From a virus, in IMG/VR virus record IMGVR_UViG_3300046318_000171, positions 1 to 64,000 of that record: a stretch of DNA of 64,000 nt. The stretch is one strand, 5' to 3'. Below, one piece after another: positions 1 to 64,000 of the stretch. The notes under the pieces were generated by a model. The model had not been told where the DNA came from. It ran no database searches and was given only the letters and a program-made list of their open reading frames with translations. Both the position numbers and the translations under genes were made by a program. Positions within the stretch are counted from its first letter, which is position 1. Every line of letters begins with the position of its first letter.

Positions 1-95
1 GAAGTGCTTGATGGCTAGGGGCTTGCCTATTTGAACTCTAGTGTTCTGAGAAGTAAAGGTTATGAACTTCATTTAAGTGCTCCATGTTAGTTAGT

Positions 96-1009
96 CTATT
101 CGATTGTAACTGAGTCGATTGTGTTTACGGTGTTATAGCCGCTAGGAGTGATTACGATTCCGTACTCAGCAGTCACTGTGGCTCCTGTTGCAGTGTACAC
201 CAAGTCAGACCCTACCTGAGTGGTAGTGTTTGTGTCGGAGTACCCTTTAACTGTAATCTGATTTCCGCTGATAAGTGTCTTTAAACTCTGCAAAGTTATA
301 CTGTCGCCAATGTACGTTTGGGCAATGGTGCTGACAGTGTTTGCTACAGACTGGAGAACACGGATGTAGGTTGGGTAGTAATAGTATGTTCCGCCTTGAA
401 TGGTGGAGTACTCTGCAGTACCACTAGAGCAAATTGTGTAGTAATCGTAAGATACGCATGTGTACCCAGACAAGTTTGTGGTACAGGTGTAAGTGGCGCT
501 GTAAGAGTAAGTCTTGCAGTACGCAGCGTTTTTAATGTTGTTTGAGTTCCAGGCGTTGCACTTTGCACAGCAGTACCCAGTTACGTTACACGAGTAGTAG
601 TAGTTAGCAGCATTTTTTACGCAAACAGTAGTCCAGTTGTAAGCATTACAGTTGTAGTTTCCAGTTGCCTGCGTGTAATACCAGGGTTGGGAATACGAGT
701 ACTGGTAGATGTCGGTAGCCCACCAGTTTCCTGAATCGGTAACCCATAGAAGAGAGCCTCCACCATTACCAGTTCCTGCTAGAGAAATAGTGACATCTTG
801 CTTAGGCATAGTAATGCTTGCCGCAGGGTAGGTGCTGGCAGAATCTGAAGTAGACGCTTTATTTCCAGTTACCTTCAGGGTCCCTCGCAAAGCCTTCCAC
901 AAAGAGCCATCACTAGCTGTGCCTAAATCAGTGGTCGTGTCTGTTCGGTTAAACGAGTCTATAAACCTGTTACGAATGCTCGAAGCGATTGCACCTAAAT
1001 TAATTCTCA

Positions 1010-1010
<1 letters not shown>
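96..1010 (-). CDS. Putative tail fibre tip / receptor-binding protein with Cys/Tyr/Asn-rich insert
   Basis: Follows the collagen-like fibre gene with a TAATG stop/start overlap at 1010 (start M-RINLGAI preferred over 1040); beta-rich body; 10-Cys insert. Confidence 0.55.
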
Positions 1011-4203
<3,193 letters not shown>

Positions 4204-4204
<1 letters not shown>

Positions 4205-5289
4205 TAAATAACTACCGTACTTACACGCTCAGTGAAGAAAGACCCACCCTTAATTTCTACTGGAAGAATAGTGCCGCTATTCGGGTCGGTGTTGTTAGGG
4301 TCAACCAACTGGACAGACCAATAGGTTCTACGAGCAATTCGCAACGTCTGGTCAGCAGTCAAAGATAGGGTGGCAGTGTAGTTTCCGTCCCCATCGTCTG
4401 TAGTAGACAGTTCAAATTCTTGGACTACTAGTACACTGCCACGCTGGTTCAGCAACTTAGCTTCGAAAGACGTGCTTTCGTCGAAAGTGCCCGAGAATGT
4501 AATATCGGTAGTAAACGCACGGCCTTGGTAAGCAGTGAGCTCTCCGGCTTCTGTAGGCCACTCTACAGGCTTGTCGCCGTAGATTGGAAGAGGAACATCC
4601 ACACGCTGTGGGTACGACCTGTCGTCGACTTCTTGCGGCTGGTAAACAGGCACATAACGGCCAGTGGCCTTAGAGATTCGACGTAGGCTAAATACGTCAA
4701 TGCTAAACATACCAATGCCCAAGTGGACACAGAGTTCTTGGTATTGCGCTTTGCGGGTTTGAACCATGTCCATAAGCTGACGGTAACGCTCTGAACGAGG
4801 AATGTTCACACCGTCTGGTGCCAGGATGTCGATGTCAAATGACGAGTCTGTCGCTAGGGTGTAAAGGGCAAGGCTAGTTGCATAAACTACCACTGGGTAC
4901 TCTTCGAGAGAAGGCAATGTGGCTGCAGTAATGTGGCGACCCAAAGAGTCGGTGTGCTTAGCTGCGTGTTGCTGCAAAGCCGCTTCTACAATGTATGTGA
5001 GTTCAGCTGCAGTAAAGTAGCGGTAATAAAGGCCGCTGACCTGAATTTCGTCACCATCAGCAGGTACTTCATCAAATACCAGCACTCCGGTTGATTCTTC
5101 TACTGAAGTGGTAGAGGTGACATCGGTACCGTTCAATGTAACGAAAACTTGGGTTGCATCCAAAGGAGAGTAGTGGATGTTGAATCGGTTAGTGGAACCG
5201 TCTGCGACGAACTGAACGACGAAAGATTTGCCAGTGTCGCCTAGCTCCAAACGTACCTTGCTAACAAGGCTAGTGATGTTTGCCATCAA
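4204..5289 (-). CDS. Virion structural protein (head-tail adaptor-like)
   Basis: 361 aa ORF between capsid and fibre genes; N-terminal '[11 protein letters not shown]' resembles adaptor proteins; position-based call. Confidence 0.5.
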
Positions 5290-5344
5290 TCCTCCGAAAA
5301 GTCTATGTACTTATGTTCTCGCACATCGGCGCTAAATACAGCGT

Positions 5345-5392
5345 AAAAAAGTCCGCCCTGCTGGGAGGAGGGCGGGTACCAGCAGGACGGAC
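5345..5392 (-). terminator. Intrinsic terminator with a CCUCCUCCC-containing loop
   Basis: Minus strand GTCCGTCCTGCTGG-loop-CCAGCAGGGCGGAC followed by T6. Confidence 0.75.
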
Positions 5393-5406
5393 AGTTTAGT
5401 AGGAGG

Positions 5407-5775
5407 TTACTGAATCCAGGTGTAACCTAGCTGATTCAGGTAAGCCGCCAATTCTCGAGGCACAGAGTACTTGACTCCAGCCTTAAAACTGTAAGTGTTA
5501 CCTACACCAAAGGTCATGTCTTCGATGTCCTGGTGAGTGCGGATAACAACCTTGTCGTTGTTGACAGAAACTCCGACCTCTTCAATCTCGTCGATTAGAA
5601 TAGGCTTGTCTGGGTTCTTTGCGTCAAACACGTCATTCTCAAGGCTGATTGCCTCTGCCTGACGACTGATTGAGATTTCTTCCGCACGGTCTGCGAGAGC
5701 CTTTGCGTTCGCTTTGGCAGCCAGTTCTGCTGCACGTCCTGTTGCGTCCTGAGGACTAGTTGGTTTATTTGCCAC
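5407..5775 (-). CDS. Hypothetical capsid-associated protein
   Basis: 122 aa ORF directly downstream of the major capsid gene; GTG start with AGGAAG RBS. Confidence 0.6.
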   Translation of the reverse strand: MANKPTSPQDATGRAAELAAKANAKALADRAEEISISRQAEAISLENDVFDAKNPDKPILIDEIEEVGVSVNNDKVVIRTHQDIEDMTFGVGNTYSFKAGVKYSVPRELAAYLNQLGYTWIQ

Positions 5776-5855
5776 GATGTTTTCTTCCTGTTAGGTTGTT
5801 TTGTTTGTGTTGGGGGACCACCCGAAGGTGGCCCCCCTTCACGAGGTGTTTGCTA

Positions 5856-6989
5856 TTAGTTGGTGTAAACCTTGTTAATAGCCTGGTCGGTGATGATACC
5901 GAGACCCCAGATTGAGTACCATGCTAGTGCGTGCTCACGACCAAAGTCTAGAACACCACCATCACGAAGCTCAACTGGAAGGCTGATTGCGTGACCAAAT
6001 GCGTTGTCACCAATCATGATTGACTCGTAAACGTCAGCAGCGTTACCAGTTGCGTTGGTTAGGTAACCAGCAAGTGCAGTAGCGTCTGCAGCCTCTGGGT
6101 TACCACCCTGACCTGCACCAGTGTTTGGAAGCACTGGAACTGAGGTCTGCGATGATGGAGCTCCAACGAGTGACGAGGTGGTGTAGCCTGACTGCGATGC
6201 AGCAAGCTTCTTAACCTGGGTGGTCTCGATGAATACGGTGTCGTATAGACGGCCGATTTCACCAAGCATGAAGTTACCTGGAGCAGCGTACTTGGTTACT
6301 TCGATGAACTCTGGGTTCGAGCGAAGGTCACGTGACTGCTTAGGGTGGATGAACATAACGTAGGTCTCACCAATACGAGGGATGTTCTTACCAGCAAGGG
6401 TAAGAGCTGAGTCCTTGATTGCACCAGTGGTCAACTTGAAGTTACCGTCTAGAGCACCAATCGAAGTACCAACGGTACCTTCGTCGTAGTTGGTGAAAGC
6501 GCCGCCTGAGATACCTGAACGGTCGTAACCGAAGGTAGCTGAGGTTGCTGCTGACAAGGTGTCACGAGCCTGTACGTCTAGGTACTGTGCCATGTGGCGA
6601 CCTAGAAGACGTGAAGCTGATGCCATGATGTCATCGAACGATGCGTTCAATAGGAGCTCTGACACAGCAACTGCGTAACCGTGCTCTGCAACGGTGATAG
6701 CAATCTGCTCAGCGGTCAGTGCGTTGGTGGTCATACGTACACCTTCGGTTAGTGGAGTTGGGTCCACTGCGAAGTTCTTGTAACGTAGGAAGTTAACACG
6801 TAGACCAGGTGCAACACCAAGCTCGGTCTTCTTAACAGCGAACTGCTCGAAGCGAAGGATTGGCATAGCCTGGAATAGGATTTCCTTTGACCAGATGGTC
6901 TGAATAGCCTGCGAAAGCTGGCTGTTCGAACCTGAGTAAGCGGTTGGTGCACCAGCGAGCTGGGACGAACCAGTAATAGCAGAAGCCAT
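5856..6989 (-). CDS. Major capsid protein (N4-gp56-like, HK97 fold)
   Basis: 'PLTEGV', 'EHGYAVAVSELL', 'GEIGRLYDTVFIET', 'DFGREHALAWY' motifs; follows scaffold and portal. Confidence 0.9.
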   Translation of the reverse strand: MASAITGSSQLAGAPTAYSGSNSQLSQAIQTIWSKEILFQAMPILRFEQFAVKKTELGVAPGLRVNFLRYKNFAVDPTPLTEGVRMTTNALTAEQIAITVAEHGYAVAVSELLLNASFDDIMASASRLLGRHMAQYLDVQARDTLSAATSATFGYDRSGISGGAFTNYDEGTVGTSIGALDGNFKLTTGAIKDSALTLAGKNIPRIGETYVMFIHPKQSRDLRSNPEFIEVTKYAAPGNFMLGEIGRLYDTVFIETTQVKKLAASQSGYTTSSLVGAPSSQTSVPVLPNTGAGQGGNPEAADATALAGYLTNATGNAADVYESIMIGDNAFGHAISLPVELRDGGVLDFGREHALAWYSIWGLGIITDQAINKVYTN

Positions 6990-7025
6990 TAGTTATGTCC
7001 TTTCAAAGACGGTCGGGTTTGGTTA

Positions 7026-7790
7026 TTAATTACCGAACAATCCCTGTCCACGGTTATTACCTGCTGTACCAAGTAGCTTGGCACGGTTCTTCGCATAATC
7101 TGCCATAGACATATTGTTAATGTCATTTGGTGAGTACTGTCGTGAGTCCGAGTCGTTGTCGAGGGGTCCAGAAGCAGGGCTCGTAATACGAGTTCCTACC
7201 ATTTCCTTGCGACTCTGCTGTGCAACTTGCGCAACCGAGTCGAAGATTTTCGCAGAACGTTCCTTAAGACCAAGGATGCTCTGCTCGATTTCATCCTTAG
7301 AATTTCCAGAAATAAGGTCAATCAGTTCTGGAATGATGCTGTCACGCTCAGCCTCAAGACGCTGCTGGCGGTACTGGCTAAGTTCCTGGAATTCACGCTC
7401 ACGCTCAAGAAGAGCGAAAGCCTTTTCACGGTCCTCACGCTCACGCTTGAGTTCCGCCTGCCATTCCTGTTCCTTCTTTGCAAGAAGGTCACGAACCTCA
7501 AGTTCGGCTTCCTCCTGCTTTTTGCGCTCTGCTGCCGCTTCAGCCTCACGGGCTTGGCGAGCTGCTTTGCGCTCGGCTTCTTTAGCCTCTCGCTCCTGCT
7601 CCTTTGAACGGAGTAGTGCAAGTTCTTCCTGTAGCTTCTCTACCTGAGGATAAAGCTTAGCCTTCTCCTGAGCACGTGCTTTCTGAATTGCTTCAGCCAC
7701 TTTGTCAGTGTTTGGAAGGTAGTTCTCCTCTGCAGGAACTGCTGCAGGTACTTCAGTAACCTCAGTTACTTCTGTGGTGTTTTCATCCAT
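7026..7790 (-). CDS. Capsid scaffolding protein
   Basis: E/K/R-rich coiled coil between portal and capsid; C-terminal 'MSMADYAKNRAKL'. Confidence 0.8.
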   Translation of the reverse strand: MDENTTEVTEVTEVPAAVPAEENYLPNTDKVAEAIQKARAQEKAKLYPQVEKLQEELALLRSKEQEREAKEAERKAARQAREAEAAAERKKQEEAELEVRDLLAKKEQEWQAELKREREDREKAFALLEREREFQELSQYRQQRLEAERDSIIPELIDLISGNSKDEIEQSILGLKERSAKIFDSVAQVAQQSRKEMVGTRITSPASGPLDNDSDSRQYSPNDINNMSMADYAKNRAKLLGTAGNNRGQGLFGN

Positions 7791-7905
7791 TGGGATTCTC
7801 TTTTCATTCTATGGGTCGTTTTCCGAATTAGTGCCACTTGACCTTGTCAGTTATAGTTTAAGTTCAGCAAAGTTTCAAACGAATTTCTCGCTAAACCAAA
7901 GTTTT

Positions 7906-9633
7906 TTACTCTTTGTCAACCACCGCACGTTGAGGGATTCTAGTTCCGTATGCCTGGGTTACCAAAGTATTTCGGATTTCCTCTTCAGCGGCCATGTTCT
8001 GCTGCGCAGCAGCGTCAGCCATTTCAGGGGTCTCTGTGCCAGCAGGGCCTAGCTGACCATCACCAAGGATGTCGCCATCGCCCAACTGCATTGGGTCCAT
8101 AGGAGTGGCCGAACCATCCGGTCCAACCATCATTCCAGTTAGGTCCATGAGCTGCTTAGTAATCTGCGCCTTGATTAGGTTCAAAGCACCTTCAGACTCA
8201 GCGTCTGCAATAAGTTCAGAGCGGATTTCTTCGAGCTTCTCTTCAGGGAACTCTTCGCCAAGGGCACGTAGAGCACCTTCCTTAGACTCGAGCCCCATCG
8301 ACATCTTCTGTGAAAGCTCGTTCAAAAGAACCAACTTGTCCAAAGGTAGCGGTGGTGGGAAATGTGCATAAGACTGGTAGGTGACCGGGTCATTCGGGTC
8401 AAGCTGAGGTAGCTGACCATCCTTGATTGGGCCATCTACGTCAGGGTTGTAAGTGAAAGTCTCAGGTTCCTTGACCGCAAGGTTGAGCATGATTAGTTCG
8501 TTAATCTTCTCAAGACCAGCGCCGTACTGTGCCTTCTTCTGGGTCCAACGGTTCATCAGAGGCTGGAACTGGATAGAAAGAGCAACACCAGAAGTGTTAG
8601 AGATAGGCTGTGCCTGACCAAGTGCAGTCTCAGGAATGTTCATGAGTTCATGCATTGACATCTTCAAACGGTCTAGGTACTCAAGAGCACCCTGGATACC
8701 AGCACCGCCACCTTCAAGGTTGAATACCTGAGAGTCCTTTGGAAGACCTCCCCAAACCTTCTTGGCACCCTTCTCAAGGTTAGCCGCCTTAGCACCGATG
8801 ATGATAGTCACAGGTGAAGCGTGGTAGTTGATGATGTCTGCTACGTCAGTAGAGATTTCGTTATACGCACGGTTGATGGTGATGATGTCGTGTGCGTCTG
8901 ACAGTCCCCAAGGTGAACCGGAAACTGGAATGTTAGGAATGTGGACAACTGGAATCTCACCTAGTGGGTTTGGGCGTGAGTCAATAAGCTCGTCGTTGAC
9001 GTACTCTTCGATGATGTCATCGGTAAGAATCTCAGTGTAAGTAAAGACCTGACGAGTTCCTTCAAGTGAGGTTCCCCAGAAACGGTACTTCTGCTTGAAA
9101 CGAAGCAAACGAGTACGGTCGTGTGGGTGGAACTCAGGGAAGCAGAACGCAGGGTTCAAAGGAAGGATGCGAACACGGCCAGGGTGAATACGACCAATGC
9201 CATCTTCCCAAGCTTCTTCGTAAGCAATCTTTACAAAGCAGTCACCAGTGATTCCACCAGTCTGCGCCATTTCGAACAGCACACGCTGCTTGTCGTTGTC
9301 TATTTCCCAAACACGCTGTAGACGGTCAGGAACAATCGCTTCAGTAGCCTTAGGAGAACGGAAGTGAACACCGTTACCAAAAGTAAAGCGTGCTAGGTAG
9401 TCTAGGAACGCACGGTAGTAGTTAATCGAAATTTGCATTTCGCCCTGCTCACGGCGGTAGCCCCAGTGGTGACCAAGGTACATTGCCCAGTTGAGCGAGT
9501 AACGGTTTAGACGAGGACCGTGGACCTCAAACTCTTCGTCAGCCAACTCGACAAGGCCGAGAGGTGAAATAGAAATCGTAAGGTCAGAAGACGCTGCACG
9601 ATAGCTAGGTGGAGAAAAGTCAAGAAACGACAT
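7906..9633 (-). CDS. Portal protein (SPP1 gp6-like)
   Basis: 575 aa; 'NPLGEIPVVHIPN', 'WGLSD', 'SNTSGVAL' motifs; between terminase and scaffold. Confidence 0.88.
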   Translation of the reverse strand: MSFLDFSPPSYRAASSDLTISISPLGLVELADEEFEVHGPRLNRYSLNWAMYLGHHWGYRREQGEMQISINYYRAFLDYLARFTFGNGVHFRSPKATEAIVPDRLQRVWEIDNDKQRVLFEMAQTGGITGDCFVKIAYEEAWEDGIGRIHPGRVRILPLNPAFCFPEFHPHDRTRLLRFKQKYRFWGTSLEGTRQVFTYTEILTDDIIEEYVNDELIDSRPNPLGEIPVVHIPNIPVSGSPWGLSDAHDIITINRAYNEISTDVADIINYHASPVTIIIGAKAANLEKGAKKVWGGLPKDSQVFNLEGGGAGIQGALEYLDRLKMSMHELMNIPETALGQAQPISNTSGVALSIQFQPLMNRWTQKKAQYGAGLEKINELIMLNLAVKEPETFTYNPDVDGPIKDGQLPQLDPNDPVTYQSYAHFPPPLPLDKLVLLNELSQKMSMGLESKEGALRALGEEFPEEKLEEIRSELIADAESEGALNLIKAQITKQLMDLTGMMVGPDGSATPMDPMQLGDGDILGDGQLGPAGTETPEMADAAAQQNMAAEEEIRNTLVTQAYGTRIPQRAVVDKE

Positions 9634-9893
9634 TACTTCTTATCCTTCTTGGCCTTTGGTTTTTCCTTTTCGTCATCGCCTTTACCTCGAGCCTTAGCTT
9701 TGGCTTCCTGGTAACGTTGAAGCATTTCTTTGCGCTTTGCAATTTCTTCAGAATCGATGAACTTACCGCCAAGCTCTAGATAGCGGCGGTGAACCCAGTG
9801 CGAAGCACCTGGGGATGGGTAAATGCGGTACTTAGCCTTGGCTTGTGAAACCACCATGGCGTACAGCTTTTCGTTTACTGGCACATCGGCCAT
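9633..9893 (-). CDS. Hypothetical basic protein
   Basis: 86 aa ORF with GGAGG RBS, coupled to the portal start. Confidence 0.65.
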   Translation of the reverse strand: MADVPVNEKLYAMVVSQAKAKYRIYPSPGASHWVHRRYLELGGKFIDSEEIAKRKEMLQRYQEAKAKARGKGDDEKEKPKAKKDKK

Positions 9894-9953
9894 TTGTTCT
9901 CCTCCAAGATTGTTAGCACCCCGCCCTTACGGGCGAGGTGACCAACAAGCGTA

Positions 9954-10349
9954 CTAGTCGTTTACGACTGTTGGGTTAAGACGCATTGCACGTCCACCCG
10001 AAACAACCTTAGTCTCAACAATCTGCTCTGCGTTCTGTGAGTAAGAACCGTGAGCAAACTCGCCAAGGAAGGTTGGTGCTTCAATCCATGCTGCCGAACC
10101 GACGTGTGCACGCTCTGAGAGAGTCTCAGCAGCTGGCTTCTGCCATACTGGTGCATTACGGTTTGGACGACCAGGAGCGGCTGCGAAGCCGTTCATGATA
10201 CCAACTTGGAAATCGTTTGGTACGTCAGTGTCAGTAGCGACACCCTCTTCGAAACGAAGTGGGCCACGACGCTCTAGATTACCAGCCATTTTGCGCTCGT
10301 AAACTTGAGGTGCACGCTCTGGGAACTGAGGTGTAGGACCGATACCCAT
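9954..10349 (-). CDS. Hypothetical virion-associated protein
   Basis: 131 aa ORF with AAGGAG RBS in the head gene cluster. Confidence 0.65.
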   Translation of the reverse strand: MGIGPTPQFPERAPQVYERKMAGNLERRGPLRFEEGVATDTDVPNDFQVGIMNGFAAAPGRPNRNAPVWQKPAAETLSERAHVGSAAWIEAPTFLGEFAHGSYSQNAEQIVETKVVSGGRAMRLNPTVVND

Positions 10350-10443
10350 GGGGACTCCTTATGTATAGGGAATGGAAAGTCGACTGTTTCCAATACTTAG
10401 TTTCTCGTGTTATTGGGCTTTTTGCACACTGAACTCAAACTTT

Positions 10444-12039
10444 TTAGAAAAACATGTTTGAGTTGACTTCTACCGACGGCATGACAAGCTCCTGTGTTAG
10501 AGAGCAAGCAATCGCCAAAGAGTCGACAAAGTCATCGTGAGCGTAGGCCTCATCCGGTGCTGCCACCATAAAGTTAGGGCCTTTGTATTGGATTTCGGCA
10601 TCTGTCATCTGCTGGTAGAAACGCTTCCACACACGCAAACGCCTAGTTTTAGCGTGCGCCGGGTAAGACAACGAGCGACGCTGAATGAGTGCCTGCAGGT
10701 GCTTAAACCTCTTGGACTGCTCTGACTGGCTAGAGGTGACAGACACCACTTCTGCACGCCCCATAAGAATCTTAAGGCGCTGGGCCACTGCGTCACCAAC
10801 ACCGTTGGCGTCTACTCCGATTGCCAGAACGTCATAGTTCGAAAGGAAGTTAACAATTTGGAAATACTGCTCTTCCCAGTCATCCCCTTGTAGTTCCAGC
10901 CAGTTGAGTACTCGATGGTCGAAATAGCCAAACTCATCTGGACGGTCCCAGTCAACCCAGACAACTGTGACAACAGTGGAGTCCATCTTTCTAGCAGGGT
11001 CGATTCCGACCACAACAGGGGTTTGGTGCCAGACTTTGACCAGCTCTTGCGAAGTATCACCGAGCTCATCCATGAGTCCACTTGTAACAAACATGCCTCG
11101 TTCAAGAAGCCATTTGCAGTTATACGACATCTGGAACTCATCGGAGTCCTCTCCAATACGTAGCTTTTCTTTAGAAATAAATGTGCCGTAGTTTTCGTTT
11201 ACTTTGGCGACGTCTCTCCAGTCCCATTGGAAGTGATTTTGTTTCTTACCACGGCCTGTTTGGATTCGTTTGTTTAGCTGGATAGACTTGTAGAAGTTGT
11301 TCTTAGATGTGGTAGGAGTACCGGTCTTAACAATGATTCCTGCGTAGTAAGCCAACATCGGAGTAATTGACTTGGCCACTACAAAGTCGTCCGCTTCCTG
11401 GCACTCGTCAATAACTACAAGATGGAACGACTTCGACTCAATCTTTGCACGAGGGTTTGCCGTCATCATGGTCATCATAGAGCCAGAGTTTTTAAGTTTG
11501 ATAGTCTTAGTTACACCGGCAATCTTCTTTGCCTCGTCATCAATCTCCGGGTCACCCAGAACTTCTTGGGCAGTCTCAGAAGTTAGGCGAGTAACAACTC
11601 GGCTAAACAAAGTTTCTGCCTGACCTTCAGTAGGGGCGAATAAGCCCACCCACAAACCATCCTTGTATTTGTCAAGAAGTTTAGGGTAAATCTTAGCCAA
11701 CTTAGGTAGCAGCACCATGAGCATGGCTACTGTGTCAGCTACTGTTTCCGACTTACCAGACTGACGTGAAGCAAGTGCGGTGATTTCGTCACCCTTACCA
11801 ATAAGGACAGCCTCGATAATTCTTCTAGCCAGAGGCTTCTGGTATGGGTGTAGGTCGTGGCCTACCAAGACGTGCATGAATTGCATCATCTTATCGATTA
11901 GACGGTCAACAAACTCTTGGTCAAGTTCGTTCTCATCTTCTTCAAACTCTTCTTCAACTCCGTGGTCTTCTAGATAGAAACTCGGGTTAATTTCTTCAAA
12001 TTGTTGAACGTCGTCTTCTTCGTCGTCGTACTCAAACAT
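10444..12039 (-). CDS. Terminase large subunit
   Basis: Walker A 'SRQSGKS', Walker B 'LVVIDE', nuclease motifs 'VGIDPA', 'DANGVG', 'HDDFVDSLA'. Confidence 0.93.
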   Translation of the reverse strand: MFEYDDEEDDVQQFEEINPSFYLEDHGVEEEFEEDENELDQEFVDRLIDKMMQFMHVLVGHDLHPYQKPLARRIIEAVLIGKGDEITALASRQSGKSETVADTVAMLMVLLPKLAKIYPKLLDKYKDGLWVGLFAPTEGQAETLFSRVVTRLTSETAQEVLGDPEIDDEAKKIAGVTKTIKLKNSGSMMTMMTANPRAKIESKSFHLVVIDECQEADDFVVAKSITPMLAYYAGIIVKTGTPTTSKNNFYKSIQLNKRIQTGRGKKQNHFQWDWRDVAKVNENYGTFISKEKLRIGEDSDEFQMSYNCKWLLERGMFVTSGLMDELGDTSQELVKVWHQTPVVVGIDPARKMDSTVVTVVWVDWDRPDEFGYFDHRVLNWLELQGDDWEEQYFQIVNFLSNYDVLAIGVDANGVGDAVAQRLKILMGRAEVVSVTSSQSEQSKRFKHLQALIQRRSLSYPAHAKTRRLRVWKRFYQQMTDAEIQYKGPNFMVAAPDEAYAHDDFVDSLAIACSLTQELVMPSVEVNSNMFF

Positions 12040-12266
12040 TACTCTGCACGCCTCTTAAGTTCTCTAATAATTTCTAGTAACGCTTCTGCGTTCTCTTCCG
12101 CTACAGCGTAGTTTTCCACGGTTTTAGCGCCCATTCCGGCTACTGCCTTGCCAATTCCGTACAACGTAGTTTCCACCCACATGACCAGGTCATGAGTTTG
12201 CAGCCCAGAAATCCTCTTCTGTAGCTTTGTAGGCTGGGGCTTCCCATCCTTCTTCAAAATCTTCAT
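12039..12266 (-). CDS. Hypothetical protein
   Basis: 75 aa ORF coupled to the terminase start. Confidence 0.55.
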   Translation of the reverse strand: MKILKKDGKPQPTKLQKRISGLQTHDLVMWVETTLYGIGKAVAGMGAKTVENYAVAEENAEALLEIIRELKRRAE

Positions 12267-12510
12267 CTGTTAGTACTCGTCCTTCTAGTGCTCGATTTAG
12301 TGCAGTTTCTTCGTCTGGTTGTGCGCCTGTCCATCTACCATACACAAAAGCCATGTGCTTAGGCAGTCTAAAGATGAACGGCTCAGCAGTACGAAATGGT
12401 TCTTCAATTTCTTGAGTCCATCCACGCACCACTAACTTGTTTTTCCAATCGACTGGAAAATGTACAATTTGTACAAAACGTTGTTTTCCGATGTTGTGAA
12501 CCTTTGGCAT
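12190..12510 (-). CDS. Hypothetical protein
   Basis: 106 aa ORF in the co-oriented operon. Confidence 0.55.
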   Translation of the reverse strand: MPKVHNIGKQRFVQIVHFPVDWKNKLVVRGWTQEIEEPFRTAEPFIFRLPKHMAFVYGRWTGAQPDEETALNRALEGRVLTDEDFEEGWEAPAYKATEEDFWAANS

Positions 12511-12519
12511 GTTCCTAGT

Positions 12520-13179
12520 TTACTTTCTTTTTGGTGGCTTTCCGCCCTTAGAAGGGTTGACTCCCTTGCCTTTTGACAACGCTCTGGAGGTTGCGCTTCG
12601 AGGGTTAAGCTGGGATTTACTTTGCGCAGACTTAGTGACTCCATAAATCTTTTTGCCGTATGGGTCAAGGGTGGCTCGACGAGACTTATACCTAAACTGG
12701 TTGGTACGAGCCATGAGCTGGAGCTGGGATAAGAAGTCGTCGCTAATTCCGCTTAGGTCTGCTAGCCCCTGTGGTTTGGACAAGAACTGCCTATTAATGA
12801 ATGGGTTACCTTTAGAGATAGATGCGTGAAACTTAATCCACTCGTCTTTGGTTACGTCGTAGTAGTTCCACAAAGTTCCATCTCGGAACATGACGGTCAG
12901 AACTTGTCTAGCGTTGTCGTAACCAGCGGCTACTGTGCGAGGCTTCTTGAAGTTGGTAGAAGACGTAGGTACGTCAGTTAGTCGAGCCGGAGCCCTGTCG
13001 TCAATGTCCTCCGCACCTTGTTGCTGCGGTTCCTCGTAGTCATCTTCGCTGTACGGGTCATAAGTTACGCCGTCTAAGTCGGCAGACTGCGCAAACTGTT
13101 GAGAGTTAAAGATGGTCTGTAGACGCACTAGCTCTGCGCTGTCGTATCCGACAGGTGGCTGCTTTGGGTCTGCCATCAT
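12520..13179 (-). CDS. KTSC-domain protein with basic C-terminal tail
   Basis: 'AAGYDNARQVLTVMFRDGTLWNYYDV...W..F..SISKG.FIN' matches the KTSC pattern. Confidence 0.75.
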   Translation of the reverse strand: MMADPKQPPVGYDSAELVRLQTIFNSQQFAQSADLDGVTYDPYSEDDYEEPQQQGAEDIDDRAPARLTDVPTSSTNFKKPRTVAAGYDNARQVLTVMFRDGTLWNYYDVTKDEWIKFHASISKGNPFINRQFLSKPQGLADLSGISDDFLSQLQLMARTNQFRYKSRRATLDPYGKKIYGVTKSAQSKSQLNPRSATSRALSKGKGVNPSKGGKPPKRK

Positions 13180-13191
13180 ACTCCTTAAATA

Positions 13192-13233
13192 AAATAAACC
13201 GTGCTACCAGTTTATCGGCAGCACGGTTTATTT
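13192..13233 (-). terminator. Intrinsic terminator / inverted repeat
   Basis: AAATAAACCGTGCT ... AGCACGGTTTATTT, 14-bp arms. Confidence 0.7.
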
Positions 13234-13243
13234 ATGGGGCTAA

Positions 13244-13927
13244 TTAGCTAGCAGCAGCATAAGCAACAATGCTGATTGCGTCACCAACAGACTTCTCGTC
13301 AGCGCCTGCGGCAACTGACTGGGTCTTGATGGTTCCAGCAACACCGGTCAACGAACCGGTTGAGTTGATGCCAGTGGTGTCTGCTACGGTGAAGCCAGTA
13401 CCCGATACGGTTACGTTACCTGAAGTGGCAGCGGTTACGGTCCAAGTGCCAACTGCGTAAGCAGGTACTGCAACAGGGGACGAGCCAGCAGCGGTTCCAA
13501 GGGCGATTGCCAACTTAGTACCTACTGGGTAAGCGGTGCTTGCTGAGGTGGTGTAAACAACTGCGCTAGTTGCGCTAGTTGCGTTGAATCGGGTGATGTC
13601 CTTAGCAGCGTTAGTTGCTGCAGTACCAACAGTAACAACAAGACCTGCATCCTCAAGGATGTCGGTTGCGTTAGCGGTGGTCTGGCCGATTACTGAAGGA
13701 ACTACGATGAAGCCAGCGCCTTCTGCACCCTCAGTGTTAGGGGTGTAAAGTGGGTAGCCGTTCCAGCCTTCGTAAGCGATTGAGTGGTTGTCAAGAGTAG
13801 CGTCAAGAAGCTCGCCGCCGTTCTCTTCACGAACGTCGTTTGGCTGTAGTGGGAAGTTACCCCATACAAAGTCAACAGCGACGTTACCTGCGGTGTCGAG
13901 CAGGTTTCCGTTTTCATTAGTTGCCAT
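13244..13927 (-). CDS. Virion protein with a split PASTA-like domain
   Basis: 'VVPSVIGQTTANATDILEDAGL' ... 'GTIKTQSVAAG' are PASTA-like halves flanking a Thr/Ala-rich insert. Confidence 0.55.
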   Translation of the reverse strand: MATNENGNLLDTAGNVAVDFVWGNFPLQPNDVREENGGELLDATLDNHSIAYEGWNGYPLYTPNTEGAEGAGFIVVPSVIGQTTANATDILEDAGLVVTVGTAATNAAKDITRFNATSATSAVVYTTSASTAYPVGTKLAIALGTAAGSSPVAVPAYAVGTWTVTAATSGNVTVSGTGFTVADTTGINSTGSLTGVAGTIKTQSVAAGADEKSVGDAISIVAYAAAS

Positions 13928-13979
13928 TATTTTTCTTTCTCTAGAGAGTTATTTGGTTCTTTCCCGTGCACGGGGAAAC

Positions 13980-14216
13980 TTATTCTTCGTCTTCACAATC
14001 ATGTGAATCTAGTTCATTTTCGTAAAGAACGTCACCACAGAATCTGCAACGGAAAAACCGCACATCGTCTAGGGCCTCGTGTAGCGAGTCCGATTCGTAA
14101 TCCTCATACTCTATGTTAGCAGCATGATAAAGCTCTGGTGGAAACGGTCCATGAGCACGATAAGGTCCTCTTGGAACATCGTGTCCTTGAACAGCAAATT
14201 TCCTGATGATAGGCAT
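13980..14216 (-). CDS. Hypothetical protein with CxxC...HxC zinc motif
   Basis: 'FRCRFCG...HDC'. Confidence 0.55.
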   Translation of the reverse strand: MPIIRKFAVQGHDVPRGPYRAHGPFPPELYHAANIEYEDYESDSLHEALDDVRFFRCRFCGDVLYENELDSHDCEDEE

Positions 14217-14470
14217 TATTCGCCTACAGCAGGTTCCGTAACCTCTTCCACAACAGGTTCTTCGGTCTTCTTCTTCGAAGACTTAGGGGCTACTGCCTCA
14301 AGTGCTTCCGCCTTCAAAGTTTCAAACTCTGCAGTGGTCTTTAGAAGACCAGACTTTTGCAACTTGTTTAGAAACACAGGAAGGTGGTACTGGCAGTAAG
14401 GGATGTTGAATGAGTCTGTTACTTCGTAAACGTATAGTGCATCTGATGTGCAGTTAGCGCATTTTGACAT
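14216..14470 (-). CDS. Hypothetical protein with CxxC...CxxH motif
   Basis: 'KCANC...YCQYH'. Confidence 0.6.
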   Translation of the reverse strand: MSKCANCTSDALYVYEVTDSFNIPYCQYHLPVFLNKLQKSGLLKTTAEFETLKAEALEAVAPKSSKKKTEEPVVEEVTEPAVGE

Positions 14471-14472
14471 TT

Positions 14473-15132
14473 TTACTTTGCTCCTTTTGGCGCTGCTGGC
14501 TTCTTAGAAGATGCTGGCTTTGGCTTAGCTGGTTTGGCTGGTTTAGCCGGTTTAGCAGCGGCAGCTTGATTAGCAGCTGCAGTTGCACTCTTCTTAGTAG
14601 CGTTTGCTCGAGTCACTCGGCGTAGAGTGCCCGCAGAACGGGTTGAGTTACCCGCCCAAGGAGCACTGCCGGTGTTTGCTCCTGCCTTTTTGCGCTCAGC
14701 AAACGTGCTCATCTTGCCTGCCCCAGTCACACGTGAAGTAGGTAGTGCTTCTGGAGCAGCAACAACAGGTTTACGCCCTTTGCTGGTTCCGTACTCTACA
14801 CTAGTAGGTGTAGCACTTATAGTCATGTTCTGTCCACGAGCGTGTGCTTTTGCTCCTAAAGAGTCTGCGTGACTCATCATTTGAATAGCACTTTCAGTAC
14901 CTAGCTGATGCATACGGGCTTCGTGCTCGTGACCCATACTCAATGTGTGAATGTCATGAGCACGGTCTAGCTCTGCCTCACTAGCGAGGTGAGCCAATCC
15001 AGCTTGGTGTTTTTTAACACTGGACACTGCTTGCACGCCGTCAGAGATGGCTGTGCCGACATCCGCCATTGCCTTAGCGACAGTGCCGCCTACGGTGCCG
15101 CCGTTGCCTAGCTTGTAAGGTTGTTTACTCAT
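14473..15132 (-). CDS. Hypothetical protein with histone-H1-like PAK-repeat tail
   Basis: C-terminal AAKPAKPAKPAKPKPA. Confidence 0.6.
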   Translation of the reverse strand: MSKQPYKLGNGGTVGGTVAKAMADVGTAISDGVQAVSSVKKHQAGLAHLASEAELDRAHDIHTLSMGHEHEARMHQLGTESAIQMMSHADSLGAKAHARGQNMTISATPTSVEYGTSKGRKPVVAAPEALPTSRVTGAGKMSTFAERKKAGANTGSAPWAGNSTRSAGTLRRVTRANATKKSATAAANQAAAAKPAKPAKPAKPKPASSKKPAAPKGAK

Positions 15133-15494
15133 GAGTCTAATTTATCCTCTACTGTGCCTAGTCTGCTGTCTAAACTCTTAAACATTTGATTGCCGTCTTC
15201 TAGGCGAGCGTCAATCTCGTTTAACTTTTTTTCTACTCTTTTTAGCGAATCTTTCATAGAAGAACCGCCATTGTGCTTAAGTTCACCGTCAATACGGTTT
15301 AGGCGCTCCATAACACCAGGAACCTTAGCTCGACCTGGAGCCTCTTCCTCACCTTCCCAGTCACGAACAAACTTGTCCAAAGAGTTGAGAAGGTTTTGGG
15401 TCTTTCGGATGATTGGTCTGGTAAGTTTCCAGATAACGCCCACAGCGCCTCCCACGGCAATAATAGTGGTCGCCCACATAGTAACTTCGTTCAC
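15129..15494 (-). CDS. Membrane protein (holin-associated) with coiled coil
   Basis: One N-terminal TM segment; 'ELKHNGGSSMKD' motif common in actinophage lysis-region proteins; GTG start at 15494 after GGAG preferred over 15569. Confidence 0.7.
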   Translation of the reverse strand: MNEVTMWATTIIAVGGAVGVIWKLTRPIIRKTQNLLNSLDKFVRDWEGEEEAPGRAKVPGVMERLNRIDGELKHNGGSSMKDSLKRVEKKLNEIDARLEDGNQMFKSLDSRLGTVEDKLDS

Positions 15495-15498
15495 CGGG

Positions 15499-15684
15499 TT
15501 ATCTCCGACCAACTCGGTTACCGCCACCGAATCCCTCTGAGTTTTGTCGCCCTCGTCTAGCCCAAGCAAACGCTGTTTGCCTGTTAGTTGGAGACCTATC
15601 TTCTGCTCTCATAACCTGGGTAAACTCCGACCCCAAACTAACCTTTTTACGGTTGTTTGGGGTCAGGAGCGTACGTTTCATCAT
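15499..15684 (-). CDS. Hypothetical basic protein
   Basis: 61 aa ORF coupled to the holin stop. Confidence 0.45.
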   Translation of the reverse strand: MMKRTLLTPNNRKKVSLGSEFTQVMRAEDRSPTNRQTAFAWARRGRQNSEGFGGGNRVGRR

Positions 15685-16076
15685 TACTTAGCGTCTTCTC
15701 CAGGAGCGACAGATGCGTCATCATCGTCGTCGTCTTCGTTCAAGTCGTCGTCTGAATCCCAGTTGACGTCGTCGAAATCGAAGTTTCCGTCTTCTTTAAC
15801 TTTCAGTGCTGCTTCTAGGTTTTCGTTACCCTCAGCGGCCTTGGCAACCGCTGCACGGAAAGCGTTAGCGATGTCCTGAGGGTTCAAAGTTCCTGACCAA
15901 GCAAGGGTCACACCAATGGTGGTAAGAACAACAGCGAAAGCTGAACCCACACCAATAAGCGAACCAAGTACCCAGTCACCGTCGGTAGCGATTGCGCCAA
16001 CACCAGTGCCAGCAAAGAAGGTTGCAAATAGCAAACCAATTGCTCTGGCAACAATTTGTTTAATAAGGTCTTTCAT
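15684..16076 (-). CDS. Putative holin
   Basis: Two hydrophobic segments and an acidic tail; directly downstream of the endolysin. Confidence 0.65.
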   Translation of the reverse strand: MKDLIKQIVARAIGLLFATFFAGTGVGAIATDGDWVLGSLIGVGSAFAVVLTTIGVTLAWSGTLNPQDIANAFRAAVAKAAEGNENLEAALKVKEDGNFDFDDVNWDSDDDLNEDDDDDDASVAPGEDAK

Positions 16077-16558
16077 TATTTAGTTCCTTCTGCAGCTACT
16101 GCTGCTGGAGTAGAGTTCTTGTTAGTCAGCTTGACAAGGTCAACCTTGTCAGCAGTCACACCGAATACACCCTTTACCTTGCGGCTGGCTGTGGCATGAA
16201 GGTGATTTCCAGATGAGGCGGTGCCCGTTGTTCCTACAAGGCCGATAGTTTCGCCAACCTTGATTGGGTCACCAACCTTTAGGGTAGGAGCCTTCTGTAG
16301 GTGGCAGTACCCGATGTACCAGATGTTGCCTTCTTTGTCCGCAACTGACTGAACGATTACGTGACCTAGAATCTTTGACTCACCAACAAACTTGATTCGA
16401 CCGTTACCAACGGCTGGAATCTTGGTTCCACCAGGCATAGCCCAGTCAGTACCAGAGTGTGGCTGCATCTTGTTCTTCTTGCGAAATGCACTCATTTCAC
16501 CGTAGTGCTCGGTTACCTTCTTTTCAGAGAATGGTAGTTTCCATGGAGTAAAAGCCAT
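16076..16558 (-). CDS. M23 family peptidase (endolysin)
   Basis: 'HSGTD' (HxxxD), 'YCHL' and 'GTTGTASSGNHLH' (HxH) motifs. Confidence 0.9.
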   Translation of the reverse strand: MAFTPWKLPFSEKKVTEHYGEMSAFRKKNKMQPHSGTDWAMPGGTKIPAVGNGRIKFVGESKILGHVIVQSVADKEGNIWYIGYCHLQKAPTLKVGDPIKVGETIGLVGTTGTASSGNHLHATASRKVKGVFGVTADKVDLVKLTNKNSTPAAVAAEGTK

Positions 16559-16590
16559 GTTGTTCCTTTCGGGTATTTATCTATTGTCGG

Positions 16591-16818
16591 TTATTGTGCC
16601 AAATTTAACTGCGCTAATTCCTTAGCAAGTTCTGCTTTAGCGAATGCACGTCGATACGCCCTCATGAATCCCTGCTGAAATGCTTGGAATTCCTGGCGAG
16701 TCCACGTCTTGTCTTCGTAGTATGCGATTGCTTCCTCGAATGCAAGTTTTTGAATGTCTTTGTATTTAGGAGTGTGGTAATACATCCAGTACCTAGTCCA
16801 ATAAGTGAGCCAAGACAT
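16591..16818 (-). CDS. Hypothetical protein
   Basis: 75 aa ORF. Confidence 0.5.
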   Translation of the reverse strand: MSWLTYWTRYWMYYHTPKYKDIQKLAFEEAIAYYEDKTWTRQEFQAFQQGFMRAYRRAFAKAELAKELAQLNLAQ

Positions 16819-16824
16819 AAGGCA

Positions 16825-16992
16825 TCACTCTTTCGGATTGCGTAGACGGTAGGTTACCGACCACAGGGCTAGGGTTCCGATAATGCAATAGCCCACGATG
16901 GTCTTCGCAGACCCTTCGAGAACTACCCATGCAACGAACATACCGAGCAAGGTCCACACCTGGCCCAGTAGGTCATTTATGAATTTCTTCAT
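16825..16992 (-). CDS. Small two-TM membrane protein (not in ORF track)
   Basis: MKKFINDLLGQVWTLLGMFVAWVVLEGSAKTIVGYCIIGTLALWSVTYRLRNPKE; ATGA overlap with the upstream gene. Confidence 0.7.
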   Translation of the reverse strand: MKKFINDLLGQVWTLLGMFVAWVVLEGSAKTIVGYCIIGTLALWSVTYRLRNPKE

Positions 16993-18401
16993 TGTTCTTT
17001 CCTTCTGATAGTTGATTCTGCTGAAACTGCTCCGCCACCAGACGAGCCACCTGTAGTTCCTCCAGATGTTGGTGCTGCTGCCACGGCAGCGGCTGCTGTA
17101 GCCGCTCCTACGGTTGCTTGAACTGCTGCGCCTGTTGCAATAACAGACGCAATAACGGTCTTCTCAGCCTCTTCACGGACCGCAGGGGCCATGTCAGCAC
17201 CGACGTTTCCAAGGGCGTTGAAAGACTCAAGCACAGCGGTGGCTACTGCTCCAACCACAGGGACAGCGGCAAGTTCTTCTGAGACCTCCGGGTCATCCGC
17301 TACTGCGGCTACTGCCAAGGCTTCAAGGGCCTGCTCGTATTCTGGAGAGCCCTGCTCTGTGTTAGCCAAGACCTCTTCAGCCGCAGATACAAGTTCTTCA
17401 ATTTCAGTATCAGTTAGTTCTTCCGGCTTAACCGCAGTCAAGTCCTCGATTAGGGCAACGGATTCTTCGGTGGGATTGCTCGGCTCTGGTTCTGGTGTCG
17501 GTTCGGGCTCAGGTGCTGTTGGCTCTTCAACAGGCTCCTCGGACGGCGAAGGCGCTGGACTTGGTTCAGGTGTGACACTGGGTTCAGGCTCTGGCGTCGG
17601 GTCAACTGTTGGCTCCTCCGTAGGTGTAGGTGTTGGCTCAGGAGTAGGCTCAGGAGTTGGAACCACAACAGGCGGCACTACAGGCTCCGGTGTTTGTGTT
17701 GGGACAGGTGTAGGAGTTGGAGTTGGCTCAACTACAGGAGTGGCTTGAAGAGGAACAATGCCCCAAGTAAAACGGGTCACCTTGACCACGCCGCCACAAG
17801 GGTCGCCAAATGTCCCGTTATCTAGGGGGATAGTGGCCGTGGTCTGACCGAGCATGTAGGTGCCCATAATTTCAGACACATCAAGGCCACAGTTCCAGTC
17901 GGTTGGGGAGCCGTACCAGCCACGGACGTAAGCAAACTCCCAGCCTTCAGGTGCGGTCAGAGTGACAGACTCGCCTTCCCAGTTCTCCTGTGCCCACCAG
18001 TTTGGCTCAGGTACAACTAGCGGAGTAGAACTGACTTCCATGATTGGGCCATAGTTGCCGCTCCAGTAGCCGTTATCGATGCCCTCTAGCTTTAGAGTCT
18101 GGGTGCCAGTAATCTCAAACGTGTATGTACGGGCTGCGTGCTTCTCGGTTACTTCAATAACCTGGGAGCCTAGGGTAATTCGGTAGGAGTCAATGACCTC
18201 ACCGTCAAATCCGATTTTGTTCGTGATGTCGTTAGTAACGACTACCGTTACTATTTCGTCGGTAAACGTGAAGTTGTGTTCAGTCCAGTAGTAAGTGAAC
18301 TGAATAGTTGTACTTGCGTACGCTGGTGTGGCGAATAGGAGCGGTCCAAAAACAACAGTTAGTATTCCAAATGATGCTGCGAGTTTACGCAGTCGATTCA
18401 T
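16989..18401 (-). CDS. Secreted/membrane-anchored protein with Pro-Thr-Glu stalk
   Basis: Signal peptide ending AYA, two beta domains, long PTPEP linker, C-terminal hydrophobic Ala/Val stretch and basic stop 'RRKEQ'. Confidence 0.75.
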   Translation of the reverse strand: MNRLRKLAASFGILTVVFGPLLFATPAYASTTIQFTYYWTEHNFTFTDEIVTVVVTNDITNKIGFDGEVIDSYRITLGSQVIEVTEKHAARTYTFEITGTQTLKLEGIDNGYWSGNYGPIMEVSSTPLVVPEPNWWAQENWEGESVTLTAPEGWEFAYVRGWYGSPTDWNCGLDVSEIMGTYMLGQTTATIPLDNGTFGDPCGGVVKVTRFTWGIVPLQATPVVEPTPTPTPVPTQTPEPVVPPVVVPTPEPTPEPTPTPTEEPTVDPTPEPEPSVTPEPSPAPSPSEEPVEEPTAPEPEPTPEPEPSNPTEESVALIEDLTAVKPEELTDTEIEELVSAAEEVLANTEQGSPEYEQALEALAVAAVADDPEVSEELAAVPVVGAVATAVLESFNALGNVGADMAPAVREEAEKTVIASVIATGAAVQATVGAATAAAAVAAAPTSGGTTGGSSGGGAVSAESTIRRKEQ

Positions 18402-18482
18402 TGTCTCCTAAGTTAACCAGGGGGCACTGGTCACCTCTGCCAGCACCCCCTGTCTCGTTACCTTGTCGGGGTTTCCTTCCAC

Positions 18483-18529
18483 TTGCACGTGGCAGGTCTG
18501 TGAGTGTAAAATAATCTTATGATAAGATT
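18483..18529 (+). promoter_or_regulatory. Sigma70-type promoter (TTGCAC-18-TAAAAT) with overlapping palindrome AATCTTAT-G-ATAAGATT
   Basis: -35 at 18483-18488, -10 at 18507-18512, ATG 6 nt after the -10 (leaderless); 8-bp inverted repeat at 18513-18529. Confidence 0.55.
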
Positions 18530-18680
18530 TCTCCTACTCTGCTGGCTGGTGCTGTGCACCCTTTTTATGACTTTTCTTTTTTTGCTGTCTTACGGCTCAA
18601 AAGATAAGTTCGCTAAAAAACTTCGTTTATTCGGTTATAGCGCAACCATTGCTGGTTGGGTGTACTTCCTTCTTAGCTAG
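18519..18680 (+). CDS. Small two-TM membrane protein, leaderless, opposite strand (not in ORF track)
   Basis: MIRFLLLCWLVLCTLFMTFLFLLSYGSKDKFAKKLRLFGYSATIAGWVYFLLS, 53 aa; fills an otherwise empty gap. Confidence 0.6.
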   Translation: MIRFLLLCWLVLCTLFMTFLFLLSYGSKDKFAKKLRLFGYSATIAGWVYFLLS

Positions 18681-18990
18681 CGGCTGTGCCGCCAACGCTT
18701 GACCCAGTTGGTGCGCCATCTAGACCAGCATCAATTGCTGTCTGTGAACCGTAGTATTGTCCTGATTGAGCTGCGCTCAAGTTTGACCCCGTGTCTGTTG
18801 CTTTAGGGTCTAGTTCGGTAAGTCCTCCAGTTACATTAGGGTAACCGTCCCAATACCAGCCAAGGCCTCCGCCTCCGTAGGTTACCCCACTGACTTGTGC
18901 CAAGCCTTGGTCTAAATACTGTCCTACGCCCCTACGAGGGCCACCAAACATCCCGGTAGCCTTATCGTTTAGTTGACGCTGCTGCTGCAT
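18673..18990 (-). CDS. Hypothetical Gly-rich protein
   Basis: 105 aa ORF. Confidence 0.55.
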   Translation of the reverse strand: MQQQRQLNDKATGMFGGPRRGVGQYLDQGLAQVSGVTYGGGGLGWYWDGYPNVTGGLTELDPKATDTGSNLSAAQSGQYYGSQTAIDAGLDGAPTGSSVGGTAAS

Positions 18991-19178
18991 TACTGGTGCC
19001 CCGTGTATTCAACTTCAGAAGCAGACGCTTCCTTCTCTGGGCCCATGCCCTCAAACTTGTTTGTTTGGCTACCAGGGCCGTCAAACTTGCGGTCATACGA
19101 CATAGCGATACCCTCGTCACCTAGCGCACCGTATGTGTGCGGGGTGAAGTTCTCAAACTGGTGACTTAACATACTCAT
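18990..19178 (-). CDS. Hypothetical protein
   Basis: 62 aa ORF, TAATG coupling to the next gene. Confidence 0.55.
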   Translation of the reverse strand: MSMLSHQFENFTPHTYGALGDEGIAMSYDRKFDGPGSQTNKFEGMGPEKEASASEVEYTGHQ

Positions 19179-19186
19179 AGAATAGC

Positions 19187-19210
19187 AAAAGGGGTCCCTT
19201 TCGGGACCCC
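19187..19210 (-). terminator. Intrinsic terminator
   Basis: GGGGTCCC-GAAA-GGGACCCC-TTTT after the NlpC/P60 gene. Confidence 0.75.
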
Positions 19211-19216
19211 TAATGT

Positions 19217-19753
19217 TTAGAGAGTTTCTATTAATCGCACAAACTTAACTGTGCTTCCTTTGAACGATGGGGAATCCAACGAGATAATCTGCGTCGTAGT
19301 TCCCTTACGGAATCCTGCATGAATTGCTTTTCCATCACCGATGTAAATTCCTGCGTGGTAGTAAGACTTGGAGCCTTTGTAGCCCCATACCACGATGTCT
19401 CCAACCTTCGGGTCTTTTACACCCTCGGTTAGGTGACCCAGCTTGTTAGCTGAGTGCGGTACTTCAATTCTTAACTGCTGATAAGCCCAGTAGACAAGAC
19501 CGGAACAGTCCCACCCACTAGGTGTTGCACCAGAGAACACGTACCATGTTTTGCCAATACGCTTTTCTAGTTTGTTTACTACTGACTGAACTCTCTGTCC
19601 TTCAGCCATCAAAGTGACTTTGTCCATTAGTTCAGGTGCAGGTTTCACAACCTGCTTAACGGCTACTGCACTAGCCTCTGCCGACATCCCGACACTTGCG
19701 GAACATCCTGTCATTACTAGTGCAATAACACTAACTGCAATGAGCTTTTTCAT
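19217..19753 (-). CDS. NlpC/P60 family peptidoglycan endopeptidase (lipoprotein-like signal)
   Basis: 'YVFSGATPSGWDCSGLV', 'GDIV', 'HAGIYIGDGKAIHA'; 'MTGC' lipobox-like. Confidence 0.92.
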   Translation of the reverse strand: MKKLIAVSVIALVMTGCSASVGMSAEASAVAVKQVVKPAPELMDKVTLMAEGQRVQSVVNKLEKRIGKTWYVFSGATPSGWDCSGLVYWAYQQLRIEVPHSANKLGHLTEGVKDPKVGDIVVWGYKGSKSYYHAGIYIGDGKAIHAGFRKGTTTQIISLDSPSFKGSTVKFVRLIETL

Positions 19754-19880
19754 TAGGCGACCTACCTTTCACTGTTGTTTAGTTCTTGGTCGTTTCTTGT
19801 ACGAGCTTTTTCGCACCACTATTCAGTTGTAAAGAAAACCCTAGCACAGATGCGCTAGGGTCACAAGATGCTAACTTGAG

Positions 19881-20054
19881 TTATTCTTTATGGGCCCAAC
19901 CGCCGCCTTTAAACGACAACGCCACGCCTCCAAGGACCTGAATCATAGGCTTGTTGCACTTGCCACAGAAGTAGCCAGGGTCGTCATCGTGGATGCTGCG
20001 GACAACATTCATAGTCTGCTCACAGGTTTGGCATTTGTATTCATAACTAGGCAT
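19881..20054 (-). CDS. FmdB-family zinc ribbon protein (not in ORF track)
   Basis: MPSYEYKCQTC...CGKC...FKGGGW. Confidence 0.8.
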   Translation of the reverse strand: MPSYEYKCQTCEQTMNVVRSIHDDDPGYFCGKCNKPMIQVLGGVALSFKGGGWAHKE

Positions 20055-20334
20055 TGGTCTCCTCCGCAGGAAGAACAGGCTCTACACCAAGGTCGTGGCA
20101 CTTCTGTACGTACTTGTCACGGCACTTCAACAAGTACTCTGCAATTTCTGCACGACGTTCGTCAATCTTGTCGACGAGCTCCATGTACTGCTCGTCACTT
20201 AGTTCGTTGCGGTGTCCGTCAATGATTGACGCAGACTTCTCAACTTCCCCAAGAAGTCCAGCAACGTGAAGCTGCTCACGCTCCCAAACATTAGTTGCGT
20301 GTGCAAGGTCTTTATCTTTTTTCTTAGTCGACAT
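20047..20334 (-). CDS. Hypothetical protein
   Basis: 95 aa helical ORF in the operon. Confidence 0.55.
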   Translation of the reverse strand: MSTKKKDKDLAHATNVWEREQLHVAGLLGEVEKSASIIDGHRNELSDEQYMELVDKIDERRAEIAEYLLKCRDKYVQKCHDLGVEPVLPAEETNA

Positions 20335-20635
20335 AAGGGGCTACCTTTTCTGTTAGTACTCCGAGTGGCTTAGCGCCGGTGAGGGTCCAGACGAGTTCTC
20401 CGTCTTTAAACAGAATCATTGTAGGGATGCTACTGATTCCGAATTCTTCTACAAGGTCTGCGTTGTTATCTGCATCGACCTTAACAATCTTTAGGCTAGG
20501 AGTTTCTTCTTCAAGCTTCTGGAAAACAGGAAGCATCATCTTGCATGGCTGGCACCAAGTAGCCCAAAAGTCTACAAGAACCAAACCACCATCCTGAACT
20601 TCTTCGCTCCACTGTTCGGCGGTAATGTCAATCAT
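20324..20635 (-). CDS. trxA: Thioredoxin
   Basis: 'VLVDFWATWCQPCK', 'SIPT'. Confidence 0.93.
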   Translation of the reverse strand: MIDITAEQWSEEVQDGGLVLVDFWATWCQPCKMMLPVFQKLEEETPSLKIVKVDADNNADLVEEFGISSIPTMILFKDGELVWTLTGAKPLGVLTEKVAPYVD

Positions 20636-20636
20636 T

Positions 20637-20981
20637 TTATTCTTTCTCTAATAAGTAAGAGAGAACGTCCGGGTTGTCACGAAGAACAAGAAGAACGCCC
20701 TCTTCATACATTGCGATGTAGTAGTGCTCCCACACATCGGCATCCTCACCCTTCTTAGGAGTGACAGGATTACCAAAACTAAATTTAATGGCATGGAGGA
20801 TTTCATGCAAGAGCGTCTGTCGTTTACGACTAGGAGCAGCAGTGCTCTCAATGACGATAAGATTTTCTCGGCTTAGGTTATAGCCGTAACTGCCCTCGTC
20901 TAGCATGCCATCACGATTGCGGGGCTTCTCTACGATGTCCCAAGTCTGGGTGCCAATCTGCACCTTTTTAGGTAATGCCAT
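20637..20981 (-). CDS. HExxH metallopeptidase-like protein
   Basis: 'QTLLHEILHAI'. Confidence 0.7.
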   Translation of the reverse strand: MALPKKVQIGTQTWDIVEKPRNRDGMLDEGSYGYNLSRENLIVIESTAAPSRKRQTLLHEILHAIKFSFGNPVTPKKGEDADVWEHYYIAMYEEGVLLVLRDNPDVLSYLLEKE

Positions 20982-21017
20982 TTGTGCTCCTTGTTGTCGA
21001 ACACTAAGTATAGCAAC

Positions 21018-21092
21018 TGGCTGACCATCCAGGGGTCGAACCTGGGACCTTGGAGTTAACAGCTCCCTGCTCTGCCTCTGAGCTAATGGTCA
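21018..21092 (-). tRNA. tRNA-Asn (GTT)
   Basis: Acceptor TGACCAT/ATGGTCA + G + CCA; D arm GCTC/GAGC; anticodon loop CT-GTT-AA; T loop GGTTCGACCCC. Confidence 0.95.
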
Positions 21093-21186
21093 AGGAGAGG
21101 AGCCCCAGCGAGAAAGGAGGTAAACGCTGAGGCTCCCGTACCGAGAGTGTTACAGAGGTGATGAGTGAGAGGAACCCAAGTAACAG
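21093..21186 (-). ncRNA. Putative small RNA (tRNA 5' leader) with anti-SD loop ACCUCCUUUCU
   Basis: 12-bp stem 21099-21110/21125-21136 with a 14-nt loop; second GTTAC/GTAAC hairpin; upstream promoter. Confidence 0.5.
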
Positions 21187-21190
21187 GTCA

Positions 21191-21220
21191 ATCTTAGAAC
21201 GCCCCTGTAGGATTTGTCAA
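21191..21220 (-). promoter_or_regulatory. Sigma70-type promoter TTGACA-18-TAAGAT
   Basis: Consensus -35 at 21220-21215 and -10 at 21196-21191, upstream of the leader and tRNA. Confidence 0.65.
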
Positions 21221-21223
21221 GGC

Positions 21224-21787
21224 TTACTTGATTTCAATCGCTTTCGGCTGCTTCTCCTTAGGAAGCTTCTGCTCCAACTTAACGACAAGCAAACCGTCCT
21301 TAAGCTCGGCACCCTTAACCTCGACGTGTTCTGCCAGAGCAAACTTCAAATCGAAGTTGCGCTGAGCAATGCCCTGGAAGACAACCTCACGGATGTCCTC
21401 ACCTTCAAAGTCAGTAGCAGGGTTAGTGCGCACAGTTAATGTGCTTTCCTGCACTTCGACCTCGAGTTCGTGCTTACGGAATCCGGCAACCGCCAAAGTA
21501 ATCTCCCACTTGTTTCCATCTTTAATGATGTTGTAAGGAGGGTAGGCAGGCTTAGAGTCAGCAATAGACTTTAGGGAGGTTAGTTCATCAAGCAGTCCAA
21601 TGCCCCAACGGTCAATGCGTGGGAACAGGTCTGCGATGGTGAGCGGCTTGTTAATAAGCGGTGGATTAGTTTTTACATGTTCAGGAGTATAAGGCTGCCT
21701 AGGCGAAATACGAGGGTCCTGAGGGGTTTTTGGTTTCTTCCAGTCATCTGGACGAGGTGGATAGAAATCATCTTCACGGTAGTTCAT
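21224..21787 (-). CDS. Small heat-shock protein (Hsp20/IbpA-like) with Pro-rich N-extension
   Basis: 'YPPYNI', 'LAVAGF', 'GIAQRNF', 'AELKDGLL' alpha-crystallin motifs. Confidence 0.92.
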   Translation of the reverse strand: MNYREDDFYPPRPDDWKKPKTPQDPRISPRQPYTPEHVKTNPPLINKPLTIADLFPRIDRWGIGLLDELTSLKSIADSKPAYPPYNIIKDGNKWEITLAVAGFRKHELEVEVQESTLTVRTNPATDFEGEDIREVVFQGIAQRNFDLKFALAEHVEVKGAELKDGLLVVKLEQKLPKEKQPKAIEIK

Positions 21788-21876
21788 GTTATCTCTTTCG
21801 ACGATAACTGTGCCCTGGCGTTTACTGCCCGAAGCACAGTGTTAGTTTAAGACGCCCGATTGGCACGTCTGTATCA

Positions 21877-21906
21877 ATTATGGGGGATTACTTGACTCTT
21901 GTCAAG
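21877..21906 (-). promoter_or_regulatory. Sigma70-type promoter TTGACA-17-CATAAT with palindrome CTTGAC-N4-GTCAAG over the -35
   Basis: -35 at 21905-21900, -10 at 21882-21877; inverted repeat at 21891-21906. Confidence 0.7.
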
Positions 21907-21909
21907 CGT

Positions 21910-22137
21910 TTAATCGAACCAGACGCTCTTGTCTACAGGATTGCCGTCGTTGTCATACGCTGCAAGGTCTGGGTTCTGAATAGCCCAACGAGCTGTAGAC
22001 GATAACTGACGACTAGCATTACGATTGACTGGGGCCTGAGCCTTCACAGCCTCCTGAGCTTTCTTAGCAGCAACACGCTTATTAGAAGCCTTGATTGCAC
22101 GTCTAGCCCATCCAGGACCAAAACTAGGTCTAGCCAT
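21910..22137 (-). CDS. Hypothetical basic protein
   Basis: 75 aa ORF with AAGGA RBS. Confidence 0.55.
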   Translation of the reverse strand: MARPSFGPGWARRAIKASNKRVAAKKAQEAVKAQAPVNRNASRQLSSTARWAIQNPDLAAYDNDGNPVDKSVWFD

Positions 22138-22253
22138 TATCTATCCTTTACCAAAGCCGAGGCTTTTTTCACGCCCCCGCCACTTTTTGGGGGTTAACCT
22201 TAGTTCGCCCCGACTATCTTGTGAAAAGCCGTCTACGGGGCTCCTGTGGCTGT

Positions 22254-22496
22254 TTAGCGGCCATTCCAGTTCTGGTGCTTGTTGAGGTTTGGGTTGACAC
22301 TCTCTTTGACGCTTGGTCCACCCTTGGTGAAGCGACGAAGATGCTGACCTGCACGAGCAACACCGTAAGTTAGTCCACCGACAAGCAGTGCTTGAGGAAG
22401 GTCTGCTCCCATAGCACCGGCAACCGATGCAGCCAAACCGCCACTGATAAGCCCTGCTTCGTGTGGGGTAGCCATGTCTTCTAGGTTCTTAGCCAT
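22254..22496 (-). CDS. Hypothetical protein
   Basis: 80 aa ORF with AAGGA RBS. Confidence 0.55.
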   Translation of the reverse strand: MAKNLEDMATPHEAGLISGGLAASVAGAMGADLPQALLVGGLTYGVARAGQHLRRFTKGGPSVKESVNPNLNKHQNWNGR

Positions 22497-22522
22497 GAAT
22501 TCTTTCCTTTATCTAGGTGGTA

Positions 22523-22786
22523 CTAGTCTAACCGCTTCTTGTTCTTGAAATCTACGTTAATTACTTGCGCCAATTTTTCAGCAGGAACCGGAGCTGCAGG
22601 GTGAGCATCGATTGACCCGTCCTCTACAGCGTAGCAACCTTCATCATGCAGAGGATTACGGTGCATCCAGGTGTGGGCGAAAGGCCTAGCACCCCTAGCC
22701 ACCAAGGCTGGGAGCTGCTTATAGGTAGAAGAAGCGATTAGAGTCTGGCCACAATCAGGGCAAGGGCGTAAAATATCAGCAGTCAT
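22523..22786 (-). CDS. Hypothetical protein (CPDC motif)
   Basis: 87 aa ORF. Confidence 0.55.
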   Translation of the reverse strand: MTADILRPCPDCGQTLIASSTYKQLPALVARGARPFAHTWMHRNPLHDEGCYAVEDGSIDAHPAAPVPAEKLAQVINVDFKNKKRLD

Positions 22787-22807
22787 GATTACAGGGGCGT
22801 CCTTAAC

Positions 22808-23401
22808 TTAACCTACACACTTAGCACACTTGGCAGGAGTCCTGTAGATGTTAAACACCCCAGGAGATGCCTGAACCGTCTCAAAACGGTGCGAACCACC
22901 CGAAGCATACTCCGCTTCCGCCTTCTTACCAGCCAAATAGTTACGCATTTTCGTAGTAGTAGACCCGTCATTAGGCACCTGAATGGTCTGGAAGTGCGAA
23001 TCTCGGTGGTCTTCCTTCAAAAAGTTAATAGTCTTATGCAAAGACCAAGAATGAGTGTGACCAACAGAATCCCTGTCCTTCGCATTCAAAAAAGTACGGT
23101 CAGTAGGGAAATCCCCACGAGCAGCATCCTGACGGCGCTGATACGAGCTGCGAGGGTCCATCCAGTAATCAGGGATAGGAATGTTAGAGCGACGCTTACG
23201 AGTACCCTGACGAATCTCCAAATCCTGCTGGTCAACCTTCTTCCAGTAGTTATCACGCTGCGAACGAGCACCAGGGCGGTCCTTGGGCTTCATAGCCGCA
23301 ATTTCCTCAGCAGTACGCTCCTTACGGGGGCGACCCCTACCACGCTTAGGTGCAGGGGCGTCCTCAGGATTACCTGGGGTCGGAGTCTCTTCTTTAGCCA
23401 T
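22808..23401 (-). CDS. AT-hook-containing DNA-binding protein
   Basis: 'PKRGRGRPRKE'; start M-AKEETP at 23401 preferred, exact start uncertain. Confidence 0.6.
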   Translation of the reverse strand: MAKEETPTPGNPEDAPAPKRGRGRPRKERTAEEIAAMKPKDRPGARSQRDNYWKKVDQQDLEIRQGTRKRRSNIPIPDYWMDPRSSYQRRQDAARGDFPTDRTFLNAKDRDSVGHTHSWSLHKTINFLKEDHRDSHFQTIQVPNDGSTTTKMRNYLAGKKAEAEYASGGSHRFETVQASPGVFNIYRTPAKCAKCVG

Positions 23402-23730
23402 AACCACCATTTTAGGGCTACTGCCTGAAAAATAAAGCACTACCTGTGTTTTTCACCTGACCGTTATCTTTCTGTTATCCATTCTAACCCTAGGGGGGAA
23501 TAATCGACCGCTTATCTTGGGACTATCGGCAACGGGCAGACCGCTAGGCGGTCTAGCCACGGCTACGCCGACACTCTCACGCTTCGCCACACTCTCGCCT
23601 AGTCGGGTTTCGTGGCAACTCACCAGCGTGAGTGTTGTCGGTTGTTTGCTCGATTACCGCTTGACGGAGTGGCCACGCTTCGGCGTGCCGTCTGGTGAGG
23701 TTTGGTTAGCCTATGGAGTAATCGTTTGGC

Positions 23731-23797
23731 TGGCGGGTGAGGTACGCCCGTGAACAAAACACGGGACTGAGTGGTGCAACTCCACTCTCCGCCACGC
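23731..23797 (+). ncRNA. Mini-tRNA-like element 1
   Basis: Acceptor-like GGCGGG/TCCGCC, hairpin CCCGTG/CACGGG, T-arm-like GAGTGG-TGCAACT-CCACTC, then ACGC. Confidence 0.55.
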
Positions 23798-23850
23798 ACT
23801 TAGTGCCGTCTAGCAATCGCTAGGCGAAAACCAATCGAAAGGTACAGATT

Positions 23851-24276
23851 ATGTCTGCACTTACCGCAACACGCACCACCACCACCGCTCGCAAGGGCAT
23901 CACGGTCAAGGTAGTTTCACCTACCGTCATCAAGCAGGCGCAAGCCTATGCAGATGTCCCTACTTGGATGCTCGAAGAGCTGCGAGACGGACTGGCACAG
24001 ATGCGAGAGTCTTGGATGCTCACCAAGGTCGACTTCACCGATGTCGCCAAGAGCCAAGTCAAGAAGGCTCAAATCACCGCTATGGAAGGTGGTAAAGCGA
24101 AAGACCGCTACGACCGCCTTGTACGCCTAGGCAACAAGCACGACGTAGTGTTTACCCGTGTGCTGAACAAGTTCCTTGCAGTCCAAGCAAGCCTTGAAGC
24201 AGCAAACTACGCCCTAGCACAGCGTAAGAACCGAGACGCAAGCCGTCTTGGTAATGGCACCGCCAACCTAGCATAG
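23851..24276 (+). CDS. Hypothetical early protein
   Basis: 141 aa ORF with GAAAGG RBS; first gene of the + strand block. Confidence 0.7.
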   Translation: MSALTATRTTTTARKGITVKVVSPTVIKQAQAYADVPTWMLEELRDGLAQMRESWMLTKVDFTDVAKSQVKKAQITAMEGGKAKDRYDRLVRLGNKHDVVFTRVLNKFLAVQASLEAANYALAQRKNRDASRLGNGTANLA

Positions 24277-24290
24277 CCAAACGCTAGGAA

Positions 24291-24349
24291 GCCTGACCGG
24301 AGAGAGAGAACACTCGTCTCCCGCCGGTTCACGACCGAGTCAGGCACGC
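24291..24349 (+). ncRNA. Mini-tRNA-like element 2
   Basis: 7-bp GCCTGAC/GTCAGGC, internal hairpin, T-arm-like CGG-TTCACGA-CCG, then ACGC. Confidence 0.55.
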
Positions 24350-24632
24350 CAACAGAGCCGTTTCGGCTACTGCTTCCCCCAAGCAAGCCGTAAGCAGTCG
24401 TATGGCCAGATTACAGAGCACCTCCCTCGCCTGTTATCAGGTCATACAAAGCCCTGTGGCAGGGGAGAGAGGGCAGAGACAGGTGTTTGAGTCTATCTAG
24501 TCTCTTATAGATGTTTCTTCTCTCTCTCTCCTCACAAGTAACACCCCAAAGCCCCTCTTACCTAGGGGGGCAAGCCCCCCTGAGACCCCCCGCATAGTCG
24601 GGGCGTTCTTAGGCAAGCCGAAAGGAAGAAAG

Positions 24633-24806
24633 ATGACTGAAAAGCCAGTCTTCACAGCAGAAGAGCTGCTCACCATCTACGAGATAGCAAGCCTGTTCGA
24701 CAAGAGCAAGCCAGGCTACGCAGATGTCAAAGACATCGAGCCAATCAAGGAGAAGATTCAGGGTTGGGTAAGCCGTGTCTCAGACGGAAAGATGGTCCTC
24801 CGATGA
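24633..24806 (+). CDS. Hypothetical protein (not in ORF track)
   Basis: GAAAGGA RBS; MTEKPVFTAEELLTIYEIASLFDK..., 57 aa. Confidence 0.55.
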   Translation: MTEKPVFTAEELLTIYEIASLFDKSKPGYADVKDIEPIKEKIQGWVSRVSDGKMVLR

Positions 24807-24825
24807 GCAAGAAGAAAGGAAAGCC

Positions 24826-25128
24826 GTGTTTAAGCAAAAAGTAGAGAAAGACTTCATTCTCGAAGTCCTAGGTGAAGACAGAGAAGTTATCCTCACCATA
24901 GATACTTGGGAAGAAGCCGTCAAGTATGCGAAAAAGCACCTTGACAACAGCGGTCAAAGACTGAATCTCGAAGCACCTAAGCGTGTAGAGATACGCACAG
25001 TGTCGTTCTACATCTGCAAAGGATGCCGTCGAGAAGTCAAGACAGACACTAGCAATCTCAAAGGGATTGTCGGTATGTCTATGTTCCTGTGTGCAAGATG
25101 CACCCTCGAAGCAATACAGAACCTCTAA
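24826..25128 (+). CDS. Hypothetical protein with C-terminal CxxC...CxxC zinc finger
   Basis: GTG start after AAGGA; 'CKGC...CARC'. Confidence 0.55.
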   Translation: MFKQKVEKDFILEVLGEDREVILTIDTWEEAVKYAKKHLDNSGQRLNLEAPKRVEIRTVSFYICKGCRREVKTDTSNLKGIVGMSMFLCARCTLEAIQNL

Positions 25129-25137
25129 GGAGAACGA

Positions 25138-25335
25138 ATGACCGAGCAAGACATTGCCAAAGTTCGTCAAGCAATCATTGACAGCATTCACGCTGACTTT
25201 GCCGAAGAAATAGCGGCAGAGAAAGCATCAGGTGATGAAGAACAATTCCACGCAGCAATGCAGGAACTAAGCATCTACAACAGCCTAGCCCGCTTCGACA
25301 AAGCAATCGCCCTACTAAACAAGGAGACAAAATGA
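25138..25335 (+). CDS. Hypothetical protein
   Basis: AAGGAG RBS. Confidence 0.6.
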   Translation: MTEQDIAKVRQAIIDSIHADFAEEIAAEKASGDEEQFHAAMQELSIYNSLARFDKAIALLNKETK

Positions 25336-25598
25336 GCGACTACAAACCGCTTACCATTGGTGAACTCATCAAGAACCTCAATGAGTTTGACCCAAACGAA
25401 ATTGTCATCGGCGCAATCTTCACAGCAGAGCACTTGGTGTTCTGCCCAGATGAAGATGCCGAAGACGAAATCACCCCATCGCAAGAACTGATGTCAGTAA
25501 TTGCCGAGAACTACGACAACTCAGATGAAGCAATCTATCTGTCAGAAACGTTAGTTGGTTGGGCTATCGATAACTACAGGGAGGTACCGAACGAATGA
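25332..25598 (+). CDS. Hypothetical acidic protein
   Basis: AAGGAG RBS; resembles 31204..31431. Confidence 0.6.
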   Translation: MSDYKPLTIGELIKNLNEFDPNEIVIGAIFTAEHLVFCPDEDAEDEITPSQELMSVIAENYDNSDEAIYLSETLVGWAIDNYREVPNE

Positions 25599-25843
25599 GG
25601 CTAGCCGTAGCCCTAGGGCGAACCTTTCGTGACATTCGCTTAGAGCAAGCATTGACGCTGCGACAAGTCGCTAAGCAATCACACTGCTCTCTTGGACACC
25701 TATCCGAGATGGAGCGGGCAGTCAAAAGCCCAACACCAGAGATGTTGGAGAACCTAAGCCGTGGCTTTGGTATCTCAACAGTCGAGCTACTCATCCGTGT
25801 AGCCGCAACCCTAACAAAGGAGGAACAGAAATGTTCACAGTAG
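25595..25843 (+). CDS. XRE-family helix-turn-helix regulator
   Basis: 'RDIRLEQALTLRQVAKQSHCSLGHLSEMERAVKSPT'. Confidence 0.85.
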   Translation: MRLAVALGRTFRDIRLEQALTLRQVAKQSHCSLGHLSEMERAVKSPTPEMLENLSRGFGISTVELLIRVAATLTKEEQKCSQ

Positions 25844-26076
25844 CAAGCGAGTCAGAACTCCCAGAGCGTGGCCCAGGTGGCAACGCCAAGTGGAAGCAAA
25901 TCATTGCGGAGGTCAAGAAGCACCCTGATGTGTGGCTAAAACTTGACCAAAAGGTGGTCAACACCTCATCTGCCTATGCTCTACGCCGTTATGGTGTAGA
26001 AGTTCGAGTGCGCAACTCAGAGCCTGACGGCTACACCATCTTCGTTCGCTTCCCGTCATCAAAGATTGACGAGTAG
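25831..26076 (+). CDS. Hypothetical protein (possible DNA-binding)
   Basis: AAGGAGG RBS; 81 aa. Confidence 0.6.
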   Translation: MFTVASESELPERGPGGNAKWKQIIAEVKKHPDVWLKLDQKVVNTSSAYALRRYGVEVRVRNSEPDGYTIFVRFPSSKIDE

Positions 26077-26208
26077 TTATGTGGATGGATAACACAGAGG
26101 CCAAGCCCACCTGCTCTTGCCCACGATGCCAGTGGAGCACAGAGTTGTGGACAGCGTATCTACGCACACGGGCAGGCGTGCCGACACAAACACGCACGCA
26201 CTAGACTA

Positions 26209-26268
26209 GGGCGAAACCGAGATGTGAAATCCTCGGTCGCTAGGTAATCTGCCTAGCCTGACGAGCCC
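26209..26268 (+). ncRNA. Type II hammerhead ribozyme
   Basis: GGGC-GAAA-CCGAG(loop)CTCGG-TC^-GCTAGG(loop)CCTAGC-CTGACGA-GCCC: all core nucleotides and three stems; GUC cleavage after 26238; intergenic. Confidence 0.9.
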
Positions 26269-26301
26269 GTCAGTTATGACCTACTAAAAAGGAGAAATCA
26301 A

Positions 26302-26463
26302 ATGGGTCGTAAGAATCACACGCACACCAAGCCTCAGGGACACAAGACCCGCAAGGCTGTAGCGGTATCAGTAGAAGCACCAGCACCACGCAAGCCAGCA
26401 CCAACTAAGGCGTTGCGTGTAGGTCAGGTATCTTCTGAGTGGCAGTCAAGGCGTGGTGCATAG
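26302..26463 (+). CDS. Small basic peptide (not in ORF track)
   Basis: AAGGAG RBS; MGRKNHTHTKPQGHKTRKAVAVSVEAPAPRKPAPTKALRVGQVSSEWQSRRGA. Confidence 0.6.
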   Translation: MGRKNHTHTKPQGHKTRKAVAVSVEAPAPRKPAPTKALRVGQVSSEWQSRRGA

Positions 26464-26610
26464 ATGACCACAGCCTACAAAGTCTTAGCGTATGCAGGAG
26501 TCGCAGTGATGTGGCTTGCTGTATTCGCAAGTGGTGTTGTGCCCCTTATCTTGGGTGCAACACTAGCGGGACTAGGCACAAGCCTAGTTCTAAGTCAACT
26601 AGATAAATAG
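26464..26610 (+). CDS. Small membrane protein (not in ORF track)
   Basis: 48 aa with two hydrophobic segments; abuts the previous stop. Confidence 0.55.
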   Translation: MTTAYKVLAYAGVAVMWLAVFASGVVPLILGATLAGLGTSLVLSQLDK

Positions 26611-26618
26611 GAGGAACA

Positions 26619-28382
26619 ATGCCAACTATCCCAGACCTAACGGTCGAAGATGTTGTCGCTGACCCACAAGTCGGTGTAAGTGTTCGGCATCTGCTGAACA
26701 ACTGGCGTGGGTCACAAGCCCGTTTGTCTGTCTATGGTAAGACAGACGCACGCATCCTTAGTGCAGCGTGGGACAGCCCACGTGATGTAAGTTCTAAGGA
26801 AGATGCAGTTGCTTTCGCTACTTGGATTACCAAGTTGTGGGACCACAGCAACCACATCACCAGCAACATTGAGTTGTTCTTGCCAATGCTGTCGTTGAAC
26901 ACAGACGATAGCGTGTCTATCCGCCACGCAGGTATCCAATCTACGTGGATGCGAGATGACATTGGCAACAGCGACATCATTCGCATCAAGGTAGATGCTA
27001 TCGCCAAGTTGTTTGGCGACCAAGCCAAGCTGCTGAGTTACGAAGAGTCGTCTGCACTCGGCTACAACAGCGACCGTGCAGTGTTCAGGTTCGTCAACAG
27101 CGACAAGTTTGCTGATGACTACATTGCAGACTCAAGTCAGCCGCTTATGGTTCGCACCAAGTGGTTGGCTGAGCGCAAGGCTTGGCAAGATGCAATCAGT
27201 GGTATAGGCTATTCGTCAGTGCAACCTACTGCTGACGGCAAGAGCCTGCTGTATGTGATGCCGTGCAACTCACGGTCGGTCAAGTCAATCGGCTTGTCAA
27301 TGTACCGCAGAGTTGCTGCTGGCATTGTTGGTATGAGCAATCGCCCAACATCAGCAGACCTCTGGCGTCACTTCCGCAACGAAGTCATTCGTCTAGAAGC
27401 ACGTGCCAATGGCACAGACGAAGCGGTGTTGCAGCAGCTCAAGTACAACAACTACGAGCAGTTCTGGTCCAAGATGAAGCAGGACAAGAAAGAGCGAGCC
27501 AAGGTTGTTGACCAAGCGGCTGTCGAAGCAATGTGGGCAACCATCCCAATTGCTGAAGCAGGCACCGAGTCAAGTCGTGGCTGGGGTATCGAAGTCGAGA
27601 CAGTTCGTGCTAACCAGACATCACGACCACGTGGTTGGGAAGATGTGTACGACGGCTCACTGCCAGAGTCCGGTGGTGGTTGCAACTGTGGTTGCGACGA
27701 CTGCTGCAATGGTGACCACTGCGACTACGAAGATGACGACTGCTTCGCCAACAGTGGTGGTGGTGAGTCAAGAGAGTTCGTCTCACCTATCCTGCGGTAC
27801 TTCAACAGCAATGGTCTGCGTCAGTTGTGCGGTGACCTTGGTGATGTCGAGCAATCTACAGCCCCAGGTATCCACGTTCACGTTGGTGCCGAAGACCTGA
27901 CAGTCACAGACGTAGCCCGTGTGCTGTTTGCCTATGGCGTAGTTGCTCCGTTCATCCAGCCGCTGTATCACCGCAAGGTGTTCGGTTACTGCCAAGAGAT
28001 GCCCGGCAACAATGTCCAGTGGTGGCTGACTGCTGCTAAGCGTCGTCTACAAGAGACAGGCAGAGTGCCACGACCTGCTGACATCTGCCACGAGCAGCCC
28101 GTCAACCGCTACCAAGATGTGAACACTCACGCCTTGGCTGCACACCAGACCCTAGAGTTCCGTGCTATGGGTCCGTTCTACAACTACGAGCACCTAGTCC
28201 GTTGGGCTTGGTTCTGCCGAGAGATGTTGAATGTATCCCGACTCAACCTAGACCAGCGTGTCTGGACTAGTTGCGAGTCACTCACTGATGTCATCAATGT
28301 ACTACGCAAGTATGGCTCAGAGTTCCCAACCGACAAGTCGCTGGCAGACACGCCAGCCGACACAAACACATACGAAGAATAG
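26619..28382 (+). CDS. Putative amidoligase (COOH-NH2 ligase, glutamine synthetase-like fold)
   Basis: 'WGIEVET', 'DGSL', 'REFVSPIL', 'GIHVHVG', 'RYQDVN', 'TLEFR' motifs of the putative amidoligase family; extra N-terminal ~310 aa. Confidence 0.85.
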   Translation: MPTIPDLTVEDVVADPQVGVSVRHLLNNWRGSQARLSVYGKTDARILSAAWDSPRDVSSKEDAVAFATWITKLWDHSNHITSNIELFLPMLSLNTDDSVSIRHAGIQSTWMRDDIGNSDIIRIKVDAIAKLFGDQAKLLSYEESSALGYNSDRAVFRFVNSDKFADDYIADSSQPLMVRTKWLAERKAWQDAISGIGYSSVQPTADGKSLLYVMPCNSRSVKSIGLSMYRRVAAGIVGMSNRPTSADLWRHFRNEVIRLEARANGTDEAVLQQLKYNNYEQFWSKMKQDKKERAKVVDQAAVEAMWATIPIAEAGTESSRGWGIEVETVRANQTSRPRGWEDVYDGSLPESGGGCNCGCDDCCNGDHCDYEDDDCFANSGGGESREFVSPILRYFNSNGLRQLCGDLGDVEQSTAPGIHVHVGAEDLTVTDVARVLFAYGVVAPFIQPLYHRKVFGYCQEMPGNNVQWWLTAAKRRLQETGRVPRPADICHEQPVNRYQDVNTHALAAHQTLEFRAMGPFYNYEHLVRWAWFCREMLNVSRLNLDQRVWTSCESLTDVINVLRKYGSEFPTDKSLADTPADTNTYEE

Positions 28383-28391
28383 GAGATACTT

Positions 28392-29489
28392 ATGTGTGGT
28401 ATCGCAGGCTTTAGCCTAAGTAAGACCAGCAAGATAAAACCTCGACAGTTGTCGAACGCTTTGCTGGGTGCAATCGAGGACCGTGGCGGTATGGCTTCGG
28501 GCTTCGCTTGGCAAGACAATGAGCATATGGGGTTCTACAAAGCAGCCGTCACCGGCTCTACCCTGTCGCTCAAGACAATGCCAAAGGATGTGCGTAATGT
28601 TATCTTGCACACCCGCCTAGCCACTCACGGCTCAACCAATGACAACCGCAATAATCACCCAGTGCTCTCGCCTAACGAGGACATTGCGTTGGTTCACAAC
28701 GGAGTCATTTACAACCACAACCAAGTACGCAATCAGTTGGGTATGACACTGCCAGATGTAGATACAAGTGTTATCCCTGCAATCATTGAGCAGCGTGGGC
28801 TTGACTCTATCAACGAGTTGGATGGTGATGCCGCAATTGCGTGGTTCAACCGCAAGGAGCACAACACTATGCACCTTGCACGCTACAAGCACTCACCGCT
28901 AGTTATGGCTCAGGTAGAAGACGGGTCATTCATCTTCTGCTCAACCGAGCAGTTGCTATGGCGTGTGCTTGTCAGTATGGACCTAATGCCAACGTGGATG
29001 GAGACAGCCAGCGAGCTGGACTACTTCACCATCCGTGATGGCGTAGTGATGAGCAAGTCGATGTTGCCTGAACCTAAGTACAACGACTACTCGTACGACT
29101 ACTCGTACTTCCGCCACCAGACAGCCGGTGCCAAGCCAAAGACTATCGGGTCTTCGTTTGCGTACTACGACGAGTGGGACGACGACTACACCCCGTATTC
29201 GTTCAACGGTAAGAACACCGACCGTGATGACGAGTTCGACAATGACGACGACTATGCCGAAGACGACTTCAACACTGACAATGTTGTGCCGCTCAATCGT
29301 GCAAAGTTCTACACCGTCATCTACGACACCATCATCAAAGACCACGAGTACATCTACTACTACGGCGACGAAGAGAAGACGTGGAAAGACGAGTTGTTCA
29401 TCTGGGCTAACGAGAACTACATCAAGTTAGTTGACTACGGAGTAATCGACAAGGGTGAGTTGCTCTCAACCACTGACGAGTTGTTCTAG
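28392..29489 (+). CDS. Class II (Ntn) glutamine amidotransferase with acidic tail
   Basis: N-terminal MCGIAG, 'HTRLATHG', 'NHP', 'HNGVI', 'VDT'. Confidence 0.9.
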   Translation: MCGIAGFSLSKTSKIKPRQLSNALLGAIEDRGGMASGFAWQDNEHMGFYKAAVTGSTLSLKTMPKDVRNVILHTRLATHGSTNDNRNNHPVLSPNEDIALVHNGVIYNHNQVRNQLGMTLPDVDTSVIPAIIEQRGLDSINELDGDAAIAWFNRKEHNTMHLARYKHSPLVMAQVEDGSFIFCSTEQLLWRVLVSMDLMPTWMETASELDYFTIRDGVVMSKSMLPEPKYNDYSYDYSYFRHQTAGAKPKTIGSSFAYYDEWDDDYTPYSFNGKNTDRDDEFDNDDDYAEDDFNTDNVVPLNRAKFYTVIYDTIIKDHEYIYYYGDEEKTWKDELFIWANENYIKLVDYGVIDKGELLSTTDELF

Positions 29490-29565
29490 TTGCAATGTCG
29501 GGCAGGTGCTTGTGCGTGAGTGCCTGCCCGACACAAACATACACGCACACGATAAGGAGATACAA

Positions 29566-29967
29566 ATGGAACAAACCACAGTAGCAGGCTTAGTAGCCAC
29601 TACACCAAGACACCTAGTCACACAAGACGGGTTGCCAATCACCTCGTTTCGTATGGCAGTACCAACACGCCGTTTCGACAGAACCACGAGCAAGTGGGTA
29701 GATGGCGAAACTAACTGGTACACAATCACAGCGTTCCGCCAACTAGCAATCAACCTTGTAGGCTCAATCAGCAAGGGTGAGCGTGTGCTAGTGCAGGGTA
29801 ATTTGCGAGTGCGTGACTGGGACAACGGAGAGCGTGCCGGTACAAGCGTCGAAATTGAAGCGTTGTCAGTAGGACACGACCTGAACTGGGGCACAGCAGT
29901 GTTCACCCGCACCGTGCTAACGCAGGATGTAGACCCAGCCGCACAAGAACCACCATACGAGTACTAA
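29566..29967 (+). CDS. ssb: Single-stranded DNA-binding protein (bacterial OB type)
   Basis: 'GLVATTPRH', 'RRFDR', 'GETNWYTITAFRQLA', 'KGERV', 'GHDL'; ATG at 29566 after AAGGAG. Confidence 0.9.
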   Translation: MEQTTVAGLVATTPRHLVTQDGLPITSFRMAVPTRRFDRTTSKWVDGETNWYTITAFRQLAINLVGSISKGERVLVQGNLRVRDWDNGERAGTSVEIEALSVGHDLNWGTAVFTRTVLTQDVDPAAQEPPYEY

Positions 29968-29978
29968 GGAGAAAACAA

Positions 29979-32900
29979 ATGACTGATTTTGTGTGCAACA
30001 ACTGTTCCTACGAATGTGATTGGGTAAACGAGCAGTATCTATGCCAGACCTGTCTCAATGCTTACAGGTCAGGAGTGATAGAAACACGCTCCAACATTCG
30101 TTGGCAGTCCACACTCACACGAGAGATGGTTGACCATCTTCCTTGGGATGTGTGGTCAAGCCTAGAAGACGAACTCAACGAAGCAGTCGCAGAGTTGTGT
30201 GCGAAATACGGCGTAAGCGGAGACGATTACGGCGACGAAACAATCCAGATACTAGAAATAAAGGAGAACAAGTAATGACCCCGTTTGAAAAGTACCAAGA
30301 AGCAATCCTAAAACAGTTCAACGCTTTCTTGCGGTCAGGTAATCGAGAGCCGGTAGACAAGTACGATGTGTACTTCCAGTCGTACCTAATCGGTTCGATG
30401 TCTGCTTTGGTTAGCGACGAGAAGTACGAACAGCACACGGCATTTGCCCTAAGTGAATTGGAGAACAAGTAATGAGCAAAATCGTTTACTTCGTAGTAGG
30501 CGTAGACCTTGAAGCCAAGTCTGCGTTCATTGACGACGACACTTTCCTTGCCAGATTCGACAAGGAAGAAGCCGTCTTCGACGACTCAACAGGTAAGTGG
30601 TCGGCAGACGACGACCTAGTGCTTTACAAAGAAGCACTAGAAATCCTCAACAACACACCAATAGCAAAGGACGGAAACTAATGACACTCGAAGAACTAGA
30701 AAGAGCAATCACCCGCTGGGGCGACATCACCTACCTAGGCGTGTACACACTACGCAAAGATGGTGCGTTCATCAAGATGGTAGTCAATGGTGCATCTAAG
30801 CAAGACATCGAAGATTACCTGCGAGATGAATACCCTGACCACTTCGAAGAAGAGGACTGGGAAGACGAAGAGGAAGAAAGTGAGTAGACCAACTATTCGC
30901 CTAGCCAACGACCTTGAAGCAGAAATCCTGCTTGGGTATGTTGCTGAGTTGCTAGATGACGATAACGATGTAGTCACTGGGTTTGCCAGAGTAATGCTAC
31001 TGAGAACCTATCGTCAACTAACCGAAGCACTAGAACTAGTAGACATAGGTGAATGCGACAACTGCGGACACCAATACGACACAAGTTCAAGAAATGACAG
31101 GTGCGGAGATTGCGGGCTATGCGGTGCGTGTTGCACTAGCGAGCCTGAGCACCAGCCAACACAAACACTCAAACCGCAATACGAGTACTAAGGAGAACAA
31201 ATAATGACAGTTGGAAGACTAATCAACCTGTTGCAAACCCTGAACGAAGACGAGCCAATCGTGTTTCAGTTCTTGATTGCCGAGCACGTCAATTACTCAG
31301 CAGAAGACTTTGAACGTATCGCTGACTTCCTAAAGGACAGCGGCCCGTTTGGAGAGGACATAGCACGAGTTCTAAAAGAATGGTGCGGAGAAGCATTTGA
31401 CAACCTAGACGAGTGGGAAGAGGAGGACTAGATGTCTAAGCACTACATCAAGGTACTAGTAGAGTACTGGTACGAGAGCGACAACGACGAGTTTGAGTCG
31501 TCAAGTGCAGCCGAGGAGTTCGGTTGGAACATTGACGAGCTCAACTACGGAAGCGTTCAATCAATCACCGTTGAGGAACTACCTAACGATGAAGAGGAAG
31601 AAGAGGAGAACTAAATGGGAATCAAGTACTACGTGCCAATCAACCTAGACATTGAGGTTGAAGCAGACAACGCAGACAAAGCGTGGGAAGAAATCTACAC
31701 CAAAATCAATGGGCAAATCATTGACCTAGTAGAAAGCAACTTTGCTGGGGTGTCATTCGTTCTAGAAGTTGGCGAACCAGATGAGGTGCGTGACTAATGG
31801 AAATCAAAATCGATGACACATCATGGAAGACCTTGTTCTATTCTCTCATGGAAGCAATTGAAGACAACGAAGACCTGATTGACTTGTACGAAGTGTTCGA
31901 ACAAGCAGGAGCAGAACTCGACGCAGATGAGGAGGACGAGTAATGGCAAATCACACACACCTAGTCGTGGCATACGACCACGACACCAAGCAGTTCTGGT
32001 TCGATGGCGATGGTTCACGAGAGTGGATTCGCCGTCTGTTCACTCCTGAGACCAACACTTGGTCTGATGAGCAGGAAGAGTACATCGCTATCCCTGCCGA
32101 GCAGGAGCAAAAGGCAATCAACGCACTTGGAGCACTTGGTATCGACATTACTAACGATAGTGCACTGGTCTGGCAGGAGCAGGGATGAGCAATGCCAACA
32201 CAAACAAGGAGCATCAAATGGAATATGCAGTAGCAGTAGAGCGGGAACGTATCCTGCAAATACTAGAAATGAAATTGTCATCAATGATTGACAATGACCA
32301 ATGGTCAATGACCCGTAACGAGTTCAACGACCTAATCGATTACATTGCCAATGTAAAGGAGGATAACTAATGCAGGACACCTACATCCTAGACAAAATCA
32401 TTGAGTACCTGGAGAACGGCGGGATACTCACCAAAGAAAACTATGAAACGTTCATCATTGAGTGCTAAGGAGAAAAAAAATGATTAAGTATCAAGAACTA
32501 GGCTACAAATCGTACGTTACTGGTGACGGACACAGCGGTGTTGAGAGCGTAGTTGTATTCGACCCCGACGAGTTGTACGACCAGTACCCACAAGTGTGGG
32601 ACATCATTGAGAACATTGCAGATTATTTCAAGTATGACTTCGTGGTTGCTTTCCTAGAGCAGGACATGGAAGTACTGGAAGAAGCCGCAGCAGAGCACGG
32701 ATTCGACATCTCGGTAGTTACAGACAAGGAGAACTAATGACTAAGAAACAATTACTAAAATTCGCAAACGAACTGAGCGACACCGAAGAGACTGTAATTT
32801 TTGCTTACACAAAGTTCGACATTGACTACGAACGAGAGTACGATAACTTGCCACCGCTTACAGACGAGCAATGGGAAAAGTTCCGTTACTGGATGAACAA

Positions 32901-35073
32901 GTATGTCGATGTATCTAACGACTATCAAGACGCTTTACACTACGCACTAAAGGAAGGCTAGAAATGACTGAAGTAGCACTAAACCTGTGGGACGCTGACT
33001 TATACGGCGATGGCAGTGGCGGTAGAGGTATCAAACTTACCGCTTATCAAATAGACGAAGACCTTGCTGTAAATTCGGCTGTGTTCATTAGCGTCAACTT
33101 GACTAAGGATGACCTACCTAAGCGGTATGTTGTAGACGACGAGTGGGCTTACCCGGGCAGTAAGAAGTTCACTAAGTGGATGCAGCTGTTTATCGCTAAG
33201 CAGTTAGAAAGGAAAACAAAGTGAGTGAGTTCAAAGTAAAGGTAGAACGCCACTACTCGTACGAAGTAGTCGTTGCCGCAGATAGTGCGGAACAGGCTAG
33301 GGAGTTAGTACGTGACTATGAAATCGAAGACCTGGAGTCATTTGAAACAGACGCCTGGTTTGACTTCAGTTTTGCAGAGGAGGTAAAGTAATGACAATTG
33401 AACACGAGTACGAAGTACGTTTCATTTTGGAACTATCCAACATCATCACGCTGGCTATTACCGCAGAAGAAGATGAAGAAGCAGCAATTGCACAAGCCGA
33501 AGACCGCTTAGCACTTGACGGCATCGATATCCAAAGTTTGGATGTGCTTGAAGTAACCGCAAAGAAAACAGGAGAGTACCACTAATGACAGACACATCAA
33601 CCTACACAGACGGTGAAGTACTAGACGCTATCTATGACTTCATTGGTAACGGAGGAACACTAGGGCCGGATAACTTTGACGAGTTCATGGCTACCTTTGA
33701 GGAGGAAACAGATGGAAGCAAATAAGATGATGCACTACCAGTTCGTCAGTGATTACGCAGTAATCAAATTTACTGTGCCTGGTCGAACTGAATGGTCAGA
33801 GGAAGAGTGGGATTCAGCCGCAGACTCTGACCTAGTATCATACGTACACAACCCAGAGCAGTACTACATGGATGACTGCTGGGAACTAGAGGAGGAAACA
33901 AATGAATAATACCGGAACAATAGCAGGACTAACTGCTGACCTCAAAATCCTTCGTGCAGCGTATGCAAAAAGGAACTTGTGGTCTGAGGCTAGGGTAGTA
34001 GATTTGATTCTAAACAAAATCGTTGCCCCTTACGCAGAGGATGAGGAAACAAATGAGTGAACCACAGGGCTACACACAGGCAGTTGTTGACATTTTGAAC
34101 TCACAGCTTGGGCAGTCAATTACTCAAGCGTTCACGGCTGGTGAAGAACACGAGCGTAAACGCATCATCAGTTTGCTTAGTCACTTGCACGACGAGTATA
34201 CTGACGACTACGGCTACACCATGGAATCCATGGCAATCTCTAACGCCATTGACCGTATCAAAGGAATCACAAAATGAGTAAGCACAAACGTCAGTTGTCT
34301 GTACTAGGATGGGTAATCTACTTCCTAGGAAGAACAATCAAAGTACTACTACACCTACAGAGCTCGATAATGATGGCTCAGGAACGGAGAAAAAAATAAT
34401 GGATGAAGAAAGATACCTGTCCCCAGAGAGCATGATGAAAATGATTGACGCTCTGGCTGTCGAAGTAATCAGAGCCGGTGAAGCGGAGTCATACCTAATC
34501 AACAACGAACTACTCACCAACGAACAGGTGACCACGGTAATGAAGGCCAACACCTTCCTGACTGTGTTCGCTACGTTGTTGCTACGCATTGTTGAGCGAG
34601 AGAAACCTGAGTTCGCCAAAATGATTTTAGACATCTGGATAGACAGCCCAGTCAAGAACCTAGTACGCCTAGCCTTTGCTGAAGAGATTGAGGCAGCAGT
34701 TGCCCACATCGCTGACGGCATCAACGAACTAGAGCAGCTAATCAACCGCAAGGATGATTAGTGAAGGCTATCAACGGAACTAAAGTGTTCGGGTGGTGCA
34801 TGTTTCCTATGAGCGACGCCCAACACAAACTCTGTAAACTAACCAACATCAATGCCGACGGCACTACACGCACCTGTGAATGCCCCTGCCACAAGGAGAA
34901 AACAAATGAATAAAGACATCAAAGCACTGATAGATGGCTTAGCCGTTGGGCTAGGCTTTGTGGGTGTGACGGGCTTTGCAATAGACGCAAGCAAATGGCC
35001 CACACTATTCCTGCTTATCTCAATATCCATGGCACTACCAATCGCAACACGACTAAAGGAACACGATGAGTGA
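29979..35073 (+). other. Array of about 25 small, mostly acidic, translationally coupled hypothetical early genes
   Basis: Consecutive 30-130 aa ORFs, most with an AAGGAG/GGAG RBS and TAATG/ATGA/GTGA overlaps; several paralogous families. Confidence 0.7.
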
Positions 35074-35290
35074 TGAAAAAGAAATGCGCAAGATTCAAAA
35101 ACTAGCCGAGGCGCAGGGCTGGACAGTTACCAAAACCAGTAAGAACCACACCAAGTGGCTATCCCCACTAGGCGGCATGGTAATCAGTTCCGCTACCCCA
35201 TCTGACCGTAGGACCCTGACGCACCTTAAGCGTGACCTACGTGTCAACGGCTTCATTGACATCACCCGACAGAACAAGAGGAGGAAATAA
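35066..35290 (+). CDS. HicA-like toxin / mRNA interferase
   Basis: 'AEAQGWTV..T.KNH.KW..P.G..V...TPSD.R' pattern of actinophage HicA-like proteins. Confidence 0.65.
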   Translation: MSDEKEMRKIQKLAEAQGWTVTKTSKNHTKWLSPLGGMVISSATPSDRRTLTHLKRDLRVNGFIDITRQNKRRK

Positions 35291-35580
35291 TGGATGAACT
35301 AATAGACGACTCAGTCGACTTTACGCAAGCAAAGTGTGCGACTAAATCTGATGCTTGGGAAATCTTCTTCCCAGAAGGCAAGGAAGTACCAGCCAAGATT
35401 CGCTACGCTAAGGCCCTATGTGGTCAGTGCCCGGTTGCTATTGCCTGTCTTACCAAGGCTATGGGCATGGGTGCCGAACTACACGGTATCTGGGCCGGAA
35501 CTACTCAGATTGAACGCAACCGTATGCGCAAGGACTTGAACTTGCTTGAGCTTCACGTCAAGAGTTTGCCAACATCCTAA
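35290..35580 (+). CDS. whiB: WhiB family transcription factor
   Basis: C...'IFFP'...CxxC.....C...'GIWAG'. Confidence 0.88.
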   Translation: MDELIDDSVDFTQAKCATKSDAWEIFFPEGKEVPAKIRYAKALCGQCPVAIACLTKAMGMGAELHGIWAGTTQIERNRMRKDLNLLELHVKSLPTS

Positions 35581-35590
35581 TGGGTAAAAG

Positions 35591-35622
35591 AAAACCCCCC
35601 TGTGTAATAGCAGGGGGGTTTT
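35591..35622. terminator. Bidirectional intrinsic terminator between convergent blocks
   Basis: AAAACCCCCCTG-N8-CAGGGGGGTTTT. Confidence 0.8.
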
Positions 35623-35632
35623 CCACTAACGC

Positions 35633-37678
35633 TTATGCGTTGTCTTTAATCAACTTAATCTCACAAGCGTCTGTGGTGCAGTAAGCCTCGCCAATAGCGT
35701 CGATACCTAGTCCAGCATAGACTCCAGAGAAATCAATAGGGAACAACTGCTTTGAGTACTCATCATACACGTCCTCAGTAATCTGAGTGTACGGCATCTG
35801 AGGGTACGTGTCATTGCCCATAGGCAAGAACGACACAGTCTTCAACTGACCATCGTACATGTGCAGCGCAGTACCTACCGAGTCCGATTCCTTTTCAGCA
35901 TCAAAGGTTACAGTAACCGACACCGAGTTGTCTGACCAGTAACGCTGTGCCTGAGCAGCCAACGCCATCTTCTCGTAGATTGAAACTTCCTTCTCTGAAC
36001 GCTTAGCGTCAGACTTGATAGGGAAGAATACAACAGACGTAGTGTCTGGAGACTCTGACGCCGGTTCAATACGGTACTGAGCCATCTTAAACAACGCCAA
36101 CATAGGGTCGCTGTTCGAGAAACGAATAGCACGCAAGAAGAATTTACCACCCGCAGTCCAGTGAACACCTGGACTTTCGCCAGCCAAAATAGACACAGTG
36201 CCTGAAGGCTTAACCGTAGTCATCTTAATTGACTCACGGATACCTAGCCATTCACTGTACGTCTTGTCGTACTCCTTAACCACACCATAACCTTCATCCA
36301 TCCACTCACGTAGAGTCTGCATACCACGGTTGTCTGCGAAGTTAGCCACGCCACTGATTGATGTACCAATGCGGCGGTTGCGCTGCATAATTGCGTTGGT
36401 CTCTTCCCAGTGGGTAGGTAGCAAGGTCACAGTCTTTGCGTAGAGGTAAGCAAACTTGAGGGTACGCTTGAAGTCCTCTAGGCTGTCGTGACGGTTCAAG
36501 TAGGTCTCAACCAAGGTGCACATCTCAAAGCTTTCAAGGCTCTGCTCTGCACAAGGGTTGTAGCCAACTACACGGCGGTCCTTGTTGTTTACCGGGTCGG
36601 CAAGACGGCCATACTTACGGCTAACATCCATCCAGATAACTCCTGGCTCACCGTTACGAACAATTCCGTCAACAATTGGCGAGAAGTCAGTGCCAACACA
36701 AACATCAACGCTGTTGTTCGACATCCATGCCCAGCCTGGGTTGTTAGGGTCGTACGAGTTACGGTCAGGGAATACATCAGCGTTCTTAAGGTTCAAGAAG
36801 TCTGCGTCGTCAATACGGCCAATCAATAGCTCCGCTGAACGACGTACGTTACCTGAAACTACACAGACACCAATCATGTTGCCGATGTCTGCAATGTCCT
36901 TACGAGTTAGCTGCTCACCAGCACGGCCAATGAACATCTTGCGGATGTGTGCGTGCAAACGCTCCAACGGCTCACTACCTGCTGCGGTTCCACCAAAGGT
37001 CTTGATAGGAGCACCGTATGGGCGAATCTGTGAGTAATCAAACTCAATCAACTTCTGCTCTGGCTTTAGGAACGAGTTAATCAACGCTACGGTTGACTCC
37101 TGCCAGCCTTCACGAGTGTCTGGGATTTCGTAGCTAGATACGCCTGATGGCTCGTAAATCTCGAACCCCTTGTCCGCACCCTTGTCATCGAACCCTACAC
37201 CAACGCCTAGCATCGACGCTTCCATTAGGAAACCAAATGGCTTGGCTGGGTTGTTCTTGGTCATTTCGTTAGTTGAAACAAACGCACAGTTCTGTAGGGC
37301 TGCTGAATTCTTCTGGGTGTTAACAATGTCAGTGCCCATTACCCATAGGCCACGGCCCGGTGGAGTCCACTTCAAATTGAATAGGCGGTCAAACGCCTCT
37401 TTTGCTGATGCTGCCGCTTTTGCGTCGCTCCATGGAAGGCGGCTAGACTTAGCCCAGTCCTTCTGCAATGAATACATGCCGTTGATTACACGCTCACACA
37501 CTTCCGCCCAAGTTTCCTTGGTGTCGTCTTCTTTCTTACGGCTGTATGTTCTGAGGAATGTAATCTCGCCTACTGAGTTTCCTGCTACGTCTGCGTAACC
37601 AAACGGCGGCTTCTTGTCCTTGTAACCTGCGACGAACTCGCTCGCTAACTGGAATGAAAAATTAGTCATAACCACCAT
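35633..37678 (-). CDS. nrdJ: Class II (adenosylcobalamin-dependent) ribonucleotide reductase
   Basis: 'TPPGRGLW', 'LQNC', 'GNVRRSA', 'NPCAEQSL', 'TVKPSGT', C-terminal 'CTTDAC'. Confidence 0.93.
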   Translation of the reverse strand: MVVMTNFSFQLASEFVAGYKDKKPPFGYADVAGNSVGEITFLRTYSRKKEDDTKETWAEVCERVINGMYSLQKDWAKSSRLPWSDAKAAASAKEAFDRLFNLKWTPPGRGLWVMGTDIVNTQKNSAALQNCAFVSTNEMTKNNPAKPFGFLMEASMLGVGVGFDDKGADKGFEIYEPSGVSSYEIPDTREGWQESTVALINSFLKPEQKLIEFDYSQIRPYGAPIKTFGGTAAGSEPLERLHAHIRKMFIGRAGEQLTRKDIADIGNMIGVCVVSGNVRRSAELLIGRIDDADFLNLKNADVFPDRNSYDPNNPGWAWMSNNSVDVCVGTDFSPIVDGIVRNGEPGVIWMDVSRKYGRLADPVNNKDRRVVGYNPCAEQSLESFEMCTLVETYLNRHDSLEDFKRTLKFAYLYAKTVTLLPTHWEETNAIMQRNRRIGTSISGVANFADNRGMQTLREWMDEGYGVVKEYDKTYSEWLGIRESIKMTTVKPSGTVSILAGESPGVHWTAGGKFFLRAIRFSNSDPMLALFKMAQYRIEPASESPDTTSVVFFPIKSDAKRSEKEVSIYEKMALAAQAQRYWSDNSVSVTVTFDAEKESDSVGTALHMYDGQLKTVSFLPMGNDTYPQMPYTQITEDVYDEYSKQLFPIDFSGVYAGLGIDAIGEAYCTTDACEIKLIKDNA

Positions 37679-37841
37679 TTCTTGAATTGTCTGAATACCC
37701 CGATTGGGGGACTTCTATTGTCGGTGGTTTTACTCTACAGTGCTTCTACTAATTTGGTCAAGAACCAAAATACTTCACCCAGTTTTGAATGCCATGCTGT
37801 TCCAACACTCAATACCGCCTAATATCAGATAGCCCGTAAAC

Positions 37842-39317
37842 CTAGTTCTCTATCTGATTACGGATAATCATGGTGGTTTTCTCTTCGCCTAACCCTGCCT
37901 GCTGGTCCTTAACGGCCTGCACACGGTCACCAAAAATCGCACTCAAAACACCCTGTCCAGCACTACGCTGCGCAGTAATCTGGATGAACTCTTTGTTCTC
38001 GTCCAGCTCTTTAATATTCTTCAACATCTTCTGATAACGGTCAATCTCTTGCGACACGTTTGGGTCTGCGTATCCACCGTTCAATTCTTCTGCAAACCGC
38101 ATAAACATTACTCTCTGGGCCTGCATCTCCAACATTGCGGTATTCAATGCACGCAACTGTTCAGGGGTCTTAACCTCTACTGGCAGACTAAACGCACAGG
38201 TGTTTTGCGGCTTAAATGCAGGGCAATTTGACGCTACAAAACAGGTGTCGCACTGGCGCAAACTGGTCACATTTGAACTAACAACAACGCTGTCTTTGAG
38301 GACATCAACACCGTTTTCGGTTTCCACAACCTGCTTGACTTGGTACCCCAAAACAGGCATTGAAACGACCTCTTCTGGGTCTCTTTGGACCACTTCTGAG
38401 CGTTCAACTTTCCGCATCTCCGACCCACTGTTATTAGACGACCCCCCACCCATTTCCATCAAACCCGTGTATAGGGTGTCGTCACTCTTATCAGATAGGA
38501 ACGGGTTATTATTGGTTGTCATGTTGCCTTCTAACTGTAAATATGACCAAACGGCTACTTTAGTCGCTTCGGTTGTGTCGTCGTCTACGAACTTTTTGAA
38601 ATCTAGCCCAGCTCGGTCCAACGTCGCCTTGTATCTCGGTCGGGCCTGGGCTTTCATTTTTTTTGGGTATCGAACCAGCTTCATTCCATCCCAAATGATT
38701 GTCTCACCATTTCTCATTGGTGACAACCACGACAGTGTGCTTGTGGTTGTAAACGGAATACTCCTCAGGTTATCCGGTTTGGCCACTGCAAGGCCGTGGA
38801 ACCGTGTTTGATACTTTTGGACTAAACTACGTGTAATCCCCGCTAATGCCGTCACAGCGTCTACAGCGGCTCCTGGGAGGGCAATGTTCTGGTACTCCTC
38901 TGCCCACTGACTTATCACCGGCAAACCGTACGCTTCGTGCCACACCACCCACAACTTAGGGTCGTTCTCAAATGCGGCTCGTTGCTGCTTAATCCACGGC
39001 AATCCCATTACCTGGCTGTCAAACTCAACCCAGCCCTCAATACGGTCGTAATTTAGGGCGATAAACTCTTCATACTCGGCCGCATAATCCTCTAACTCGG
39101 CCCTTGACAGGTTGGCTTTATCCGCCTGAGTTGCCCCCGAGTCTACCCACACTTTCATCTCTGGCAGGAAATGCTCACCAATTAGATACGCCTTGTTCTT
39201 AGGCAACCCACGCTTCTTCAACCCCCAGTAATTCAACATTACGTGTTGAACACCGCTCTTCTCCAATAGGGTGCGGTTTGACGGGATTTCTACGCCCCCA
39301 AAAATTACCCTACTCAA
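37842..39317 (-). CDS. TGT/DpdA-like TIM-barrel protein with C-terminal Cys4 and helical domain
   Basis: 'VWVDSGA', 'VEFD', 'VVWH', 'IALPG', 'FHGL', 'SW...R.G' occur in the order seen in phage tRNA-guanine transglycosylase-like proteins; 'CDTC..(5)C..(8)C'. Confidence 0.55.
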   Translation of the reverse strand: MSRVIFGGVEIPSNRTLLEKSGVQHVMLNYWGLKKRGLPKNKAYLIGEHFLPEMKVWVDSGATQADKANLSRAELEDYAAEYEEFIALNYDRIEGWVEFDSQVMGLPWIKQQRAAFENDPKLWVVWHEAYGLPVISQWAEEYQNIALPGAAVDAVTALAGITRSLVQKYQTRFHGLAVAKPDNLRSIPFTTTSTLSWLSPMRNGETIIWDGMKLVRYPKKMKAQARPRYKATLDRAGLDFKKFVDDDTTEATKVAVWSYLQLEGNMTTNNNPFLSDKSDDTLYTGLMEMGGGSSNNSGSEMRKVERSEVVQRDPEEVVSMPVLGYQVKQVVETENGVDVLKDSVVVSSNVTSLRQCDTCFVASNCPAFKPQNTCAFSLPVEVKTPEQLRALNTAMLEMQAQRVMFMRFAEELNGGYADPNVSQEIDRYQKMLKNIKELDENKEFIQITAQRSAGQGVLSAIFGDRVQAVKDQQAGLGEEKTTMIIRNQIEN

Positions 39318-39795
39318 AATTCAACGTTTCTGTTCTGCTCAGACGGGCGTCCTGCGTGCGCAAAATGTTCTGTTGCTTGATGGCCTCTTCGATGTCGTTC
39401 CATGCTCGAACCTTCTTTGGGGCATCCGGGCGGAACTCTACACGGGTGTACGATGGCACACCGAACATGGCGCTTGGGATACCCATGTCAAACGCATACG
39501 CCCATAATGATGGGTCGTTGGTGATAAACAAATCTACTGGCCCTCGGCTACGGGCGAACTTAATCTGGCGTTCTTTGAGGTTCTCGTCAACTAGGCTTAC
39601 TGAACCGTCAACGATACGGTCATAATCTACTACCTTGTTGTTGTCCAACCAGTGGACTATCTCAGCTTCTGTGCCTGGCCCCATGAACGTCAATGCGTTG
39701 TACACGCTGAGTGTACCAACCATCAGGATTCCTGTTCCGATTGGTTCGTCTTTTTGACCTTTGAGTACGCCGTCTATGTCTACGAGTATTTGCAT
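39310..39795 (-). CDS. HAD-superfamily protein
   Basis: N-terminal 'ILVDIDGVL' (DxD motif I). Confidence 0.6.
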   Translation of the reverse strand: MQILVDIDGVLKGQKDEPIGTGILMVGTLSVYNALTFMGPGTEAEIVHWLDNNKVVDYDRIVDGSVSLVDENLKERQIKFARSRGPVDLFITNDPSLWAYAFDMGIPSAMFGVPSYTRVEFRPDAPKKVRAWNDIEEAIKQQNILRTQDARLSRTETLNFE

Positions 39796-39804
39796 GGTTT
39801 TATC

Positions 39805-40683
39805 CTATTGGTTGCGGTGCAACGCCGCCCGTCTAATTAACGTACTTGTTGACGGCAATTCAACTCCGTACAACTCCTGGGCGTTGCTGGTGAGGTAACG
39901 TCGCAACGACCTCAAATCTTGAACTGTTCCTGCACGCTTGCCTGCCTGCCAACGGTAGTTGTGGAAATCTCCGTACCCTGAACCTGTTGGCGAAAACGCC
40001 ATTGAACGGTTCTCGTGAATCTGGGTGTACAATGCGTTGGCCTGCTGTGCAGCTGCGGTCAATCGAACTTCTGCGTTACGCTTCATCGGCTCATTGTGGG
40101 CCATCTGAATGTCGTTCACGGCCTGGGTTACCCTTGTACGGGCCTGTGTGGCCTGCTGACGGTCGTTCTCGACAATCTGGTCCCACTCAGCGTTCTTAGG
40201 TGCCTGGGCGTTAGGGTCCGGTGTGACGGTCCACTCGTCGTACTTCAAATCGTACGCTGCGTATGGGTTAATCGTGCGGATGTCTGTCGCAATCGGGTTG
40301 ACGTAAAATGTCAACTCGTAACCGTTCCAGTTCTCTGTCTGACCGTGCAATTCCTCGTGGAATTCTTCATTCATCTGCTCAGAGATTTCCTTGTCCAACA
40401 AACCTGCAAACTCTGGGTTTGCCTTGCGGAACTGAACGAAATCGACTCCGACCAAACAGTCTAGGTCACGTGGCTCACGTGCTGCTGACCACTGGTACGA
40501 TACACCGCTACCTGCTAACCAGGCGTGTGCCCAAATGTCCGAGTGGCGGTACTTCAGCGATAGAAAATCTTTTAAAACACTCAACACACCTGTTCGTGCC
40601 CATGAGCGCAGGTGACGACTCTCAAACAACTTAGGGTCTAGTTCTTGCGCAGGGGCACTGAAATAGGACGTTGGAATAGTCAT
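39805..40683 (-). CDS. Pol-beta superfamily nucleotidyltransferase
   Basis: 'WLAGS.VSYQW...DLDCLV' (hGS-x-DxD) and downstream 'ELTFYV'. Confidence 0.7.
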   Translation of the reverse strand: MTIPTSYFSAPAQELDPKLFESRHLRSWARTGVLSVLKDFLSLKYRHSDIWAHAWLAGSGVSYQWSAAREPRDLDCLVGVDFVQFRKANPEFAGLLDKEISEQMNEEFHEELHGQTENWNGYELTFYVNPIATDIRTINPYAAYDLKYDEWTVTPDPNAQAPKNAEWDQIVENDRQQATQARTRVTQAVNDIQMAHNEPMKRNAEVRLTAAAQQANALYTQIHENRSMAFSPTGSGYGDFHNYRWQAGKRAGTVQDLRSLRRYLTSNAQELYGVELPSTSTLIRRAALHRNQ

Positions 40684-40692
40684 AGGACTATT

Positions 40693-40977
40693 CTATTCGG
40701 CTACAGTGGTGCTTTCTGGGTTAATTCCACGCTCTTTTAGCTTGTCCTTGATGACATCTGCTGGCGTAGTTACCGGCGGCATCAGGGTAGCAATGACCTT
40801 ACTGGCCACACGGTCAGCCAACAACCCCATCTCAAACTCGTCAGCAATCTGCTTGGCGGCCTGGTACACGTCGTAGTTTGTTGCTACTCGTTCCGCTACC
40901 GGCATCTCTTCTGGCATCTCTGCGTACGAGGTTAGTGTGCCATCTTTGTTAACTGTGATTAGGAAAAAAGTCTCCAT
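40693..40977 (-). CDS. Hypothetical protein
   Basis: 94 aa ORF. Confidence 0.55.
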   Translation of the reverse strand: METFFLITVNKDGTLTSYAEMPEEMPVAERVATNYDVYQAAKQIADEFEMGLLADRVASKVIATLMPPVTTPADVIKDKLKERGINPESTTVAE

Positions 40978-41546
40978 TAGTACATACCCATAATCTTTCT
41001 CTTTCGCTGAACTACTTCGCCGTGGTATGGGCAGAAGTGGCAGGTGTAAATCTTTGGACCATCTAGGTGCTCAGGCTTTGGCAGGCCCAGCTCTCCACGC
41101 TCTTTGGCGGTGTCTGGCAACAGACGCTTTGATGGTTTCTGGTAATCGTCGCAGTCATTCTTTGGCTGGTTGTGTTTCATCCAGCACTCCATTGCGTCTT
41201 CCGCAAACTGCATCTTAGTTTCGTAGAATGACTTGTCTGGGTCGATGTCGTCTAGACCTCGTGACCCGCCCTTACCCAACTGGTCAAGGACTGCCCTGCG
41301 CTCTTCTGGGTTGCCCCATACTTTTACTGGGACTTTAAATAGTTTACCAACGTGTGGGTCGCCTGAAGGAAACTTGTGCTTCTCTAGGGCAATCTCTAAC
41401 AGGTAATCCTGGTCTGAACGGCCTTCGTGGTCAGGGAGTTCTTCCCATGTCTCACAAACCATGCAACGTAGCAAACGGATGATGGGCCCCTCAATTGGTT
41501 TAGAACCAATCAGGGGCTTTCCATCCGGCGAAATCAAACCACTCAT
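40977..41546 (-). CDS. Hypothetical Cys/His metal-binding protein
   Basis: 'CMVC', 'C..H....CDDY', 'CHFCPYH'. Confidence 0.6.
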   Translation of the reverse strand: MSGLISPDGKPLIGSKPIEGPIIRLLRCMVCETWEELPDHEGRSDQDYLLEIALEKHKFPSGDPHVGKLFKVPVKVWGNPEERRAVLDQLGKGGSRGLDDIDPDKSFYETKMQFAEDAMECWMKHNQPKNDCDDYQKPSKRLLPDTAKERGELGLPKPEHLDGPKIYTCHFCPYHGEVVQRKRKIMGMY

Positions 41547-41722
41547 TAAATGGCTCCGTGACGCTTAATCCACGCCTGACCTTCTGTGGTCTTCAGGTCC
41601 TGCTCACGCTTAGCTTCAAGAGCTCTCTGGGCCTTCTCGTGGGCCTCTGAACCGCTCATTGGTCGTGGTGCATCTCCACGGGTCCACATCATAATTCCTA
41701 GGTGGGGTGCTTCAGTGCTCAT
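41546..41722 (-). CDS. Hypothetical protein (not in ORF track)
   Basis: 58 aa with AAGGAG RBS; upstream TTGTGC-17-TACACT promoter-like sequence. Confidence 0.55.
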   Translation of the reverse strand: MSTEAPHLGIMMWTRGDAPRPMSGSEAHEKAQRALEAKREQDLKTTEGQAWIKRHGAI

Positions 41723-41790
41723 GTTGTTCTCCTTATCAGTGATACGAATTAGTGTAACCAGTTAACGGCTTCCGCACAAGGGGCGTAAAA

Positions 41791-42441
41791 CTACTTTAGT
41801 TTTGCTAGCGCACGACCGGCACGCTTTGCCTGACCTTTGGTCTTGTACGTGGTTTTTCCGCTTGATAGTTTAGCAATATTGTTAATCTTACCCTTACGAA
41901 CGCCAGCTTTTGAGGCAGCAGTTTTCATTTCGTCAAGGGCAGTCGCAGACTCTGTGTGAGCTTTAGTGGCCAAGTTGTCTCTCTTTAACGCCGAGGTCTG
42001 ACTGGCTGTAGACATGCGGCCTGCAGCGTGCTCCTGAGTGGCGTCTTTAAGAAGCATTCCTGTGGTAACCCGAGCTGAACTGCGGCGGCCTTCTTCTTGA
42101 GATGCCATTCGCACGTTACGCTCAGCACTAGCCTTGGCGGCTTTCTTAGGGGACACTGGCTTGGCTGGGCCACCAGAAAACACACCAGAAGACTTAACTA
42201 AACGGTCTGTGTTTCGCTGCTTCAGAGTGTTAGTGTTGCTGCGACGCTCAGCGATTTCACGGATGTCGCCTTTACCAGGGGCAGGAGGGTTCTTACTCAG
42301 GCTTTCCGCACGTACACGTGCATCAGTCTTTGGATTGTTGCCTGAGGTCGTGGTAGCAAAACCACGTGCCTTACCTAGGTCGTGAGCAGTCTTGACAGGA
42401 GTCGTTGCGCCTGTGCGGCGGTCGTAAAATTCAATTGCCAT
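41791..42441 (-). CDS. Hypothetical highly basic protein
   Basis: 216 aa, K/R/A/T-rich. Confidence 0.6.
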   Translation of the reverse strand: MAIEFYDRRTGATTPVKTAHDLGKARGFATTTSGNNPKTDARVRAESLSKNPPAPGKGDIREIAERRSNTNTLKQRNTDRLVKSSGVFSGGPAKPVSPKKAAKASAERNVRMASQEEGRRSSARVTTGMLLKDATQEHAAGRMSTASQTSALKRDNLATKAHTESATALDEMKTAASKAGVRKGKINNIAKLSSGKTTYKTKGQAKRAGRALAKLK

Positions 42442-42443
42442 GA

Positions 42444-42656
42444 TTACTTACCTGGGTTTACCTGTGAGTCTTCTGGGAACTCGCTGGTAACGAATCCGTA
42501 ACCCCAGAATGGGTTTAGTGACTGACGGTTGTCGGTGGTCTTGATGTCACCGTCAACGTCAACGACCTGTGTATCAGGGCGGACCTTGCGGTACTTACCG
42601 TCGGTTGAACCTTCGTGTAGGCTCTCGTTCATTGAACGACTAGTGTTGACTGCCAT
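42444..42656 (-). CDS. Hypothetical protein
   Basis: 70 aa ORF in the operon. Confidence 0.55.
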   Translation of the reverse strand: MAVNTSRSMNESLHEGSTDGKYRKVRPDTQVVDVDGDIKTTDNRQSLNPFWGYGFVTSEFPEDSQVNPGK

Positions 42657-42669
42657 TTTTTCTTCTTTC

Positions 42670-44568
42670 TTAACGTAGAACGGTGGCGTTTACTCGTGGA
42701 ATTCCCACGCCTGCCATAGTTTGAAGGGTTTCACGGTACTTACCTACCAAGTCAGAACCTGCGCCTAGGTGAGCGAGGTCCTGCACGTGAGAGCTCTCTG
42801 ACCCTGCTTTAGCGAGGTACTTTGCAGCGTCAGTAGTACGGTCCATGGCTGTACGCATGTGTCCAGCCAAAATCTGTGGGTCAGCAGAATCGTTGCTCTT
42901 AAGGTAACGGCTGTGCTCCTGGAACGCTCCTAGGGCGTTGTTTAGGTGCTGAGCTACGCTAGGGTCAACGTCTACACCCTGGCCAACCAAGTCTCTGTAC
43001 GACTTCTTTACAGCGGTAAAGTGGTCGTACATGTTCTGCATCTGGCTCTTAACACCAGGTGCGTACTTAGCGGTACGTTCATCAGTTGCTTGGGTATTCT
43101 TGGCTTGCTGGTTGGCGAAGATTTGTGCACGAGTCATCTCACGCAAACTTCCCCATGACGACTTACCTTCACGCTGCTGAGTTGCACGGATGTTTGGTGC
43201 GTAAGTAGCAAACGCCTCATCTTGACGTTGCTTCTTCAATTCCTCAAGGTCTCTTGCGGTGTTCTTCTTGTCATAACCTACAGGAGCCATAACAGGCACT
43301 GACGTGTCCTGCTCTCTTGGAGATTGCGCACCAGGAACGTTGATGTTGTTTTTCTTCAAGTATTCTGCTGGATTTTTTTCGACTTCTGCTCTTGCAAACG
43401 CATGAGATTGTGCGGCGCTTCTCTGAACCAAGTTCTGGTTTCCTGAAGCGTATTCTGTAAAACTACCCGCATTATCAAACTTGTTTACCGCTTCTTCGTA
43501 TCGTGCTTGGTGGTCTGGAGATGGGAAAGCCAACTCAAGAGTTCCGTACCTAGTTGACCCACCAAAATCACGAGGAGTTGGGCGCACTGGAACAGGGTTG
43601 TTAGCGTCGAAGTGCTGCAAAGCTGCCTGCTTGATTACTGGTGACATACCAGCAACAGGGGTGACTGTGGCTGAGCTACGGACCATACCGATTGTTCTAG
43701 GCGGAGTCTTTGCCTCGGTGTACGCCTGAGCCTCTAGTGAACGCTCGTAACGTTCACGGGCATGCGATGCGTGGTCTTCACCGTTAGGGAACAACTCACG
43801 AGTACCAAAAGGAGCACGGTTAGTCTCGTTGATTACGTCGCCAATTCCCTTACCCGAACCTTCTTTTCTGCGCATGTGCCCAACAATTTCGTTAGCAGCA
43901 TCACCATAAGTGCGGTTTTGATTGCGGTAATTGTTAGTAAAATCTCCACCACTTTGGCCAGCGATTAGGCGTAGGTGGTGAGCAGCCATGCCGATAGCTT
44001 TTGCTGCCATGTTGAGGTGGTCACCCGGAGTTCGCAAACGCTGGTTCTTAATCTCAGCGACATCGTTTCCAGACAATGCCTGTCCAGGAATTTCGGCGTC
44101 ACCCAAGTGCAGGGCACCGTACAAACCTAGCTTAGCTCCACCACCAGTTTTCCAGTTAGTTCCCTTGCCACCACGGGCAACGTTTTCTGCGTCCGCAATG
44201 TGAGCGTATGCGTTTCCAAGTAGTGGGTGAACGTGAGAGTCTAGAAGTGCTCGAGTATCCTCGTCTGCGTTGTCGTGGTGCTCATCAGCAGCGTTACTCA
44301 GCTTAGTGATGAGGTCTGACATGTGCCCAAACAAATCGTTAGGCGCAGTACCTGTGCTAGCTGCCTCAGTGTACTCTGCGACACGGTCAACTTTTTTTGC
44401 CTCTGCAGCACCCGCAGCAATCTTGTTAGTCTTAGTGCCTTTAGGTGCCATTCCCTTTACTGCAGCACGAGTTAGGCGAGCGGCCTCTGCACGCTTGGCA
44501 GCTTCTGCTGGCGACTGGCCTTTTAGGTAGCCGCCGATTCCGCCTTGATTACCATTGTTGGTTGCCAT
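42670..44568 (-). CDS. Large Ala/His-rich hypothetical protein (possible internal virion protein)
   Basis: 632 aa helical ORF, no recognisable motif. Confidence 0.6.
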   Translation of the reverse strand: MATNNGNQGGIGGYLKGQSPAEAAKRAEAARLTRAAVKGMAPKGTKTNKIAAGAAEAKKVDRVAEYTEAASTGTAPNDLFGHMSDLITKLSNAADEHHDNADEDTRALLDSHVHPLLGNAYAHIADAENVARGGKGTNWKTGGGAKLGLYGALHLGDAEIPGQALSGNDVAEIKNQRLRTPGDHLNMAAKAIGMAAHHLRLIAGQSGGDFTNNYRNQNRTYGDAANEIVGHMRRKEGSGKGIGDVINETNRAPFGTRELFPNGEDHASHARERYERSLEAQAYTEAKTPPRTIGMVRSSATVTPVAGMSPVIKQAALQHFDANNPVPVRPTPRDFGGSTRYGTLELAFPSPDHQARYEEAVNKFDNAGSFTEYASGNQNLVQRSAAQSHAFARAEVEKNPAEYLKKNNINVPGAQSPREQDTSVPVMAPVGYDKKNTARDLEELKKQRQDEAFATYAPNIRATQQREGKSSWGSLREMTRAQIFANQQAKNTQATDERTAKYAPGVKSQMQNMYDHFTAVKKSYRDLVGQGVDVDPSVAQHLNNALGAFQEHSRYLKSNDSADPQILAGHMRTAMDRTTDAAKYLAKAGSESSHVQDLAHLGAGSDLVGKYRETLQTMAGVGIPRVNATVLR

Positions 44569-44771
44569 TACGCCATCTTTCCTTTAATTCTTTTTGCTCG
44601 CTTAATCTCAGCACAAGGAGAGCAAATACCTAAACGACTGTACATGTACTCCGTAGGGTTCATCACAATACCGCATGATGGGCAAGCAGATGAGCCTTTA
44701 TACAGGGTAGCATTTTTTGCGATTTGAAATGCCTGAAGTTCTAAAGTTAGAGCGCCGTCTCCGTCGTTCAT
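44568..44771 (-). CDS. Small zinc-finger protein
   Basis: 'CPSC...CSPC'. Confidence 0.6.
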   Translation of the reverse strand: MNDGDGALTLELQAFQIAKNATLYKGSSACPSCGIVMNPTEYMYSRLGICSPCAEIKRAKRIKGKMA

Positions 44772-46570
44772 TACTCCCCAATCTTAGGCAGTGATGGGAC
44801 GACTGTGCGGTCACGCATAGTTTCCTTTGCCATTGCCATGGCTTGAGCAGTACCGCTTGCTCGGAGTACCTTGCGCAAATCTTTAGGAACCTGTCCTTGC
44901 CCCTCTACACCGGTGCCTGTTCCAGCAACAATGTGGTCGTGGGCTTCTTTGATTAGTGCGGTCATACCACCTGGGGTAATTCGCTCAATCATTCTAGGGC
45001 CAGATTTTTCTGGTTTTGCGGTAGATTTACGTGGCTTCTTAGCTTCAGCTGCTTCTTTAGCCAACTGGTCTTTGATAGACAACGACGGCCCCATTTCGCC
45101 AACCGGACGGTCAGGTCCTCCGGCACGAGTAGTTACTCCACCGGTGGTTTCTACTGGGACACCTACAGCGGCACGGCCAGCGTAAACTGCTCGCTGACCC
45201 TTACGAGTCTGGTTAAGGAATCCTTGAAGTTTAGGAATGTCTGGGTGGTTAGACGAAACGGCTTTCAACTGAGTTAGCAGCTTGTTGCTGATAGGCTCCT
45301 GACGAAGTTTACCTGCAGTTTCTGAGTTTACAACTTTACCGTTCTTAACAATAGGCTGTTCACGGTCTGTAGAAATAAACATGTGACCTGGCTTTGACAA
45401 AGCATCTTCTGGATTAAGAAGGTTGTTGTCCTTGTCGTACCTAGCCAATAGCGGGTCGATGTCCTGGAGTGCCTGAACGTTTGTCTTGTTCTTCGGAACC
45501 TGTAGACCCTTAGTTTTTTTCTCTCCAGTAGGAGTGGTGGTCTCCTTGTAACGGACTGCGTTTGCTACATCGCTCATTTCGCTGTCTGAGACTGGGCTCT
45601 GCAAACCGTGCTTGCTAAGCAACGAACGGTTAAGGATTCCGTTAGCGGTCTTTAGGTGCTTAACTGCTTTAACGATGAAGGCGTGGTTGTCCGCCTGGTT
45701 TTTAAACTTAAACTTACCATCGCTACCCTTCAATCCACTAAGAATAGACTGCGCCTCGACCAGGTTGTTATCTACTCCAAGCTTCTCACGAAGAACGTGT
45801 GCGCTTGCTTGCGTGCGAAGTTCTCCTGCGCTATCACGAGCAGTGTTTATCATGCTTCTGACTGAGCCAGCAGCCTTACCTTTTAGGGAATAGCCTTGGC
45901 TTATAGTGTCTGCAACGTTGGCACGACGGTCGTACTCTGACGCTTTTGAGTTTAGCTTTGAATCCAATCCGTCATAGTGCGCACGGATTCGGTCATGGAT
46001 GTCCATGGCGACTTTCCATGCCTTGTCTGCTGCGCCTGCACCACTAAAAGTTTGGCGCTTAAATGATGGGCCAGACTTAACTGGAGTAGGAACAAACCCT
46101 TTGTTGTGCTCACACTTATCGGTGCTGCAACGGCCACGCAAGATGTGGTCAGTGATATGCTTAACAGCGTCTTCGGTAACACGAGACTTATAGATGTTGT
46201 CTTCAGTGTCAATCTTGTCTTCAAGAGAGCTGCCTTCTGCCTGCTTTTCTGCAGGAGTTCGGTAGTCTGGGCGGGTCCTGACACCGTCTAGGTCTATCTC
46301 AGATAGGTCAGTGTTCTGGGCTGTAGGTGCGGCCATGTCAGCAGTAGACAAGGTGCGGCCCGAGTCATACTCGTCAAATCCTTTGCCGCCAACTTTAATC
46401 TTGTCAGCGTCGGCCTCGCTCATAGCGTGGGCAGAGTCGGCCCTCTTACGGCCCTCTTCGGCCTTAGCTGCAGCAGTCGTCTCTGCAGTGTCGAGAATTG
46501 CCTCGCCACCTAAGACCTTTTGTGCTTCGCTTGCGCTTTTAAAGAGTTCGCTGCGACTTACTGAACGCAT
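44771..46570 (-). CDS. Large basic hypothetical protein (possible internal virion protein)
   Basis: 599 aa ORF, no recognisable motif. Confidence 0.6.
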   Translation of the reverse strand: MRSVSRSELFKSASEAQKVLGGEAILDTAETTAAAKAEEGRKRADSAHAMSEADADKIKVGGKGFDEYDSGRTLSTADMAAPTAQNTDLSEIDLDGVRTRPDYRTPAEKQAEGSSLEDKIDTEDNIYKSRVTEDAVKHITDHILRGRCSTDKCEHNKGFVPTPVKSGPSFKRQTFSGAGAADKAWKVAMDIHDRIRAHYDGLDSKLNSKASEYDRRANVADTISQGYSLKGKAAGSVRSMINTARDSAGELRTQASAHVLREKLGVDNNLVEAQSILSGLKGSDGKFKFKNQADNHAFIVKAVKHLKTANGILNRSLLSKHGLQSPVSDSEMSDVANAVRYKETTTPTGEKKTKGLQVPKNKTNVQALQDIDPLLARYDKDNNLLNPEDALSKPGHMFISTDREQPIVKNGKVVNSETAGKLRQEPISNKLLTQLKAVSSNHPDIPKLQGFLNQTRKGQRAVYAGRAAVGVPVETTGGVTTRAGGPDRPVGEMGPSLSIKDQLAKEAAEAKKPRKSTAKPEKSGPRMIERITPGGMTALIKEAHDHIVAGTGTGVEGQGQVPKDLRKVLRASGTAQAMAMAKETMRDRTVVPSLPKIGE

Positions 46571-46932
46571 TAGATACCTTCCAAACCATTTCTTGTACTA
46601 CCAGAATACCCTCCAGGACCGCCAGAAAACCACGAAACTCGTGGCTCTACGTAAATACGGTCAATGGATACAACATCATCAATACCAATTTGAGGACGTT
46701 CACCCCACCCAAATCGTGGTGGGAAAAGTTGAATTTGAGGCAAGTTAGGGCGGACTTCTTCTTGAAGTACAGTTCCACGCATAGTGGCAACCATCAACGC
46801 TTGCTGAGTTAGGCGCTCTTCGTTAGATGACCAAGGGCCGTTATAGCTTGACTTAGGGCGTCCTTGCTGGTCCGTGAGGTTGTTACGCCACGGTTTTGTT
46901 CTATCGTAATTACCGTCGAATTCTCCAGCCAT
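46570..46932 (-). CDS. Hypothetical protein
   Basis: 120 aa ORF, coupled. Confidence 0.6.
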   Translation of the reverse strand: MAGEFDGNYDRTKPWRNNLTDQQGRPKSSYNGPWSSNEERLTQQALMVATMRGTVLQEEVRPNLPQIQLFPPRFGWGERPQIGIDDVVSIDRIYVEPRVSWFSGGPGGYSGSTRNGLEGI

Positions 46933-46933
46933 G

Positions 46934-47467
46934 CTATGACCACGCTGGCTTCAAGTATGCTAGTTGGTTAGCACGACGAACATCCATGGCCATGTCTTGG
47001 TCTGAACGCATGTTTGACTTGCCGTCATTAACTAGGTGAGGTGCAGGGATAAGGCGTAGGTCTTGGCCAGCCTTTGGAACCATCCAGACCAATGCGCCAT
47101 TGACGTCAACCTGCTTGGCTTTCATCTGACGCTTGATGCCCATCTCTGCGTTAAACTCTGGGCTCCAGTAGTACGCAGATGGCTCAATACGCTCACCCTT
47201 GTGCACACCACGCTGGTATGACTTCTGACCTACACGGCTCTTGATTGAGTCGAGTAGGCGGTCATCACGACGTGAGCGGATAGTGCCGAGGTAGCCGTCA
47301 GGGTATTCTGCAGAAGGGACACGGCCAGTACCAATACGGATAGCGTCAAGCTCACCACGAGCGACAGGGGTTCCCTGGCCGCCTTGGTTGTTATAGCCGT
47401 TTAGCCCACCAGCACCTAGCGACTGCCAGTTCTGCTGTGGGCTAAAGTTATTGACCGCACCTGCCAT
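46934..47467 (-). CDS. Hypothetical protein
   Basis: 177 aa ORF ('AEYPDGYLGTIRSRRDDRL'). Confidence 0.6.
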   Translation of the reverse strand: MAGAVNNFSPQQNWQSLGAGGLNGYNNQGGQGTPVARGELDAIRIGTGRVPSAEYPDGYLGTIRSRRDDRLLDSIKSRVGQKSYQRGVHKGERIEPSAYYWSPEFNAEMGIKRQMKAKQVDVNGALVWMVPKAGQDLRLIPAPHLVNDGKSNMRSDQDMAMDVRRANQLAYLKPAWS

Positions 47468-47724
47468 TAAGGAATACCTGCTGGGTTAGATAGGGCGTCT
47501 TGACCTCGTGCACCGAATACACCTGTAGAGGTGTCTGCGCTGTAAGACTGTGGCTTGTTCGGGGCTAGTTGGTGTGTTTCAAACACGAACTGGTTACTCG
47601 AACGCTTGTTCTTGCTGTAACTAGCCCCAGGGATTTGGAACTGAACAGAGTTGTTCGGGTTACCCACGTCCATCTGCGAAGCAACGTGCGGCGAAGGAAC
47701 TCCGTAAGGAGCAGTTCCCATCAT
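47467..47724 (-). CDS. Hypothetical protein
   Basis: ATG at 47724 after AAGGAG preferred over 47811. Confidence 0.55.
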   Translation of the reverse strand: MMGTAPYGVPSPHVASQMDVGNPNNSVQFQIPGASYSKNKRSSNQFVFETHQLAPNKPQSYSADTSTGVFGARGQDALSNPAGIP

Positions 47725-47734
47725 GTGGCTCTCC

Positions 47735-48160
47735 TTAGAGGTAAGAAGCCTCGTTGCCGCTTTCGAAGTTAGGAACAGCACGGCCTGCAACTGAAGGGAT
47801 AATGCGAGCATTAGCCATAGTTGGGCCAGCAGCTGGGTCTAGCTGAACGAAAGTGGTCTTAGGCTGAACCATGTAAGTTGCGCCAAGCACTTCGATGTTC
47901 TGGCGGTTCTGCTTGCTACCAGGGTTGGTAGGGTCTGCTGCCTGAACGTTCTTCTTAGGAACTAGAGTTCCCTGTAGTGCTGGGGCTGGAGCTGCTGCAC
48001 CAATTGGTACACGAACGCTACCTGCTGCCGCTGCGTCTGAGTGAGCCTCGTCTGAGGTCTTGTGCATACGAGCCATTGATTTACCTGCCGCTTCTAGTGG
48101 GTTTGAGGGAATGCCTGAACGACGGCGCATGCCGTGTCCAACACTGTACTGAGTTGCCAT
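47735..48160 (-). CDS. Hypothetical protein
   Basis: 141 aa, AAGGAG RBS. Confidence 0.6.
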   Translation of the reverse strand: MATQYSVGHGMRRRSGIPSNPLEAAGKSMARMHKTSDEAHSDAAAAGSVRVPIGAAAPAPALQGTLVPKKNVQAADPTNPGSKQNRQNIEVLGATYMVQPKTTFVQLDPAAGPTMANARIIPSVAGRAVPNFESGNEASYL

Positions 48161-48196
48161 GAGGGCTCCTTTGTTCTCTATAAGGATAGAGCTTTT

Positions 48197-48493
48197 TTAG
48201 CTTACAGAAATGACAAACACAATTGCGCTGATGTCTCCATCACGGCTTTCAATTGTGGTGAAACCAGGCTTCATGGTTAGGTCTAGACCACGAGGGGCTA
48301 CATAGCCTCGTGCGATGGCGGCGGCCTTCACTGCTTGGTTTACTGCACCTGCACCTACGGCACGAAGCTTAACTTCACGCTTGTCGTAGATTGCGTGTGC
48401 AATTGCTGATGCTACTGATTGTGGATTTGAGCCTGCCGATACACGGAGAAAGTCTTCCTCGGTGTTAGGTAGGATGGTCGGTTCTTCGGTCAC
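48197..48493 (-). CDS. spoVS: SpoVS-family protein (Alba-like fold)
   Basis: 'LRVSAGSNPQSVASAIA...RAVGAGAVNQAVKAAAIARGYVAPRGLDL..KPGF' closely matches SpoVS. Confidence 0.88.
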   Translation of the reverse strand: MTEEPTILPNTEEDFLRVSAGSNPQSVASAIAHAIYDKREVKLRAVGAGAVNQAVKAAAIARGYVAPRGLDLTMKPGFTTIESRDGDISAIVFVISVS

Positions 48494-48555
48494 GATTGGT
48501 GTTCCTTTAGTTGTCGAATTCGTGTGCCATCCTCAACAACAAGAATAGGGGAAAT

Positions 48556-49143
48556 TTAAGCTATTTGGTCCCTATACTTAGGGTCTTTTATTTGCTCTAC
48601 AATCGCTTCTTCTATGGCTCCCAGGGAGTTACCGGATGCCAATCTGGCTAGGGCGTAGGAGTCTGCGGCGTTGTCGTCGTTGAACTCGATGCCCCAACGC
48701 TTGTAAATCTGCATCAACATTTCCTGCTTCTTAGCCGTACCCTTGCCTGCAGCGTACTTCTTCAGGGTCATCGGGGGGATTTGGAGCGGAGTCCTGAGAT
48801 GGTCTTGGTGGTCATAATCTCTAAAGTACAGCCACAAGGTCAGCTTGACGGTGGCGGCTAGTTCCCCTAGGACTAGGGCAGACTGGCTGGCTAGTACCGT
48901 ACCCTCCATGGCTACGTCTTGGATGTAGTCGTCTTCTACGGTACGCAACTTAGAGGTGAGCCATTTGCTGATGTCGTCCAGTCTTTGGACGCCTCGGTAG
49001 TCAGACTTGTACACCCAGGTGTTGAATTGGTCTGGAGCATCCACGTTTAGGATGGTTAGAGCAAAACCAGTGAGCGACTGGTCTATACCTATCGCCACTG
49101 GTCCAGGTCTGAGGTTACCCCCGAATACCTTTTCTTTACTCAT
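48556..49143 (-). CDS. ruvC: RuvC-like Holliday junction resolvase
   Basis: 'IGIDQSLTGFA', 'VAMEG', 'P.TLKKYAAGKG.A.K', 'DNAADS'. Confidence 0.82.
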   Translation of the reverse strand: MSKEKVFGGNLRPGPVAIGIDQSLTGFALTILNVDAPDQFNTWVYKSDYRGVQRLDDISKWLTSKLRTVEDDYIQDVAMEGTVLASQSALVLGELAATVKLTLWLYFRDYDHQDHLRTPLQIPPMTLKKYAAGKGTAKKQEMLMQIYKRWGIEFNDDNAADSYALARLASGNSLGAIEEAIVEQIKDPKYRDQIA

Positions 49144-49271
49144 AGTAGGTGTCTTCGTCTTCTTCTACCCAAGCAAAATACTTGTATGAGGCACACTCGT
49201 CGCAGTAATCTGCCCCGTTGTCGTGACCTTCAGTTCGGTAGCAACCTGTGCACATGTACTTTTCAGACATT

Positions 49272-49589
49272 TTATTTCCACTCTTTAGGGGTGTCGTTGC
49301 AGGTATAGCAACGGTATAGAGAGGTCAGACCTACTTTCATGTAGGTTTCTTGACCACAGTTTGGGCACTCTTCAATATACTTGGAAAGGTAGTCCTGGTA
49401 GTGCGTGTATGTTGCTGCGGCCTGTTTCAATAGTTCTTTACGCTGAGCGTAGTACTTCTTCCAGTTAGGAATCGGTATACGAATGTTAATGCTATTTGGC
49501 CACTTACGGCTATCTTTTCCGTTATATGTTTGGAAAAGGTGAACCCACGATAGAAGGTAGTAACGCACTGCGTTTAGCCATATCTTCAC
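49272..49589 (-). CDS. Hypothetical protein with C-terminal zinc ribbon
   Basis: 'CPNC...CYTC'. Confidence 0.5.
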   Translation of the reverse strand: MKIWLNAVRYYLLSWVHLFQTYNGKDSRKWPNSINIRIPIPNWKKYYAQRKELLKQAAATYTHYQDYLSKYIEECPNCGQETYMKVGLTSLYRCYTCNDTPKEWK

Positions 49590-50396
49590 TTGTTTTCTCC
49601 CTTGATAGCAGCGATAGCCATAGTAAGCAAACGGCGTGTTTCTGCGTTCTCGGCTGTATCGAATAGCGGTTCAAGCAGTTCGATAATGCGTTCACGCTCA
49701 ATTTGAAACAAAACCTCAGCCTCTTGATTGAAGTTGCAGTTACCCTCGCCAATTATGTTCAGCCGAAAACCTTTTAGGCTGTCATACCACAAATAGAAAC
49801 TGTCATCATCCCGAGGCATGATGCGGTTGTATTTCATCAAGTCGCTCACTTGTTTTCTCCCTTGATAGCAGCAATCAGTTTCTCTACGTAGTAATGCTCA
49901 CGAGTGCAGAGTTCGCTATGAGTCATACTCCTGTGCTCTAGGTCTTTGGCTAATTTGATAATTTCCATCTCACGCTCAGTCCTGCCAAACTCGTAAGCGA
50001 ACTCAGGGTCTAGCATGTTATCGTCTAGGTCATCGTAAAAAGTTCTCACTTGTTCTCTCCCTTGTCCATAAAGTTAGTCTGTCCATCAATCGTGGACACG
50101 CTAGGTTCTTGGACACTCTTTCCCTTGATAAGAGCGATGTGAGAGTTTAGCGTTACAATCATTTCTTCCCAATGGATAGCAGTTGGCACAGCACCCCTGC
50201 TTTCAGCAGAACCCATTAGTTCTTTATAAACTAACTTTCGGTCTTCTAGCAGTTTGATAATGCGTTCACGTTCTAGTGACTCTCCCAAGCAGACAGGGCA
50301 TACGTCCTCGTCAACACTAGTAAAGTCCCAACCATGTACGTCACATACATAGTAGGTAGAGAACTCAGACACTACCTCACGCTTACGGTCACTCAA
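49586..50396 (-). repeat. Three tandem paralogous small genes (49586-49849, 49846-50049, 50046-50396), all ending in KGENK
   Basis: Shared ERE(R/M)xII helix and near-identical 3' DNA AAGGGAGA(A/G)AACAAGTGA that doubles as RBS + GTG start of the next gene. Confidence 0.7.
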
Positions 50397-50537
50397 TTAA
50401 AACTACTCCCTTTGTGTTTTGGCATGTTATCAGTCTTACACTTAGGGCAAGTTAATAGAACTGCCCCAGTAATGGGACAAGTGCCCCCTACGACAGGCTT
50501 ATGCCCACGTAGGAAGCACCATGCTCCTTTTAGCCAG

Positions 50538-50915
50538 TTACTCACTAGGCCATTCACCGTCAAGAACCATCATAGCGATGATTGCGTAGTTAGCTAGGTC
50601 CAAGAATGAGTCCTTGAGACTTTCGTTCTCTGGTTTTGCACCTGAGTCTACTAGATTATTGATGCGGGCCATCTTGTCCCACATGCGCACACGCAACCCG
50701 TTGATAGGTCCGCCTGGGGCTAAGGCAATGTTCTTAGGTCCGTAATCCTTGTGCTTCTGTAGCAACACGGCCTTAGCGTGCTGAAACTTCTGCTGCACAG
50801 CCTCATTAAAAGCAGAATCGCTACCCTGTCTAATTAGCCCCAAAATCTCTTCGGGAAGGATGCTGATGTCCCCAATTAAACCCATCTCGCTGTCTCCAAC
50901 TATGTGCTTTGCCAT
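50538..50915 (-). CDS. DUF1599 / nucleotide-modification-associated (MazG-like helical) protein
   Basis: 'KHKDYG.KN', 'VRMWDK.AR', 'ESL.DS..DLANY'. Confidence 0.75.
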   Translation of the reverse strand: MAKHIVGDSEMGLIGDISILPEEILGLIRQGSDSAFNEAVQQKFQHAKAVLLQKHKDYGPKNIALAPGGPINGLRVRMWDKMARINNLVDSGAKPENESLKDSFLDLANYAIIAMMVLDGEWPSE

Positions 50916-51092
50916 GTTATACCTCACTCTTGATACGGATGATGTCGACAATTTCGGCACCAAGGTCGCTAGACCATTTGTAAAACAATTCTGGCAGTCT
51001 GCGCTCTAGAACATCAGCGATTAGCTCCGCTGCCTTCTTTTCGCCTTCGGCCATTCCCTCTTCAAATCCTAGGGCGTAATCAAACTTACTCA

Positions 51093-51551
51093 CTAAATGT
51101 ATTCCTTCCGCAATGCTTTCGAGTCATTTGAGCGGCGGGTAATCTCACGGCTAACGAGAGACAAATCACGCTCATGGTTAGTCAGTAGCATCTCTACCAA
51201 CTTACGATAAGCGTACTTTTCCTCGTAGTCCCTGTCAAGGTCCACGATGTCCTGGCTAACAGCAATCTCTGCCTTGACCGTGGTGACACGTTCGCCCTTT
51301 ACTCCGGCACCCATGCGCTTGATAAGCATGGTGTTCTCAGCAAAGTCCTTCTTCTTAAGAAGGGCACGCTCTTCAAGCTGAGCCATGACCAACTGAGAGT
51401 TGATGTAATCAGTCCAAGCAGTCAGACGAGTAAACAACTCGCCCAACTCCTCAGACGGAATAGCAGTAATGTCTGCTGGGAGGGTAACCTGTTCGTCGCT
51501 TGGTTTGACGAAGTGGATACCCCAACCAGCAAATTTTTCTAGTGCAGACAT
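51093..51551 (-). CDS. Coiled-coil protein (possible recombination mediator)
   Basis: 152 aa, C-terminal 'VSREITRR'; lies in the recombination cluster. Confidence 0.5.
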   Translation of the reverse strand: MSALEKFAGWGIHFVKPSDEQVTLPADITAIPSEELGELFTRLTAWTDYINSQLVMAQLEERALLKKKDFAENTMLIKRMGAGVKGERVTTVKAEIAVSQDIVDLDRDYEEKYAYRKLVEMLLTNHERDLSLVSREITRRSNDSKALRKEYI

Positions 51552-51651
51552 TAGTCCTCCTCAGACTTTTTTACGAACAGCAGAACGGCACCCCAAATAA
51601 GGGCGACCATGTAACCCACTGTTGCTCCCACAATAAACGACCAGAAGTCCA

Positions 51652-52518
51652 TTAGTCCTCCTTGTAAGGGGCACACTGCTTGCAGGTGCCGCCGGGGTTG
51701 TTGTTGCAGTCTGGGGCTACTCCTGCCTCAACTGCGTCTACTACAAACTTAGCCTTATCGAAGATGTGACGAACCAGCTCAAAGTCACGCTTGACTGAGA
51801 ACTCCTTGTATGACTGGTCAGCCTTCAACTCGTAAAGGAACACAATCTCGTTGATAGGTTCGTCGTTGTCGTCACGAACACCCATGCGGCCCATCAGCTC
51901 AAGGTACATCTGACCCTGAAGGATGTGGCTAGGGAATGGACGGCGTACGTTGCCCCACGCCTTCATGAAGTCGCCATCGGCGTCCATCATCAAGTTCGGT
52001 GCCTCTGCACGGATGGTACCTGGACCGATTGACTTAATCTCAATCAGGGTGTCGTTACCCAATCCCTTGACCCAGCCGTCGGTGTGGCCCTTGATGCGAA
52101 GAGCGTCGTCGTGCAGGGTAACCTCACGATACTCAAAGATGTCTTTGCTGCAGTTAGGGCATAGTACCGGTCCTGTGCCAAAGATAGAGAAGTCGCAGCC
52201 CTTGCAAGTAAAGCGACCGTATAGAACGCCCATCTCCTGGAAGTAACGCTGCCACTTGGCGTGAATGGCGTGGCCTGTGTCGAAAATGTTCTGTAGGCGT
52301 AGTGGTGGCTTTTCAGCAATCTTGGTGCGGCCGCTTAGTAGGAAGTACGACCCACGCTTACAGAAGTCCTTCTTAATGATTTCTGATGGGTGCAAAACCA
52401 AAGTGCTACGGTCTCCTACTGGACGTGCCAACAGGTGGCGCTCAATGTCGCCTAGAAGACGAGCAGGCTTTGCCTTAGCGTCTAAGAACTTTCTTAGTTC
52501 AGTCTTTGCTACGGTCAT
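51652..52518 (-). CDS. Cas4-like PD-(D/E)XK exonuclease
   Basis: 'HPSE...C.R', 'G.AIH', 'GHTDG', 'EIKS', 'Q..MY', C-terminal 'CKQCAPY'. Confidence 0.82.
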   Translation of the reverse strand: MTVAKTELRKFLDAKAKPARLLGDIERHLLARPVGDRSTLVLHPSEIIKKDFCKRGSYFLLSGRTKIAEKPPLRLQNIFDTGHAIHAKWQRYFQEMGVLYGRFTCKGCDFSIFGTGPVLCPNCSKDIFEYREVTLHDDALRIKGHTDGWVKGLGNDTLIEIKSIGPGTIRAEAPNLMMDADGDFMKAWGNVRRPFPSHILQGQMYLELMGRMGVRDDNDEPINEIVFLYELKADQSYKEFSVKRDFELVRHIFDKAKFVVDAVEAGVAPDCNNNPGGTCKQCAPYKED

Positions 52519-52889
52519 TTGTTCTCCTTTTTATCTAGCTGAAAGATGTATTCCTTCAGCGTCATAGTATCTTTATAGTTCTTCCGCCACTTTCGCACAA
52601 GGGCGTTACGTTCTCTATGGCTTAGTCCGCCCCAGATGCCGTTACCAATGTCCTGGCTTACGGCGGTCCATAGGCACTCAGCTCTTACCGGACAAACACT
52701 ACTTTTGTTTGGTCCAAAGCAATAGGTCTTTGCTTCATCAGCAATCTTCTTGTAGAGCTCTTTGTCTCTTGGTGGGAAAAAGATGTTTACATCTACTAGA
52801 AAGTTTCCCTCGTCATCAACACTCCAGCAAGCGGCATCTGTGTACCACTCAAGGTCGCCGTCACGAGGAAGCAGGTTCTGAAGACTCAT
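52515..52889 (-). CDS. whiB: WhiB family transcription factor
   Basis: 'AAC...IFFP...C....CPVRAEC...GIWGG...ER'. Confidence 0.88.
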   Translation of the reverse strand: MSLQNLLPRDGDLEWYTDAACWSVDDEGNFLVDVNIFFPPRDKELYKKIADEAKTYCFGPNKSSVCPVRAECLWTAVSQDIGNGIWGGLSHRERNALVRKWRKNYKDTMTLKEYIFQLDKKENK

Positions 52890-53196
52890 TTAGCTTATTC
52901 CACATTTCAAACAGGTCGGTCTCCAGGAGAATCACATAGTCTTCCCCGTCTAGATGGATTCCGAATATTGGCGTACGACCATCCATGATGGCCTCGTTAA
53001 TAATCTTCTTCAGCTCGGCAGACTGAATAGTTTTAGATTTCTTGCCAGTCCACTTATGCTCAACCAAAAGCTCGTTGTTGCGGACGTCTCCTTTACGAGA
53101 CCAGAACGCCCCAGAGGCGGCCGTCGTGCTGCCACCAATGGCTTTAGCAATACGTTTCTCATGCTTCTGGGACTGTTTCTGGCCTTCGGACTTCAT
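52861..53196 (-). CDS. PD-(D/E)XK nuclease / archaeal-type Holliday junction resolvase
   Basis: 'HEKRIA...SGA...KGDV...VEHK'. Confidence 0.7.
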   Translation of the reverse strand: MKSEGQKQSQKHEKRIAKAIGGSTTAASGAFWSRKGDVRNNELLVEHKWTGKKSKTIQSAELKKIINEAIMDGRTPIFGIHLDGEDYVILLETDLFEMWNKLNESSEPASS

Positions 53197-53411
53197 TAGA
53201 TGCTTGCGTCAATCACGTGGTTCAAAGCAATGGTCAAACCGTAACGAACACCGTCGTCAGTTGCGTACGCAATCGACTGCTGGATGCTGCGGATGACGTC
53301 ATTGCGGAGTTCTTCCGCACCCTCGTGACGAAGGTCCTGGTTCTGTGACTCTACATACAAAGCGTAGTCGTTCTCTACCTGGTCCATGTATAGCTCCTTC
53401 ATTCTACTCAT
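53196..53411 (-). CDS. Hypothetical protein
   Basis: 71 aa ORF. Confidence 0.5.
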   Translation of the reverse strand: MSRMKELYMDQVENDYALYVESQNQDLRHEGAEELRNDVIRSIQQSIAYATDDGVRYGLTIALNHVIDASI

Positions 53412-54450
53412 CTGTTCCTCCTACGAAACTATCTGGTGTACTCAAGATTTTATCCTTAAGTTCTTCTAGCAAGTCTACCTCTTCACGGATAGAGTTGACA
53501 AGACCTTCTGAGCCCTGCCACTTGCGTTCTCCGTAATAGTACCAACCACCCTTGCGGTCCACAATACCCTTGATGATGGCAAGTGATGCGGTTTCCTTGG
53601 CGGTGTCGAAGTCACCGGCAGCGTAGATGCTGTGAGGCGAGAAGTAGAAGTCGATGTACGCTACACGCTGCGGTGGGGCGGTCTTGTTCTTGATAGTACG
53701 AATCTTGATGCGCTGGCCTACACGTACCTTGTTGTTACCTGAGCCAGTCTCAATCCACTCGTCACGACGTACCTCTGAACGGGTAAAGAAAGCGTAGTTC
53801 TTGCCTTCTCCACCTGGAGTGGTGCGTGGGTCTCCGTGCATCACACCAATCTTCATGCGGTACTGGTTGATGATTAGACCGAGTATTGGGCGTTCGTCCT
53901 CCACCAATGAACGTTTCATGGCAGCGCCCACTACTCGGAAGAACTTGTTAGTGAGAAGAGCACCACGGCCGACAGTCATTTCGTCCATGTTCTTCTCCAT
54001 CTCAGGAGCAGGGCTTAGGGCAGGAAGAGAGTCAATAACAATAGCGTCGACTGACTTCGATTCAGCAAAAGCAATAACTGCGTCATAAGCTTCCTCCATG
54101 ATGTTGGTTTCTACAACAATAACTCTACTAGTGTCTACGCCACACATGTCTGCGTACTCTGGAACCCACTGCTCTGCAGCAACCCACACAGTGGTGTGCT
54201 CTGGGTTTAGTTTCTGGTTGGCGGCGATGGTTTTGAGAGCAATCGCTGTCTTACCGTGCGACGGCTCCCCGATAAGTTCGTTCCACTGGTTAGCAGGAAA
54301 ACCACCACCCAGGCAGTAGTCAAAAGTAGTAGAGCCAGTAGTAATACGCTTGATAAGGTCTGCACGGATGTTCTCTCCTACAACTACGACGTTTTCTCCA
54401 AACCGCTTATTAATAGCGGCCATAATCTTTTTAGCTTCAGCATTAATCAT
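53404..54450 (-). CDS. recA: RecA-like recombinase
   Basis: 'LGGGFP', Walker A 'GEPSHGKT', 'VIDSL', 'INQ.R.KIGVMHG.P.TTPGG'. Confidence 0.92.
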   Translation of the reverse strand: MINAEAKKIMAAINKRFGENVVVVGENIRADLIKRITTGSTTFDYCLGGGFPANQWNELIGEPSHGKTAIALKTIAANQKLNPEHTTVWVAAEQWVPEYADMCGVDTSRVIVVETNIMEEAYDAVIAFAESKSVDAIVIDSLPALSPAPEMEKNMDEMTVGRGALLTNKFFRVVGAAMKRSLVEDERPILGLIINQYRMKIGVMHGDPRTTPGGEGKNYAFFTRSEVRRDEWIETGSGNNKVRVGQRIKIRTIKNKTAPPQRVAYIDFYFSPHSIYAAGDFDTAKETASLAIIKGIVDRKGGWYYYGERKWQGSEGLVNSIREEVDLLEELKDKILSTPDSFVGGTDE

Positions 54451-54676
54451 CTGTGTTGTCTTCCTTGTTCTGAGTGAGTTTGTCGGCTATTTCAAGCAGC
54501 TCGTCGATACTTACTACGTCTCGGTCATGGAGGATTGCGTTGTGAACAGCATCCCCAAGTACGTGTGAAGCCTCCAGCAAGCCATCCCGCTTACCAAACC
54601 TGTACCCGTCCTGATAGTGGCGAATAACATCCTCCATCCATTGTTCGTCTGTCCAGTTACTACCACTGCTCGTCAA
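54443..54676 (-). CDS. Hypothetical protein
   Basis: 77 aa ORF. Confidence 0.45.
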   Translation of the reverse strand: MTSSGSNWTDEQWMEDVIRHYQDGYRFGKRDGLLEASHVLGDAVHNAILHDRDVVSIDELLEIADKLTQNKEDNTDD

Positions 54677-55106
54677 GAGGCTCTCCTAGGTTTATCAAGG
54701 CACATTCTGATGCCTTTACTTCAATGAACTTTTCGTTGTTAGTGTAAATCGTATTCTTAATGATAGTTGGGGCTGCGGATAATAGCAAGCCCGGCACTAT
54801 CATTGCGTGTGTTCTTTCGTGGTTAAAAGTCACAAAGAAAGTTCTGTGCGGGTCTTTCAGGAACTTACGCTTGCGGTCAGAGTAGTGAAGGGTGTCGTAC
54901 TGAAACTTTGGGCCCTTCCAGTTGTGCTTTACCTCAACTTCAAAGCTGGTGTCATCACCGTAAGGGTCTGTAGATAGCACGTCGATTCCGTACTGGTCTG
55001 GGTTGACCCAGGCCTTCCAACCGTTAGCGTCAAGCAACGCAATCAGTAGGTCTTTGGCGTTATCGTCGTTGCTGTAAAGTTCAGGGCTAAAGGGCTTTCC
55101 GGCCAT
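54660..55106 (-). CDS. PD-(D/E)XK-family nuclease-like protein
   Basis: 'YGIDV...FEVEVK..W'. Confidence 0.6.
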   Translation of the reverse strand: MAGKPFSPELYSNDDNAKDLLIALLDANGWKAWVNPDQYGIDVLSTDPYGDDTSFEVEVKHNWKGPKFQYDTLHYSDRKRKFLKDPHRTFFVTFNHERTHAMIVPGLLLSAAPTIIKNTIYTNNEKFIEVKASECALINLGEPLDEQW

Positions 55107-55492
55107 TAGCCGTCAATCCTTCCAATGATTCCCTGGGGGTTCCAGTTGCTAGTGACGTCATTGCCTGTGGCCTGTTTCGCCGCACCTTCAACGTGTGCGC
55201 CAGCAAGCCCACCAAAGCGGCTACCCGACTGCTCAAGCGGGTACCCGCAGTCGAAACACCGTGGAGCTGCATTCTGAATTGCCATGAAGTTAGCCGACCC
55301 GCAGTCAGGACACGAAGCAGTCTGCGAAGAGGACGGAAGCTGACGGGTTTGCGGCTGATTAGGCTGAAACGTGGGCATCGGCTGCAATGGCTGCTGCGAT
55401 GGAGGCATCGGTATGTTGTTTACTGGACGACCAACTTGCGGCTGGTTGCCCTGCTGAGCTAACTTGTTTGCCCACCAATCTGCGTTGTTCAT
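55106..55492 (-). CDS. Pro/Gln-rich zinc-ribbon protein
   Basis: 'CPDCGS...RCFDCGYP'. Confidence 0.65.
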   Translation of the reverse strand: MNNADWWANKLAQQGNQPQVGRPVNNIPMPPSQQPLQPMPTFQPNQPQTRQLPSSSQTASCPDCGSANFMAIQNAAPRCFDCGYPLEQSGSRFGGLAGAHVEGAAKQATGNDVTSNWNPQGIIGRIDG

Positions 55493-55899
55493 TTCTTGTG
55501 CTCCTTAGGGATTTCTAGTAGACCCATGTCAATCAACTGAGAGATAGAGCCCATTAGCGCAGAGATAGAAATCTGCTCCATCATGTTCTTGCTCTCCAAC
55601 CAGATTTCATCTGGAAGACCTTTTAACTCCTCGGCGGTATTCAGCCTCTGAAACTCAGTAGAGCCTTCAGCAATTAAGTGTGAGTGAGAGTACAACACAG
55701 GGATAAGGTAAGAAATCTTCTCGACTCTTTTGTCGCTTTCCTTCTCTTCTTTGTGCTGCACTTCGTCGCTTAGAACGCTGCAACCAAGTAAGACGCTAAG
55801 TTCGTGAGCGTCGTTTATCTGTGAGTCCAGTATGAACCCACGGATGCGGCTAGACATGTCAGCCAACGTCAGCTTTGGCTTCTTCTTGCGCTTAAACAT
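55489..55899 (-). CDS. Hypothetical protein
   Basis: 136 aa ORF coupled to the polymerase stop. Confidence 0.6.
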   Translation of the reverse strand: MFKRKKKPKLTLADMSSRIRGFILDSQINDAHELSVLLGCSVLSDEVQHKEEKESDKRVEKISYLIPVLYSHSHLIAEGSTEFQRLNTAEELKGLPDEIWLESKNMMEQISISALMGSISQLIDMGLLEIPKEHKK

Positions 55900-57899
55900 T
55901 ACTTAGCCTCACCCCACTTATCGACAACGTATACCTCGGCCTTTAGTGGGACAGTAATCTGAGACAAGGTAATGCCTTCCATAGAATTACGAATAGCCTC
56001 GGCCACTTCTTCCGCCCTGTCTTCCGGTGCAATAGTTACAAGTTCGTCGTGAACTGTAAGAATAAGATTAACATCAGGCTCGTCAATAAAGCAAGAGTGT
56101 GCACGCACCAAAGCCAACTTCATCAAGTCTGCAGCAGACCCCTGAATCATGGTGTTGAACGCCTGACGCTCTGCACGACCCAACATGCTGAAGTCCTTAG
56201 AGTTCAACTCAGGGATGTAGCGACGGCGACCAAACATCGTCTCAACAAAAGGAATAGGACCAGCCTGCTTAGCCTGACGAATAACCTTTGCCTTGTACTT
56301 CTCAATAGATGCAAACTTCTGCTCAAAACGCTTTAGCAAGTCCTTTGCCTCAGCCAAGGTACACCCGATAGATGACGCAATCTTGTCAGGCCCAACACCA
56401 TACGAGATAGCGAGAACAAGTACCTTACCGGCTTTACGGTCAACGCCCATGGTGTCACCGATAGTCGTGTAAACGTCTCCACCAGTCAGGTAGTTCTCAC
56501 AAAGAACAGGGTCAGCAGAGAACGATGCGATTACTCGTGGCTCAATCTGAGAGTAGTCGGCCACAACCAGTTTGTAGCCAGGAGGAGCTACAAACAGGTT
56601 GCGGACCAACTTGCCGTAATCTCCAGACGAGGGGATGTTCTGGAGGTTTGGTTCTGAAGAAGAGAAACGGCCTGTCTCTGCTCCGTGAGCCTTGAAGTTA
56701 GTGTGAACACGTCCGTTGATAAGCAGAGACTTCTTCTCAGTAATCTTCTCTTTACCATTGGTTGTGCGCTTTACAGAGCCCCCCGTGTAAGGAGTTACGT
56801 AAGTGGTCATGAGCTTGTTCAAGTCCTGGTACTCCAGTAGGGCGTCAACTAGTTCGTCTTTACCACGGTAGTACTCAAGGGCGTCAGCAGACACAGAGAA
56901 GTGCGCAGCAGTTAGGTCAGCGCCGTTCTTCTTAGCCTCTGCTCCCTTAGGGGTCAGCGTGTTCTTAAACTTAGGGTTAGGAGTGATGCGAGCCTTCTTG
57001 CCGTCTTCACCAACAAATAGAAGGTTCTGCTTGGCAGGAACCGAGTTGATAGCGAACGCCTTACCCGCAGCCTTGTAGCAACGAGCCTCGGCGTCCATCT
57101 TGCCCTTCTCGATTTCTTTAGCAAGAATCTCCAAGGCGTCCTGGTCGATGTACGCACCGGCAAGCTCCATGTCGCACAGAGCAGGGAGAACGTCCATCTC
57201 CAACTTCCAAACCTTCTTAAGGTTCCCTACAATCTTTGGCTCGAGTGCCTTGTAGAGTTTCCAAGTTACCTCAGCATCGATGCCCGAGTACTTAGCCACA
57301 TCGCTAAACGAGTGAAGGGCAACGTTCTCTCCAACACCCTTCTCGACTTCAATACCTAGTTCACGCTTGACACACGCAGCAAGACCTAGGTCAAACTTGT
57401 TGAGGTTGTTTACAATGAACGCTGCCATAAGCGTGTCGAAGTGTGGCTTAGGTGGGACTGTGCCACCGTAGTACTTAGCAATTGACTTGAGGTCGAACTT
57501 TGCGTTGTGGGCAACCTTTAGGGCAGAACCAAACATGATTGGCTTGATTGCGTCAAACACCTGGCGTGGGGTCAACTGTGCAGGAGCCTCGCCAAACTTA
57601 GCGGTCCACTTGCGCTGGTCCTTTGAGTAGTGGCTCTCTAGTAGCGGCTTGCCTTCAGCAAGACGGCGCTGGCCAGCAAGCATAAGTGGCTTGTCATACC
57701 CCACTAGTTCACCGTTAGGGTGACCCATAGGGATAACGTCGGTGCGGCCATCGGTCGCAAATGAAATCCAGCATACGTCATTGATAACTGGGTATAGACG
57801 GTCTTCGCCAATGGTCTCTGTGTCCCATGCGAACGCATCTACTTTTGAATAAAAGTCTACGAACTCTTTTAACTGTTCTGGTGTTGTGATTATGTTCAT
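55899..57899 (-). CDS. polA: Family A DNA polymerase (3'-5' exonuclease + polymerase)
   Basis: 'DTET', 'HNAKFD', 'TGRFSSSEPNLQNIP', 'ADYSQIE', 'R..GK....AISYG', 'QGSAAD', 'VHDE'. Confidence 0.95.
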   Translation of the reverse strand: MNIITTPEQLKEFVDFYSKVDAFAWDTETIGEDRLYPVINDVCWISFATDGRTDVIPMGHPNGELVGYDKPLMLAGQRRLAEGKPLLESHYSKDQRKWTAKFGEAPAQLTPRQVFDAIKPIMFGSALKVAHNAKFDLKSIAKYYGGTVPPKPHFDTLMAAFIVNNLNKFDLGLAACVKRELGIEVEKGVGENVALHSFSDVAKYSGIDAEVTWKLYKALEPKIVGNLKKVWKLEMDVLPALCDMELAGAYIDQDALEILAKEIEKGKMDAEARCYKAAGKAFAINSVPAKQNLLFVGEDGKKARITPNPKFKNTLTPKGAEAKKNGADLTAAHFSVSADALEYYRGKDELVDALLEYQDLNKLMTTYVTPYTGGSVKRTTNGKEKITEKKSLLINGRVHTNFKAHGAETGRFSSSEPNLQNIPSSGDYGKLVRNLFVAPPGYKLVVADYSQIEPRVIASFSADPVLCENYLTGGDVYTTIGDTMGVDRKAGKVLVLAISYGVGPDKIASSIGCTLAEAKDLLKRFEQKFASIEKYKAKVIRQAKQAGPIPFVETMFGRRRYIPELNSKDFSMLGRAERQAFNTMIQGSAADLMKLALVRAHSCFIDEPDVNLILTVHDELVTIAPEDRAEEVAEAIRNSMEGITLSQITVPLKAEVYVVDKWGEAK

Positions 57900-57962
57900 G
57901 TTTGCCCTAAAGAAGATTATAGGGGGCTGAGGTACAAAACCCCAGCCCCCTTGGTGAGAGGA

Positions 57963-58613
57963 TTAAGCGACTAGTGCACGAGCAACGTCAAGCAACTCTT
58001 CACGAGGGCTGATGTAAATTGCTTTGGTGTCGTACTTAACAGCCTTGGCCGCAACAGCGTCAAGGTCGTCCGCATCCAACTCCCACTCTTCAGCAAGGTC
58101 TGTGGCACGTACACGCTCAAGGGTGTACTGAGTGTCACGGCCCATGCCTAGACGTGATACTGACCAGTAGTACTTGGTCAATGGTCCACGACGAGGGTCA
58201 TCGCTGGCAGCCTGTAGCTGGCGTGCCATGGTAATAGGTACAGTCATAATCTGTACTTCAGGGGTTCCATCCGAGAAACCTAGGATGTTAAACGCAAAAC
58301 GAGCACGAGGCTTGTCTCCTGCAATGGTGCATAGAGGGCACTCGTCACCTAGACAGACGAAAGACTTGCGGCCTTCACGGTCAATCCAGTGCTGTTCGTA
58401 AACCATAAATGGTGCGTCGTCAAGGAAACGTACTAGCTGTGCCTGGTCCGAGAACTTAAAGTCGGTGGCGTAAGCGTTGCTCTTTTCCTTTGGCTTTAGG
58501 AACGCAGATGCTGCTTCCCATCCAGCCTGTACTGTGGTGCCGTGCTTTGGCTTGGCATCTACGCTGTCTTCAGTAAGGTACTGGTCAGCATCAATAGTTG
58601 GGTTAGTAACCAT
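57963..58613 (-). CDS. Phage (gp32-like) ssDNA-binding protein
   Basis: 'VRFLD', 'QHW', 'FVCL...CPLC'; adjacent to the polymerase. Confidence 0.65.
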   Translation of the reverse strand: MVTNPTIDADQYLTEDSVDAKPKHGTTVQAGWEAASAFLKPKEKSNAYATDFKFSDQAQLVRFLDDAPFMVYEQHWIDREGRKSFVCLGDECPLCTIAGDKPRARFAFNILGFSDGTPEVQIMTVPITMARQLQAASDDPRRGPLTKYYWSVSRLGMGRDTQYTLERVRATDLAEEWELDADDLDAVAAKAVKYDTKAIYISPREELLDVARALVA

Positions 58614-58664
58614 GGTGTTTGTTTCTTTCTAATCGGCCTTATCGGCATTTTGTCGGGGAGTCGG

Positions 58665-59138
58665 TTAACTCCCGGTTTCTTCCTTCCATCGGCGAACTAA
58701 CGCCTCTGTGAGGTCTTCATGCTTTTTCCACTCTACACGAGCAGAGCCAAGAAGTCTACGACGTGCAAACTCCTCGATAGCAATCTCAATGAGCTTTCGT
58801 GTGTAAACACGATTACCTAATACCTTTTTACCGTTTAAACTCTTAGAGCGCAAGCGGTATGGAGCGTTAGGTATGTAGCCTTTTTTCTCCCATAGTCTAA
58901 TAGTGACAATCTCTTTTTCCAAGGCCGCTGAAAGAGCGCCGATGGTAAACAGTTCTGTCTCTACTCCTTTGAGAGTTTTGATGATTGGGTCTGCGTCCCA
59001 ACCGTTTGATTCTCCAATCGCTTTCTTCTTGCGTTTCTCAGAAAGCTCTGAAGGCTCACGGCGTGGCTGCTTAGACCCAGGTGCACGGTCTAGTCCCTCA
59101 AATGACTTGAGGATATCAGCTTCGCCACGAATAACCAT
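58665..59138 (-). CDS. MerR-like HTH DNA-binding protein
   Basis: 'FTIGALS.AL....TIRLWEKKGYIP...R.YT'. Confidence 0.75.
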   Translation of the reverse strand: MVIRGEADILKSFEGLDRAPGSKQPRREPSELSEKRKKKAIGESNGWDADPIIKTLKGVETELFTIGALSAALEKEIVTIRLWEKKGYIPNAPYRLRSKSLNGKKVLGNRVYTRKLIEIAIEEFARRRLLGSARVEWKKHEDLTEALVRRWKEETGS

Positions 59139-59139
59139 T

Positions 59140-59586
59140 TTAACTCTTCAGTGTTCTTAGTGCCCAGACTACGTTACTAGGGAACATCTCGTCAAGCTGT
59201 TCCTCAGTAATCTTACCTTCGTAGAAAGCAGCCATCAACTTATCTTCGTCTAGAACAGGAGTCATTACAAAAATTTCGTCCTTAAGTCCTAGCTCAGAAA
59301 GAATCTCGTCTGCCTTAGGCTCGTTGAGTTTACGAGTGACACGGCGCTGCTTTTCCAAACGCACAATGCCGTCAATGTCAGAACCGAGTTCAAGCTGAAC
59401 GTTGCCTCTGTCATCTTCGTAACCATCTTCATCTAGATGGGCAAATAGTTTATCACGGAGCTCCTTTGAGCGGGTCTCCATCTGGTCAATGTTTTTCTTG
59501 ACATACAGGTACTCTTTTACCTGCCCGGCGATGTCGTCAGGGTTTAGAACAATGTCACGCAGTTCTTCTTCAATTCTTTTTGCCAT
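59140..59586 (-). CDS. Hypothetical protein
   Basis: 148 aa, GGAGG RBS. Confidence 0.6.
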   Translation of the reverse strand: MAKRIEEELRDIVLNPDDIAGQVKEYLYVKKNIDQMETRSKELRDKLFAHLDEDGYEDDRGNVQLELGSDIDGIVRLEKQRRVTRKLNEPKADEILSELGLKDEIFVMTPVLDEDKLMAAFYEGKITEEQLDEMFPSNVVWALRTLKS

Positions 59587-59595
59587 TAGGCCCTC

Positions 59596-61161
59596 CTAAT
59601 TTGATTTGCTAAGGAAGTCTATCAAACTTCCAACAGTAAGGTCAACCCCACCTTTTTCGTTGATACCAGCACCATCTAGGATGGCTCCGGCGATGTCGCT
59701 CTTCTGTTTCAACATATCGTACTGGCGTTGCTCAATGGAGTCAAGTACCAGTATGTCTTGGATTGTGATGCTTGGCCAGGTGCTAGAGGCCCTGTTAATT
59801 CTGCCGTTGCGCTGCACTGCAAGCCCGGCGCTCCAAGGTTGGTCGTAGTTTACAAGGAGGTTCGCTTGAGGTAGGTCAACACCATAACCACCAGCGTCAC
59901 TGCTAACCAGAACACGGCAAGTTGGGCTCGTTTGGAAAGTGACTTTAGCTTCTTCTTTTTGTTTTGCATTCATTTCTCCCGTATACCCAACCGCCATGTA
60001 TCCAGCGTTCTCCAGGTTAGCGACAATGTCCCATACTGAAGTAACGTAACTAGAGAATACCACGGCTTTGTAGCTTGGGTCGATGTCAAGATGGTCTTTT
60101 AGATAATCAATTAGAGTGTCACGCTTTGGGGCCTTAGTTAGTTCGTGAACCTTATCCGCCAAAGAATGGATGTAAGCACTGCCTTTTCCGTTGTGAGCCT
60201 CAAAGTTGCTGACGCTTTCTACCAGCGTAGAGAACCCCGAGCACAGCATTCGCATTGCGCCAATCCTTGACATGATTTGCCCCCGCAGTTCATTTGCCGG
60301 GTCTCCTGGGTCGTACTGTTGGCCGTAGTGTGACGCCACATTAAACGATGAACCAAACATATCACGAGCCTCCGACAAAACAGTCTTTAGGTCTTCAGCG
60401 ATTAGGTTGTAAAGTTTTTGAGACTTGCTGTCTAGCTTTACCAACAAAGGTTCACGGTAGATGGCGTCAGGAAGGTACGGCTTAACGTCGTCGTCTTTTT
60501 GAGACTTACGTACCGAAAAAGCTTGGAGCTTTGTGTGCAACAGTTCAAGGTTGCGGTAACGTTGGACTCCGCCAAAGTAGTTGCGGACTATGAACGTTTT
60601 GTCAAAGATGTCGAAGCGCCCAAGAACTTGAGAGTTGACGAACTGCATGATGGAGAAAATCTCCTCAGGCTTTCCGTTCTCTATCGGTGTTCCTGTGAGT
60701 GCAAATCTGATAGGTATTCTTTTTGCAATCTCTTTAACTCTTTTAGCTCGCTTAGCCTTGAATCCCTTGATAGCCGTAGCTTCATCACAAATGATTGCAC
60801 TAAACGCAAAAGTTTTAATAGTATCCCAGTCATTTACAACCTGTTCGTAGTTCATGATTACGTAGTCGTAATCGGTGTGTGTGTCGTATTGCGCTTGACG
60901 TTGCTTAGGGGTTCCGTCAATAACTATGGCGGTGGAGTCGCTAAACTTAGCAACTTCCTTTTGCCATTGGTATTTCAAACTAGAAAGGCACAGTACTAGA
61001 ACGGTGTTCTTTACTTGCCCTGCGTCTCTCAGTGTTTCTACTGCAGCAATGGTCATAGGGGTTTTGCCCAAGCCCATTTCGTAAGCCACAAGGATGGTCT
61101 GTGTTTTGACCATCTTTGCTACTGCTTCTTCTTGGTACGGTTTTAGTGTTCCCTTAAACAT
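59596..61161 (-). CDS. SNF2-family helicase
   Basis: 'LKPYQ', 'MGLGKT', 'DEAT', 'LTGTPIEN', 'G.DL..A', 'QRNGRI.R'; start M-FKG at 61161. Confidence 0.9.
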   Translation of the reverse strand: MFKGTLKPYQEEAVAKMVKTQTILVAYEMGLGKTPMTIAAVETLRDAGQVKNTVLVLCLSSLKYQWQKEVAKFSDSTAIVIDGTPKQRQAQYDTHTDYDYVIMNYEQVVNDWDTIKTFAFSAIICDEATAIKGFKAKRAKRVKEIAKRIPIRFALTGTPIENGKPEEIFSIMQFVNSQVLGRFDIFDKTFIVRNYFGGVQRYRNLELLHTKLQAFSVRKSQKDDDVKPYLPDAIYREPLLVKLDSKSQKLYNLIAEDLKTVLSEARDMFGSSFNVASHYGQQYDPGDPANELRGQIMSRIGAMRMLCSGFSTLVESVSNFEAHNGKGSAYIHSLADKVHELTKAPKRDTLIDYLKDHLDIDPSYKAVVFSSYVTSVWDIVANLENAGYMAVGYTGEMNAKQKEEAKVTFQTSPTCRVLVSSDAGGYGVDLPQANLLVNYDQPWSAGLAVQRNGRINRASSTWPSITIQDILVLDSIEQRQYDMLKQKSDIAGAILDGAGINEKGGVDLTVGSLIDFLSKSN

Positions 61162-62122
61162 ACGCCTTTTCACCGAGTACTGACGACTTTGCATTCTGGA
61201 TTCCCCATGCAATCTCGTCATCGGTGAGGTCGCCTGGGTCTTTCTTCCCAGTACTACCATAGTTGAAATACGAGAGGTTTAGGCCGTATTTACGGGCAAA
61301 CTCCAGCATTTCTTTAGAAGCTTTCTTACCGGCGGTGTCGTTGTCGAAGGCAGCGATGATACGGTCAGAATAACGCAGCAACCTAATCTGCTCTGTGCTC
61401 GGTGACGAACCACAGATTGCCACGGCGCTCTTGACCCCTGCGCTAAACAGCCGTAGGCAGTCCAAGGGGGACTCTACAACCACAACTAGGTCTTCCTGCT
61501 GGTTATCTAGTCCAAAGAGCGTCTTGGACTTCTGAAGGCCTGTAGGACGGTTAAAAAAGGTTCGCTGCAGAGTACCCTTCTCCTGCCAGCCCATCAACTC
61601 GTTAAAGTGCGGCTCACGTAGCGGCAGAATCCAGTTGGCCTTCTTTGGGTCCCACATAACGTGGTACGCCTTGGCAGCCTCAGCGGTAATGTTCCTGCCG
61701 TCTAAAGCCTCCTGAGGTGGCTCCGTAAAAAGCACCAGACGAGCCTCAGACATAGGAACAGGCTTTGGGTATGACTCCACATAGTTTGGTAGGGCCCGAA
61801 CAATCTCCATAAGCTTCTCTGGGGAGACCTCAATCTTCCCAGCCAGCCATTCTTCCGCAGCACGGTAGGCGTACACCACACCAGTAGATGTCTTGGTGTA
61901 GAACTGCATGACATCGCAGACTAGGTGGAGGATGTTCCCCTTGTAGCCACAAGAAAAGCAGATGTGCATTCCAGACTCAAGGTTTATCCACCAAGATGGG
62001 GAGTGGTCTTCCCTACCTGTACGAGCAAAGTGCGCAGGGCACAATGAGTTTGCCTCAAGAGAACGCACGTCATACTCTAGACCTAGGTTCTCAAGAACCT
62101 CTTCGACATTAAACTGACGCAT
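61154..62122 (-). CDS. DNA primase (zinc finger + TOPRIM)
   Basis: 'CPAH....D.SPS...CFSC', 'VVES..D', 'FDND.AG', 'KDPGD'. Confidence 0.9.
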   Translation of the reverse strand: MRQFNVEEVLENLGLEYDVRSLEANSLCPAHFARTGREDHSPSWWINLESGMHICFSCGYKGNILHLVCDVMQFYTKTSTGVVYAYRAAEEWLAGKIEVSPEKLMEIVRALPNYVESYPKPVPMSEARLVLFTEPPQEALDGRNITAEAAKAYHVMWDPKKANWILPLREPHFNELMGWQEKGTLQRTFFNRPTGLQKSKTLFGLDNQQEDLVVVVESPLDCLRLFSAGVKSAVAICGSSPSTEQIRLLRYSDRIIAAFDNDTAGKKASKEMLEFARKYGLNLSYFNYGSTGKKDPGDLTDDEIAWGIQNAKSSVLGEKAYV

Positions 62123-63369
62123 TAGTTACCAAACGGACTGCAGAACTTGCAACCAACCTGCTTTGATTCGTCGTGGAAACAACCAGTGTCCCAACGCCAA
62201 GTAATCGAGGTCTCTGATGGGGGGCAGTTACGTGCCTGAACAACCTTAAGCAAACGAATCTCGTCGTCTTCTTCTACCGGCTCAAGACCAAGGATTACGT
62301 CAGAGTCCTGAAAGAATGATGACGAGTAACCGATTGAGTCTGCCGACACCTTGCCACCCTTCATCTTCCAAAGAAGAGTCTGGGTAGAGATAACGATTGG
62401 GATGTTCAACTTCTGTGCCACACGCTTTAGACCACGAGTGATGTTAGTCAAAGCCTGTGGAGTGTTGGCCTCACCAGTCACCTGGTCAAGCATCAAGTAC
62501 ACACCATCTACAAACAAGATGTCAGGGTTCAACTGCTCGGCCTTGGCCATCAACGAGTCGATAGTCAAACCGTTCACCGCATCCACTAGGTGGAAAGGCT
62601 TCTCGGTCTTAAGGTCGTCAAGGCGCTTTAGCAAACGGTCTTCTTCGGCTGTCTGCAACTTGCCTCGACGGAAACGAGCGTTTGAGATGTGGGAACTCAA
62701 CGATAAATAACGCTGTGTCTGCTCGTGGTTGTTCATCTCAAACGACTGGAACATAGGCACTAGGCCTGCGGCGTGAACGTTCTCCGCCATCTGCAAACAA
62801 ATCTGAGACTTACCCGTCTTAGGTGGGGCGATAACAGTAACTAACTGCCCACCCTGCAAACCTGCGGTTGCCTCGTCGATTTTCTCAAAGCCTGTAGGGA
62901 CACCCAGCAACTTGCTGTTCTGCACGTCCTGATACTCGTCCCAGAACTTGTCTGGGTTAGCGGTAACGTCAACGTGGGTGGTGCCAATGATGCCCTGGTC
63001 GTTGACGATAGTGACCGTCTTAGACATCTCGTTTAGGGCACCGTCGTGGTCGTTCATCTCAACCTTGGAGATAACCTGCTCGATACCGTTACGGGTCAGG
63101 GTGCGACGGCGGTAAGCCACCATCGTGTCAATCAGGTACTCAATCGCATCTTCTACGTTAAGTACTTTAAAGTTAGGGAAGTTGTCCACCACAGTGACTG
63201 CGGTCGGAACCTCACGGTAGTTGGCGTAGTGCTCACGAACGAACTTCCACACTCGGCGGAGGTCGTCGTCTACAATCCAGTCGTCCTTGATGCCACGCTC
63301 AAGAACAGGAATGATGTTGCGGTCAGCAATCACCTTACTGACTAAGCGGTACTCGTTATCGTATGCCAT
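62122..63369 (-). CDS. dnaB: DnaB-like replicative helicase
   Basis: 'PTGF..ID..T.G', 'APPKTGKS', 'SFEM', 'FVDG', 'QDSD'. Confidence 0.9.
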   Translation of the reverse strand: MAYDNEYRLVSKVIADRNIIPVLERGIKDDWIVDDDLRRVWKFVREHYANYREVPTAVTVVDNFPNFKVLNVEDAIEYLIDTMVAYRRRTLTRNGIEQVISKVEMNDHDGALNEMSKTVTIVNDQGIIGTTHVDVTANPDKFWDEYQDVQNSKLLGVPTGFEKIDEATAGLQGGQLVTVIAPPKTGKSQICLQMAENVHAAGLVPMFQSFEMNNHEQTQRYLSLSSHISNARFRRGKLQTAEEDRLLKRLDDLKTEKPFHLVDAVNGLTIDSLMAKAEQLNPDILFVDGVYLMLDQVTGEANTPQALTNITRGLKRVAQKLNIPIVISTQTLLWKMKGGKVSADSIGYSSSFFQDSDVILGLEPVEEDDEIRLLKVVQARNCPPSETSITWRWDTGCFHDESKQVGCKFCSPFGN

Positions 63370-63386
63370 GTTTGCCCTCTGTTGTT

Positions 63387-63803
63387 CTACAAGTTCTCTA
63401 GTTCGATTCCAGCGGAACCGTACCTAGCAACTCTTTCTCTTAAATCTATTACGCCCTTCAGGTTGGTCCTGTAAGGCAGTTCACCAATGAAGTCATCAAT
63501 GTCGGTGTAAAGCTCAGCGTAGTTGAAGGGGTTACCTCCACGACGCTCCAGTTTATCCATTATCTTATCTAGCAGTTCTTCTGTCCAGAGCTCGTTAGCA
63601 AAACCCGCTAACTCAACTGAAAGACCGAACTTGGAAGCGATGTTCCATAGGTGTGATAGTGCTGGGTTGTTGAGGCCGCTAAACACACGTTCCTGGCTAG
63701 TACGCATCATTTTGCGACTGTCCTGGACGTAAGTCTCGGCCACAACATCCACCACCACGATAATACGTGGAGATGTCTCGTTAGAAATATCTCCGTTAAG
63801 CAT
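63387..63803 (-). CDS. Hypothetical protein
   Basis: 138 aa ORF upstream of the helicase. Confidence 0.6.
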   Translation of the reverse strand: MLNGDISNETSPRIIVVVDVVAETYVQDSRKMMRTSQERVFSGLNNPALSHLWNIASKFGLSVELAGFANELWTEELLDKIMDKLERRGGNPFNYAELYTDIDDFIGELPYRTNLKGVIDLRERVARYGSAGIELENL

Positions 63804-64000
63804 TAAAGGACTTCTACCTCACCGTGCTGAATAACAAACGCACGCCACTTAGTAGGGTCCGCCATTGCAGTGATAGCCTCGTCGTCCTCTACATCTTCCG
63901 GTATCTGAACGGTGTAGTGACCGCCACCTTCATCCATACGCTCTCTCACAAACTTGGTGTGGCGGCACTTTGCGGTGACACCAAACGCCTTGCAAGAACA

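What the first reader, a model, noticed from the sequence alone, without database searches (positions are those of the whole stretch)
5802..36704. Polarised 13-mer SCCRACACAAACA repeated across the genome, independent of reading frame
Seen on the + strand at 26180, 28356, 29527, 31155, 32194 and 36692, with a 1-mismatch copy at 34819. Seen on the - strand at 5802-5814 and 17691-17703. About 0.01 copies would be expected by chance in 64 kb at equal base frequencies. It occurs between genes and in different frames (PTQT; ADTNT/ANTNK; antisense within nrdJ), so it is a nucleic-acid signal. All copies point away from the ~23.5 kb divergence point, including 36692, which is opposite to local transcription. 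In several copies the first bases form the 3' arm of a hairpin (e.g. TGTCGGGCAGG...CCTGCCCGACA at 29496-29533, the capsid hairpin at 5812-5837, TGGCA/TGCCA at 32171-32197), leaving an ACAAACA tail. Inference: a Chi-like or primase/replication signal, a protein-binding site, or an antitermination/processing element.
Basis: partly seen in the sequence, partly recalled or inferred. Interest (0 to 1): 0.7.

Follow-up and report, generated by a model that had tools for sequence, protein, structure and literature searches.

The report
Phage 12-mer tied to HNH nickase
A 12-base A/C-rich word repeated 5-13 times in this uncultured actinobacterial phage and its relatives is real, changes at all copies together between related phages, and was found only in genomes that encode a small I-HmuI-like HNH endonuclease, so it is most likely that enzyme's strand-specific recognition (nicking) site rather than a Chi, promoter or RNA signal.

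Summary
All eight exact 13-mers sit at the stated coordinates, against 0.02 expected by chance. The window is part of a 91-kb circularly assembled myovirus-like actinophage with no integrase or RNA polymerase gene. The conserved core is 12 nt, CCRACACAAACA, and has no partner element. About 80% of copies are co-oriented with local genes. They concentrate in the hypervariable early block, sit mostly at gene junctions, and recur after the capsid-gene hairpin and antisense in nrdJ, where the word is kept by an otherwise unseen Cys codon.

Related metagenomic phages each carry one word type only: CCRACACAAACA, CCRCAACAAACA, CCRCAACAAAAA or CCAACCYAACAA. Orthologous sites changed in parallel, which implies a trans-acting reader. 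A 97-aa HNH_3 protein encoded 18.5 kb beyond the window, whose closest solved relative is the nickase I-HmuI, is present in 26 genomes. Twenty-five of these have a word; 13 genomes without the protein have none.

The best reading (confidence about 0.45) is recognition sites of a phage HNH nicking endonuclease, as in the localized-nick systems of T5, phiKMV and tf. No enrichment was seen in 401 actinobacterial genomes, which argues against Chi. Stoperator, promoter and nut-like readings each fail a defining test. An RNA punctuation element remains the main rival.

The parts
227..239 (-). Core copy TCCGACACAAACA: 12-nt core exact, first base of the 13-mer differs. It lies inside a minus-strand ORF in sense orientation (codes SDTNT).
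5802..5814 (-). Copy CCCAACACAAACA abutting the 3' end of the capsid-gene hairpin (5812-5837), 26 nt before the GTG start at 5775. This site is conserved in every word-bearing relative examined, while the inner stem of the hairpin varies.
17691..17703 (-). Copy inside ORF 16989-18401, in sense orientation, encoding PTQT in a Pro/Thr-rich linker. It may be a coincidence of low-complexity coding.
26180..26192 (+). First early-block copy, in the 225-nt gap between ORF 25831-26076 and ORF 26302-26463.
28356..28368 (+). Copy in the last 27 nt of the amidoligase gene (codes ADTNT), 23 nt before the amidotransferase ATG at 28392.
29527..29539 (+). Copy whose first 7 bases form the 3' arm of the 29496-29533 hairpin, 26 nt before the SSB ATG at 29566.
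31155..31167 (+). Copy in the 3' end of ORF 30880-31191, 36 nt before the ATG at 31204.
32194..32206 (+). Copy that starts 6 nt after the stop of ORF 31943-32188 and directly abuts the AGGAG of the ORF starting at 32218.
34819..34831 (+). One-mismatch copy (last base T) in the gap before the ATG at 34906. The same ...AAACT variant recurs in relatives.
36692..36704 (+). Copy antisense inside nrdJ (35633-37678, minus strand), 1.1 kb past the end of the early block and in the early block's orientation. On the nrdJ strand it reads GTT TGT GTT GG (Val-Cys-Val-Gly).

Best explanation
The word is a DNA-level, asymmetric recognition site for a phage-encoded small HNH endonuclease of the I-HmuI (nicking) type. 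In this genome that gene lies at 82,523-82,816 on the minus strand, outside the window. The most likely outcome is strand-specific nicks at 5-13 fixed places, clustered in the early-gene block, as in the localized single-strand interruptions of T5-, phiKMV- and tf-like phages.

Shown: the sites, their strand bias, their genome-specific variants, and their co-occurrence with the HNH gene. Inferred: that the HNH protein binds the word, that it nicks rather than only binds or makes a double-strand cut, which strand it nicks, and what the nicks are for. The junction positions are read as tolerance, because a fixed 12-mer fits most easily between genes. The co-orientation with transcription is read as keeping the cut on one particular strand relative to RNA polymerase.
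For: 1. Each genome carries one word type only, and the types are mutually exclusive. CCRACACAAACA occurs in 8 fetched genomes (5-10 copies each), CCRCAACAAACA in G416 (7 copies), CCRCAACAAAAA in G007 (7) and CCAACCYAACAA in G420, G430 and G435 (6-11). Orthologous sites (after the capsid hairpin, and stop-word-terminator) carry the local type. This parallel change requires a trans-acting reader.
2. The HNH_3 protein is present in 26 genomes, and 25 of them carry a word. None of the 13 genomes without the protein has one. There are at least two within-clade contrasts: G007 against G006 and G009, and G008 against its relatives. An uncorrected Fisher test gives p of about 2e-9.
3. The protein matches Pfam HNH_3 (E 6e-8). 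Its only PDB sequence match is I-HmuI, 1u3e. The AlphaFold model (pLDDT 76) shows a three-stranded sheet plus helix followed by a beta-beta-alpha fold, and its best Foldseek match is again 1u3e, though weakly (prob 0.80). I-HmuI is a strand-specific nickase, and nicking enzymes recognise non-palindromes (PMC3017599).
4. The site is self-contained. A logo of 54 copies shows nothing conserved beyond the 12-mer.
5. DNA-level selection acts regardless of transcription. In nrdJ, only word-bearing relatives have Val-Cys-Val (GTT TGT GTT), where other homologues read EVSVG, EAKVG and so on. In G418 all copies lie on one strand, antisense to the early genes.
6. The pattern parallels published nick systems: a 9-20-nt asymmetric consensus, 4-14 sites, uneven clustering, a variant consensus in related phages, and phiKMV nicks on the non-coding strand (PMC3517423).
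7. The word is not enriched in 401 actinobacterial genomes, so a host regulon is unlikely.
Against: No physical evidence of nicks can be obtained here. The HNH tree does not sort cleanly by word type: the HNH of G416 nests among type-1 proteins. A protein of 97 aa is small for reading 12 bp; I-HmuI uses three DNA-binding parts. One HNH-positive record (G422, 73% complete, HNH 50% identical) has no word. The co-occurrence is not corrected for phylogeny, and seven of the HNH-negative genomes were not searched for the CCAACCYAACAA type. T5 and tf nicks all lie on one strand, whereas here the strand follows transcription in most genomes, which needs an extra assumption. The fixed register with the capsid hairpin and the recurrent stop-word-terminator arrangement could instead point to an RNA role. 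Small HNH proteins can also serve terminases in cos cleavage.
Confidence: 0.45

Rival explanations
1. A cis-acting RNA element ('punctuation') in polycistronic transcripts: a single-stranded A/C-rich site at cistron boundaries that is cut or bound by an RNase or RNA-binding protein to set mRNA stability, processing or downstream translation.
For: About four fifths of 54 copies are co-oriented with local genes. An RBS and start lie within 40 nt downstream on the same strand for 33% of copies, against 2.7% for random positions, and 39% lie near a same-strand stop, against 6.9%. The register with the capsid hairpin is fixed while the inner stem varies between relatives. A stop-word-terminator arrangement recurs in at least 7 contigs. 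The 3' half of the word is almost never predicted to be paired.
Against: Every position effect follows from the sites simply being intergenic. The hairpin is absent at most copies. The antisense nrdJ copy is under selection. In G418 all five early-block intergenic copies (four exact, one with the ...AAACT ending) are antisense to real, homology-supported genes. No RNA-binding reader tracks the word, whereas a DNA endonuclease does. Rfam finds no ribozyme or other family at these sites.
Confidence: 0.2
2. An operator or roadblock site for another sequence-specific DNA-binding protein (stoperator-like silencing or early shut-off), with the HNH link being indirect.
For: The word is an asymmetric 12-13-mer, intergenic, mostly co-oriented with transcription, dense in the early block, and varies by genome, as Cluster A stoperators co-vary with their repressors (stoperator biology is from my own knowledge).
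Against: No tyrosine or serine integrase is present. No copy lies in the 23.4-23.85 kb divergent control region. No HTH or other regulator family tracks the word; the best non-HNH family scores 5 of 8 against 0 of 6. The XRE gene is also present in word type-2 genome G416 and absent from several type-1 genomes.
Confidence: 0.1
3. A promoter or transcription-start element for host RNA polymerase modified by a phage factor, analogous to a T4 late promoter.
For: Copies sit upstream of genes. In the CCAACCYAACAA genomes, some copies come in divergent pairs, each preceded by TAGGCT 8-9 nt upstream.
Against: No -35 or -10 partner appears in the logo. One copy abuts the SD with only 11 nt to the ATG. 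At least 7 copies are followed within 1-6 nt by a terminator hairpin. No phage RNA polymerase or sigma factor was found among the 58 ORFs scanned, which include all the large ones.
Confidence: 0.07
4. Short boundary sequences that act as recombination linkers for shuffling early-gene cassettes, with no dedicated nuclease.
For: The early block is hypervariable: almost none of its proteins are shared between relatives, yet the word persists there, and its positions are not tied to orthologous genes.
Against: Twelve bp is very short for homologous exchange. Second-order selection would hardly keep 12 of 12 identity across phages with 45% core identity, or inside nrdJ. This reading does not explain the capsid and terminator sites or the HNH link.
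Confidence: 0.05
5. A Chi-like, primase or replication-polarity signal read by host or phage replication and repair enzymes.
For: Within the window all copies point away from about 23.5 kb, including the antisense nrdJ copy.
Against: Of 401 Actinomycetia genomes, 330 have no copy and nearly all the rest have 1-2. The few higher counts that were inspected (G236, G093, G024) are unrelated repeats; G283, with 8 copies, was only partly inspected, and two of its copies share identical flanks. Known Chi sites are 5-8 nt. Copies are too few and too clustered for lagging-strand priming. Relatives break the polarity rule (G002 31596, G003 86924, G004 6719, and the G418 block).
Confidence: 0.03

Closest known systems
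Localized single-strand interruptions (nicks) of phages tf/LUZ24-like, phiKMV-like and T5 (PMC3517423)
   Same: A short asymmetric consensus occurs a handful of times per genome, with a strand rule and uneven clustering in one genome region. Related phages carry a variant consensus (tf TACTGTGAC against LUZ24 TACTATGAC), and those authors proposed nickase-site co-evolution. The function of the nicks is unknown even there.
   Different: Nicks are not demonstrated here. The hosts are actinobacteria and the phages are 90-100-kb myovirus-like genomes. The strand follows transcription direction rather than being a single strand (except in G418). At least four word types are seen, and a specific candidate enzyme co-occurs with them.
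I-HmuI / I-BasI HNH nicking homing endonucleases of Bacillus phages (PDB 1u3e; PMC3017599)
   Same: I-HmuI is the only solved sequence match and the best fold match of the 97-aa protein. Both have an N-terminal beta-sheet followed by the HNH beta-beta-alpha core. I-HmuI is a monomeric, strand-specific nickase with an asymmetric target.
   Different: I-HmuI is 174 aa, is intron-encoded, reads a single site of about 24 bp, and has extra helical and HTH DNA-binding parts that are missing here. The similarity is weak (E 0.025; Foldseek prob 0.80).
Stoperators of Cluster A mycobacteriophages (L5 gp71; from my own knowledge)
   Same: A 13-bp asymmetric site, intergenic, co-oriented with transcription, dispersed, and co-varying with its reader between subclusters.
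   Different: Stoperators belong to temperate phages with an immunity repressor and an operator at the early promoter, and number 24-30 or more per genome. Here there is no integrase, no site in the control region, and 5-13 sites.
Start-associated sequences (SAS) of Cluster K mycobacteriophages (from my own knowledge)
   Same: A conserved 13-mer repeated upstream of a subset of gene starts in an actinophage, with unknown function.
   Different: SAS contains the SD and sits at a fixed few bases from the start codon. This word has no SD, lies 0-22 nt before it or elsewhere, and also occurs before terminators and inside genes.
PeSL cassettes of T4-type phages (promoter-early stem-loops; from my own knowledge)
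   Same: Repeated elements that punctuate hyperplastic blocks of small early genes, sometimes next to stem-loops.
   Different: PeSLs are 50-70-bp promoter-plus-terminator units. This is a bare 12-mer with no promoter features.

Membership tests
Localized-nick (sci) systems of T5 / phiKMV / tf-type phages | Short asymmetric consensus present several times per genome, far above chance | tested here: met
   8-10 copies against 0.02 expected. Relatives have 5-13 copies, with reversed-pattern controls of 0-1.
Localized-nick (sci) systems of T5 / phiKMV / tf-type phages | Strand rule: all sites on one strand, or on the non-coding strand | tested here: inconclusive
   About 80% of copies follow the local coding strand. 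G418 has all copies on one strand. G000 has 6 plus-strand and 4 minus-strand copies.
Localized-nick (sci) systems of T5 / phiKMV / tf-type phages | Ligase-repairable nicks physically present in virion DNA at the consensus | not testable with these tools
   Only assembled metagenomic sequence is available.
Localized-nick (sci) systems of T5 / phiKMV / tf-type phages | Phage-encoded nicking function | tested here: inconclusive
   A candidate HNH_3 protein co-occurs with the word: 25 of 26 HNH-positive genomes against 0 of 13 HNH-negative ones. Its activity is untested.
Localized-nick (sci) systems of T5 / phiKMV / tf-type phages | Related phages carry a variant consensus | tested here: met
   Four mutually exclusive word types were found.
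I-HmuI-like HNH nicking endonucleases (for the 97-aa protein) | HNH beta-beta-alpha-metal core with the conserved D-H...N...N motif | tested here: met
   Pfam HNH_3 E 5.8e-8. V63, H65, N68, N77 and N86 are invariant, and D64 is nearly so, in 20 homologues. 1u3e is the only PDB sequence match.
I-HmuI-like HNH nicking endonucleases (for the 97-aa protein) | Overall fold match, including the N-terminal DNA-binding sheet | tested here: inconclusive
   The model has pLDDT 76 with a sheet-helix followed by beta-beta-alpha. The best Foldseek match is 1u3e, but with E 0.16 and TM 0.39.
Cluster A stoperators | Temperate phage with an integration or immunity system | tested here: not met
   No PF00589 or PF00239 match anywhere in the 91-kb genome.
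Cluster A stoperators | Operator copy overlapping the early lytic promoter | tested here: not met
   No copy, even with 2 mismatches, lies in the 23.4-23.85 kb divergent region.
Cluster K start-associated sequences | Contains the SD and sits at a fixed short distance from the start codon | tested here: not met
   The word contains no G apart from the R position. The distance to the SD is 0-22 nt, and many copies are not near a start.
Chi-type recombination hotspots | Strong over-representation in the host chromosome | tested here: not met
   Of 401 Actinomycetia genomes, 330 have no copy and nearly all the rest 1-2. The higher counts that were inspected are unrelated repeats. The true host is unknown, so this holds only for the genomes searched.
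Promoters (sigma-A type or phage RNA polymerase type) | Partner element at fixed spacing, or a cognate phage polymerase or sigma factor | tested here: not met
   The logo is flat outside the 12-mer. No RNA polymerase or sigma factor was found among the scanned ORFs. Sigma-70-like sites are not enriched.
Lambda-type nut / rrn boxA-boxC antitermination sites | Adjacent boxB hairpin at fixed spacing, and a U-containing NusA/NusB-binding sequence (AUU or AUA critical) | tested here: not met
   The word has no U, and a hairpin is absent at most copies. The NusA requirements are taken from PMC2724277.

The most novel reading that the evidence does not exclude
The word and HNH pairs form a family of programmable, strand-specific nick systems with at least four co-evolved specificities. 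Their sites are placed every 1-2 kb at gene boundaries of the hypervariable early block, where the nicks act as recombination hotspots that shuffle early-gene cassettes between co-infecting relatives, or exclude relatives carrying a different word.
Probability: 0.12. Interest if true: 0.85.

Novelty: new variant of a known kind. Interest (0 to 1): 0.62.

Why it matters
Localized nicks have been known in T5 since the 1960s and later in phiKMV- and tf-like phages, but their function remains unknown and the nicking enzymes are poorly defined. If the reading here is right, a very abundant family of uncultured freshwater actinophages offers a natural series of matched enzyme-site pairs: one small HNH protein and at least four 12-bp specificities. 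It also offers close relatives that lack both the enzyme and the sites. That makes two questions directly testable: how a minimal HNH reads DNA, and what phage genome nicks are for. Such enzymes could also serve as compact sequence-specific nickases. If the reading is wrong, the word is still one of the clearest genome-wide regulatory words in an uncultured phage lineage, with variants that must be matched by some reader.

Tried and rejected
- **Streptomyces phages:** BRock and LuckySocke (capsid about 60% identical) do not have the word.
- **Amidotransferase relatives:** IMG/VR returned no relatives for this protein.
- **Rfam:** at gathering and at E<=1, only a tRNA and a spurious long-hairpin match were found in the window. 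There is no hammerhead at 26209-26268, and nothing next to copies in relatives.
- **Sigma-70-like promoters and intrinsic terminators:** not enriched in 21-38 kb.
- **Upstream hairpin as part of the element:** rejected as a general feature.
- **Other repeated 11-mers in the genome:** these are coding coincidences.
- **Reader by phylogenetic profiling of type 1 only:** no family beat 5 of 8 against 0 of 6, and no core protein is more similar among type-1 genomes. The HNH link appeared only after the 'word-less' relatives turned out to carry variant words.
- **Host explanations:** the actinobacterial genomes with the most copies that were inspected hold unrelated repeats or coding hits. Pre-16S leaders and spacers of four 1.3-1.4-Mb actinobacterial genomes have no near match and no notable complementarity.
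- **NusA boxC or spacer resemblance:** rejected, because those sites need AUU or AUA.
- **14-mer scan of IMG/VR:** gave mostly random single hits and Pro/Thr-repeat genes.
- **Literature:** a search for the word itself found only primers.
- **Unpublished genomes:** the 401-genome sample included G277, G387 and G021, each with at most one hit. No claim depends on them.

Full report
**Observation.** Dinucleotide-preserving shuffles give a mean of 0.02, and none of 100 shuffles reached 8. With one mismatch allowed, the copy at 34819 is confirmed, and a further copy at 227-239 (-) differs only at its first base. The window is the first 64 kb of a 91,238-bp contig with a 127-bp end overlap, which indicates a circular assembly. 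The conserved core is the 12-mer CCRACACAAACA, and the only additional copy is at 81463-81474 (-). The 9-mer ACACAAACA occurs nowhere else in the window.

**Genome context.**
- The capsid protein is about 60% identical to those of Streptomyces phages BRock and LuckySocke, which lack the word.
- More distant capsid relatives lie in actinobacterial genomes such as Terracoccus, Streptomyces and Nonomuraea.
- IMG/VR holds at least 600 close relatives, with capsids 79-94% identical, from metagenomes.
- Genes run on the minus strand from 23.4 kb down to 1 and from 91 kb down to 35.6 kb. These include terminase, portal, capsid, fibre, sheath, baseplate, DnaB, primase, PolA, RecA, a TGT/DpdA-like protein and nrdJ.
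- A block of about 45 small plus-strand genes fills 23.85-35.58 kb. It includes XRE, an amidoligase, an amidotransferase, SSB and WhiB.
- There is no tyrosine or serine integrase, and no RNA polymerase or sigma factor among the ORFs scanned.
- The small-gene blocks on both sides of 23.5 kb are hypervariable; almost none of their proteins are shared with relatives.

**Anatomy of the sites.** In the window, the five exact early-block copies (26180-32194) and the near copy at 34819 are co-oriented with the genes and spaced 1.0-2.6 kb apart. A seventh plus-strand copy, at 36692, lies 1.1 kb past the end of the block, inside nrdJ. The copies sit in intergenic gaps or in the last 27-37 nt of the upstream gene, 11-36 nt before the next start codon. 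One copy abuts the hairpin after the capsid gene.

Over 54 exact copies in eight related genomes:
- 59% lie outside called genes, against 25% for random positions.
- 33% have an RBS-supported start within 40 nt downstream on the same strand, against 2.7%.
- 39% lie near a same-strand stop, against 6.9%.
- Only 11% lie inside opposite-strand genes, against 37%.
- About four fifths are co-oriented with local genes.
- A logo shows no conserved position outside the 12-mer, except a preference for C or G before it and against G after it. There is therefore no partner element.
- Strong upstream hairpins exist at the capsid site and at 29496-29533 but not at most copies.
- A recurrent arrangement is stop codon, word, then 1-6 nt and an intrinsic terminator. 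This is seen in G000 at 81463 and in at least six other contigs.

**Conservation.** After the capsid gene, every word-bearing relative has a G/C-clamped hairpin. Its inner stem and loop differ between phages, and it is followed in a fixed register by AACACAAACA.

The antisense nrdJ copy is informative. Across 80 nrdJ homologues the protein segment is variable (EVSVG, EAKVG, ETSVG and others). Only the closest relatives have Val-Cys-Val, encoded GTT TGT GTT, which recreates the word (the last base of the word differs in two of them). Neighbouring codons vary freely at synonymous sites. This is selection on the nucleotide word, on the strand opposite to nrdJ transcription.

Some in-gene sense copies, such as 17691, encode PTQT-like linkers. 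The same word arises by chance in Pro/Thr-repeat genes of unrelated viruses, so these copies are doubtful.

**Variants.** Relatives first scored as lacking the word carry a different one. G416 is the closest relative by core proteins (67%). It has CCRCAACAAACA seven times, including at the capsid-hairpin site and at the stop-word-terminator site, which are orthologous to 5802 and 81463 here. G007 has CCRCAACAAAAA seven times. G420, G430 and G435 have CCAACCYAACAA 6-11 times, partly as divergent pairs 63-76 bp apart start to start.

Each genome carries one type only. Type 1 occurs both in close relatives and in phages with only 45% core identity. Parallel change at dispersed and orthologous sites cannot be explained by drift. 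It requires a trans-acting reader with matching specificity.

Profiling type 1 against all other genomes found no tracking family. Once any word type is counted, one family fits: a 97-aa protein encoded at 82,523-82,816 (-) in this genome, between the head and tail modules.
- It has homologues in all 11 word-bearing genomes of the first set and in none of the three word-less ones.
- Extending the set gives 26 HNH-positive genomes, 25 of which have a word. The exception is G422, which is 73% complete and whose HNH is 50% identical.
- The 13 HNH-negative genomes have none. This includes the complete genomes G006 and G008, whose clade-mates have both the protein and a word. Seven of the 13 were not searched for the CCAACCYAACAA type.
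- The uncorrected Fisher p is about 2e-9. The test is not corrected for phylogeny.
- In about 30 contigs a typed copy lies 0.2-1.8 kb downstream of the gene.

The protein matches Pfam HNH_3. A profile of 20 homologues finds only I-HmuI (1u3e) among solved structures (E 0.025). The AlphaFold model (pLDDT 76) shows a three-stranded sheet plus helix followed by the beta-beta-alpha core, and its best, though weak, Foldseek match is again I-HmuI. [quoted passage not shown]

**Comparison with known systems.** Phage tf has 14 nicks within TACT/RTGMC, all on one strand and 11 of them in one half of the genome. Its relatives carry TACTATGAC instead, and the authors proposed co-evolution of nickase and sites. 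In phiKMV-like phages the nicks lie in a 20-nt consensus on the non-coding strand. T5 has five major nicks. The function is unknown in every case (PMC3517423).

The present word shares the size class, asymmetry, copy number, clustering and lineage-specific variants. For clustering, G442 has 11 copies at 0.8-1.8-kb spacing. It differs in following transcription direction rather than a single strand, except in G418, and no nick has been shown.

**Alternatives.**
- *RNA punctuation element.* This explains the orientation and the hairpin and terminator neighbours. It does not explain the nrdJ copy, the antisense G418 block whose genes are homology-supported, or the HNH link.
- *Stoperator-like operators.* These fail on lifestyle and on the missing site at the control region.
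- *Promoter.* This fails on the flat logo, the zero spacing to an SD at 32194, and the copies directly before terminators.
- *Chi-like.* This fails on the host search: 330 of 401 Actinomycetia genomes have no copy, and the higher counts that were inspected are unrelated repeats. The true host is unknown.
- *nut- or NusA-like.* This fails because those sites need U.

**Verdict.** The signal is real and strongly selected. It is most likely the target of a phage HNH endonuclease that marks the genome, probably by nicking, at fixed and mostly intergenic places. The nicking itself and its purpose are inferred, not shown.

Noticed in passing
L020-L068 and others (loci), about 20-60 nt after the capsid gene: In the sister clades, the hairpin after the capsid gene carries a conserved loop, TACTCCTTCCT or TACTCCTTCTTT. 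This contains CUCCUU, as in the 3' tail of 16S rRNA (an anti-SD mimic), and is followed by an A/C-rich leader.
   Followed up: no
G418 (contig behind L200), 2481-7144: Five 190-360-nt intergenic modules share the same layout on the gene strand: terminator, reversed word, CCCACCCACCC, a small CCCT/AGGG hairpin, then a CRP-like palindrome TGTGA-N6-TCAC before the next gene. On the word strand the G-runs could form a G-quadruplex.
   Followed up: partly
G007 (behind L048) and G422 (behind L484): A second dispersed word, TAAAGAAGTTA or CTTCTAAAGAAG, occurs 9-16 times per genome, sometimes directly before the A/C-rich word. It is partly coding. G422 has this word but no A/C-rich word.
   Followed up: no
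G420, G430, G435 (behind L163, L190, L181): The CCAACCYAACAA type often comes as divergent inverted pairs whose starts are 63-76 bp apart. In G420 each member is preceded by TAGGCT 8-9 nt upstream, which resembles a -10 element.
   Followed up: partly
   Followed up: partly
window 24456-24535: A long, near-perfect hairpin of about 80 nt with AG/CT-rich arms lies in the 356-nt gap after the first early gene. It was picked up only as a spurious miRNA-precursor match.
   Followed up: no
window 48197-48493 (-): A SpoVS-family protein (Pfam PF04232, E 2.5e-28) is among the most conserved genes of the whole phage family: 76-84% identical in 12 of 13 compared genomes and 65% in G420.
   Followed up: no
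G000 81794-83724 (-), outside the window (L415:17794-19724): A run of very lysine-rich small proteins lies next to the HNH gene. Two of them (63 and 78 aa) are 71-94% identical in four relatives, more conserved than the capsid for the 63-aa one, and have no Pfam match.
   Followed up: partly
G236:C1:2854728-2899637 (L368-L371), a 69% GC actinobacterial chromosome: A repeat of more than 100 bp containing CCAACACAAACA occurs 7 times, co-oriented, within 45 kb. It is unrelated to the phage element.
   Followed up: partly
window 21191-21220 and 21877-21905 (-): The two best sigma-70-like promoter matches of the 21-38 kb scan (10 and 11 of 12) lie on the minus strand, upstream of tRNA-Asn and the leftward small genes. 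The plus-strand early block has no comparable match at its head.
   Followed up: no

Follow-up and report, generated by a model that had tools for sequence, protein, structure and literature searches.

A two-hairpin tRNA-Asn leader in an uncultured actinobacterial phage displays the 3' end of 16S rRNA and may act as a Shine-Dalgarno-pairing small RNA

The phage record considered here is a complete uncultured virus of 91,238 bp with terminal repeats, of which the first 64 kb (64,000 nt) form "the window". All genes between position 1 and about 23.5 kb of the window are carried on the minus strand. Among them is a lipoprotein with an NlpC/P60 peptidoglycan-hydrolase domain and the lipobox LVMTGC (19217-19753), with orthologues in two related genomes (G002 and G003); its ribosome binding site (RBS), GAAAGGUAGGUCGC, lies in the loop of a weak hairpin and is conserved nearly base for base in relatives. 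There is no close relative among cultured phages, and DNA similarity to these is confined to the tRNA. Two WhiB-family genes, an actinobacterial-phage hallmark, are present (Table 1), and among 14 control genomes Corynebacterium alone has this family; the host is therefore an actinobacterium, placed to phylum only. The phage ribonucleotide reductase is closest to those of Actinomycetia phage DSL-LC01 (77%), whose host is itself a prediction (PMC10611076), and Mycobacterium phage Gaia (58%). The M78-like gene described below is also seen in metagenome-assembled genome (MAG) bins labelled Saccharibacteria, Beijerinckiaceae, Chitinophagales and Aquiluna, labels that conflict as a guide to the host.

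At the locus itself (Table 1), hsp20 is followed on the same strand by a sigma-70-type promoter beginning 3 nt past its stop codon, a 98-nt leader, a bona fide tRNA-Asn gene and the M78-like gene, the leader filling the space between the promoter and the mature 5' end of the tRNA. The order of promoter, leader and tRNA was described in an earlier note on the same DNA and is confirmed, as are its two leader hairpins, one of which exposes the 16S rRNA 3' tail. No terminator was found between hsp20 and the promoter. The tRNA-Asn gene is the only tRNA gene in the 91,238-bp genome and would be co-transcribed with the leader. RNase P generally releases the 5' leaders of tRNAs, and from this role a cut would be expected between 21093 and 21092.

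Table 1. Features of the leader-tRNA locus, its neighbors and the WhiB-family genes (window coordinates), and loops of the corresponding hairpins in related phages (percentages are Hsp20 identities)
Feature	Position (nt)	Strand	Basis or remark
hsp20, 187 aa, upstream neighbor	21224..21787	-	PF00011, phrog_432; conserved neighbor
Promoter, sigma-70 type, TTGACA-18-TAAGAT	21191..21220	-	10/12 matches; -35 TTGACA 21220-21215, 18-nt spacer, -10 TAAGAT 21196-21191
Hairpin 1, UGUUAC/GUAACA stem, CU-rich interior	21148..21185	-	MFE fold
AUCACCUC in hairpin 1 interior	21155..21162	-	16S positions -15 to -8; includes CACCU
Hairpin 2, 13-bp GC-rich stem, open 14-nt loop UUUACCUCCUUUCU	21098..21137	-	MFE and centroid folds; 5' arm 21137-21125, loop 21124-21111, 3' arm 21110-21098
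11-mer ACCUCCUUUCU, the last 11 nt of actinobacterial 16S rRNA	21111..21121	-	sequence identity
Conserved core CCUUUC	21112..21117	-	within ACCUCCUUUCU
5-nt spacer CUCCU, hairpin 2 to tRNA 5' end	21093..21097	-	sequence
tRNA-Asn (GTT), encoded CCA	21018..21092	-	ARAGORN; Rfam tRNA 59 bits
M78-like HExxH protein, 114 aa, downstream neighbor	20637..20981	-	AAGGAG SD; synteny marker
WhiB-family gene	35323..35526	+	actinobacterial-phage hallmark
WhiB-family gene	52599..52847	-	actinobacterial-phage hallmark
L020 (genome G001, 46%), hairpin 1			loop UUCCUCCUUUCUUU
L020, hairpin 2			loop UUAUCCCCCUUUC
L019 (88%), hairpin 1			loop UUCUUCUCCUUUC
L019, hairpin 2			loop CCCCUUCU
L015 (83%), hairpin 1			loop UUUUCCCCUUUCUU
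L065, hairpin 1			loop UUUUUCCCUUUCUU
L112, single hairpin			loop UCUACCCUUUCUU

The predicted fold of the leader is unusually stable, at -35.1 kcal/mol compared with -20.9 +/- 2.7 for shuffled sequences (z = -5.2; none of 200 shuffles as stable). The stem of hairpin 2 includes a G-U at its outermost pair and at one internal pair, and MFE and centroid folding both predict its stem and unpaired loop, whether or not the tRNA is included; hairpin 1 has a 14-nt apical loop, UCCUCUCACUCAUC, in the MFE fold. Together with the minus-strand promoter, this fits the suggestion that the leader is a promoter-driven, structured non-coding RNA, as far as can be predicted from sequence. Rfam searches (E <= 10 for the window region, E <= 5 for six related loci) gave no family beyond tRNA, apart from a sub-threshold chance match to a microRNA. 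The idea that the leader is a captured 16S fragment was dropped, there being no small-subunit (SSU) rRNA match in the leader region.

The resemblance to 16S rRNA is exact over the length of the 11-mer. The 16S rRNA of Microbacteriaceae ends in GGAUCACCUCCUUUCU, and of 41 genomes from the family to which an Aquiluna MAG belongs, 32 contain the tail sequence GGATCACCTCCTTTCT, in 1-4 copies (as expected of rRNA-operon copy number) and with no hits for the reversed control; in one of these genomes it occupies the final positions of the SSU rRNA model. The statement that actinobacterial 16S rRNA ends in the loop sequence is thereby borne out, and the hairpin 2 loop therefore carries the last 11 nt of the likely host's 16S rRNA. 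The upstream part of the tail is a different matter. GATC has no sites in the window, where about 160 would be expected, and all GATC-containing hexamers have zero counts in the coding sequences of four related genomes (G000-G003), which suggests strong restriction avoidance; the leader is therefore unable to carry the GAUCACC part of the 16S tail. Read on the plus strand, the same bases form a perfect Shine-Dalgarno (SD) sequence, AGAAAGGAGGT, after which comes AAACGCTGAGGC; no start codon (ATG, GTG or TTG) stands at SD spacing, just as the earlier note had it; the plus-strand GTG nearest to it is at 21158, antisense within the leader. A micro-ORF on the opposite strand fed by this SD was considered and rejected, with no start codon at that place in the window and only tiny, non-conserved frames in L020 and L019.

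Such a match could be accidental. ACCTCCTTTCT occurs once, on either strand, in the window and in the whole 91-kb genome, and shuffled windows contain it 0.05 times on average, with a match in 5 of 100 shuffles. A unique 11-mer of this kind is thus expected in about 5% of such windows, and this one was picked after the fact. Pyrimidine-rich hairpin loops are also frequent in these phages, and hairpin 2 might be no more than an ordinary terminator or punctuation hairpin of hsp20 with a chance likeness to the 16S tail. This is improbable. Intrinsic terminators were defined by a GC-rich stem, a loop of 3-8 nt and a U-rich tail, and the terminator scan was negative at 21098-21137, where a 14-nt loop is combined with the tail UCUCCUU (UCUCCUUG); moreover, a conserved promoter separates hsp20 from the hairpins, and the motif and length of the loop recur in relatives on wholly different stems.

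These relatives were reached by a 41-member Hsp20 alignment, a 38-member alignment of the M78-like protein and a tRNA-Asn-type pattern, with many Hsp20 relatives at 60-91% identity left out of the locus comparison. An exact 17-mer of the loop and its flanks proved useless as a relative finder: it hit seven IMG/VR loci, all reverse complements of ordinary SD-ATG sites, and no relatives. The same layout is found behind hsp20 or the M78-like gene in diverged phages (Hsp20 identity 42-88%). In L020, L019, L065, L112, L173, and L189 the first hairpin comes 4-10 nt after a TTGACA-16/18-TAnnnT promoter, and folding z-scores for the module lie between -3.2 and -6.0. Hairpin 1 of L019, L015, L020, and L065 lies in the same place and has an AU-rich stem and a CU-rich loop of 13-14 nt. 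About 100 other phage tRNA-Asn leaders consist, nearly all of them, of a promoter and a few bases, another tRNA or the end of a coding sequence; the long leader is therefore an inserted module rather than a general property of tRNA leaders.

What is kept among the relatives is a short word in the loop. All ten CU-rich loops examined contain CCUUUC, and each is 13-14 nt long on a stem sharing no sequence with the others (hairpin 2 of the window, both hairpins of L020, hairpin 1 of L019, L015, and L065, the single hairpin of L112, two of L131 and one of L188). Its flanks vary by phage (CCUCC, UCUCC, CCCC, UCCC, ACCC, UUCC or GUCC). Stems at orthologous positions could not be aligned, and a seven-way alignment of terminator-type relatives matched just the terminator and UCCUUUC, which was invariant between varying flanks. 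Retention of CU-rich, anti-SD-like loops on unrelated stems is as expected if the loop is the working part. The conservation of the loop anticipated in the earlier note therefore holds for the motif and the loop size, but not for the exact 11-mer: within 170 nt past the hsp20 stop codon, the 16S tail is matched over at most 11 nt in the window, 10 in L066 and 9 in L019, over 7 nt in six others and over 4-6 nt in most of the 96 distinct regions. Three phages (L173, L262, and L245) have a GC-rich hairpin with a small, non-pyrimidine loop (UUUCGG, UAUUAG) at the same position, so that the CU loop must be dispensable in those phages. Counted over 3.9 Mb on both strands, CCTTTC in loops of 12-15 nt was found 25 times compared with 11.7 expected, a modest enrichment that ranks 20th among all hexamers; its complement showed none in the same count.

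What comes at the end of the module differs between relatives and may be a terminator, a gene or a tmRNA-like element. L020 resembles the window in having a tRNA-Asn after two hairpins. A terminator-like stem follows hairpin 1 in L065. L112 has no tRNA, and its M78-like gene comes directly after the hairpin and a U-tract; U-tracts also follow the last hairpin in L065, L131, L162, and L188. In more distant relatives (L131, L137, L188, L126, L162, L176, L189) the units are free-standing, downstream of the M78-like gene: an extended -10 promoter leads into one or two hairpins, and a strong terminator closes the unit. This predicted promoter-hairpin(s)-terminator layout is the anatomy of a free-standing sRNA gene. 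In L131 the motif is presented twice, in the successive loops UUUCCUUUCAUUUU and CUUCCUUUCUGUC.

Several other structured elements were noted in these genomes. An element of about 83 nt resembling the tRNA-like domain of tmRNA is found in L015 (2128-2210), L019 (~394-480) and L173 (~1050-1131), and also in L245 and L287, in several relatives placed after the hairpin module and before tRNA-Asn; the window lacks it. Its acceptor stem has a G3:U70 pair, and besides a T arm there is an oversized "anticodon" loop with AAAGCCGC-AGUCGGAG; the Rfam tmRNA score in L015 is 33 bits (cut-off 47), and there is no ARAGORN call. L014, whose M78-like protein is 66% identical, has a full tmRNA gene (3359-3690, tag AESRSAFALAA) adjoining tRNA-Met, tRNA-Asn, and tRNA-Val. 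In L065, the sequence directly upstream of the called tRNA-Asn (~2530-2575) reads like the 5' half of a second one (GACCAUAGCUCAAUCGGCAGAGCA...) and may be a duplicated or interrupted tRNA. A strongly conserved intrinsic terminator lies past the major-head operon in four phages (window 5350-5392, minus strand; G001 71195-71238; G002 39178-39221; G003 10873-10915), with a stem of 14-15 bp and a 13-14-nt loop, (U)ACCCGCCCUCCUC with an anti-SD-like CCCUCCUC, followed by a U-tract; the four phages, whose GC content is 41-49%, have almost the same stem and loop. Finally, apparently homologous 13-bp hairpins in G001 (34961-35004, minus strand) and G003 (46695-46741, plus strand), GUGGGAGACCAGG and GUGGGGAGCCAGA, have loops of 17-20 nt that are 88% and 75% pyrimidine and include CCCUUCU or CCUUUCU; the window yielded no counterpart.

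CCUUUC corresponds to the 3'-terminal stretch of the anti-SD, and its complement is treated like an SD word in these phages. In their coding sequences, words complementary to the 16S tail are avoided relative to synonymous-codon shuffles, with observed/expected ratios (O/E) of 0.37 for GAAAGG (z = -5.1), 0.24 for AGGAGG and 0.41 for GAGGAG. GAAAGG therefore behaves as an SD word here, and on the authors' reading seven of its eight mRNA-sense occurrences in the window are just upstream of called gene starts. The depletion of GAAAGG was rejected as a signal of sRNA targeting in particular: it is exceptional by a Markov model, and by synonymous-codon shuffling it reflects general avoidance of SD-like words.

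The reading preferred here, still tentative and put at slightly under an even chance, is that the leader is a small RNA that pairs with SD regions and is released in this phage by RNase P. It would be this phage's copy of a conserved small-RNA module of uncultured, probably freshwater, actinobacterial phages. The host-type promoter would fire straight into the one or two hairpins, with the leader-tRNA unit presumably transcribed early by host RNA polymerase. Loops of 13-14 nt would present CCUUUC, extended in the window to the full 16S tail ACCUCCUUUCU, and cleavage by RNase P at the 5' end of tRNA-Asn would release a roughly 90-nt RNA, with hairpin 2 protecting its 3' end and lending it stability. 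The open loops could then pair in trans with purine-rich SD regions (GAAAGG, GAAAGGAGG, GGAGGUAAA) on particular mRNAs and so block access by ribosomes, for which the C-rich-loop sRNAs of Gram-positive bacteria and the cuckoo RNAs would be precedents. The RNA lacks its own terminator in both the window phage and G001, and tRNA 5' processing would therefore define its 3' end; alternatively, weak termination at hairpin 2 would give a nearly identical RNA. The proposal of release by RNase P via the tRNA thus suits this phage and one distant relative (L020/G001), but elsewhere the module has its own terminator or other features at its end.

An accessible seed that is conserved while its scaffold varies is expected of trans-acting, SD-occluding sRNAs, and CCUUUC in the ten loops shows this pattern. 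The architecture as a whole is, by analogy, that of sRNAs with pyrimidine-loop pairing seeds: a promoter at the 5' end, one invariant word, a free scaffold, duplication of the word and often a terminator. C-rich loops are however not confined to the module: large hairpins elsewhere in these phages, such as the terminator at 5350-5392, have them too, and the pattern may in part be a general style of loop.

Two candidate targets can be named. No other non-self site in the genome complements the loop as well as the RBS of the gene at 33391-33585 (GAGGAGGTAAA; -16.7 kcal/mol), which would pair with the 5' part of the hairpin 2 loop. In each of the four genomes compared, the SD of the major head gene (upstream of 6989 in the window) is GAAAGGA(G), where pairing with the loops is limited to a core of 6-7 nt in each phage, without co-variation; among the candidates, none was found whose complementarity changes in step with the loops. 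Pairing in cis, either with the AAGGAG of the gene downstream or with the hsp20 RBS (GAAAGAGA), was considered and discarded, at no more than 5-6 bp and not kept in L112. The earlier note had envisaged occlusion of strong SD sites in general, which is unlikely to be the point because the canonical CCUCC core is not conserved and the phage's own genes rely heavily on GGAGG/AGGAG SDs.

A promoter followed by two hairpins also suits leaders that act only on their own transcript, by protecting its 5' end, assisting tRNA processing, or through attenuation or RNA polymerase read-through; the pyrimidine loops would then be contact or spacer elements rather than pairing seeds. The put RNAs of phage HK022, two stems close to the early promoters, act in cis on RNA polymerase to allow read-through of terminators, and by sequence alone the position of the leader and its two hairpins fit this model. 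The module always starts where transcription is predicted to begin, terminators or U-tracts come after it in the five relatives noted above, and the leftward operon of the window has further terminators at 19862-19836, 13233-13191, and 5392-5350. In some relatives a plain hairpin alone occupies this place. A hairpin for stability or processing, on the other hand, needs no loop of 13-14 nt with an invariant CCUUUC, and both the two same-motif loops of L131 and the extension of the 16S-tail match to 9-11 nt in three phages speak for recognition of the sequence through base-pairing; Rfam has no put-like family to match against. A purely cis-acting leader is accordingly a real but rather unlikely alternative to the SD-pairing small RNA.

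The loops might instead mimic the single-stranded 16S tail so as to occupy a protein that recognizes it, either a host toxin that cleaves the anti-SD, from a toxin-antitoxin or abortive-infection system, or a pyrimidine binder such as ribosomal protein S1. The nuclease version was raised in the earlier note, and nucleases that take the anti-SD off 16S rRNA do exist: MazF-mt11 cuts between the C and the A of CACCU, removing exactly the terminal 11 nt of mycobacterial 16S rRNA (PMC12274833), and RelE1 likewise releases the anti-SD region (PMC12620021). Hairpin 1 of the window contains AUCACCUC, with its CACCU, and hairpin 2 the sequence of the 11-nt product, an exact match that makes the idea directly testable in vitro with known enzymes. 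CACCU is, however, confined to the window's copy, and the relatives keep just CCUUUC between variable flanks, which makes for poor mimicry of the tail. Nor do the phage coding sequences avoid CACCU, CUCCU or UUCCU (O/E 0.93-1.23), and there is therefore no sign of pressure from such an RNase. A decoy or sponge of some kind is for these reasons unlikely. Its most specific form, an anti-defense RNA produced in bulk with the tRNA by RNase P whose CACCU (loop 1) and ACCUCCUUUCU (loop 2) would soak up abortive toxins of the MazF-mt11 or RelE1 kind, is less likely again.

If the module works as an SD-pairing small RNA, a whole group of abundant freshwater actinobacterial phages would have its own RBS-directed small RNA, made in this phage as a tRNA leader. 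As far as is known, the literature searched holds no description from an actinophage of either a phage-encoded RBS-directed sRNA or an sRNA made as a tRNA leader. To our knowledge, Actinobacteria lack Hfq and their small-RNA regulation is poorly understood. The module would offer an experimental handle: the cassette is short, six bases of the loop are invariant, and two phage genes are candidate targets.

Among known small RNAs, the closest in appearance are the cuckoo or alpha-r14 RNAs of Alphaproteobacteria (CcsR1-4, NfeR1; RF02344), which have two to four adjacent hairpins with CCUCCUCCC loops on freely varying stems (PMC4615179). The leader is like them in its two adjacent hairpins with variable stems and pyrimidine-rich, anti-SD-like loops, and in both groups homology is visible in the loop motif and architecture only. 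It differs in the motif itself: its loops, UUUACCUCCUUUCU and UCCUCUCACUCAUC, and the family core CCUUUC lack the CCUCCUCCC present in every cuckoo loop, the corresponding element being CCUUUC or ACCUCCUUUCU, and the RF02344 covariance model gave no match. Cuckoo RNAs are also chromosomal, whereas the leader is an element of a phage of an actinobacterial host and is fused to a tRNA gene. The 6C sRNA of Actinobacteria (B11; RF01066) shares the host phylum, two hairpins and C-rich loops with the leader, and pairs through these loops with mRNA targets without a chaperone or Hfq (PMC6486639). Its loops are however runs of C for G-rich sites, whereas those of the phage-borne leader are mixed C and U and match the 16S tail. 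The leader has no RF01066 match and lacks two loops with runs of at least six C; the loop of hairpin 2 has five, not contiguous.

In Bacillota, C-rich-loop sRNAs such as the RNAIII hairpins and RsaE/RoxS use UCCC/CCUC loops to pair with SD regions and block initiation. These belong to another phylum, have another motif and no sequence relationship to the leader, and their targets are experimentally shown, whereas the leader has candidates only. Stable by-products of tRNA precursors are known as well: the 3' external spacer of the E. coli glyW-cysT-leuZ transcript is an sRNA sponge, and the tRNA cluster of phage T4 yields the stable RNAs 1 and 2. The likeness here is that of a non-tRNA RNA derived from a tRNA transcript and freed by tRNA-processing enzymes; those RNAs are however 3' or internal pieces with other sequences and functions, whereas the leader is a 5' piece whose coupling to a tRNA is not family-wide. 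In the way it would work, the leader resembles the cuckoo, 6C and RsaE kind while departing from their defining motifs and models, and it may be seen as a variant carried by phages, whose seed differs and whose biogenesis would, in this genome, be coupled to a tRNA.

Follow-up and report, generated by a model that had tools for sequence, protein, structure and literature searches.

Candidate hammerhead ribozyme, repeated 12-mer box and folded untranslated RNA in the rightward gene block of a probable actinophage

Principal finding

On balance, we lean slightly towards the view that the few real intergenic gaps in this phage region carry separate cis-acting signals, namely a hammerhead, a 12-mer box and folded untranslated regions (UTRs), and that these do not form one integrated system of tRNA enzymes plus a ribozyme. 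The original prediction, made for positions 23500-29540 of the window (the whole 64-kb stretch of DNA that was analysed), was of the integrated kind; its hammerhead (as a hammerhead-shaped element), its repeated box and its C-rich-loop hairpins were all seen, but its structured leader, the tRNA-likeness of two folds and processing by RNase P/Z were not borne out. From these sequence features and their statistics we infer cleavage, transcription and every function discussed below.

Genomic setting of the rightward block

The source is an uncultured BRock-like myovirus with a 91-kb genome and probably an actinobacterial host; in protein comparisons, Streptomyces phage BRock and its kin show 50-62% identity in capsid and terminase. 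The sole rightward (+) gene block of the genome covers approximately 23.5-35.6 kb, and the stretch studied is its head, with the following main features:

23441..23731, + strand: non-coding leader at the strand switch, with no credible ORF; it contains a palindrome of 7+7 bp (23538-23554) and, near 23675-23688, a hairpin capped by UUCG
23851..24276, + strand: gene 1 (141 aa), with no match in Pfam or PHROG
26302..29489, + strand: operon 3' of the hammerhead candidate, encoding a 53-aa basic protein, a 48-aa protein, an amidoligase (26619-28382) and a glutamine amidotransferase (28392-29489), with matches to Pfam PF12224 and PF13522 and to PHROG

The gene 1 protein has four homologues (66-94% identity), all on short metagenome contigs, and its AlphaFold model is all-helical at low confidence (pLDDT 59). 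The 53-aa basic protein clusters with near-identical proteins on other contigs. The SSB gene following the operon starts at 29566, and its SSB domain begins at the same start. An Xre-type helix-turn-helix (HTH) protein of 82 aa is encoded within the block at 25595-25843.

A lineage-specific 12-mer box

The box that the original prediction recorded as a repeated 13-mer is confirmed as the 12-mer CCRACACAAACA, of which the window has 9 exact copies where 0.03 would be expected, and the genome 10:

26181..26192, + strand: copy 1, with only a weak hairpin ahead of the box
28357-28368, + strand: copy 2, overlapping a hairpin (28337-28361), within the last amidoligase codons
29528-29539, + strand: copy 3, ahead of the SSB start, with its first six bases inside the 3' arm of the next feature
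29496-29533, + strand: hairpin with 16-bp arms (-29.7 kcal/mol; z -3.65 for 29496..29539)
31156..31167, + strand: copy 4, 36 nt ahead of the ATG at 31204
32195..32206, + strand: copy 5, followed directly by a Shine-Dalgarno sequence and then the ATG at 32218
5802..5813, - strand: copy behind the strongest hairpin (-23.7 kcal/mol), immediately downstream of the gene for the major capsid protein
17691 and 227, both - strand: copies inside coding sequence
36693: copy antisense to a reductase gene
81474, - strand: copy with an intrinsic terminator immediately after it

Nine of the ten genomic copies share the orientation of the genes, seven of the ten are counted to the 12-kb + block, and five lie 11-36 nt upstream of a start codon, with one further copy at 110 nt. 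The copies in coding sequence, in antisense position or before a terminator indicate that the position rules of the 12-mer are loose. Where the box overlaps the end of the amidoligase gene, the ADTN residues that it encodes are kept in the three closest homologues (59-74% identical) and are not kept in more distant amidoligases. In four BRock-type genomes, near-matches to the 12-mer occur at chance level only. The predicted hairpin-plus-box arrangement applies to only about four copies, with strong GC hairpins adjoining the box at 29496-29533 and 5813(-) and weaker ones at 28337-28361 and 31156. Where such a hairpin is present, it probably stabilises a 3' end or serves as an attenuator, and CCRACACAAACA itself is a lineage-specific, orientation-dependent box that a phage or host factor would read at cistron boundaries.

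Whether such a factor would act on DNA or on RNA bears on the whole block. We put the chance that the 12-mer is read in DNA, as a promoter or stoperator-like site, a little above even, and the chance that it is read in RNA somewhat below even. A DNA-level signal would imply that the block consists of several regulated transcription units and not one processed RNA, an account of the region that we regard as possible but doubtful. The site could then be a phage-specific middle promoter or a stoperator-like site for a DNA-binding protein, e.g., the 82-aa HTH protein, and the hairpins beside it would be terminators or attenuators. Stoperators occupy short gaps between genes and point in the direction of transcription. 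The asymmetry, strict conservation and orientation bias of the box are consistent with this reading, as is the location of the Xre-type gene in the same 12-kb block as most of the copies. It is also favoured by the promoter search, in which no canonical sigma-70 promoter was found in the leader or elsewhere in the + block, whereas the equivalent block of BRock has one at its head. On the other side, the genome yielded neither a recognisable phage RNA polymerase nor a sigma factor, and the head of the block has no copy of the 12-mer. The box at 26181 lies upstream of the hammerhead, whose cut would separate it from the downstream cistron and so make an RNA cleavage site there redundant, which again favours DNA. 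Against the DNA-level reading stand the terminator immediately after one copy, the hairpins, which lack U tracts and in some cases take part of the box into their stems, and the lifestyle of the phage: there are no lysogeny genes among those annotated and it looks virulent, so that an immunity repressor is not expected.

A candidate type II hammerhead ahead of the amidoligase operon

The preferred reading, that of separate cis-acting signals, includes a self-cleaving RNA between copy 1 of the box and the amidoligase operon. The element predicted there was found as a hammerhead-shaped structure with a complete core, scoring below the Rfam threshold:

26209..26280, + strand: type II hammerhead candidate including its 3' tail, with the core and three helices in 26209-26272
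26209-12 with 26265-68: stem II, followed by GAAA at 26213-16
26216-21 with 26232-37: stem III
26239-44 with 26252-57: stem I
26258-64: CUGACGA
26269-80: 3' tail

The invariant type II core is entire (CUGANGA, GAAA, A15.1-U16.1, G10.1-C11.1 and a non-G cleavage-site base), and three helices surround it, with stem II open (stems of 6, 8 and 4 bp in the descriptor match). The cut is predicted between C26238 and G26239, after a GUC cleavage triplet, and the 53-aa/amidoligase operon has its ribosome-binding site 30 nt downstream of the element. The Rfam model RF02276 aligns end to end, but in a scan of 121 nt its score of 23.2 bits (E 0.0055) stays below the gathering cut-off of 37; wider Rfam scans did not report a hammerhead at this position. 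The structure has an energy of -22.2 kcal/mol, or -28.6 kcal/mol with its flanks. By eye, loop I and the 3' tail could form a pseudoknot of CUG-CAG plus UAA-UUA with a one-base bulge between, giving no contiguous 4-bp run.

It is unlikely, in our judgement, that the element is a chance look-alike in which 26205-26301 forms three ordinary 5'-UTR hairpins, the third of them with CUGACGA as an arm. This is indeed the minimum-energy fold, in which CUGACG pairs with CGUCAG and the core is masked, but at -30.3 kcal/mol it is better than the hammerhead-compatible fold by only 1.7 kcal/mol. The sub-threshold Rfam score also fits a look-alike, while the correctness of all invariant bases and the typical site just ahead of a ribosome-binding site argue for a ribozyme. 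The descriptor matches once in the 91-kb genome and has no match in approximately 130 kb of other phage loci, which speaks for a ribozyme. No hammerhead was found in the distant relatives examined, which would fit a look-alike. Some relaxed match arises in 29 of 536 simulated genomes (5%), but an equally strong one in none.

Self-cleavage of 26209-26272, the ribozyme part of the original prediction, is plausible on this evidence. The type II hammerhead would most likely cleave itself between C26238 and G26239, so that each product would carry a hairpin at its new end. In the upstream RNA this would be stem III, terminated by a cyclic phosphate; in the amidoligase-operon mRNA it would be stem I, at the very start of the molecule and with a 5'-OH. 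Two pairings are open to the 3' tail: with loop I, which gives the active pseudoknot, or with the CUGACG core, which is then masked.

Folded RNA and tRNA-like folds around gene 1

Exceptional RNA structure is seen in the gap after gene 1 (24277-24632), which folds with z -7.1 and whose scan windows rank in the top 0.2-2% of the genome, although many coding windows elsewhere in the genome equal most of these gaps in structure. The predicted C-rich-loop hairpins are confirmed: five of the seven CCCCC runs on the sense strand of the 12-kb block fall in this gap. Its elements, with two tRNA-like candidates that bracket gene 1, are:

23732..23794, + strand: tRNA-like fold 1, D-armless, in both minimum-energy and centroid folds (z -2.8 for 23732-23793); it comprises a 6-bp acceptor-like stem, a 9-nt linker and two hairpins of 6 bp each, the first with an A/C loop of 7 nt and the second, which stacks on the 3' strand of the acceptor (6+6 bp), with the T-loop-like UGCAACU
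24291..24345, + strand: three-way junction 2 (z -4.06), identical in minimum-energy and centroid folds, in which a closing stem of 7 bp holds a bulged hairpin of 10 bp and another of 5 bp
24355..24447, + strand: two C-rich-loop hairpins (z -5.43), with CCCCC at 24376-24380 and ACCUCCCUC at 24420-24428 in the loops
24455..24536, + strand: long imperfect hairpin, approximately 35 bp, one arm GA-rich and the other CU-rich (-42.1 kcal/mol, z -4.57)
24551..24618, + strand: two G/C-run hairpins (z -2.25), just ahead of the ribosome-binding site of the gene at 24633

The scan window 24401-24550 ranks third of 1822 genome windows for structure. The hairpin at 24455-24536 is within the size range cut by RNase III; it also draws miRNA-precursor matches, which are spurious and due to the long stem. 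On the other side of gene 1, the leader predicted as a multi-stem structure of about 200 nt turned out to be unremarkable, with composition-corrected 150-nt windows across 23500-23750 at +0.5 to -0.95 sd, i.e., ordinary structure for its composition; the 410-nt leader fold has z -3.0. Taken together, the UTRs flanking gene 1 are highly folded RNA that would most likely control stability and translation.

The two predicted mini-tRNAs are stable as three-way-junction folds, but the tRNA-likeness of fold 1 is sub-threshold and junction 2 has none. That host RNase P/Z would cut one long early transcript at these folds, together with the hammerhead, and that the pieces would act in trans, is improbable. 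RNase P does cut some phage and operon RNAs, e.g., the P1/P7 C4 RNA precursor. In each fold a hairpin lies on or beside the 3' strand of an acceptor-like stem, and the bases that come next read A-CGC. Fold 1 also has a loop of 7 nt that resembles a T-loop, a coaxial stack of 12 bp, U at -1, G at +1 and a weak match to a viral tRNA-like model (RF00233, Tymovirus tRNA-like; 19.9 bits, where the cut-off is 40). The tRNA model RF00005, however, matches neither fold even at E 10 in scans of short pieces, and for junction 2 there was no tRNA or tRNA-like match in Rfam. With default settings ARAGORN calls only a tRNA-Asn at 21018-21092; it calls fold 1 only at 80% stringency (-ps80), a noise-level threshold at which two further opposite-strand candidates appear in the same 1.3 kb. 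T-arm-like motifs number three in the genome against 1.5 expected by chance. Neither fold has CCA directly past the discriminator, fold 1 ending in A23794 followed by CGC and junction 2 in A24346 followed by CGCCA, where CCA comes three bases past the discriminator position. The loop of junction 2 (UUCACGA or a 3-nt loop) lacks the T-loop consensus, and an unpaired A separates its hairpin from the acceptor strand. Least probable of all is the complete multi-enzyme operon programme, in which RNase P/Z would cut at tRNA-like marks around gene 1, the hammerhead and the 12-mer would supply further cuts, and an RNA of about 300 nt (24291-24632) would be released as a trans-acting anti-Shine-Dalgarno mimic.

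Comparison with known systems

Structured elements between the cistrons of a polycistronic phage RNA recall the early RNA of T7, which RNase III processes, and the tRNA punctuation or RNase P cutting of operon and phage RNAs; unlike the latter, the tRNA-like folds here are predictions from sequence and fail the tRNA model. Fold 1 shares with the Tymovirus tRNA-like 3' element (RF00233) the T-loop UGCAACU and an A/C-rich anticodon-like loop, but it has neither a pseudoknotted acceptor nor a terminal CCA, and it lies in the 5' UTR of a bacterial virus, whereas the Tymovirus element forms the 3' end in a plant virus; chance probably accounts for the resemblance.

The combination of elements had been put forward as undescribed, but close precedents exist for the hammerhead (PMC3088659) and for boxes at gene starts (PMC3203893). 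Hammerheads flank genes in polycistronic RNAs (PMC3088659, Perreault et al. 2011). The candidate resembles bacterial and phage type II hammerheads (RF02276) in its intergenic phage site ahead of a gene, its full core, its GUC triplet and a loop I that may pair with the 3' tail. Type II hammerheads usually make their tertiary contact by pairing loop I with this tail, and the majority of them have such a pseudoknot, of at least 4 bp, with the tail past stem II (PMC3088659). The candidate differs in its stem II of 4 bp (2 bp in the RF02276 consensus), its score below the Rfam cut-off, the bulge that interrupts its possible pseudoknot and a tail able to mask the core.

With regard to the 12-mer, stoperators are described as sites, numerous across a phage genome, where a repressor binds and terminates elongation (PMC9283540), and as asymmetric 13-bp sites (PMC3203893; PMC9283540). 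The stoperators of Cluster A mycobacteriophages (Brown et al. 1997; PMC9283540) resemble the 12-mer as asymmetric 12-14-bp sites in many copies, but they are bound by the immunity repressor of temperate phages, and the present phage has no annotated lysogeny genes. The start-associated sequences (SAS) and extended SAS (ESAS) that Pope et al. (2011, PMC3203893) describe in Cluster K mycobacteriophages are likewise short, asymmetric, over-represented, lineage-specific repeats, and share with the 12-mer a nearly single orientation and a position upstream of starts, mainly of non-structural genes. An inverted repeat immediately precedes about half of the SAS copies, which can be likened to the hairpins here; ESAS arms, however, are conserved in sequence, whereas the 12-mer hairpins differ among themselves. 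SAS contains the Shine-Dalgarno core within the repeat, 3-7 bp from the start (PMC3203893), while the 12-mer is CA-rich, keeps a distance of 11-36 nt (110 nt in one case) from the start and is accompanied by a separate Shine-Dalgarno sequence. Boxes composed of a repeat plus an inverted repeat thus occur at actinophage gene starts (PMC3203893), and the candidate hammerhead and the other elements of this region belong to known kinds, apart from the lineage-specific 12-mer box.

Genome organisation and relatives

The virus record is 91,238 bp long with terminal repeats, and the window is its first 64 kb. Its genes are directed leftward throughout, except for a 12-kb rightward block from approximately 23.5 to 35.6 kb. 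The leftward genes encode the following products:

Tail fibre, capsid, portal and terminase (-)
DnaB, primase, SNF2 helicase, DNA polymerase A and RecA (-)
Sheath, baseplate, glycosyltransferases, ribonucleotide reductase and a DpdA-like transglycosylase (-)

Within 23500-29540, at the head of the rightward block, there are only four real gaps (23441-23850, 24277-24632, 26077-26301 and 29490-29565), the remainder consisting of closely packed or overlapping genes. Products recognised there are an Xre-type HTH protein, an amidoligase, a glutamine amidotransferase and an SSB. For gene 1 (23851-24276), a protein atlas search gave no result and the predicted structure was too poor for a structure search. 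Of 20 spurious ORFs spanning the gaps, exact look-up matched a single, uninformative one.

The terminase and capsid share 50-62% identity with those of Streptomyces phage BRock, a 112-kb virulent myovirus (PMC7453282), and four of its kin. At one end of the BRock genome, too, small genes form a rightward block; a lone canonical promoter, TTGACA-17-TACAAT, stands at its head. No DNA-level relatives were detected among 50,697 phage records, and viral contigs scanned with five proteins contained only three amidoligase loci (36-44%), in unrelated 43-60-kb phages without the elements considered here. Scans of metagenome contigs produced two partial loci and those of genome contigs no related locus. 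Close relatives are evident at the protein level, as homologues of gene 1 (P0084-87) and of a 53-aa protein (P0090/91, one of their contigs being 70.7 kb long), and as P0002-4, whose contigs hold an amidoligase/amidotransferase junction.

Several further features of this genome were recorded. A DpdA-like queuine tRNA-ribosyltransferase homologue (37842-39317, -; PHROG 887, 1.3e-57), taken together with the amidoligase/glutamine amidotransferase pair (26619-29489, +), suggests 7-deazaguanine-type hypermodification of DNA bases. At 42670-46570 (-), neither of two large ORFs, of 632 and 599 aa, could be credibly assigned to a Pfam or PHROG family. The only tRNA in this phage is tRNA-Asn (21018-21092, -); 29 tRNAs have been reported in BRock, upstream of the terminase and on the same strand (PMC7453282), and this array seems to have been mostly lost here.

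A candidate type II hammerhead ribozyme

The hammerhead claimed in the original prediction is present as a sequence feature. The candidate at 26209-26272 consists, in order, of the 5' strand of stem II, GAAA, stem III (a 6-bp hairpin ending in U), C, stem I (a 6-8-bp hairpin), CUGACGA and the 3' strand of stem II, with all invariant bases of a type II hammerhead in place; the cut site is predicted between C26238 and G26239. The Rfam type II hammerhead model RF02276 aligns end to end, with a score of 23.2 bits (cut-off 37; E 0.0055), in a 121-nt scan with laxer filters. Rfam at gathering thresholds reported tRNA-Asn alone in the window and no hammerhead, and the candidate was also missed by a 6.4-kb E-value scan and by a family-specific genome search. 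It should be noted that, because the latter search missed the window's own copy, its negative results on other phages weigh little. Our own descriptor, covering all three permutations, found exactly one match in the 91-kb genome and none in approximately 130 kb of other phage loci. Some match occurred in 29 of 536 first-order Markov genomes, none of them with stems as long as those observed. On this evidence the hammerhead is likely to be real, and would probably represent a new member of an already known class.

In the minimum-energy fold, CUGACG is paired with CGUCAG in the 3' tail, masking the core, and the hammerhead-compatible fold lies 1.7 kcal/mol above the minimum. In type II hammerheads, loop I usually pairs with a tail 3' of stem II (PMC3088659). 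Here the two could form 3+3 bp interrupted by a bulge. The 3' tail can thus pair with either the core or loop I, two mutually exclusive partners. After cleavage, the stem III hairpin would form the 3' end of the upstream RNA, and the downstream mRNA would start precisely with the stem I hairpin, 63 nt 5' of the ATG at 26302. If active, the ribozyme would define both RNA ends at an operon boundary, the 3' end and the 5'-OH end each capped by a hairpin, making a clean case in an actinophage-like virus in which a built-in tail could switch the ribozyme on or mask it. A 41-aa ORF that encodes a CxCxxC motif (26079-26204, +) occupies part of the gap 5' of the hammerhead; it is probably not a gene, since it lacks a Shine-Dalgarno sequence and is absent from the protein collection.

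A repeated 12-mer near gene starts

The 12-mer CCRACACAAACA is a real box, present in 9 copies in the window against 0.03 expected (an excess of approximately 300-fold) and in 10 copies in the genome, where no other 12-mer outside collagen-like coding repeats recurs as often. Seven copies on the + strand lie between 26181 and 36693, and orientation follows that of the local genes in nine of the ten copies. The copies are placed as follows:

28357, 29528, 31156 and 32195 (+) and 5813 (-): 11-36 nt 5' of a start codon that has a Shine-Dalgarno sequence of its own
28357 (+): also within the last amidoligase codons, encoding ADTN
26181 (+): 5' of the hammerhead
34820: eleventh copy, with one mismatch, farther from the next start
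81474 (-): instead followed by an intrinsic terminator
17691 (-), 227 (-) and 36693 (+): look incidental

The ADTN residues are kept in the three closest amidoligase homologues (59-74% identity), whose tails are otherwise variable, and are missing in more distant ones. This retention hints that the box may be conserved at the amidoligase-end junction in related phages.

A combined hairpin-and-repeat motif had been proposed, of which the repeat stands and the hairpin does so in part. Only two copies, at 29528 and 5813 (-), are adjoined by strong hairpins; compared with random genomic positions, the fold energy upstream of these copies ranks in the lowest 0.3% and 0.1%, respectively. The hairpin is moderate at 31156 (lowest 4%) and borderline at 28357 (lowest 8%). 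The stem takes in the first bases of the box in three cases.

Near-matches to the 12-mer in BRock-type genomes occur at chance level only, and the equivalent rightward block of BRock has no comparable repeat. One near-match, located 3' of the capsid gene in a pair of BRock-type phages, was rejected, as it lay inside coding sequence when examined in pSt2308. Neither a phage RNA polymerase (the DxDGD motif is absent from every large ORF) nor a canonical promoter within the rightward block was found, and a literature search with the 12-mer string returned unrelated papers only. A separate 11-mer, ACCCAGACAAG, has five exact copies in the genome (464, 5615, 41242, 62957 and 88981); those placed against ORF coordinates are intra-ORF.

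tRNA-like folds, leader and structured gap

Two mini-tRNAs had been proposed on either side of gene 1, and these fared differently. The first (23732-23793) folds like a tRNA lacking the D arm, with UGCAACU as a T-loop-like sequence, and remains sub-threshold: ARAGORN calls it, as a Leu(CAA)-like gene, only when stringency is set to 80%, and at that setting also calls two more candidates on the opposite strand of the same 1.3 kb; the tRNA model gives no match, and the score with the Tymovirus tRNA-like model is 19.9 bits, where the cut-off is 40. T-arm-like motifs number 3 genome-wide against 1.5 expected. The second (24291-24345) is instead a stable three-way junction (z -4.1) with neither the T-loop consensus nor a relevant Rfam match. 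Both folds are followed by A-CGC, which in the second runs on as CGCCA.

The leader (23500-23750), described as a structured region of approximately 200 nt, is ordinary once composition is corrected for. No canonical sigma-70-type promoter is present at the head of the rightward block (23441-23530). TTGACA-type promoters occur at 21220 and 21905, before the leftward tRNA and Hsp20 genes. In the divergent region lies a perfect 7+7-bp palindrome whose arms are separated by 3 nt (23538-23554), a possible operator site for the HTH protein.

Structure is more marked in the gap at 24277-24632, whose fold reaches -149.5 kcal/mol (z -7.1; sub-elements z -2.3 to -5.4) and whose windows rank 3rd, 31st, 39th and 42nd of 1822 genome-wide after composition correction by regression on sliding windows. 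The gap includes an imperfect hairpin of approximately 35 bp. The proposed C-rich-loop hairpins are indeed present, the gap holding five of the seven sense-strand CCCCC runs of the block and one of its two CCUCC runs, and the predicted fold shows these C-rich runs in loops. The GA-rich arm at 24300-24319, part of the three-way junction, is 80% complementary to the CU-rich arm of the long imperfect hairpin, 190 nt downstream (24509-24528), so that an alternative long-range fold of the gap could form. A Y-RNA reading was rejected, there being no Ro60/TROVE gene.

Comparison with known systems

As sequence features, the elements of the original prediction mostly hold. Their union into a single programme, in which host RNase P/Z and the phage ribozyme cut one long early transcript, is speculation that we consider very improbable; such a composite system would be new if true, and the present evidence is insufficient for it. 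The nearest precedents for the 12-mer are the start-associated and extended start-associated sequences (SAS/ESAS) of Cluster K mycobacteriophages (PMC3203893) and the stoperators of Cluster A mycobacteriophages (PMC9283540). The 12-mer can be classed as a lineage-specific box, so far unexplained, that belongs to a general kind already known and joins these actinophage repeats, whose mechanisms are largely obscure.

Follow-up and report, generated by a model that had tools for sequence, protein, structure and literature searches.

Perreault et al. 2011 (PMC3088659) described type II hammerhead ribozymes that lie between the genes of phages, often clustered, and in prophages hammerheads of this type were found to flank genes, with clusters flanking single genes (PMC3088659). 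In Desulfovibrio vulgaris, three type II hammerheads cleave both in vivo and in vitro (PMC8782182). A biological role is still unproven for the thousands of hammerheads that phages and prophages carry. The site considered here lies on the plus strand at positions 26209-26268 of the window, by which is meant the first 64 kb of an uncultured virus record that is 91,238 bp long, complete and provided with direct terminal repeats. Since ribozymes of this kind have been known in phages since 2011, the site is a new example and introduces no new mechanism. It resembles the type II class of Perreault et al. and of Rfam family RF02276 in its short stem II and its intergenic position in phage DNA; in the RF02276 seed class, however, stem I is longer and loop I pairs with the 3' tail in a pseudoknot, whereas no more than 3 contiguous base pairs of this kind are available in the window. 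With the clustered prophage hammerheads and those of D. vulgaris it shares the appearance of an intergenic ribozyme inside a polycistronic phage-type transcript, as well as a biological purpose that is unproven; unlike them, it is solitary and known from sequence, whereas cleavage of the others has been measured. The reading favored here, which is held to be probable, is that a genuine compact type II hammerhead cuts itself within an early polycistronic transcript, the two halves of which would then decay independently, with the amidoligase message protected at its 5' end.

On inspection of the sequence, all invariant hammerhead nucleotides and all three helices are present in type II order. 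The 3'-side strand of stem II (positions 11.4-11.1, GGGC, 26209-26212) is followed by the core nucleotides G12, A13 and A14 (GAA, 26213-26215), which are invariant in alignments A1 and A3, and by the stem III hairpin from A15.1 to U16.1 (26216-26237), in which ACCGAG and CUCGGU form 6 bp closed by a 10-nt loop. Next comes C17 at 26238, which is not G and occupies the H17 position of the hammerhead consensus; GUC is invariant in both alignments, and the predicted cut falls between C26238 and G26239. The stem I hairpin (26239-26257) consists of GCUAGG paired with CCUAGC, 6 bp in all, plus a U-G pair and the loop UAAUCUG. It is followed by the core segment C3 U4 G5 A6 C7 G8 A9 (CUGACGA, 26258-26264) and the 5'-side strand of stem II (10.1-10.4, GCCC, 26265-26268), both assigned from the sequence and the descriptor match. 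Closing pairs at the core are A26216-U26237 (A15.1-U16.1), next to which stem III has a C15.2-G16.2 pair, and G26265-C26212 (G10.1-C11.1); the stems are 7-8, 4 and 6 bp long. Element order and the match to the type II descriptor make stem II the open helix. At the 5' flank stands GACUA (26204-26208), a signature that 18 of the 22 aligned members of the subfamily carry; its GAC can lengthen stem II by pairing with GUC at 26269-71 while UA is bulged, as is seen in the minimum-free-energy fold. The 3' tail is GUCAG (26269-26273), which together with C26268 can instead pair with the core at 26258-26263. A sequence-only reading of this DNA had proposed a complete type II hammerhead cut after C26238; the letters agree with that description base for base, and the ribozyme and the predicted cut position are both upheld by the sequence, the fold, a covariance model and a covarying subfamily.

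Descriptors were written for the type I, II and III permutations and applied to both strands of the whole 91-kb genome, in which the window site is the sole match to any of the three. In dinucleotide-shuffled genomes (n=200), type II sites numbered 0.025 per genome when loose stems (4,3,4) were allowed and were absent from all 200 at the observed stem lengths, while hammerheads of any type with stems of (4,4,4) occurred at 0.035 per genome. Folding of 26200-26275 gives the three-way junction as the minimum-free-energy structure (-27.8 kcal/mol, z = -3.0). By a rough estimate of our own, about 10 bare-descriptor matches could arise by chance across about 250,000 windows, which lends something to the reading of the site as a look-alike, decayed or arisen by chance, that is unable to cleave; as chance matches to the bare descriptor are possible at that scale, comparative evidence matters.

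A scan of the whole window with Rfam at curated cut-offs returned no hammerhead; the only match above cut-off is a tRNA at 21021-21092 on the minus strand (59.3 bits). RF02276 was likewise absent from the scan of a 301-nt slice and from the whole-genome search, and these misses in the wider scans are attributed to speed filters. On an 86-nt slice, RF02276 (Hammerhead_II) is the best Rfam family, matching 26209-26272 over the full model length with 23.2 bits and an E-value of 0.0039. The Rfam hammerhead models, to which the sequence-only reading had pointed as a check, thus name the expected family, but at a score under its cut-off of 37 bits, and this shortfall also speaks for a look-alike. 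The score is ascribed here to a difference in subclass: in other phage contigs, copies whose stem I is long and whose 3' tail reads AGCCA reach 41-58 bits with RF02276, and six compact sister copies on four contigs (L025, L039, L048 and L054) score 29.5-33.6 bits, all under the cut-off, so that annotation based on Rfam would miss them. Two other Rfam matches were set aside. The RAGATH-1 hammerhead gives a partial match of 13.6-14.5 bits that reflects only the GAAAC-stem III-GUC portion. The freshwater-2 motif (RF02980) gives 26.1 bits at 26240-26304 against a cut-off of 49.9, a match driven by the ribosome-binding site; its remaining matches in the genome are bare AAGGAG-AUG sites of about 17 bits, and the motif is unmentioned in the main text of Weinberg et al. 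2017 (PMC5737381).

The subclass becomes apparent when other viral contigs are considered. A first scan of viral contigs for the core and the inner three pairs of stem II yielded at least 120 stretches, and many contigs among the matches listed carry 2-8 full type II hammerheads. Two classes can be seen among the matches listed (L004-L123 and L140-L168). In the long class the stem I hairpin measures 21-25 nt, and in 93% of the matches listed loop I can form a pseudoknot of 4 bp or more with the 3' tail, whereas in the compact class the hairpin measures 16-20 nt and such a pseudoknot is available in 30% of them. The long class is the one that Perreault et al. 2011 described (PMC3088659). Judged by its sequence, the window site belongs to the compact class, which is abundant in uncultured viral contigs; its longest contiguous complementarity for the pseudoknot is 3 bp, short of the 4 bp that mark the seed class. 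By eye, a bulged pseudoknot of 3+3 bp can be drawn in the window, but it finds no support in the subfamily.

A second scan, which used only the loop I pattern and the core, led to a subfamily with the order GACUA, [A/G]GGC, GAA, stem III, C, a stem I loop of UAAYCUK, CUGACGA, GCCY and GUCAG. The window site carries this full signature, its loop I fitting the pattern GGUAAYCUKCC, and three of the elements (GACUA, the loop UAAYCUK and GUCAG) lie outside the minimal hammerhead motif. The signature is common to more than 20 copies in other phage contigs, with stems that differ by compensatory changes. Alignment A3 holds 22 subfamily members, the window among them; pairing in stems I, II and III is complete (100%), and double changes occur in 11 pairs: three of the four in stem II, four of the six in stem III and the outer four of stem I. 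With the flank extension included, 97.6% of cells of the whole tested structure are paired and 12 pairs show double changes. The observed score was matched by none of 500 shuffles and the slid controls were far off too, with the caveat that the members had already passed a descriptor requiring pairing. Stem covariation, the absence of which had been named in the sequence-only reading as grounds for abandoning the ribozyme, is present as compensatory changes in A3.

Individual compact copies in IMG/VR (L039, L048, L051, L054, L098, L144, L147, L149, L153, L154, L157, L158 and L161-L164) have the same architecture and signature as the window site. They differ in that several of their contigs hold at least two copies per fetched stretch, up to four in L147, where the window has one, and in that the stem III loop of the window site is longer and its ribosome-binding site is a classical AAGGAG.

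A covariance model, R1, was built from 51 compact viral type II hammerheads with the window left out. With this model the window site reaches 54.3 bits (E about 6e-16) and is the sole match in 64 kb, although the model's training set was gathered with a pattern taken from the candidate's own core and inner stem II, so that this share of the 54 bits is circular. Elsewhere in the genome, a 12-bit match at 65190-65254 is without the core CU and both stems and is judged to be chance. A look-alike that does not cleave would have to account for this score together with canonical nucleotides at all core positions, about 17 further subfamily-specific nucleotides beyond the demands of the descriptor, and an intergenic position exactly like that of family members. 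It is accordingly considered very improbable, even with the low Rfam score, the rough estimate of chance matches and the absence of the site from the relatives reached, described below, on its side.

The ribozyme occupies a 97-nt gap between a 41-aa ORF (26079-26204, plus strand), whose UAG stop at 26202-26204 ends 4 nt before the ribozyme, and a plus-strand block at 26302-29489 that encodes a 53-aa basic peptide, a 48-aa hydrophobic peptide, an amidoligase (26619-28382, plus strand, matching Amidoligase_2) and a glutamine amidotransferase (28392-29489, plus strand, matching GATase_6/7). The four downstream genes named in the sequence-only reading fit these ORFs, and the AAGGAG ribosome-binding site that it reported is found at 26289-26294, albeit 51-56 nt past the cut rather than about 60. 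The AUG of the 53-aa ORF at 26302 lies 64 nt past the cut and 33 nt past the ribozyme end. No promoter-like or terminator-like site was found beside the ribozyme on the plus strand, which places it inside a polycistronic transcript.

Among 190 listed members of the family, 61% have an upstream frame of 50 codons or more whose stop codon ends between -2 and +4 nt of the ribozyme start, and the median distance from the ribozyme end to the next start with a purine-rich site is 25 nt, compared with 33 nt in the window. Placement between a stop and a start codon, as in the window, is thus typical of the family, and the compact IMG/VR loci in particular resemble the window in having a stop codon at the 5' edge of the ribozyme. 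At the edge of stem II, members of the GACUA subfamily have UA[A/G], a triplet that is itself a possible stop codon. Positions 26202-26209 of the window hold two UAG triplets 5 nt apart (ACUAGACUAGGGC), the first of which closes the 41-aa ORF; the second corresponds to the subfamily stop-codon position (UAA/UAG) but stands in a different frame.

The arrangement suggests how the ribozyme would act. Once a plus-strand early polycistronic transcript has been made, the three-way junction would form and the RNA would cut itself between C26238 and G26239. Type II is, to our knowledge, the only permutation that leaves hairpins at both new ends, and as stem II is the open helix here, both ends produced in the window should be hairpins. 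The upstream RNA would carry a 2',3'-cyclic phosphate and terminate, 34 nt past the stop codon, in the stem III hairpin. The first nucleotide of the downstream RNA, 64 nt before the AUG, would be G26239, fully paired in the stem I hairpin and bearing a 5'-OH. In bacterial RNA decay, RNase E and RNase J favor a 5' end that is single-stranded and carries a monophosphate, and a paired 5'-OH end should therefore be protected. The amidoligase message would on this account present a poor substrate to RNases that depend on a 5'-monophosphate, and the two halves of the transcript would likely decay independently. The sequence-only reading had proposed that the RNA is cut ahead of the amidoligase genes to give them a hairpin-capped 5'-OH end, which may alter stability; this idea fits the anatomy and may reasonably be inferred from it. 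The copy is clean and solitary, and the boundary between genes at which it lies is a defined one.

The link between ribozyme and amidoligase, which the sequence-only reading had proposed to follow into related phages, did not hold in the relatives that were reached. No hammerhead was found at any of 13 viral and metagenome amidoligase loci (23-53% identity), where the best R1 score was 11 bits; the closest homologues of the amidoligase, P0002 (68%) and P0003 (59%), lie on contigs outside this set, and P0004 (74%) is without its N-terminus, so that its contig has no upstream DNA. Five whole records of amidoligase phages likewise contained no hammerhead and nothing above 16 bits by R1; the matches of about 16 bits in two of these records are weak and were judged to be chance. 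Among the five is a genome-wide syntenic relative, G005 (91,322 bp, with terminal repeats; L129 and L171-L175), in which many structural and replication proteins are 60-87% identical to those of the window phage while the amidoligase is 34% identical. In G005 different genes stand ahead of the amidoligase and the ribozyme is absent. Comparison of these two phages also indicates much faster turnover in the early region than elsewhere in the genome. DNA and protein searches of a cultured-phage collection returned no close relatives.

Absence from the syntenic relative would be expected if the ribozyme were a horizontally moving intergenic cassette, one that cleaves but plays no specific part in the expression of the amidoligase. 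The fetched stretches of sister-ribozyme contigs contain no proteins shared with the window phage, in keeping with such movement, and many sister copies precede leaders unlike the AAGGAG leader of the window. Against this, the ribozyme is present in a single copy in 91 kb, at the boundary between small early ORFs and the enzyme block, and a cassette of this sort is regarded as quite unlikely. The leaders in question are CA-rich in many of the sister ribozymes (L048, L147, L153, L154, L157 and L161-L164; for example ACACAAUCC). Set against the AAGGAG of the window, they hint that the subfamily spans phages of hosts with different translation-initiation signals.

A second helix competes with the active fold. 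The tail GUCAG and C26268 can pair with the core at 26258-26263 to give a CUGACG/CGUCAG hairpin of 6 bp with the loop AGCC. In the minimum-free-energy fold of 26195-26300, and in that of the 3' product, this core-tail hairpin replaces stem II. The active fold is predicted at -24.2 to -26.1 kcal/mol compared with -23.9 kcal/mol for a 5-bp version of the competing fold, while in the wider fold the version with 6 bp is the one favored; a considerable share of transcripts could hence adopt the inactive fold. Among the matches listed, 27 of 104 compact copies, a quarter of the class, have a perfect complement to C3-N7 no more than 12 nt from stem II, compared with 2 of 99 long copies and none of 203 5' flanks. 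The tail nucleotide covaries with N7 among the matches listed (Fisher p = 1.3e-4, a value that ignores relatedness): GUCAG accompanies CUGAC in 20 of 20 and AUCAG accompanies CUGAU in 7 of 13, and four of the six CUGAU copies without AUCAG have a G, which is able to wobble-pair with U. General extension of stem II by the flanks was no commoner than in permuted controls. A search of the papers at hand found no described core-sequestering hairpin in natural phage hammerheads, a result that is no proof of absence. Novelty at this locus, if any, lies in the competing helix and the embedded stop codon, and the helix, like the under-scoring by Rfam, is an incremental addition to a known subject.

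The core-tail helix may slow cutting, as a kinetic brake, or act as a lock once cleavage has taken place. Whether it forms after cleavage or competes with it, the pairing between GUCAG and CUGAC of the core would free the upstream product and prevent re-ligation. A further reading holds that the ribozyme is real but acts as a conditional switch, in which the tail pairs either with GAC of the 5' flank (active) or with the core CUGAC (inactive); cutting would then be set by timing or by whether the upstream ORF is being translated, and some of the transcripts would stay uncut. With a stop codon at the 5' edge of the ribozyme, terminating ribosomes would cover stem II. The close energies of the active and competing folds agree with such a switch, as do the enrichment of the core-complementary tail in the compact class, its covariation with N7, and the stop codon that abuts or overlaps the ribozyme start in the 61% of listed family members already mentioned. 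The same covariation, however, is explained by a helix that forms only after cleavage, and since GAC and GUCAG are nearly invariant in the window subfamily, the two pairings are indistinguishable there. A conditional switch is considered rather unlikely, and self-cutting of the early transcript is the preferred reading.

A more general idea may be put forward tentatively, as a possibility that falls well short of a favored view: that compact phage hammerheads free of the pseudoknot are bistable processing modules, with a stop codon in the 5' edge and a tail, covarying with N7, that refolds onto the core. If so, cutting would be timed or irreversible and the downstream message would gain a 5'-OH leader of several hairpins, three in the case of the window, with the third displaying the ribosome-binding site. 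The preference for type II in phage operons would follow from the hairpin that this permutation places on both new ends.

The 3' product is predicted to start with 80 nt (26239-26318) folded into three adjacent hairpins (z = -5.1), and none of 200 shuffles folded as well. The third hairpin, predicted from one sequence, carries the Shine-Dalgarno sequence in its loop: a 10-bp helix at 26274-26312 on the plus strand pairs 26274-83 with 26303-12, so that AAGGAG (26289-94) falls within a loop of 19 nt and UG of the start codon is paired. In this single-sequence prediction, the helix also pairs the codons just after the AUG of the 53-aa gene.
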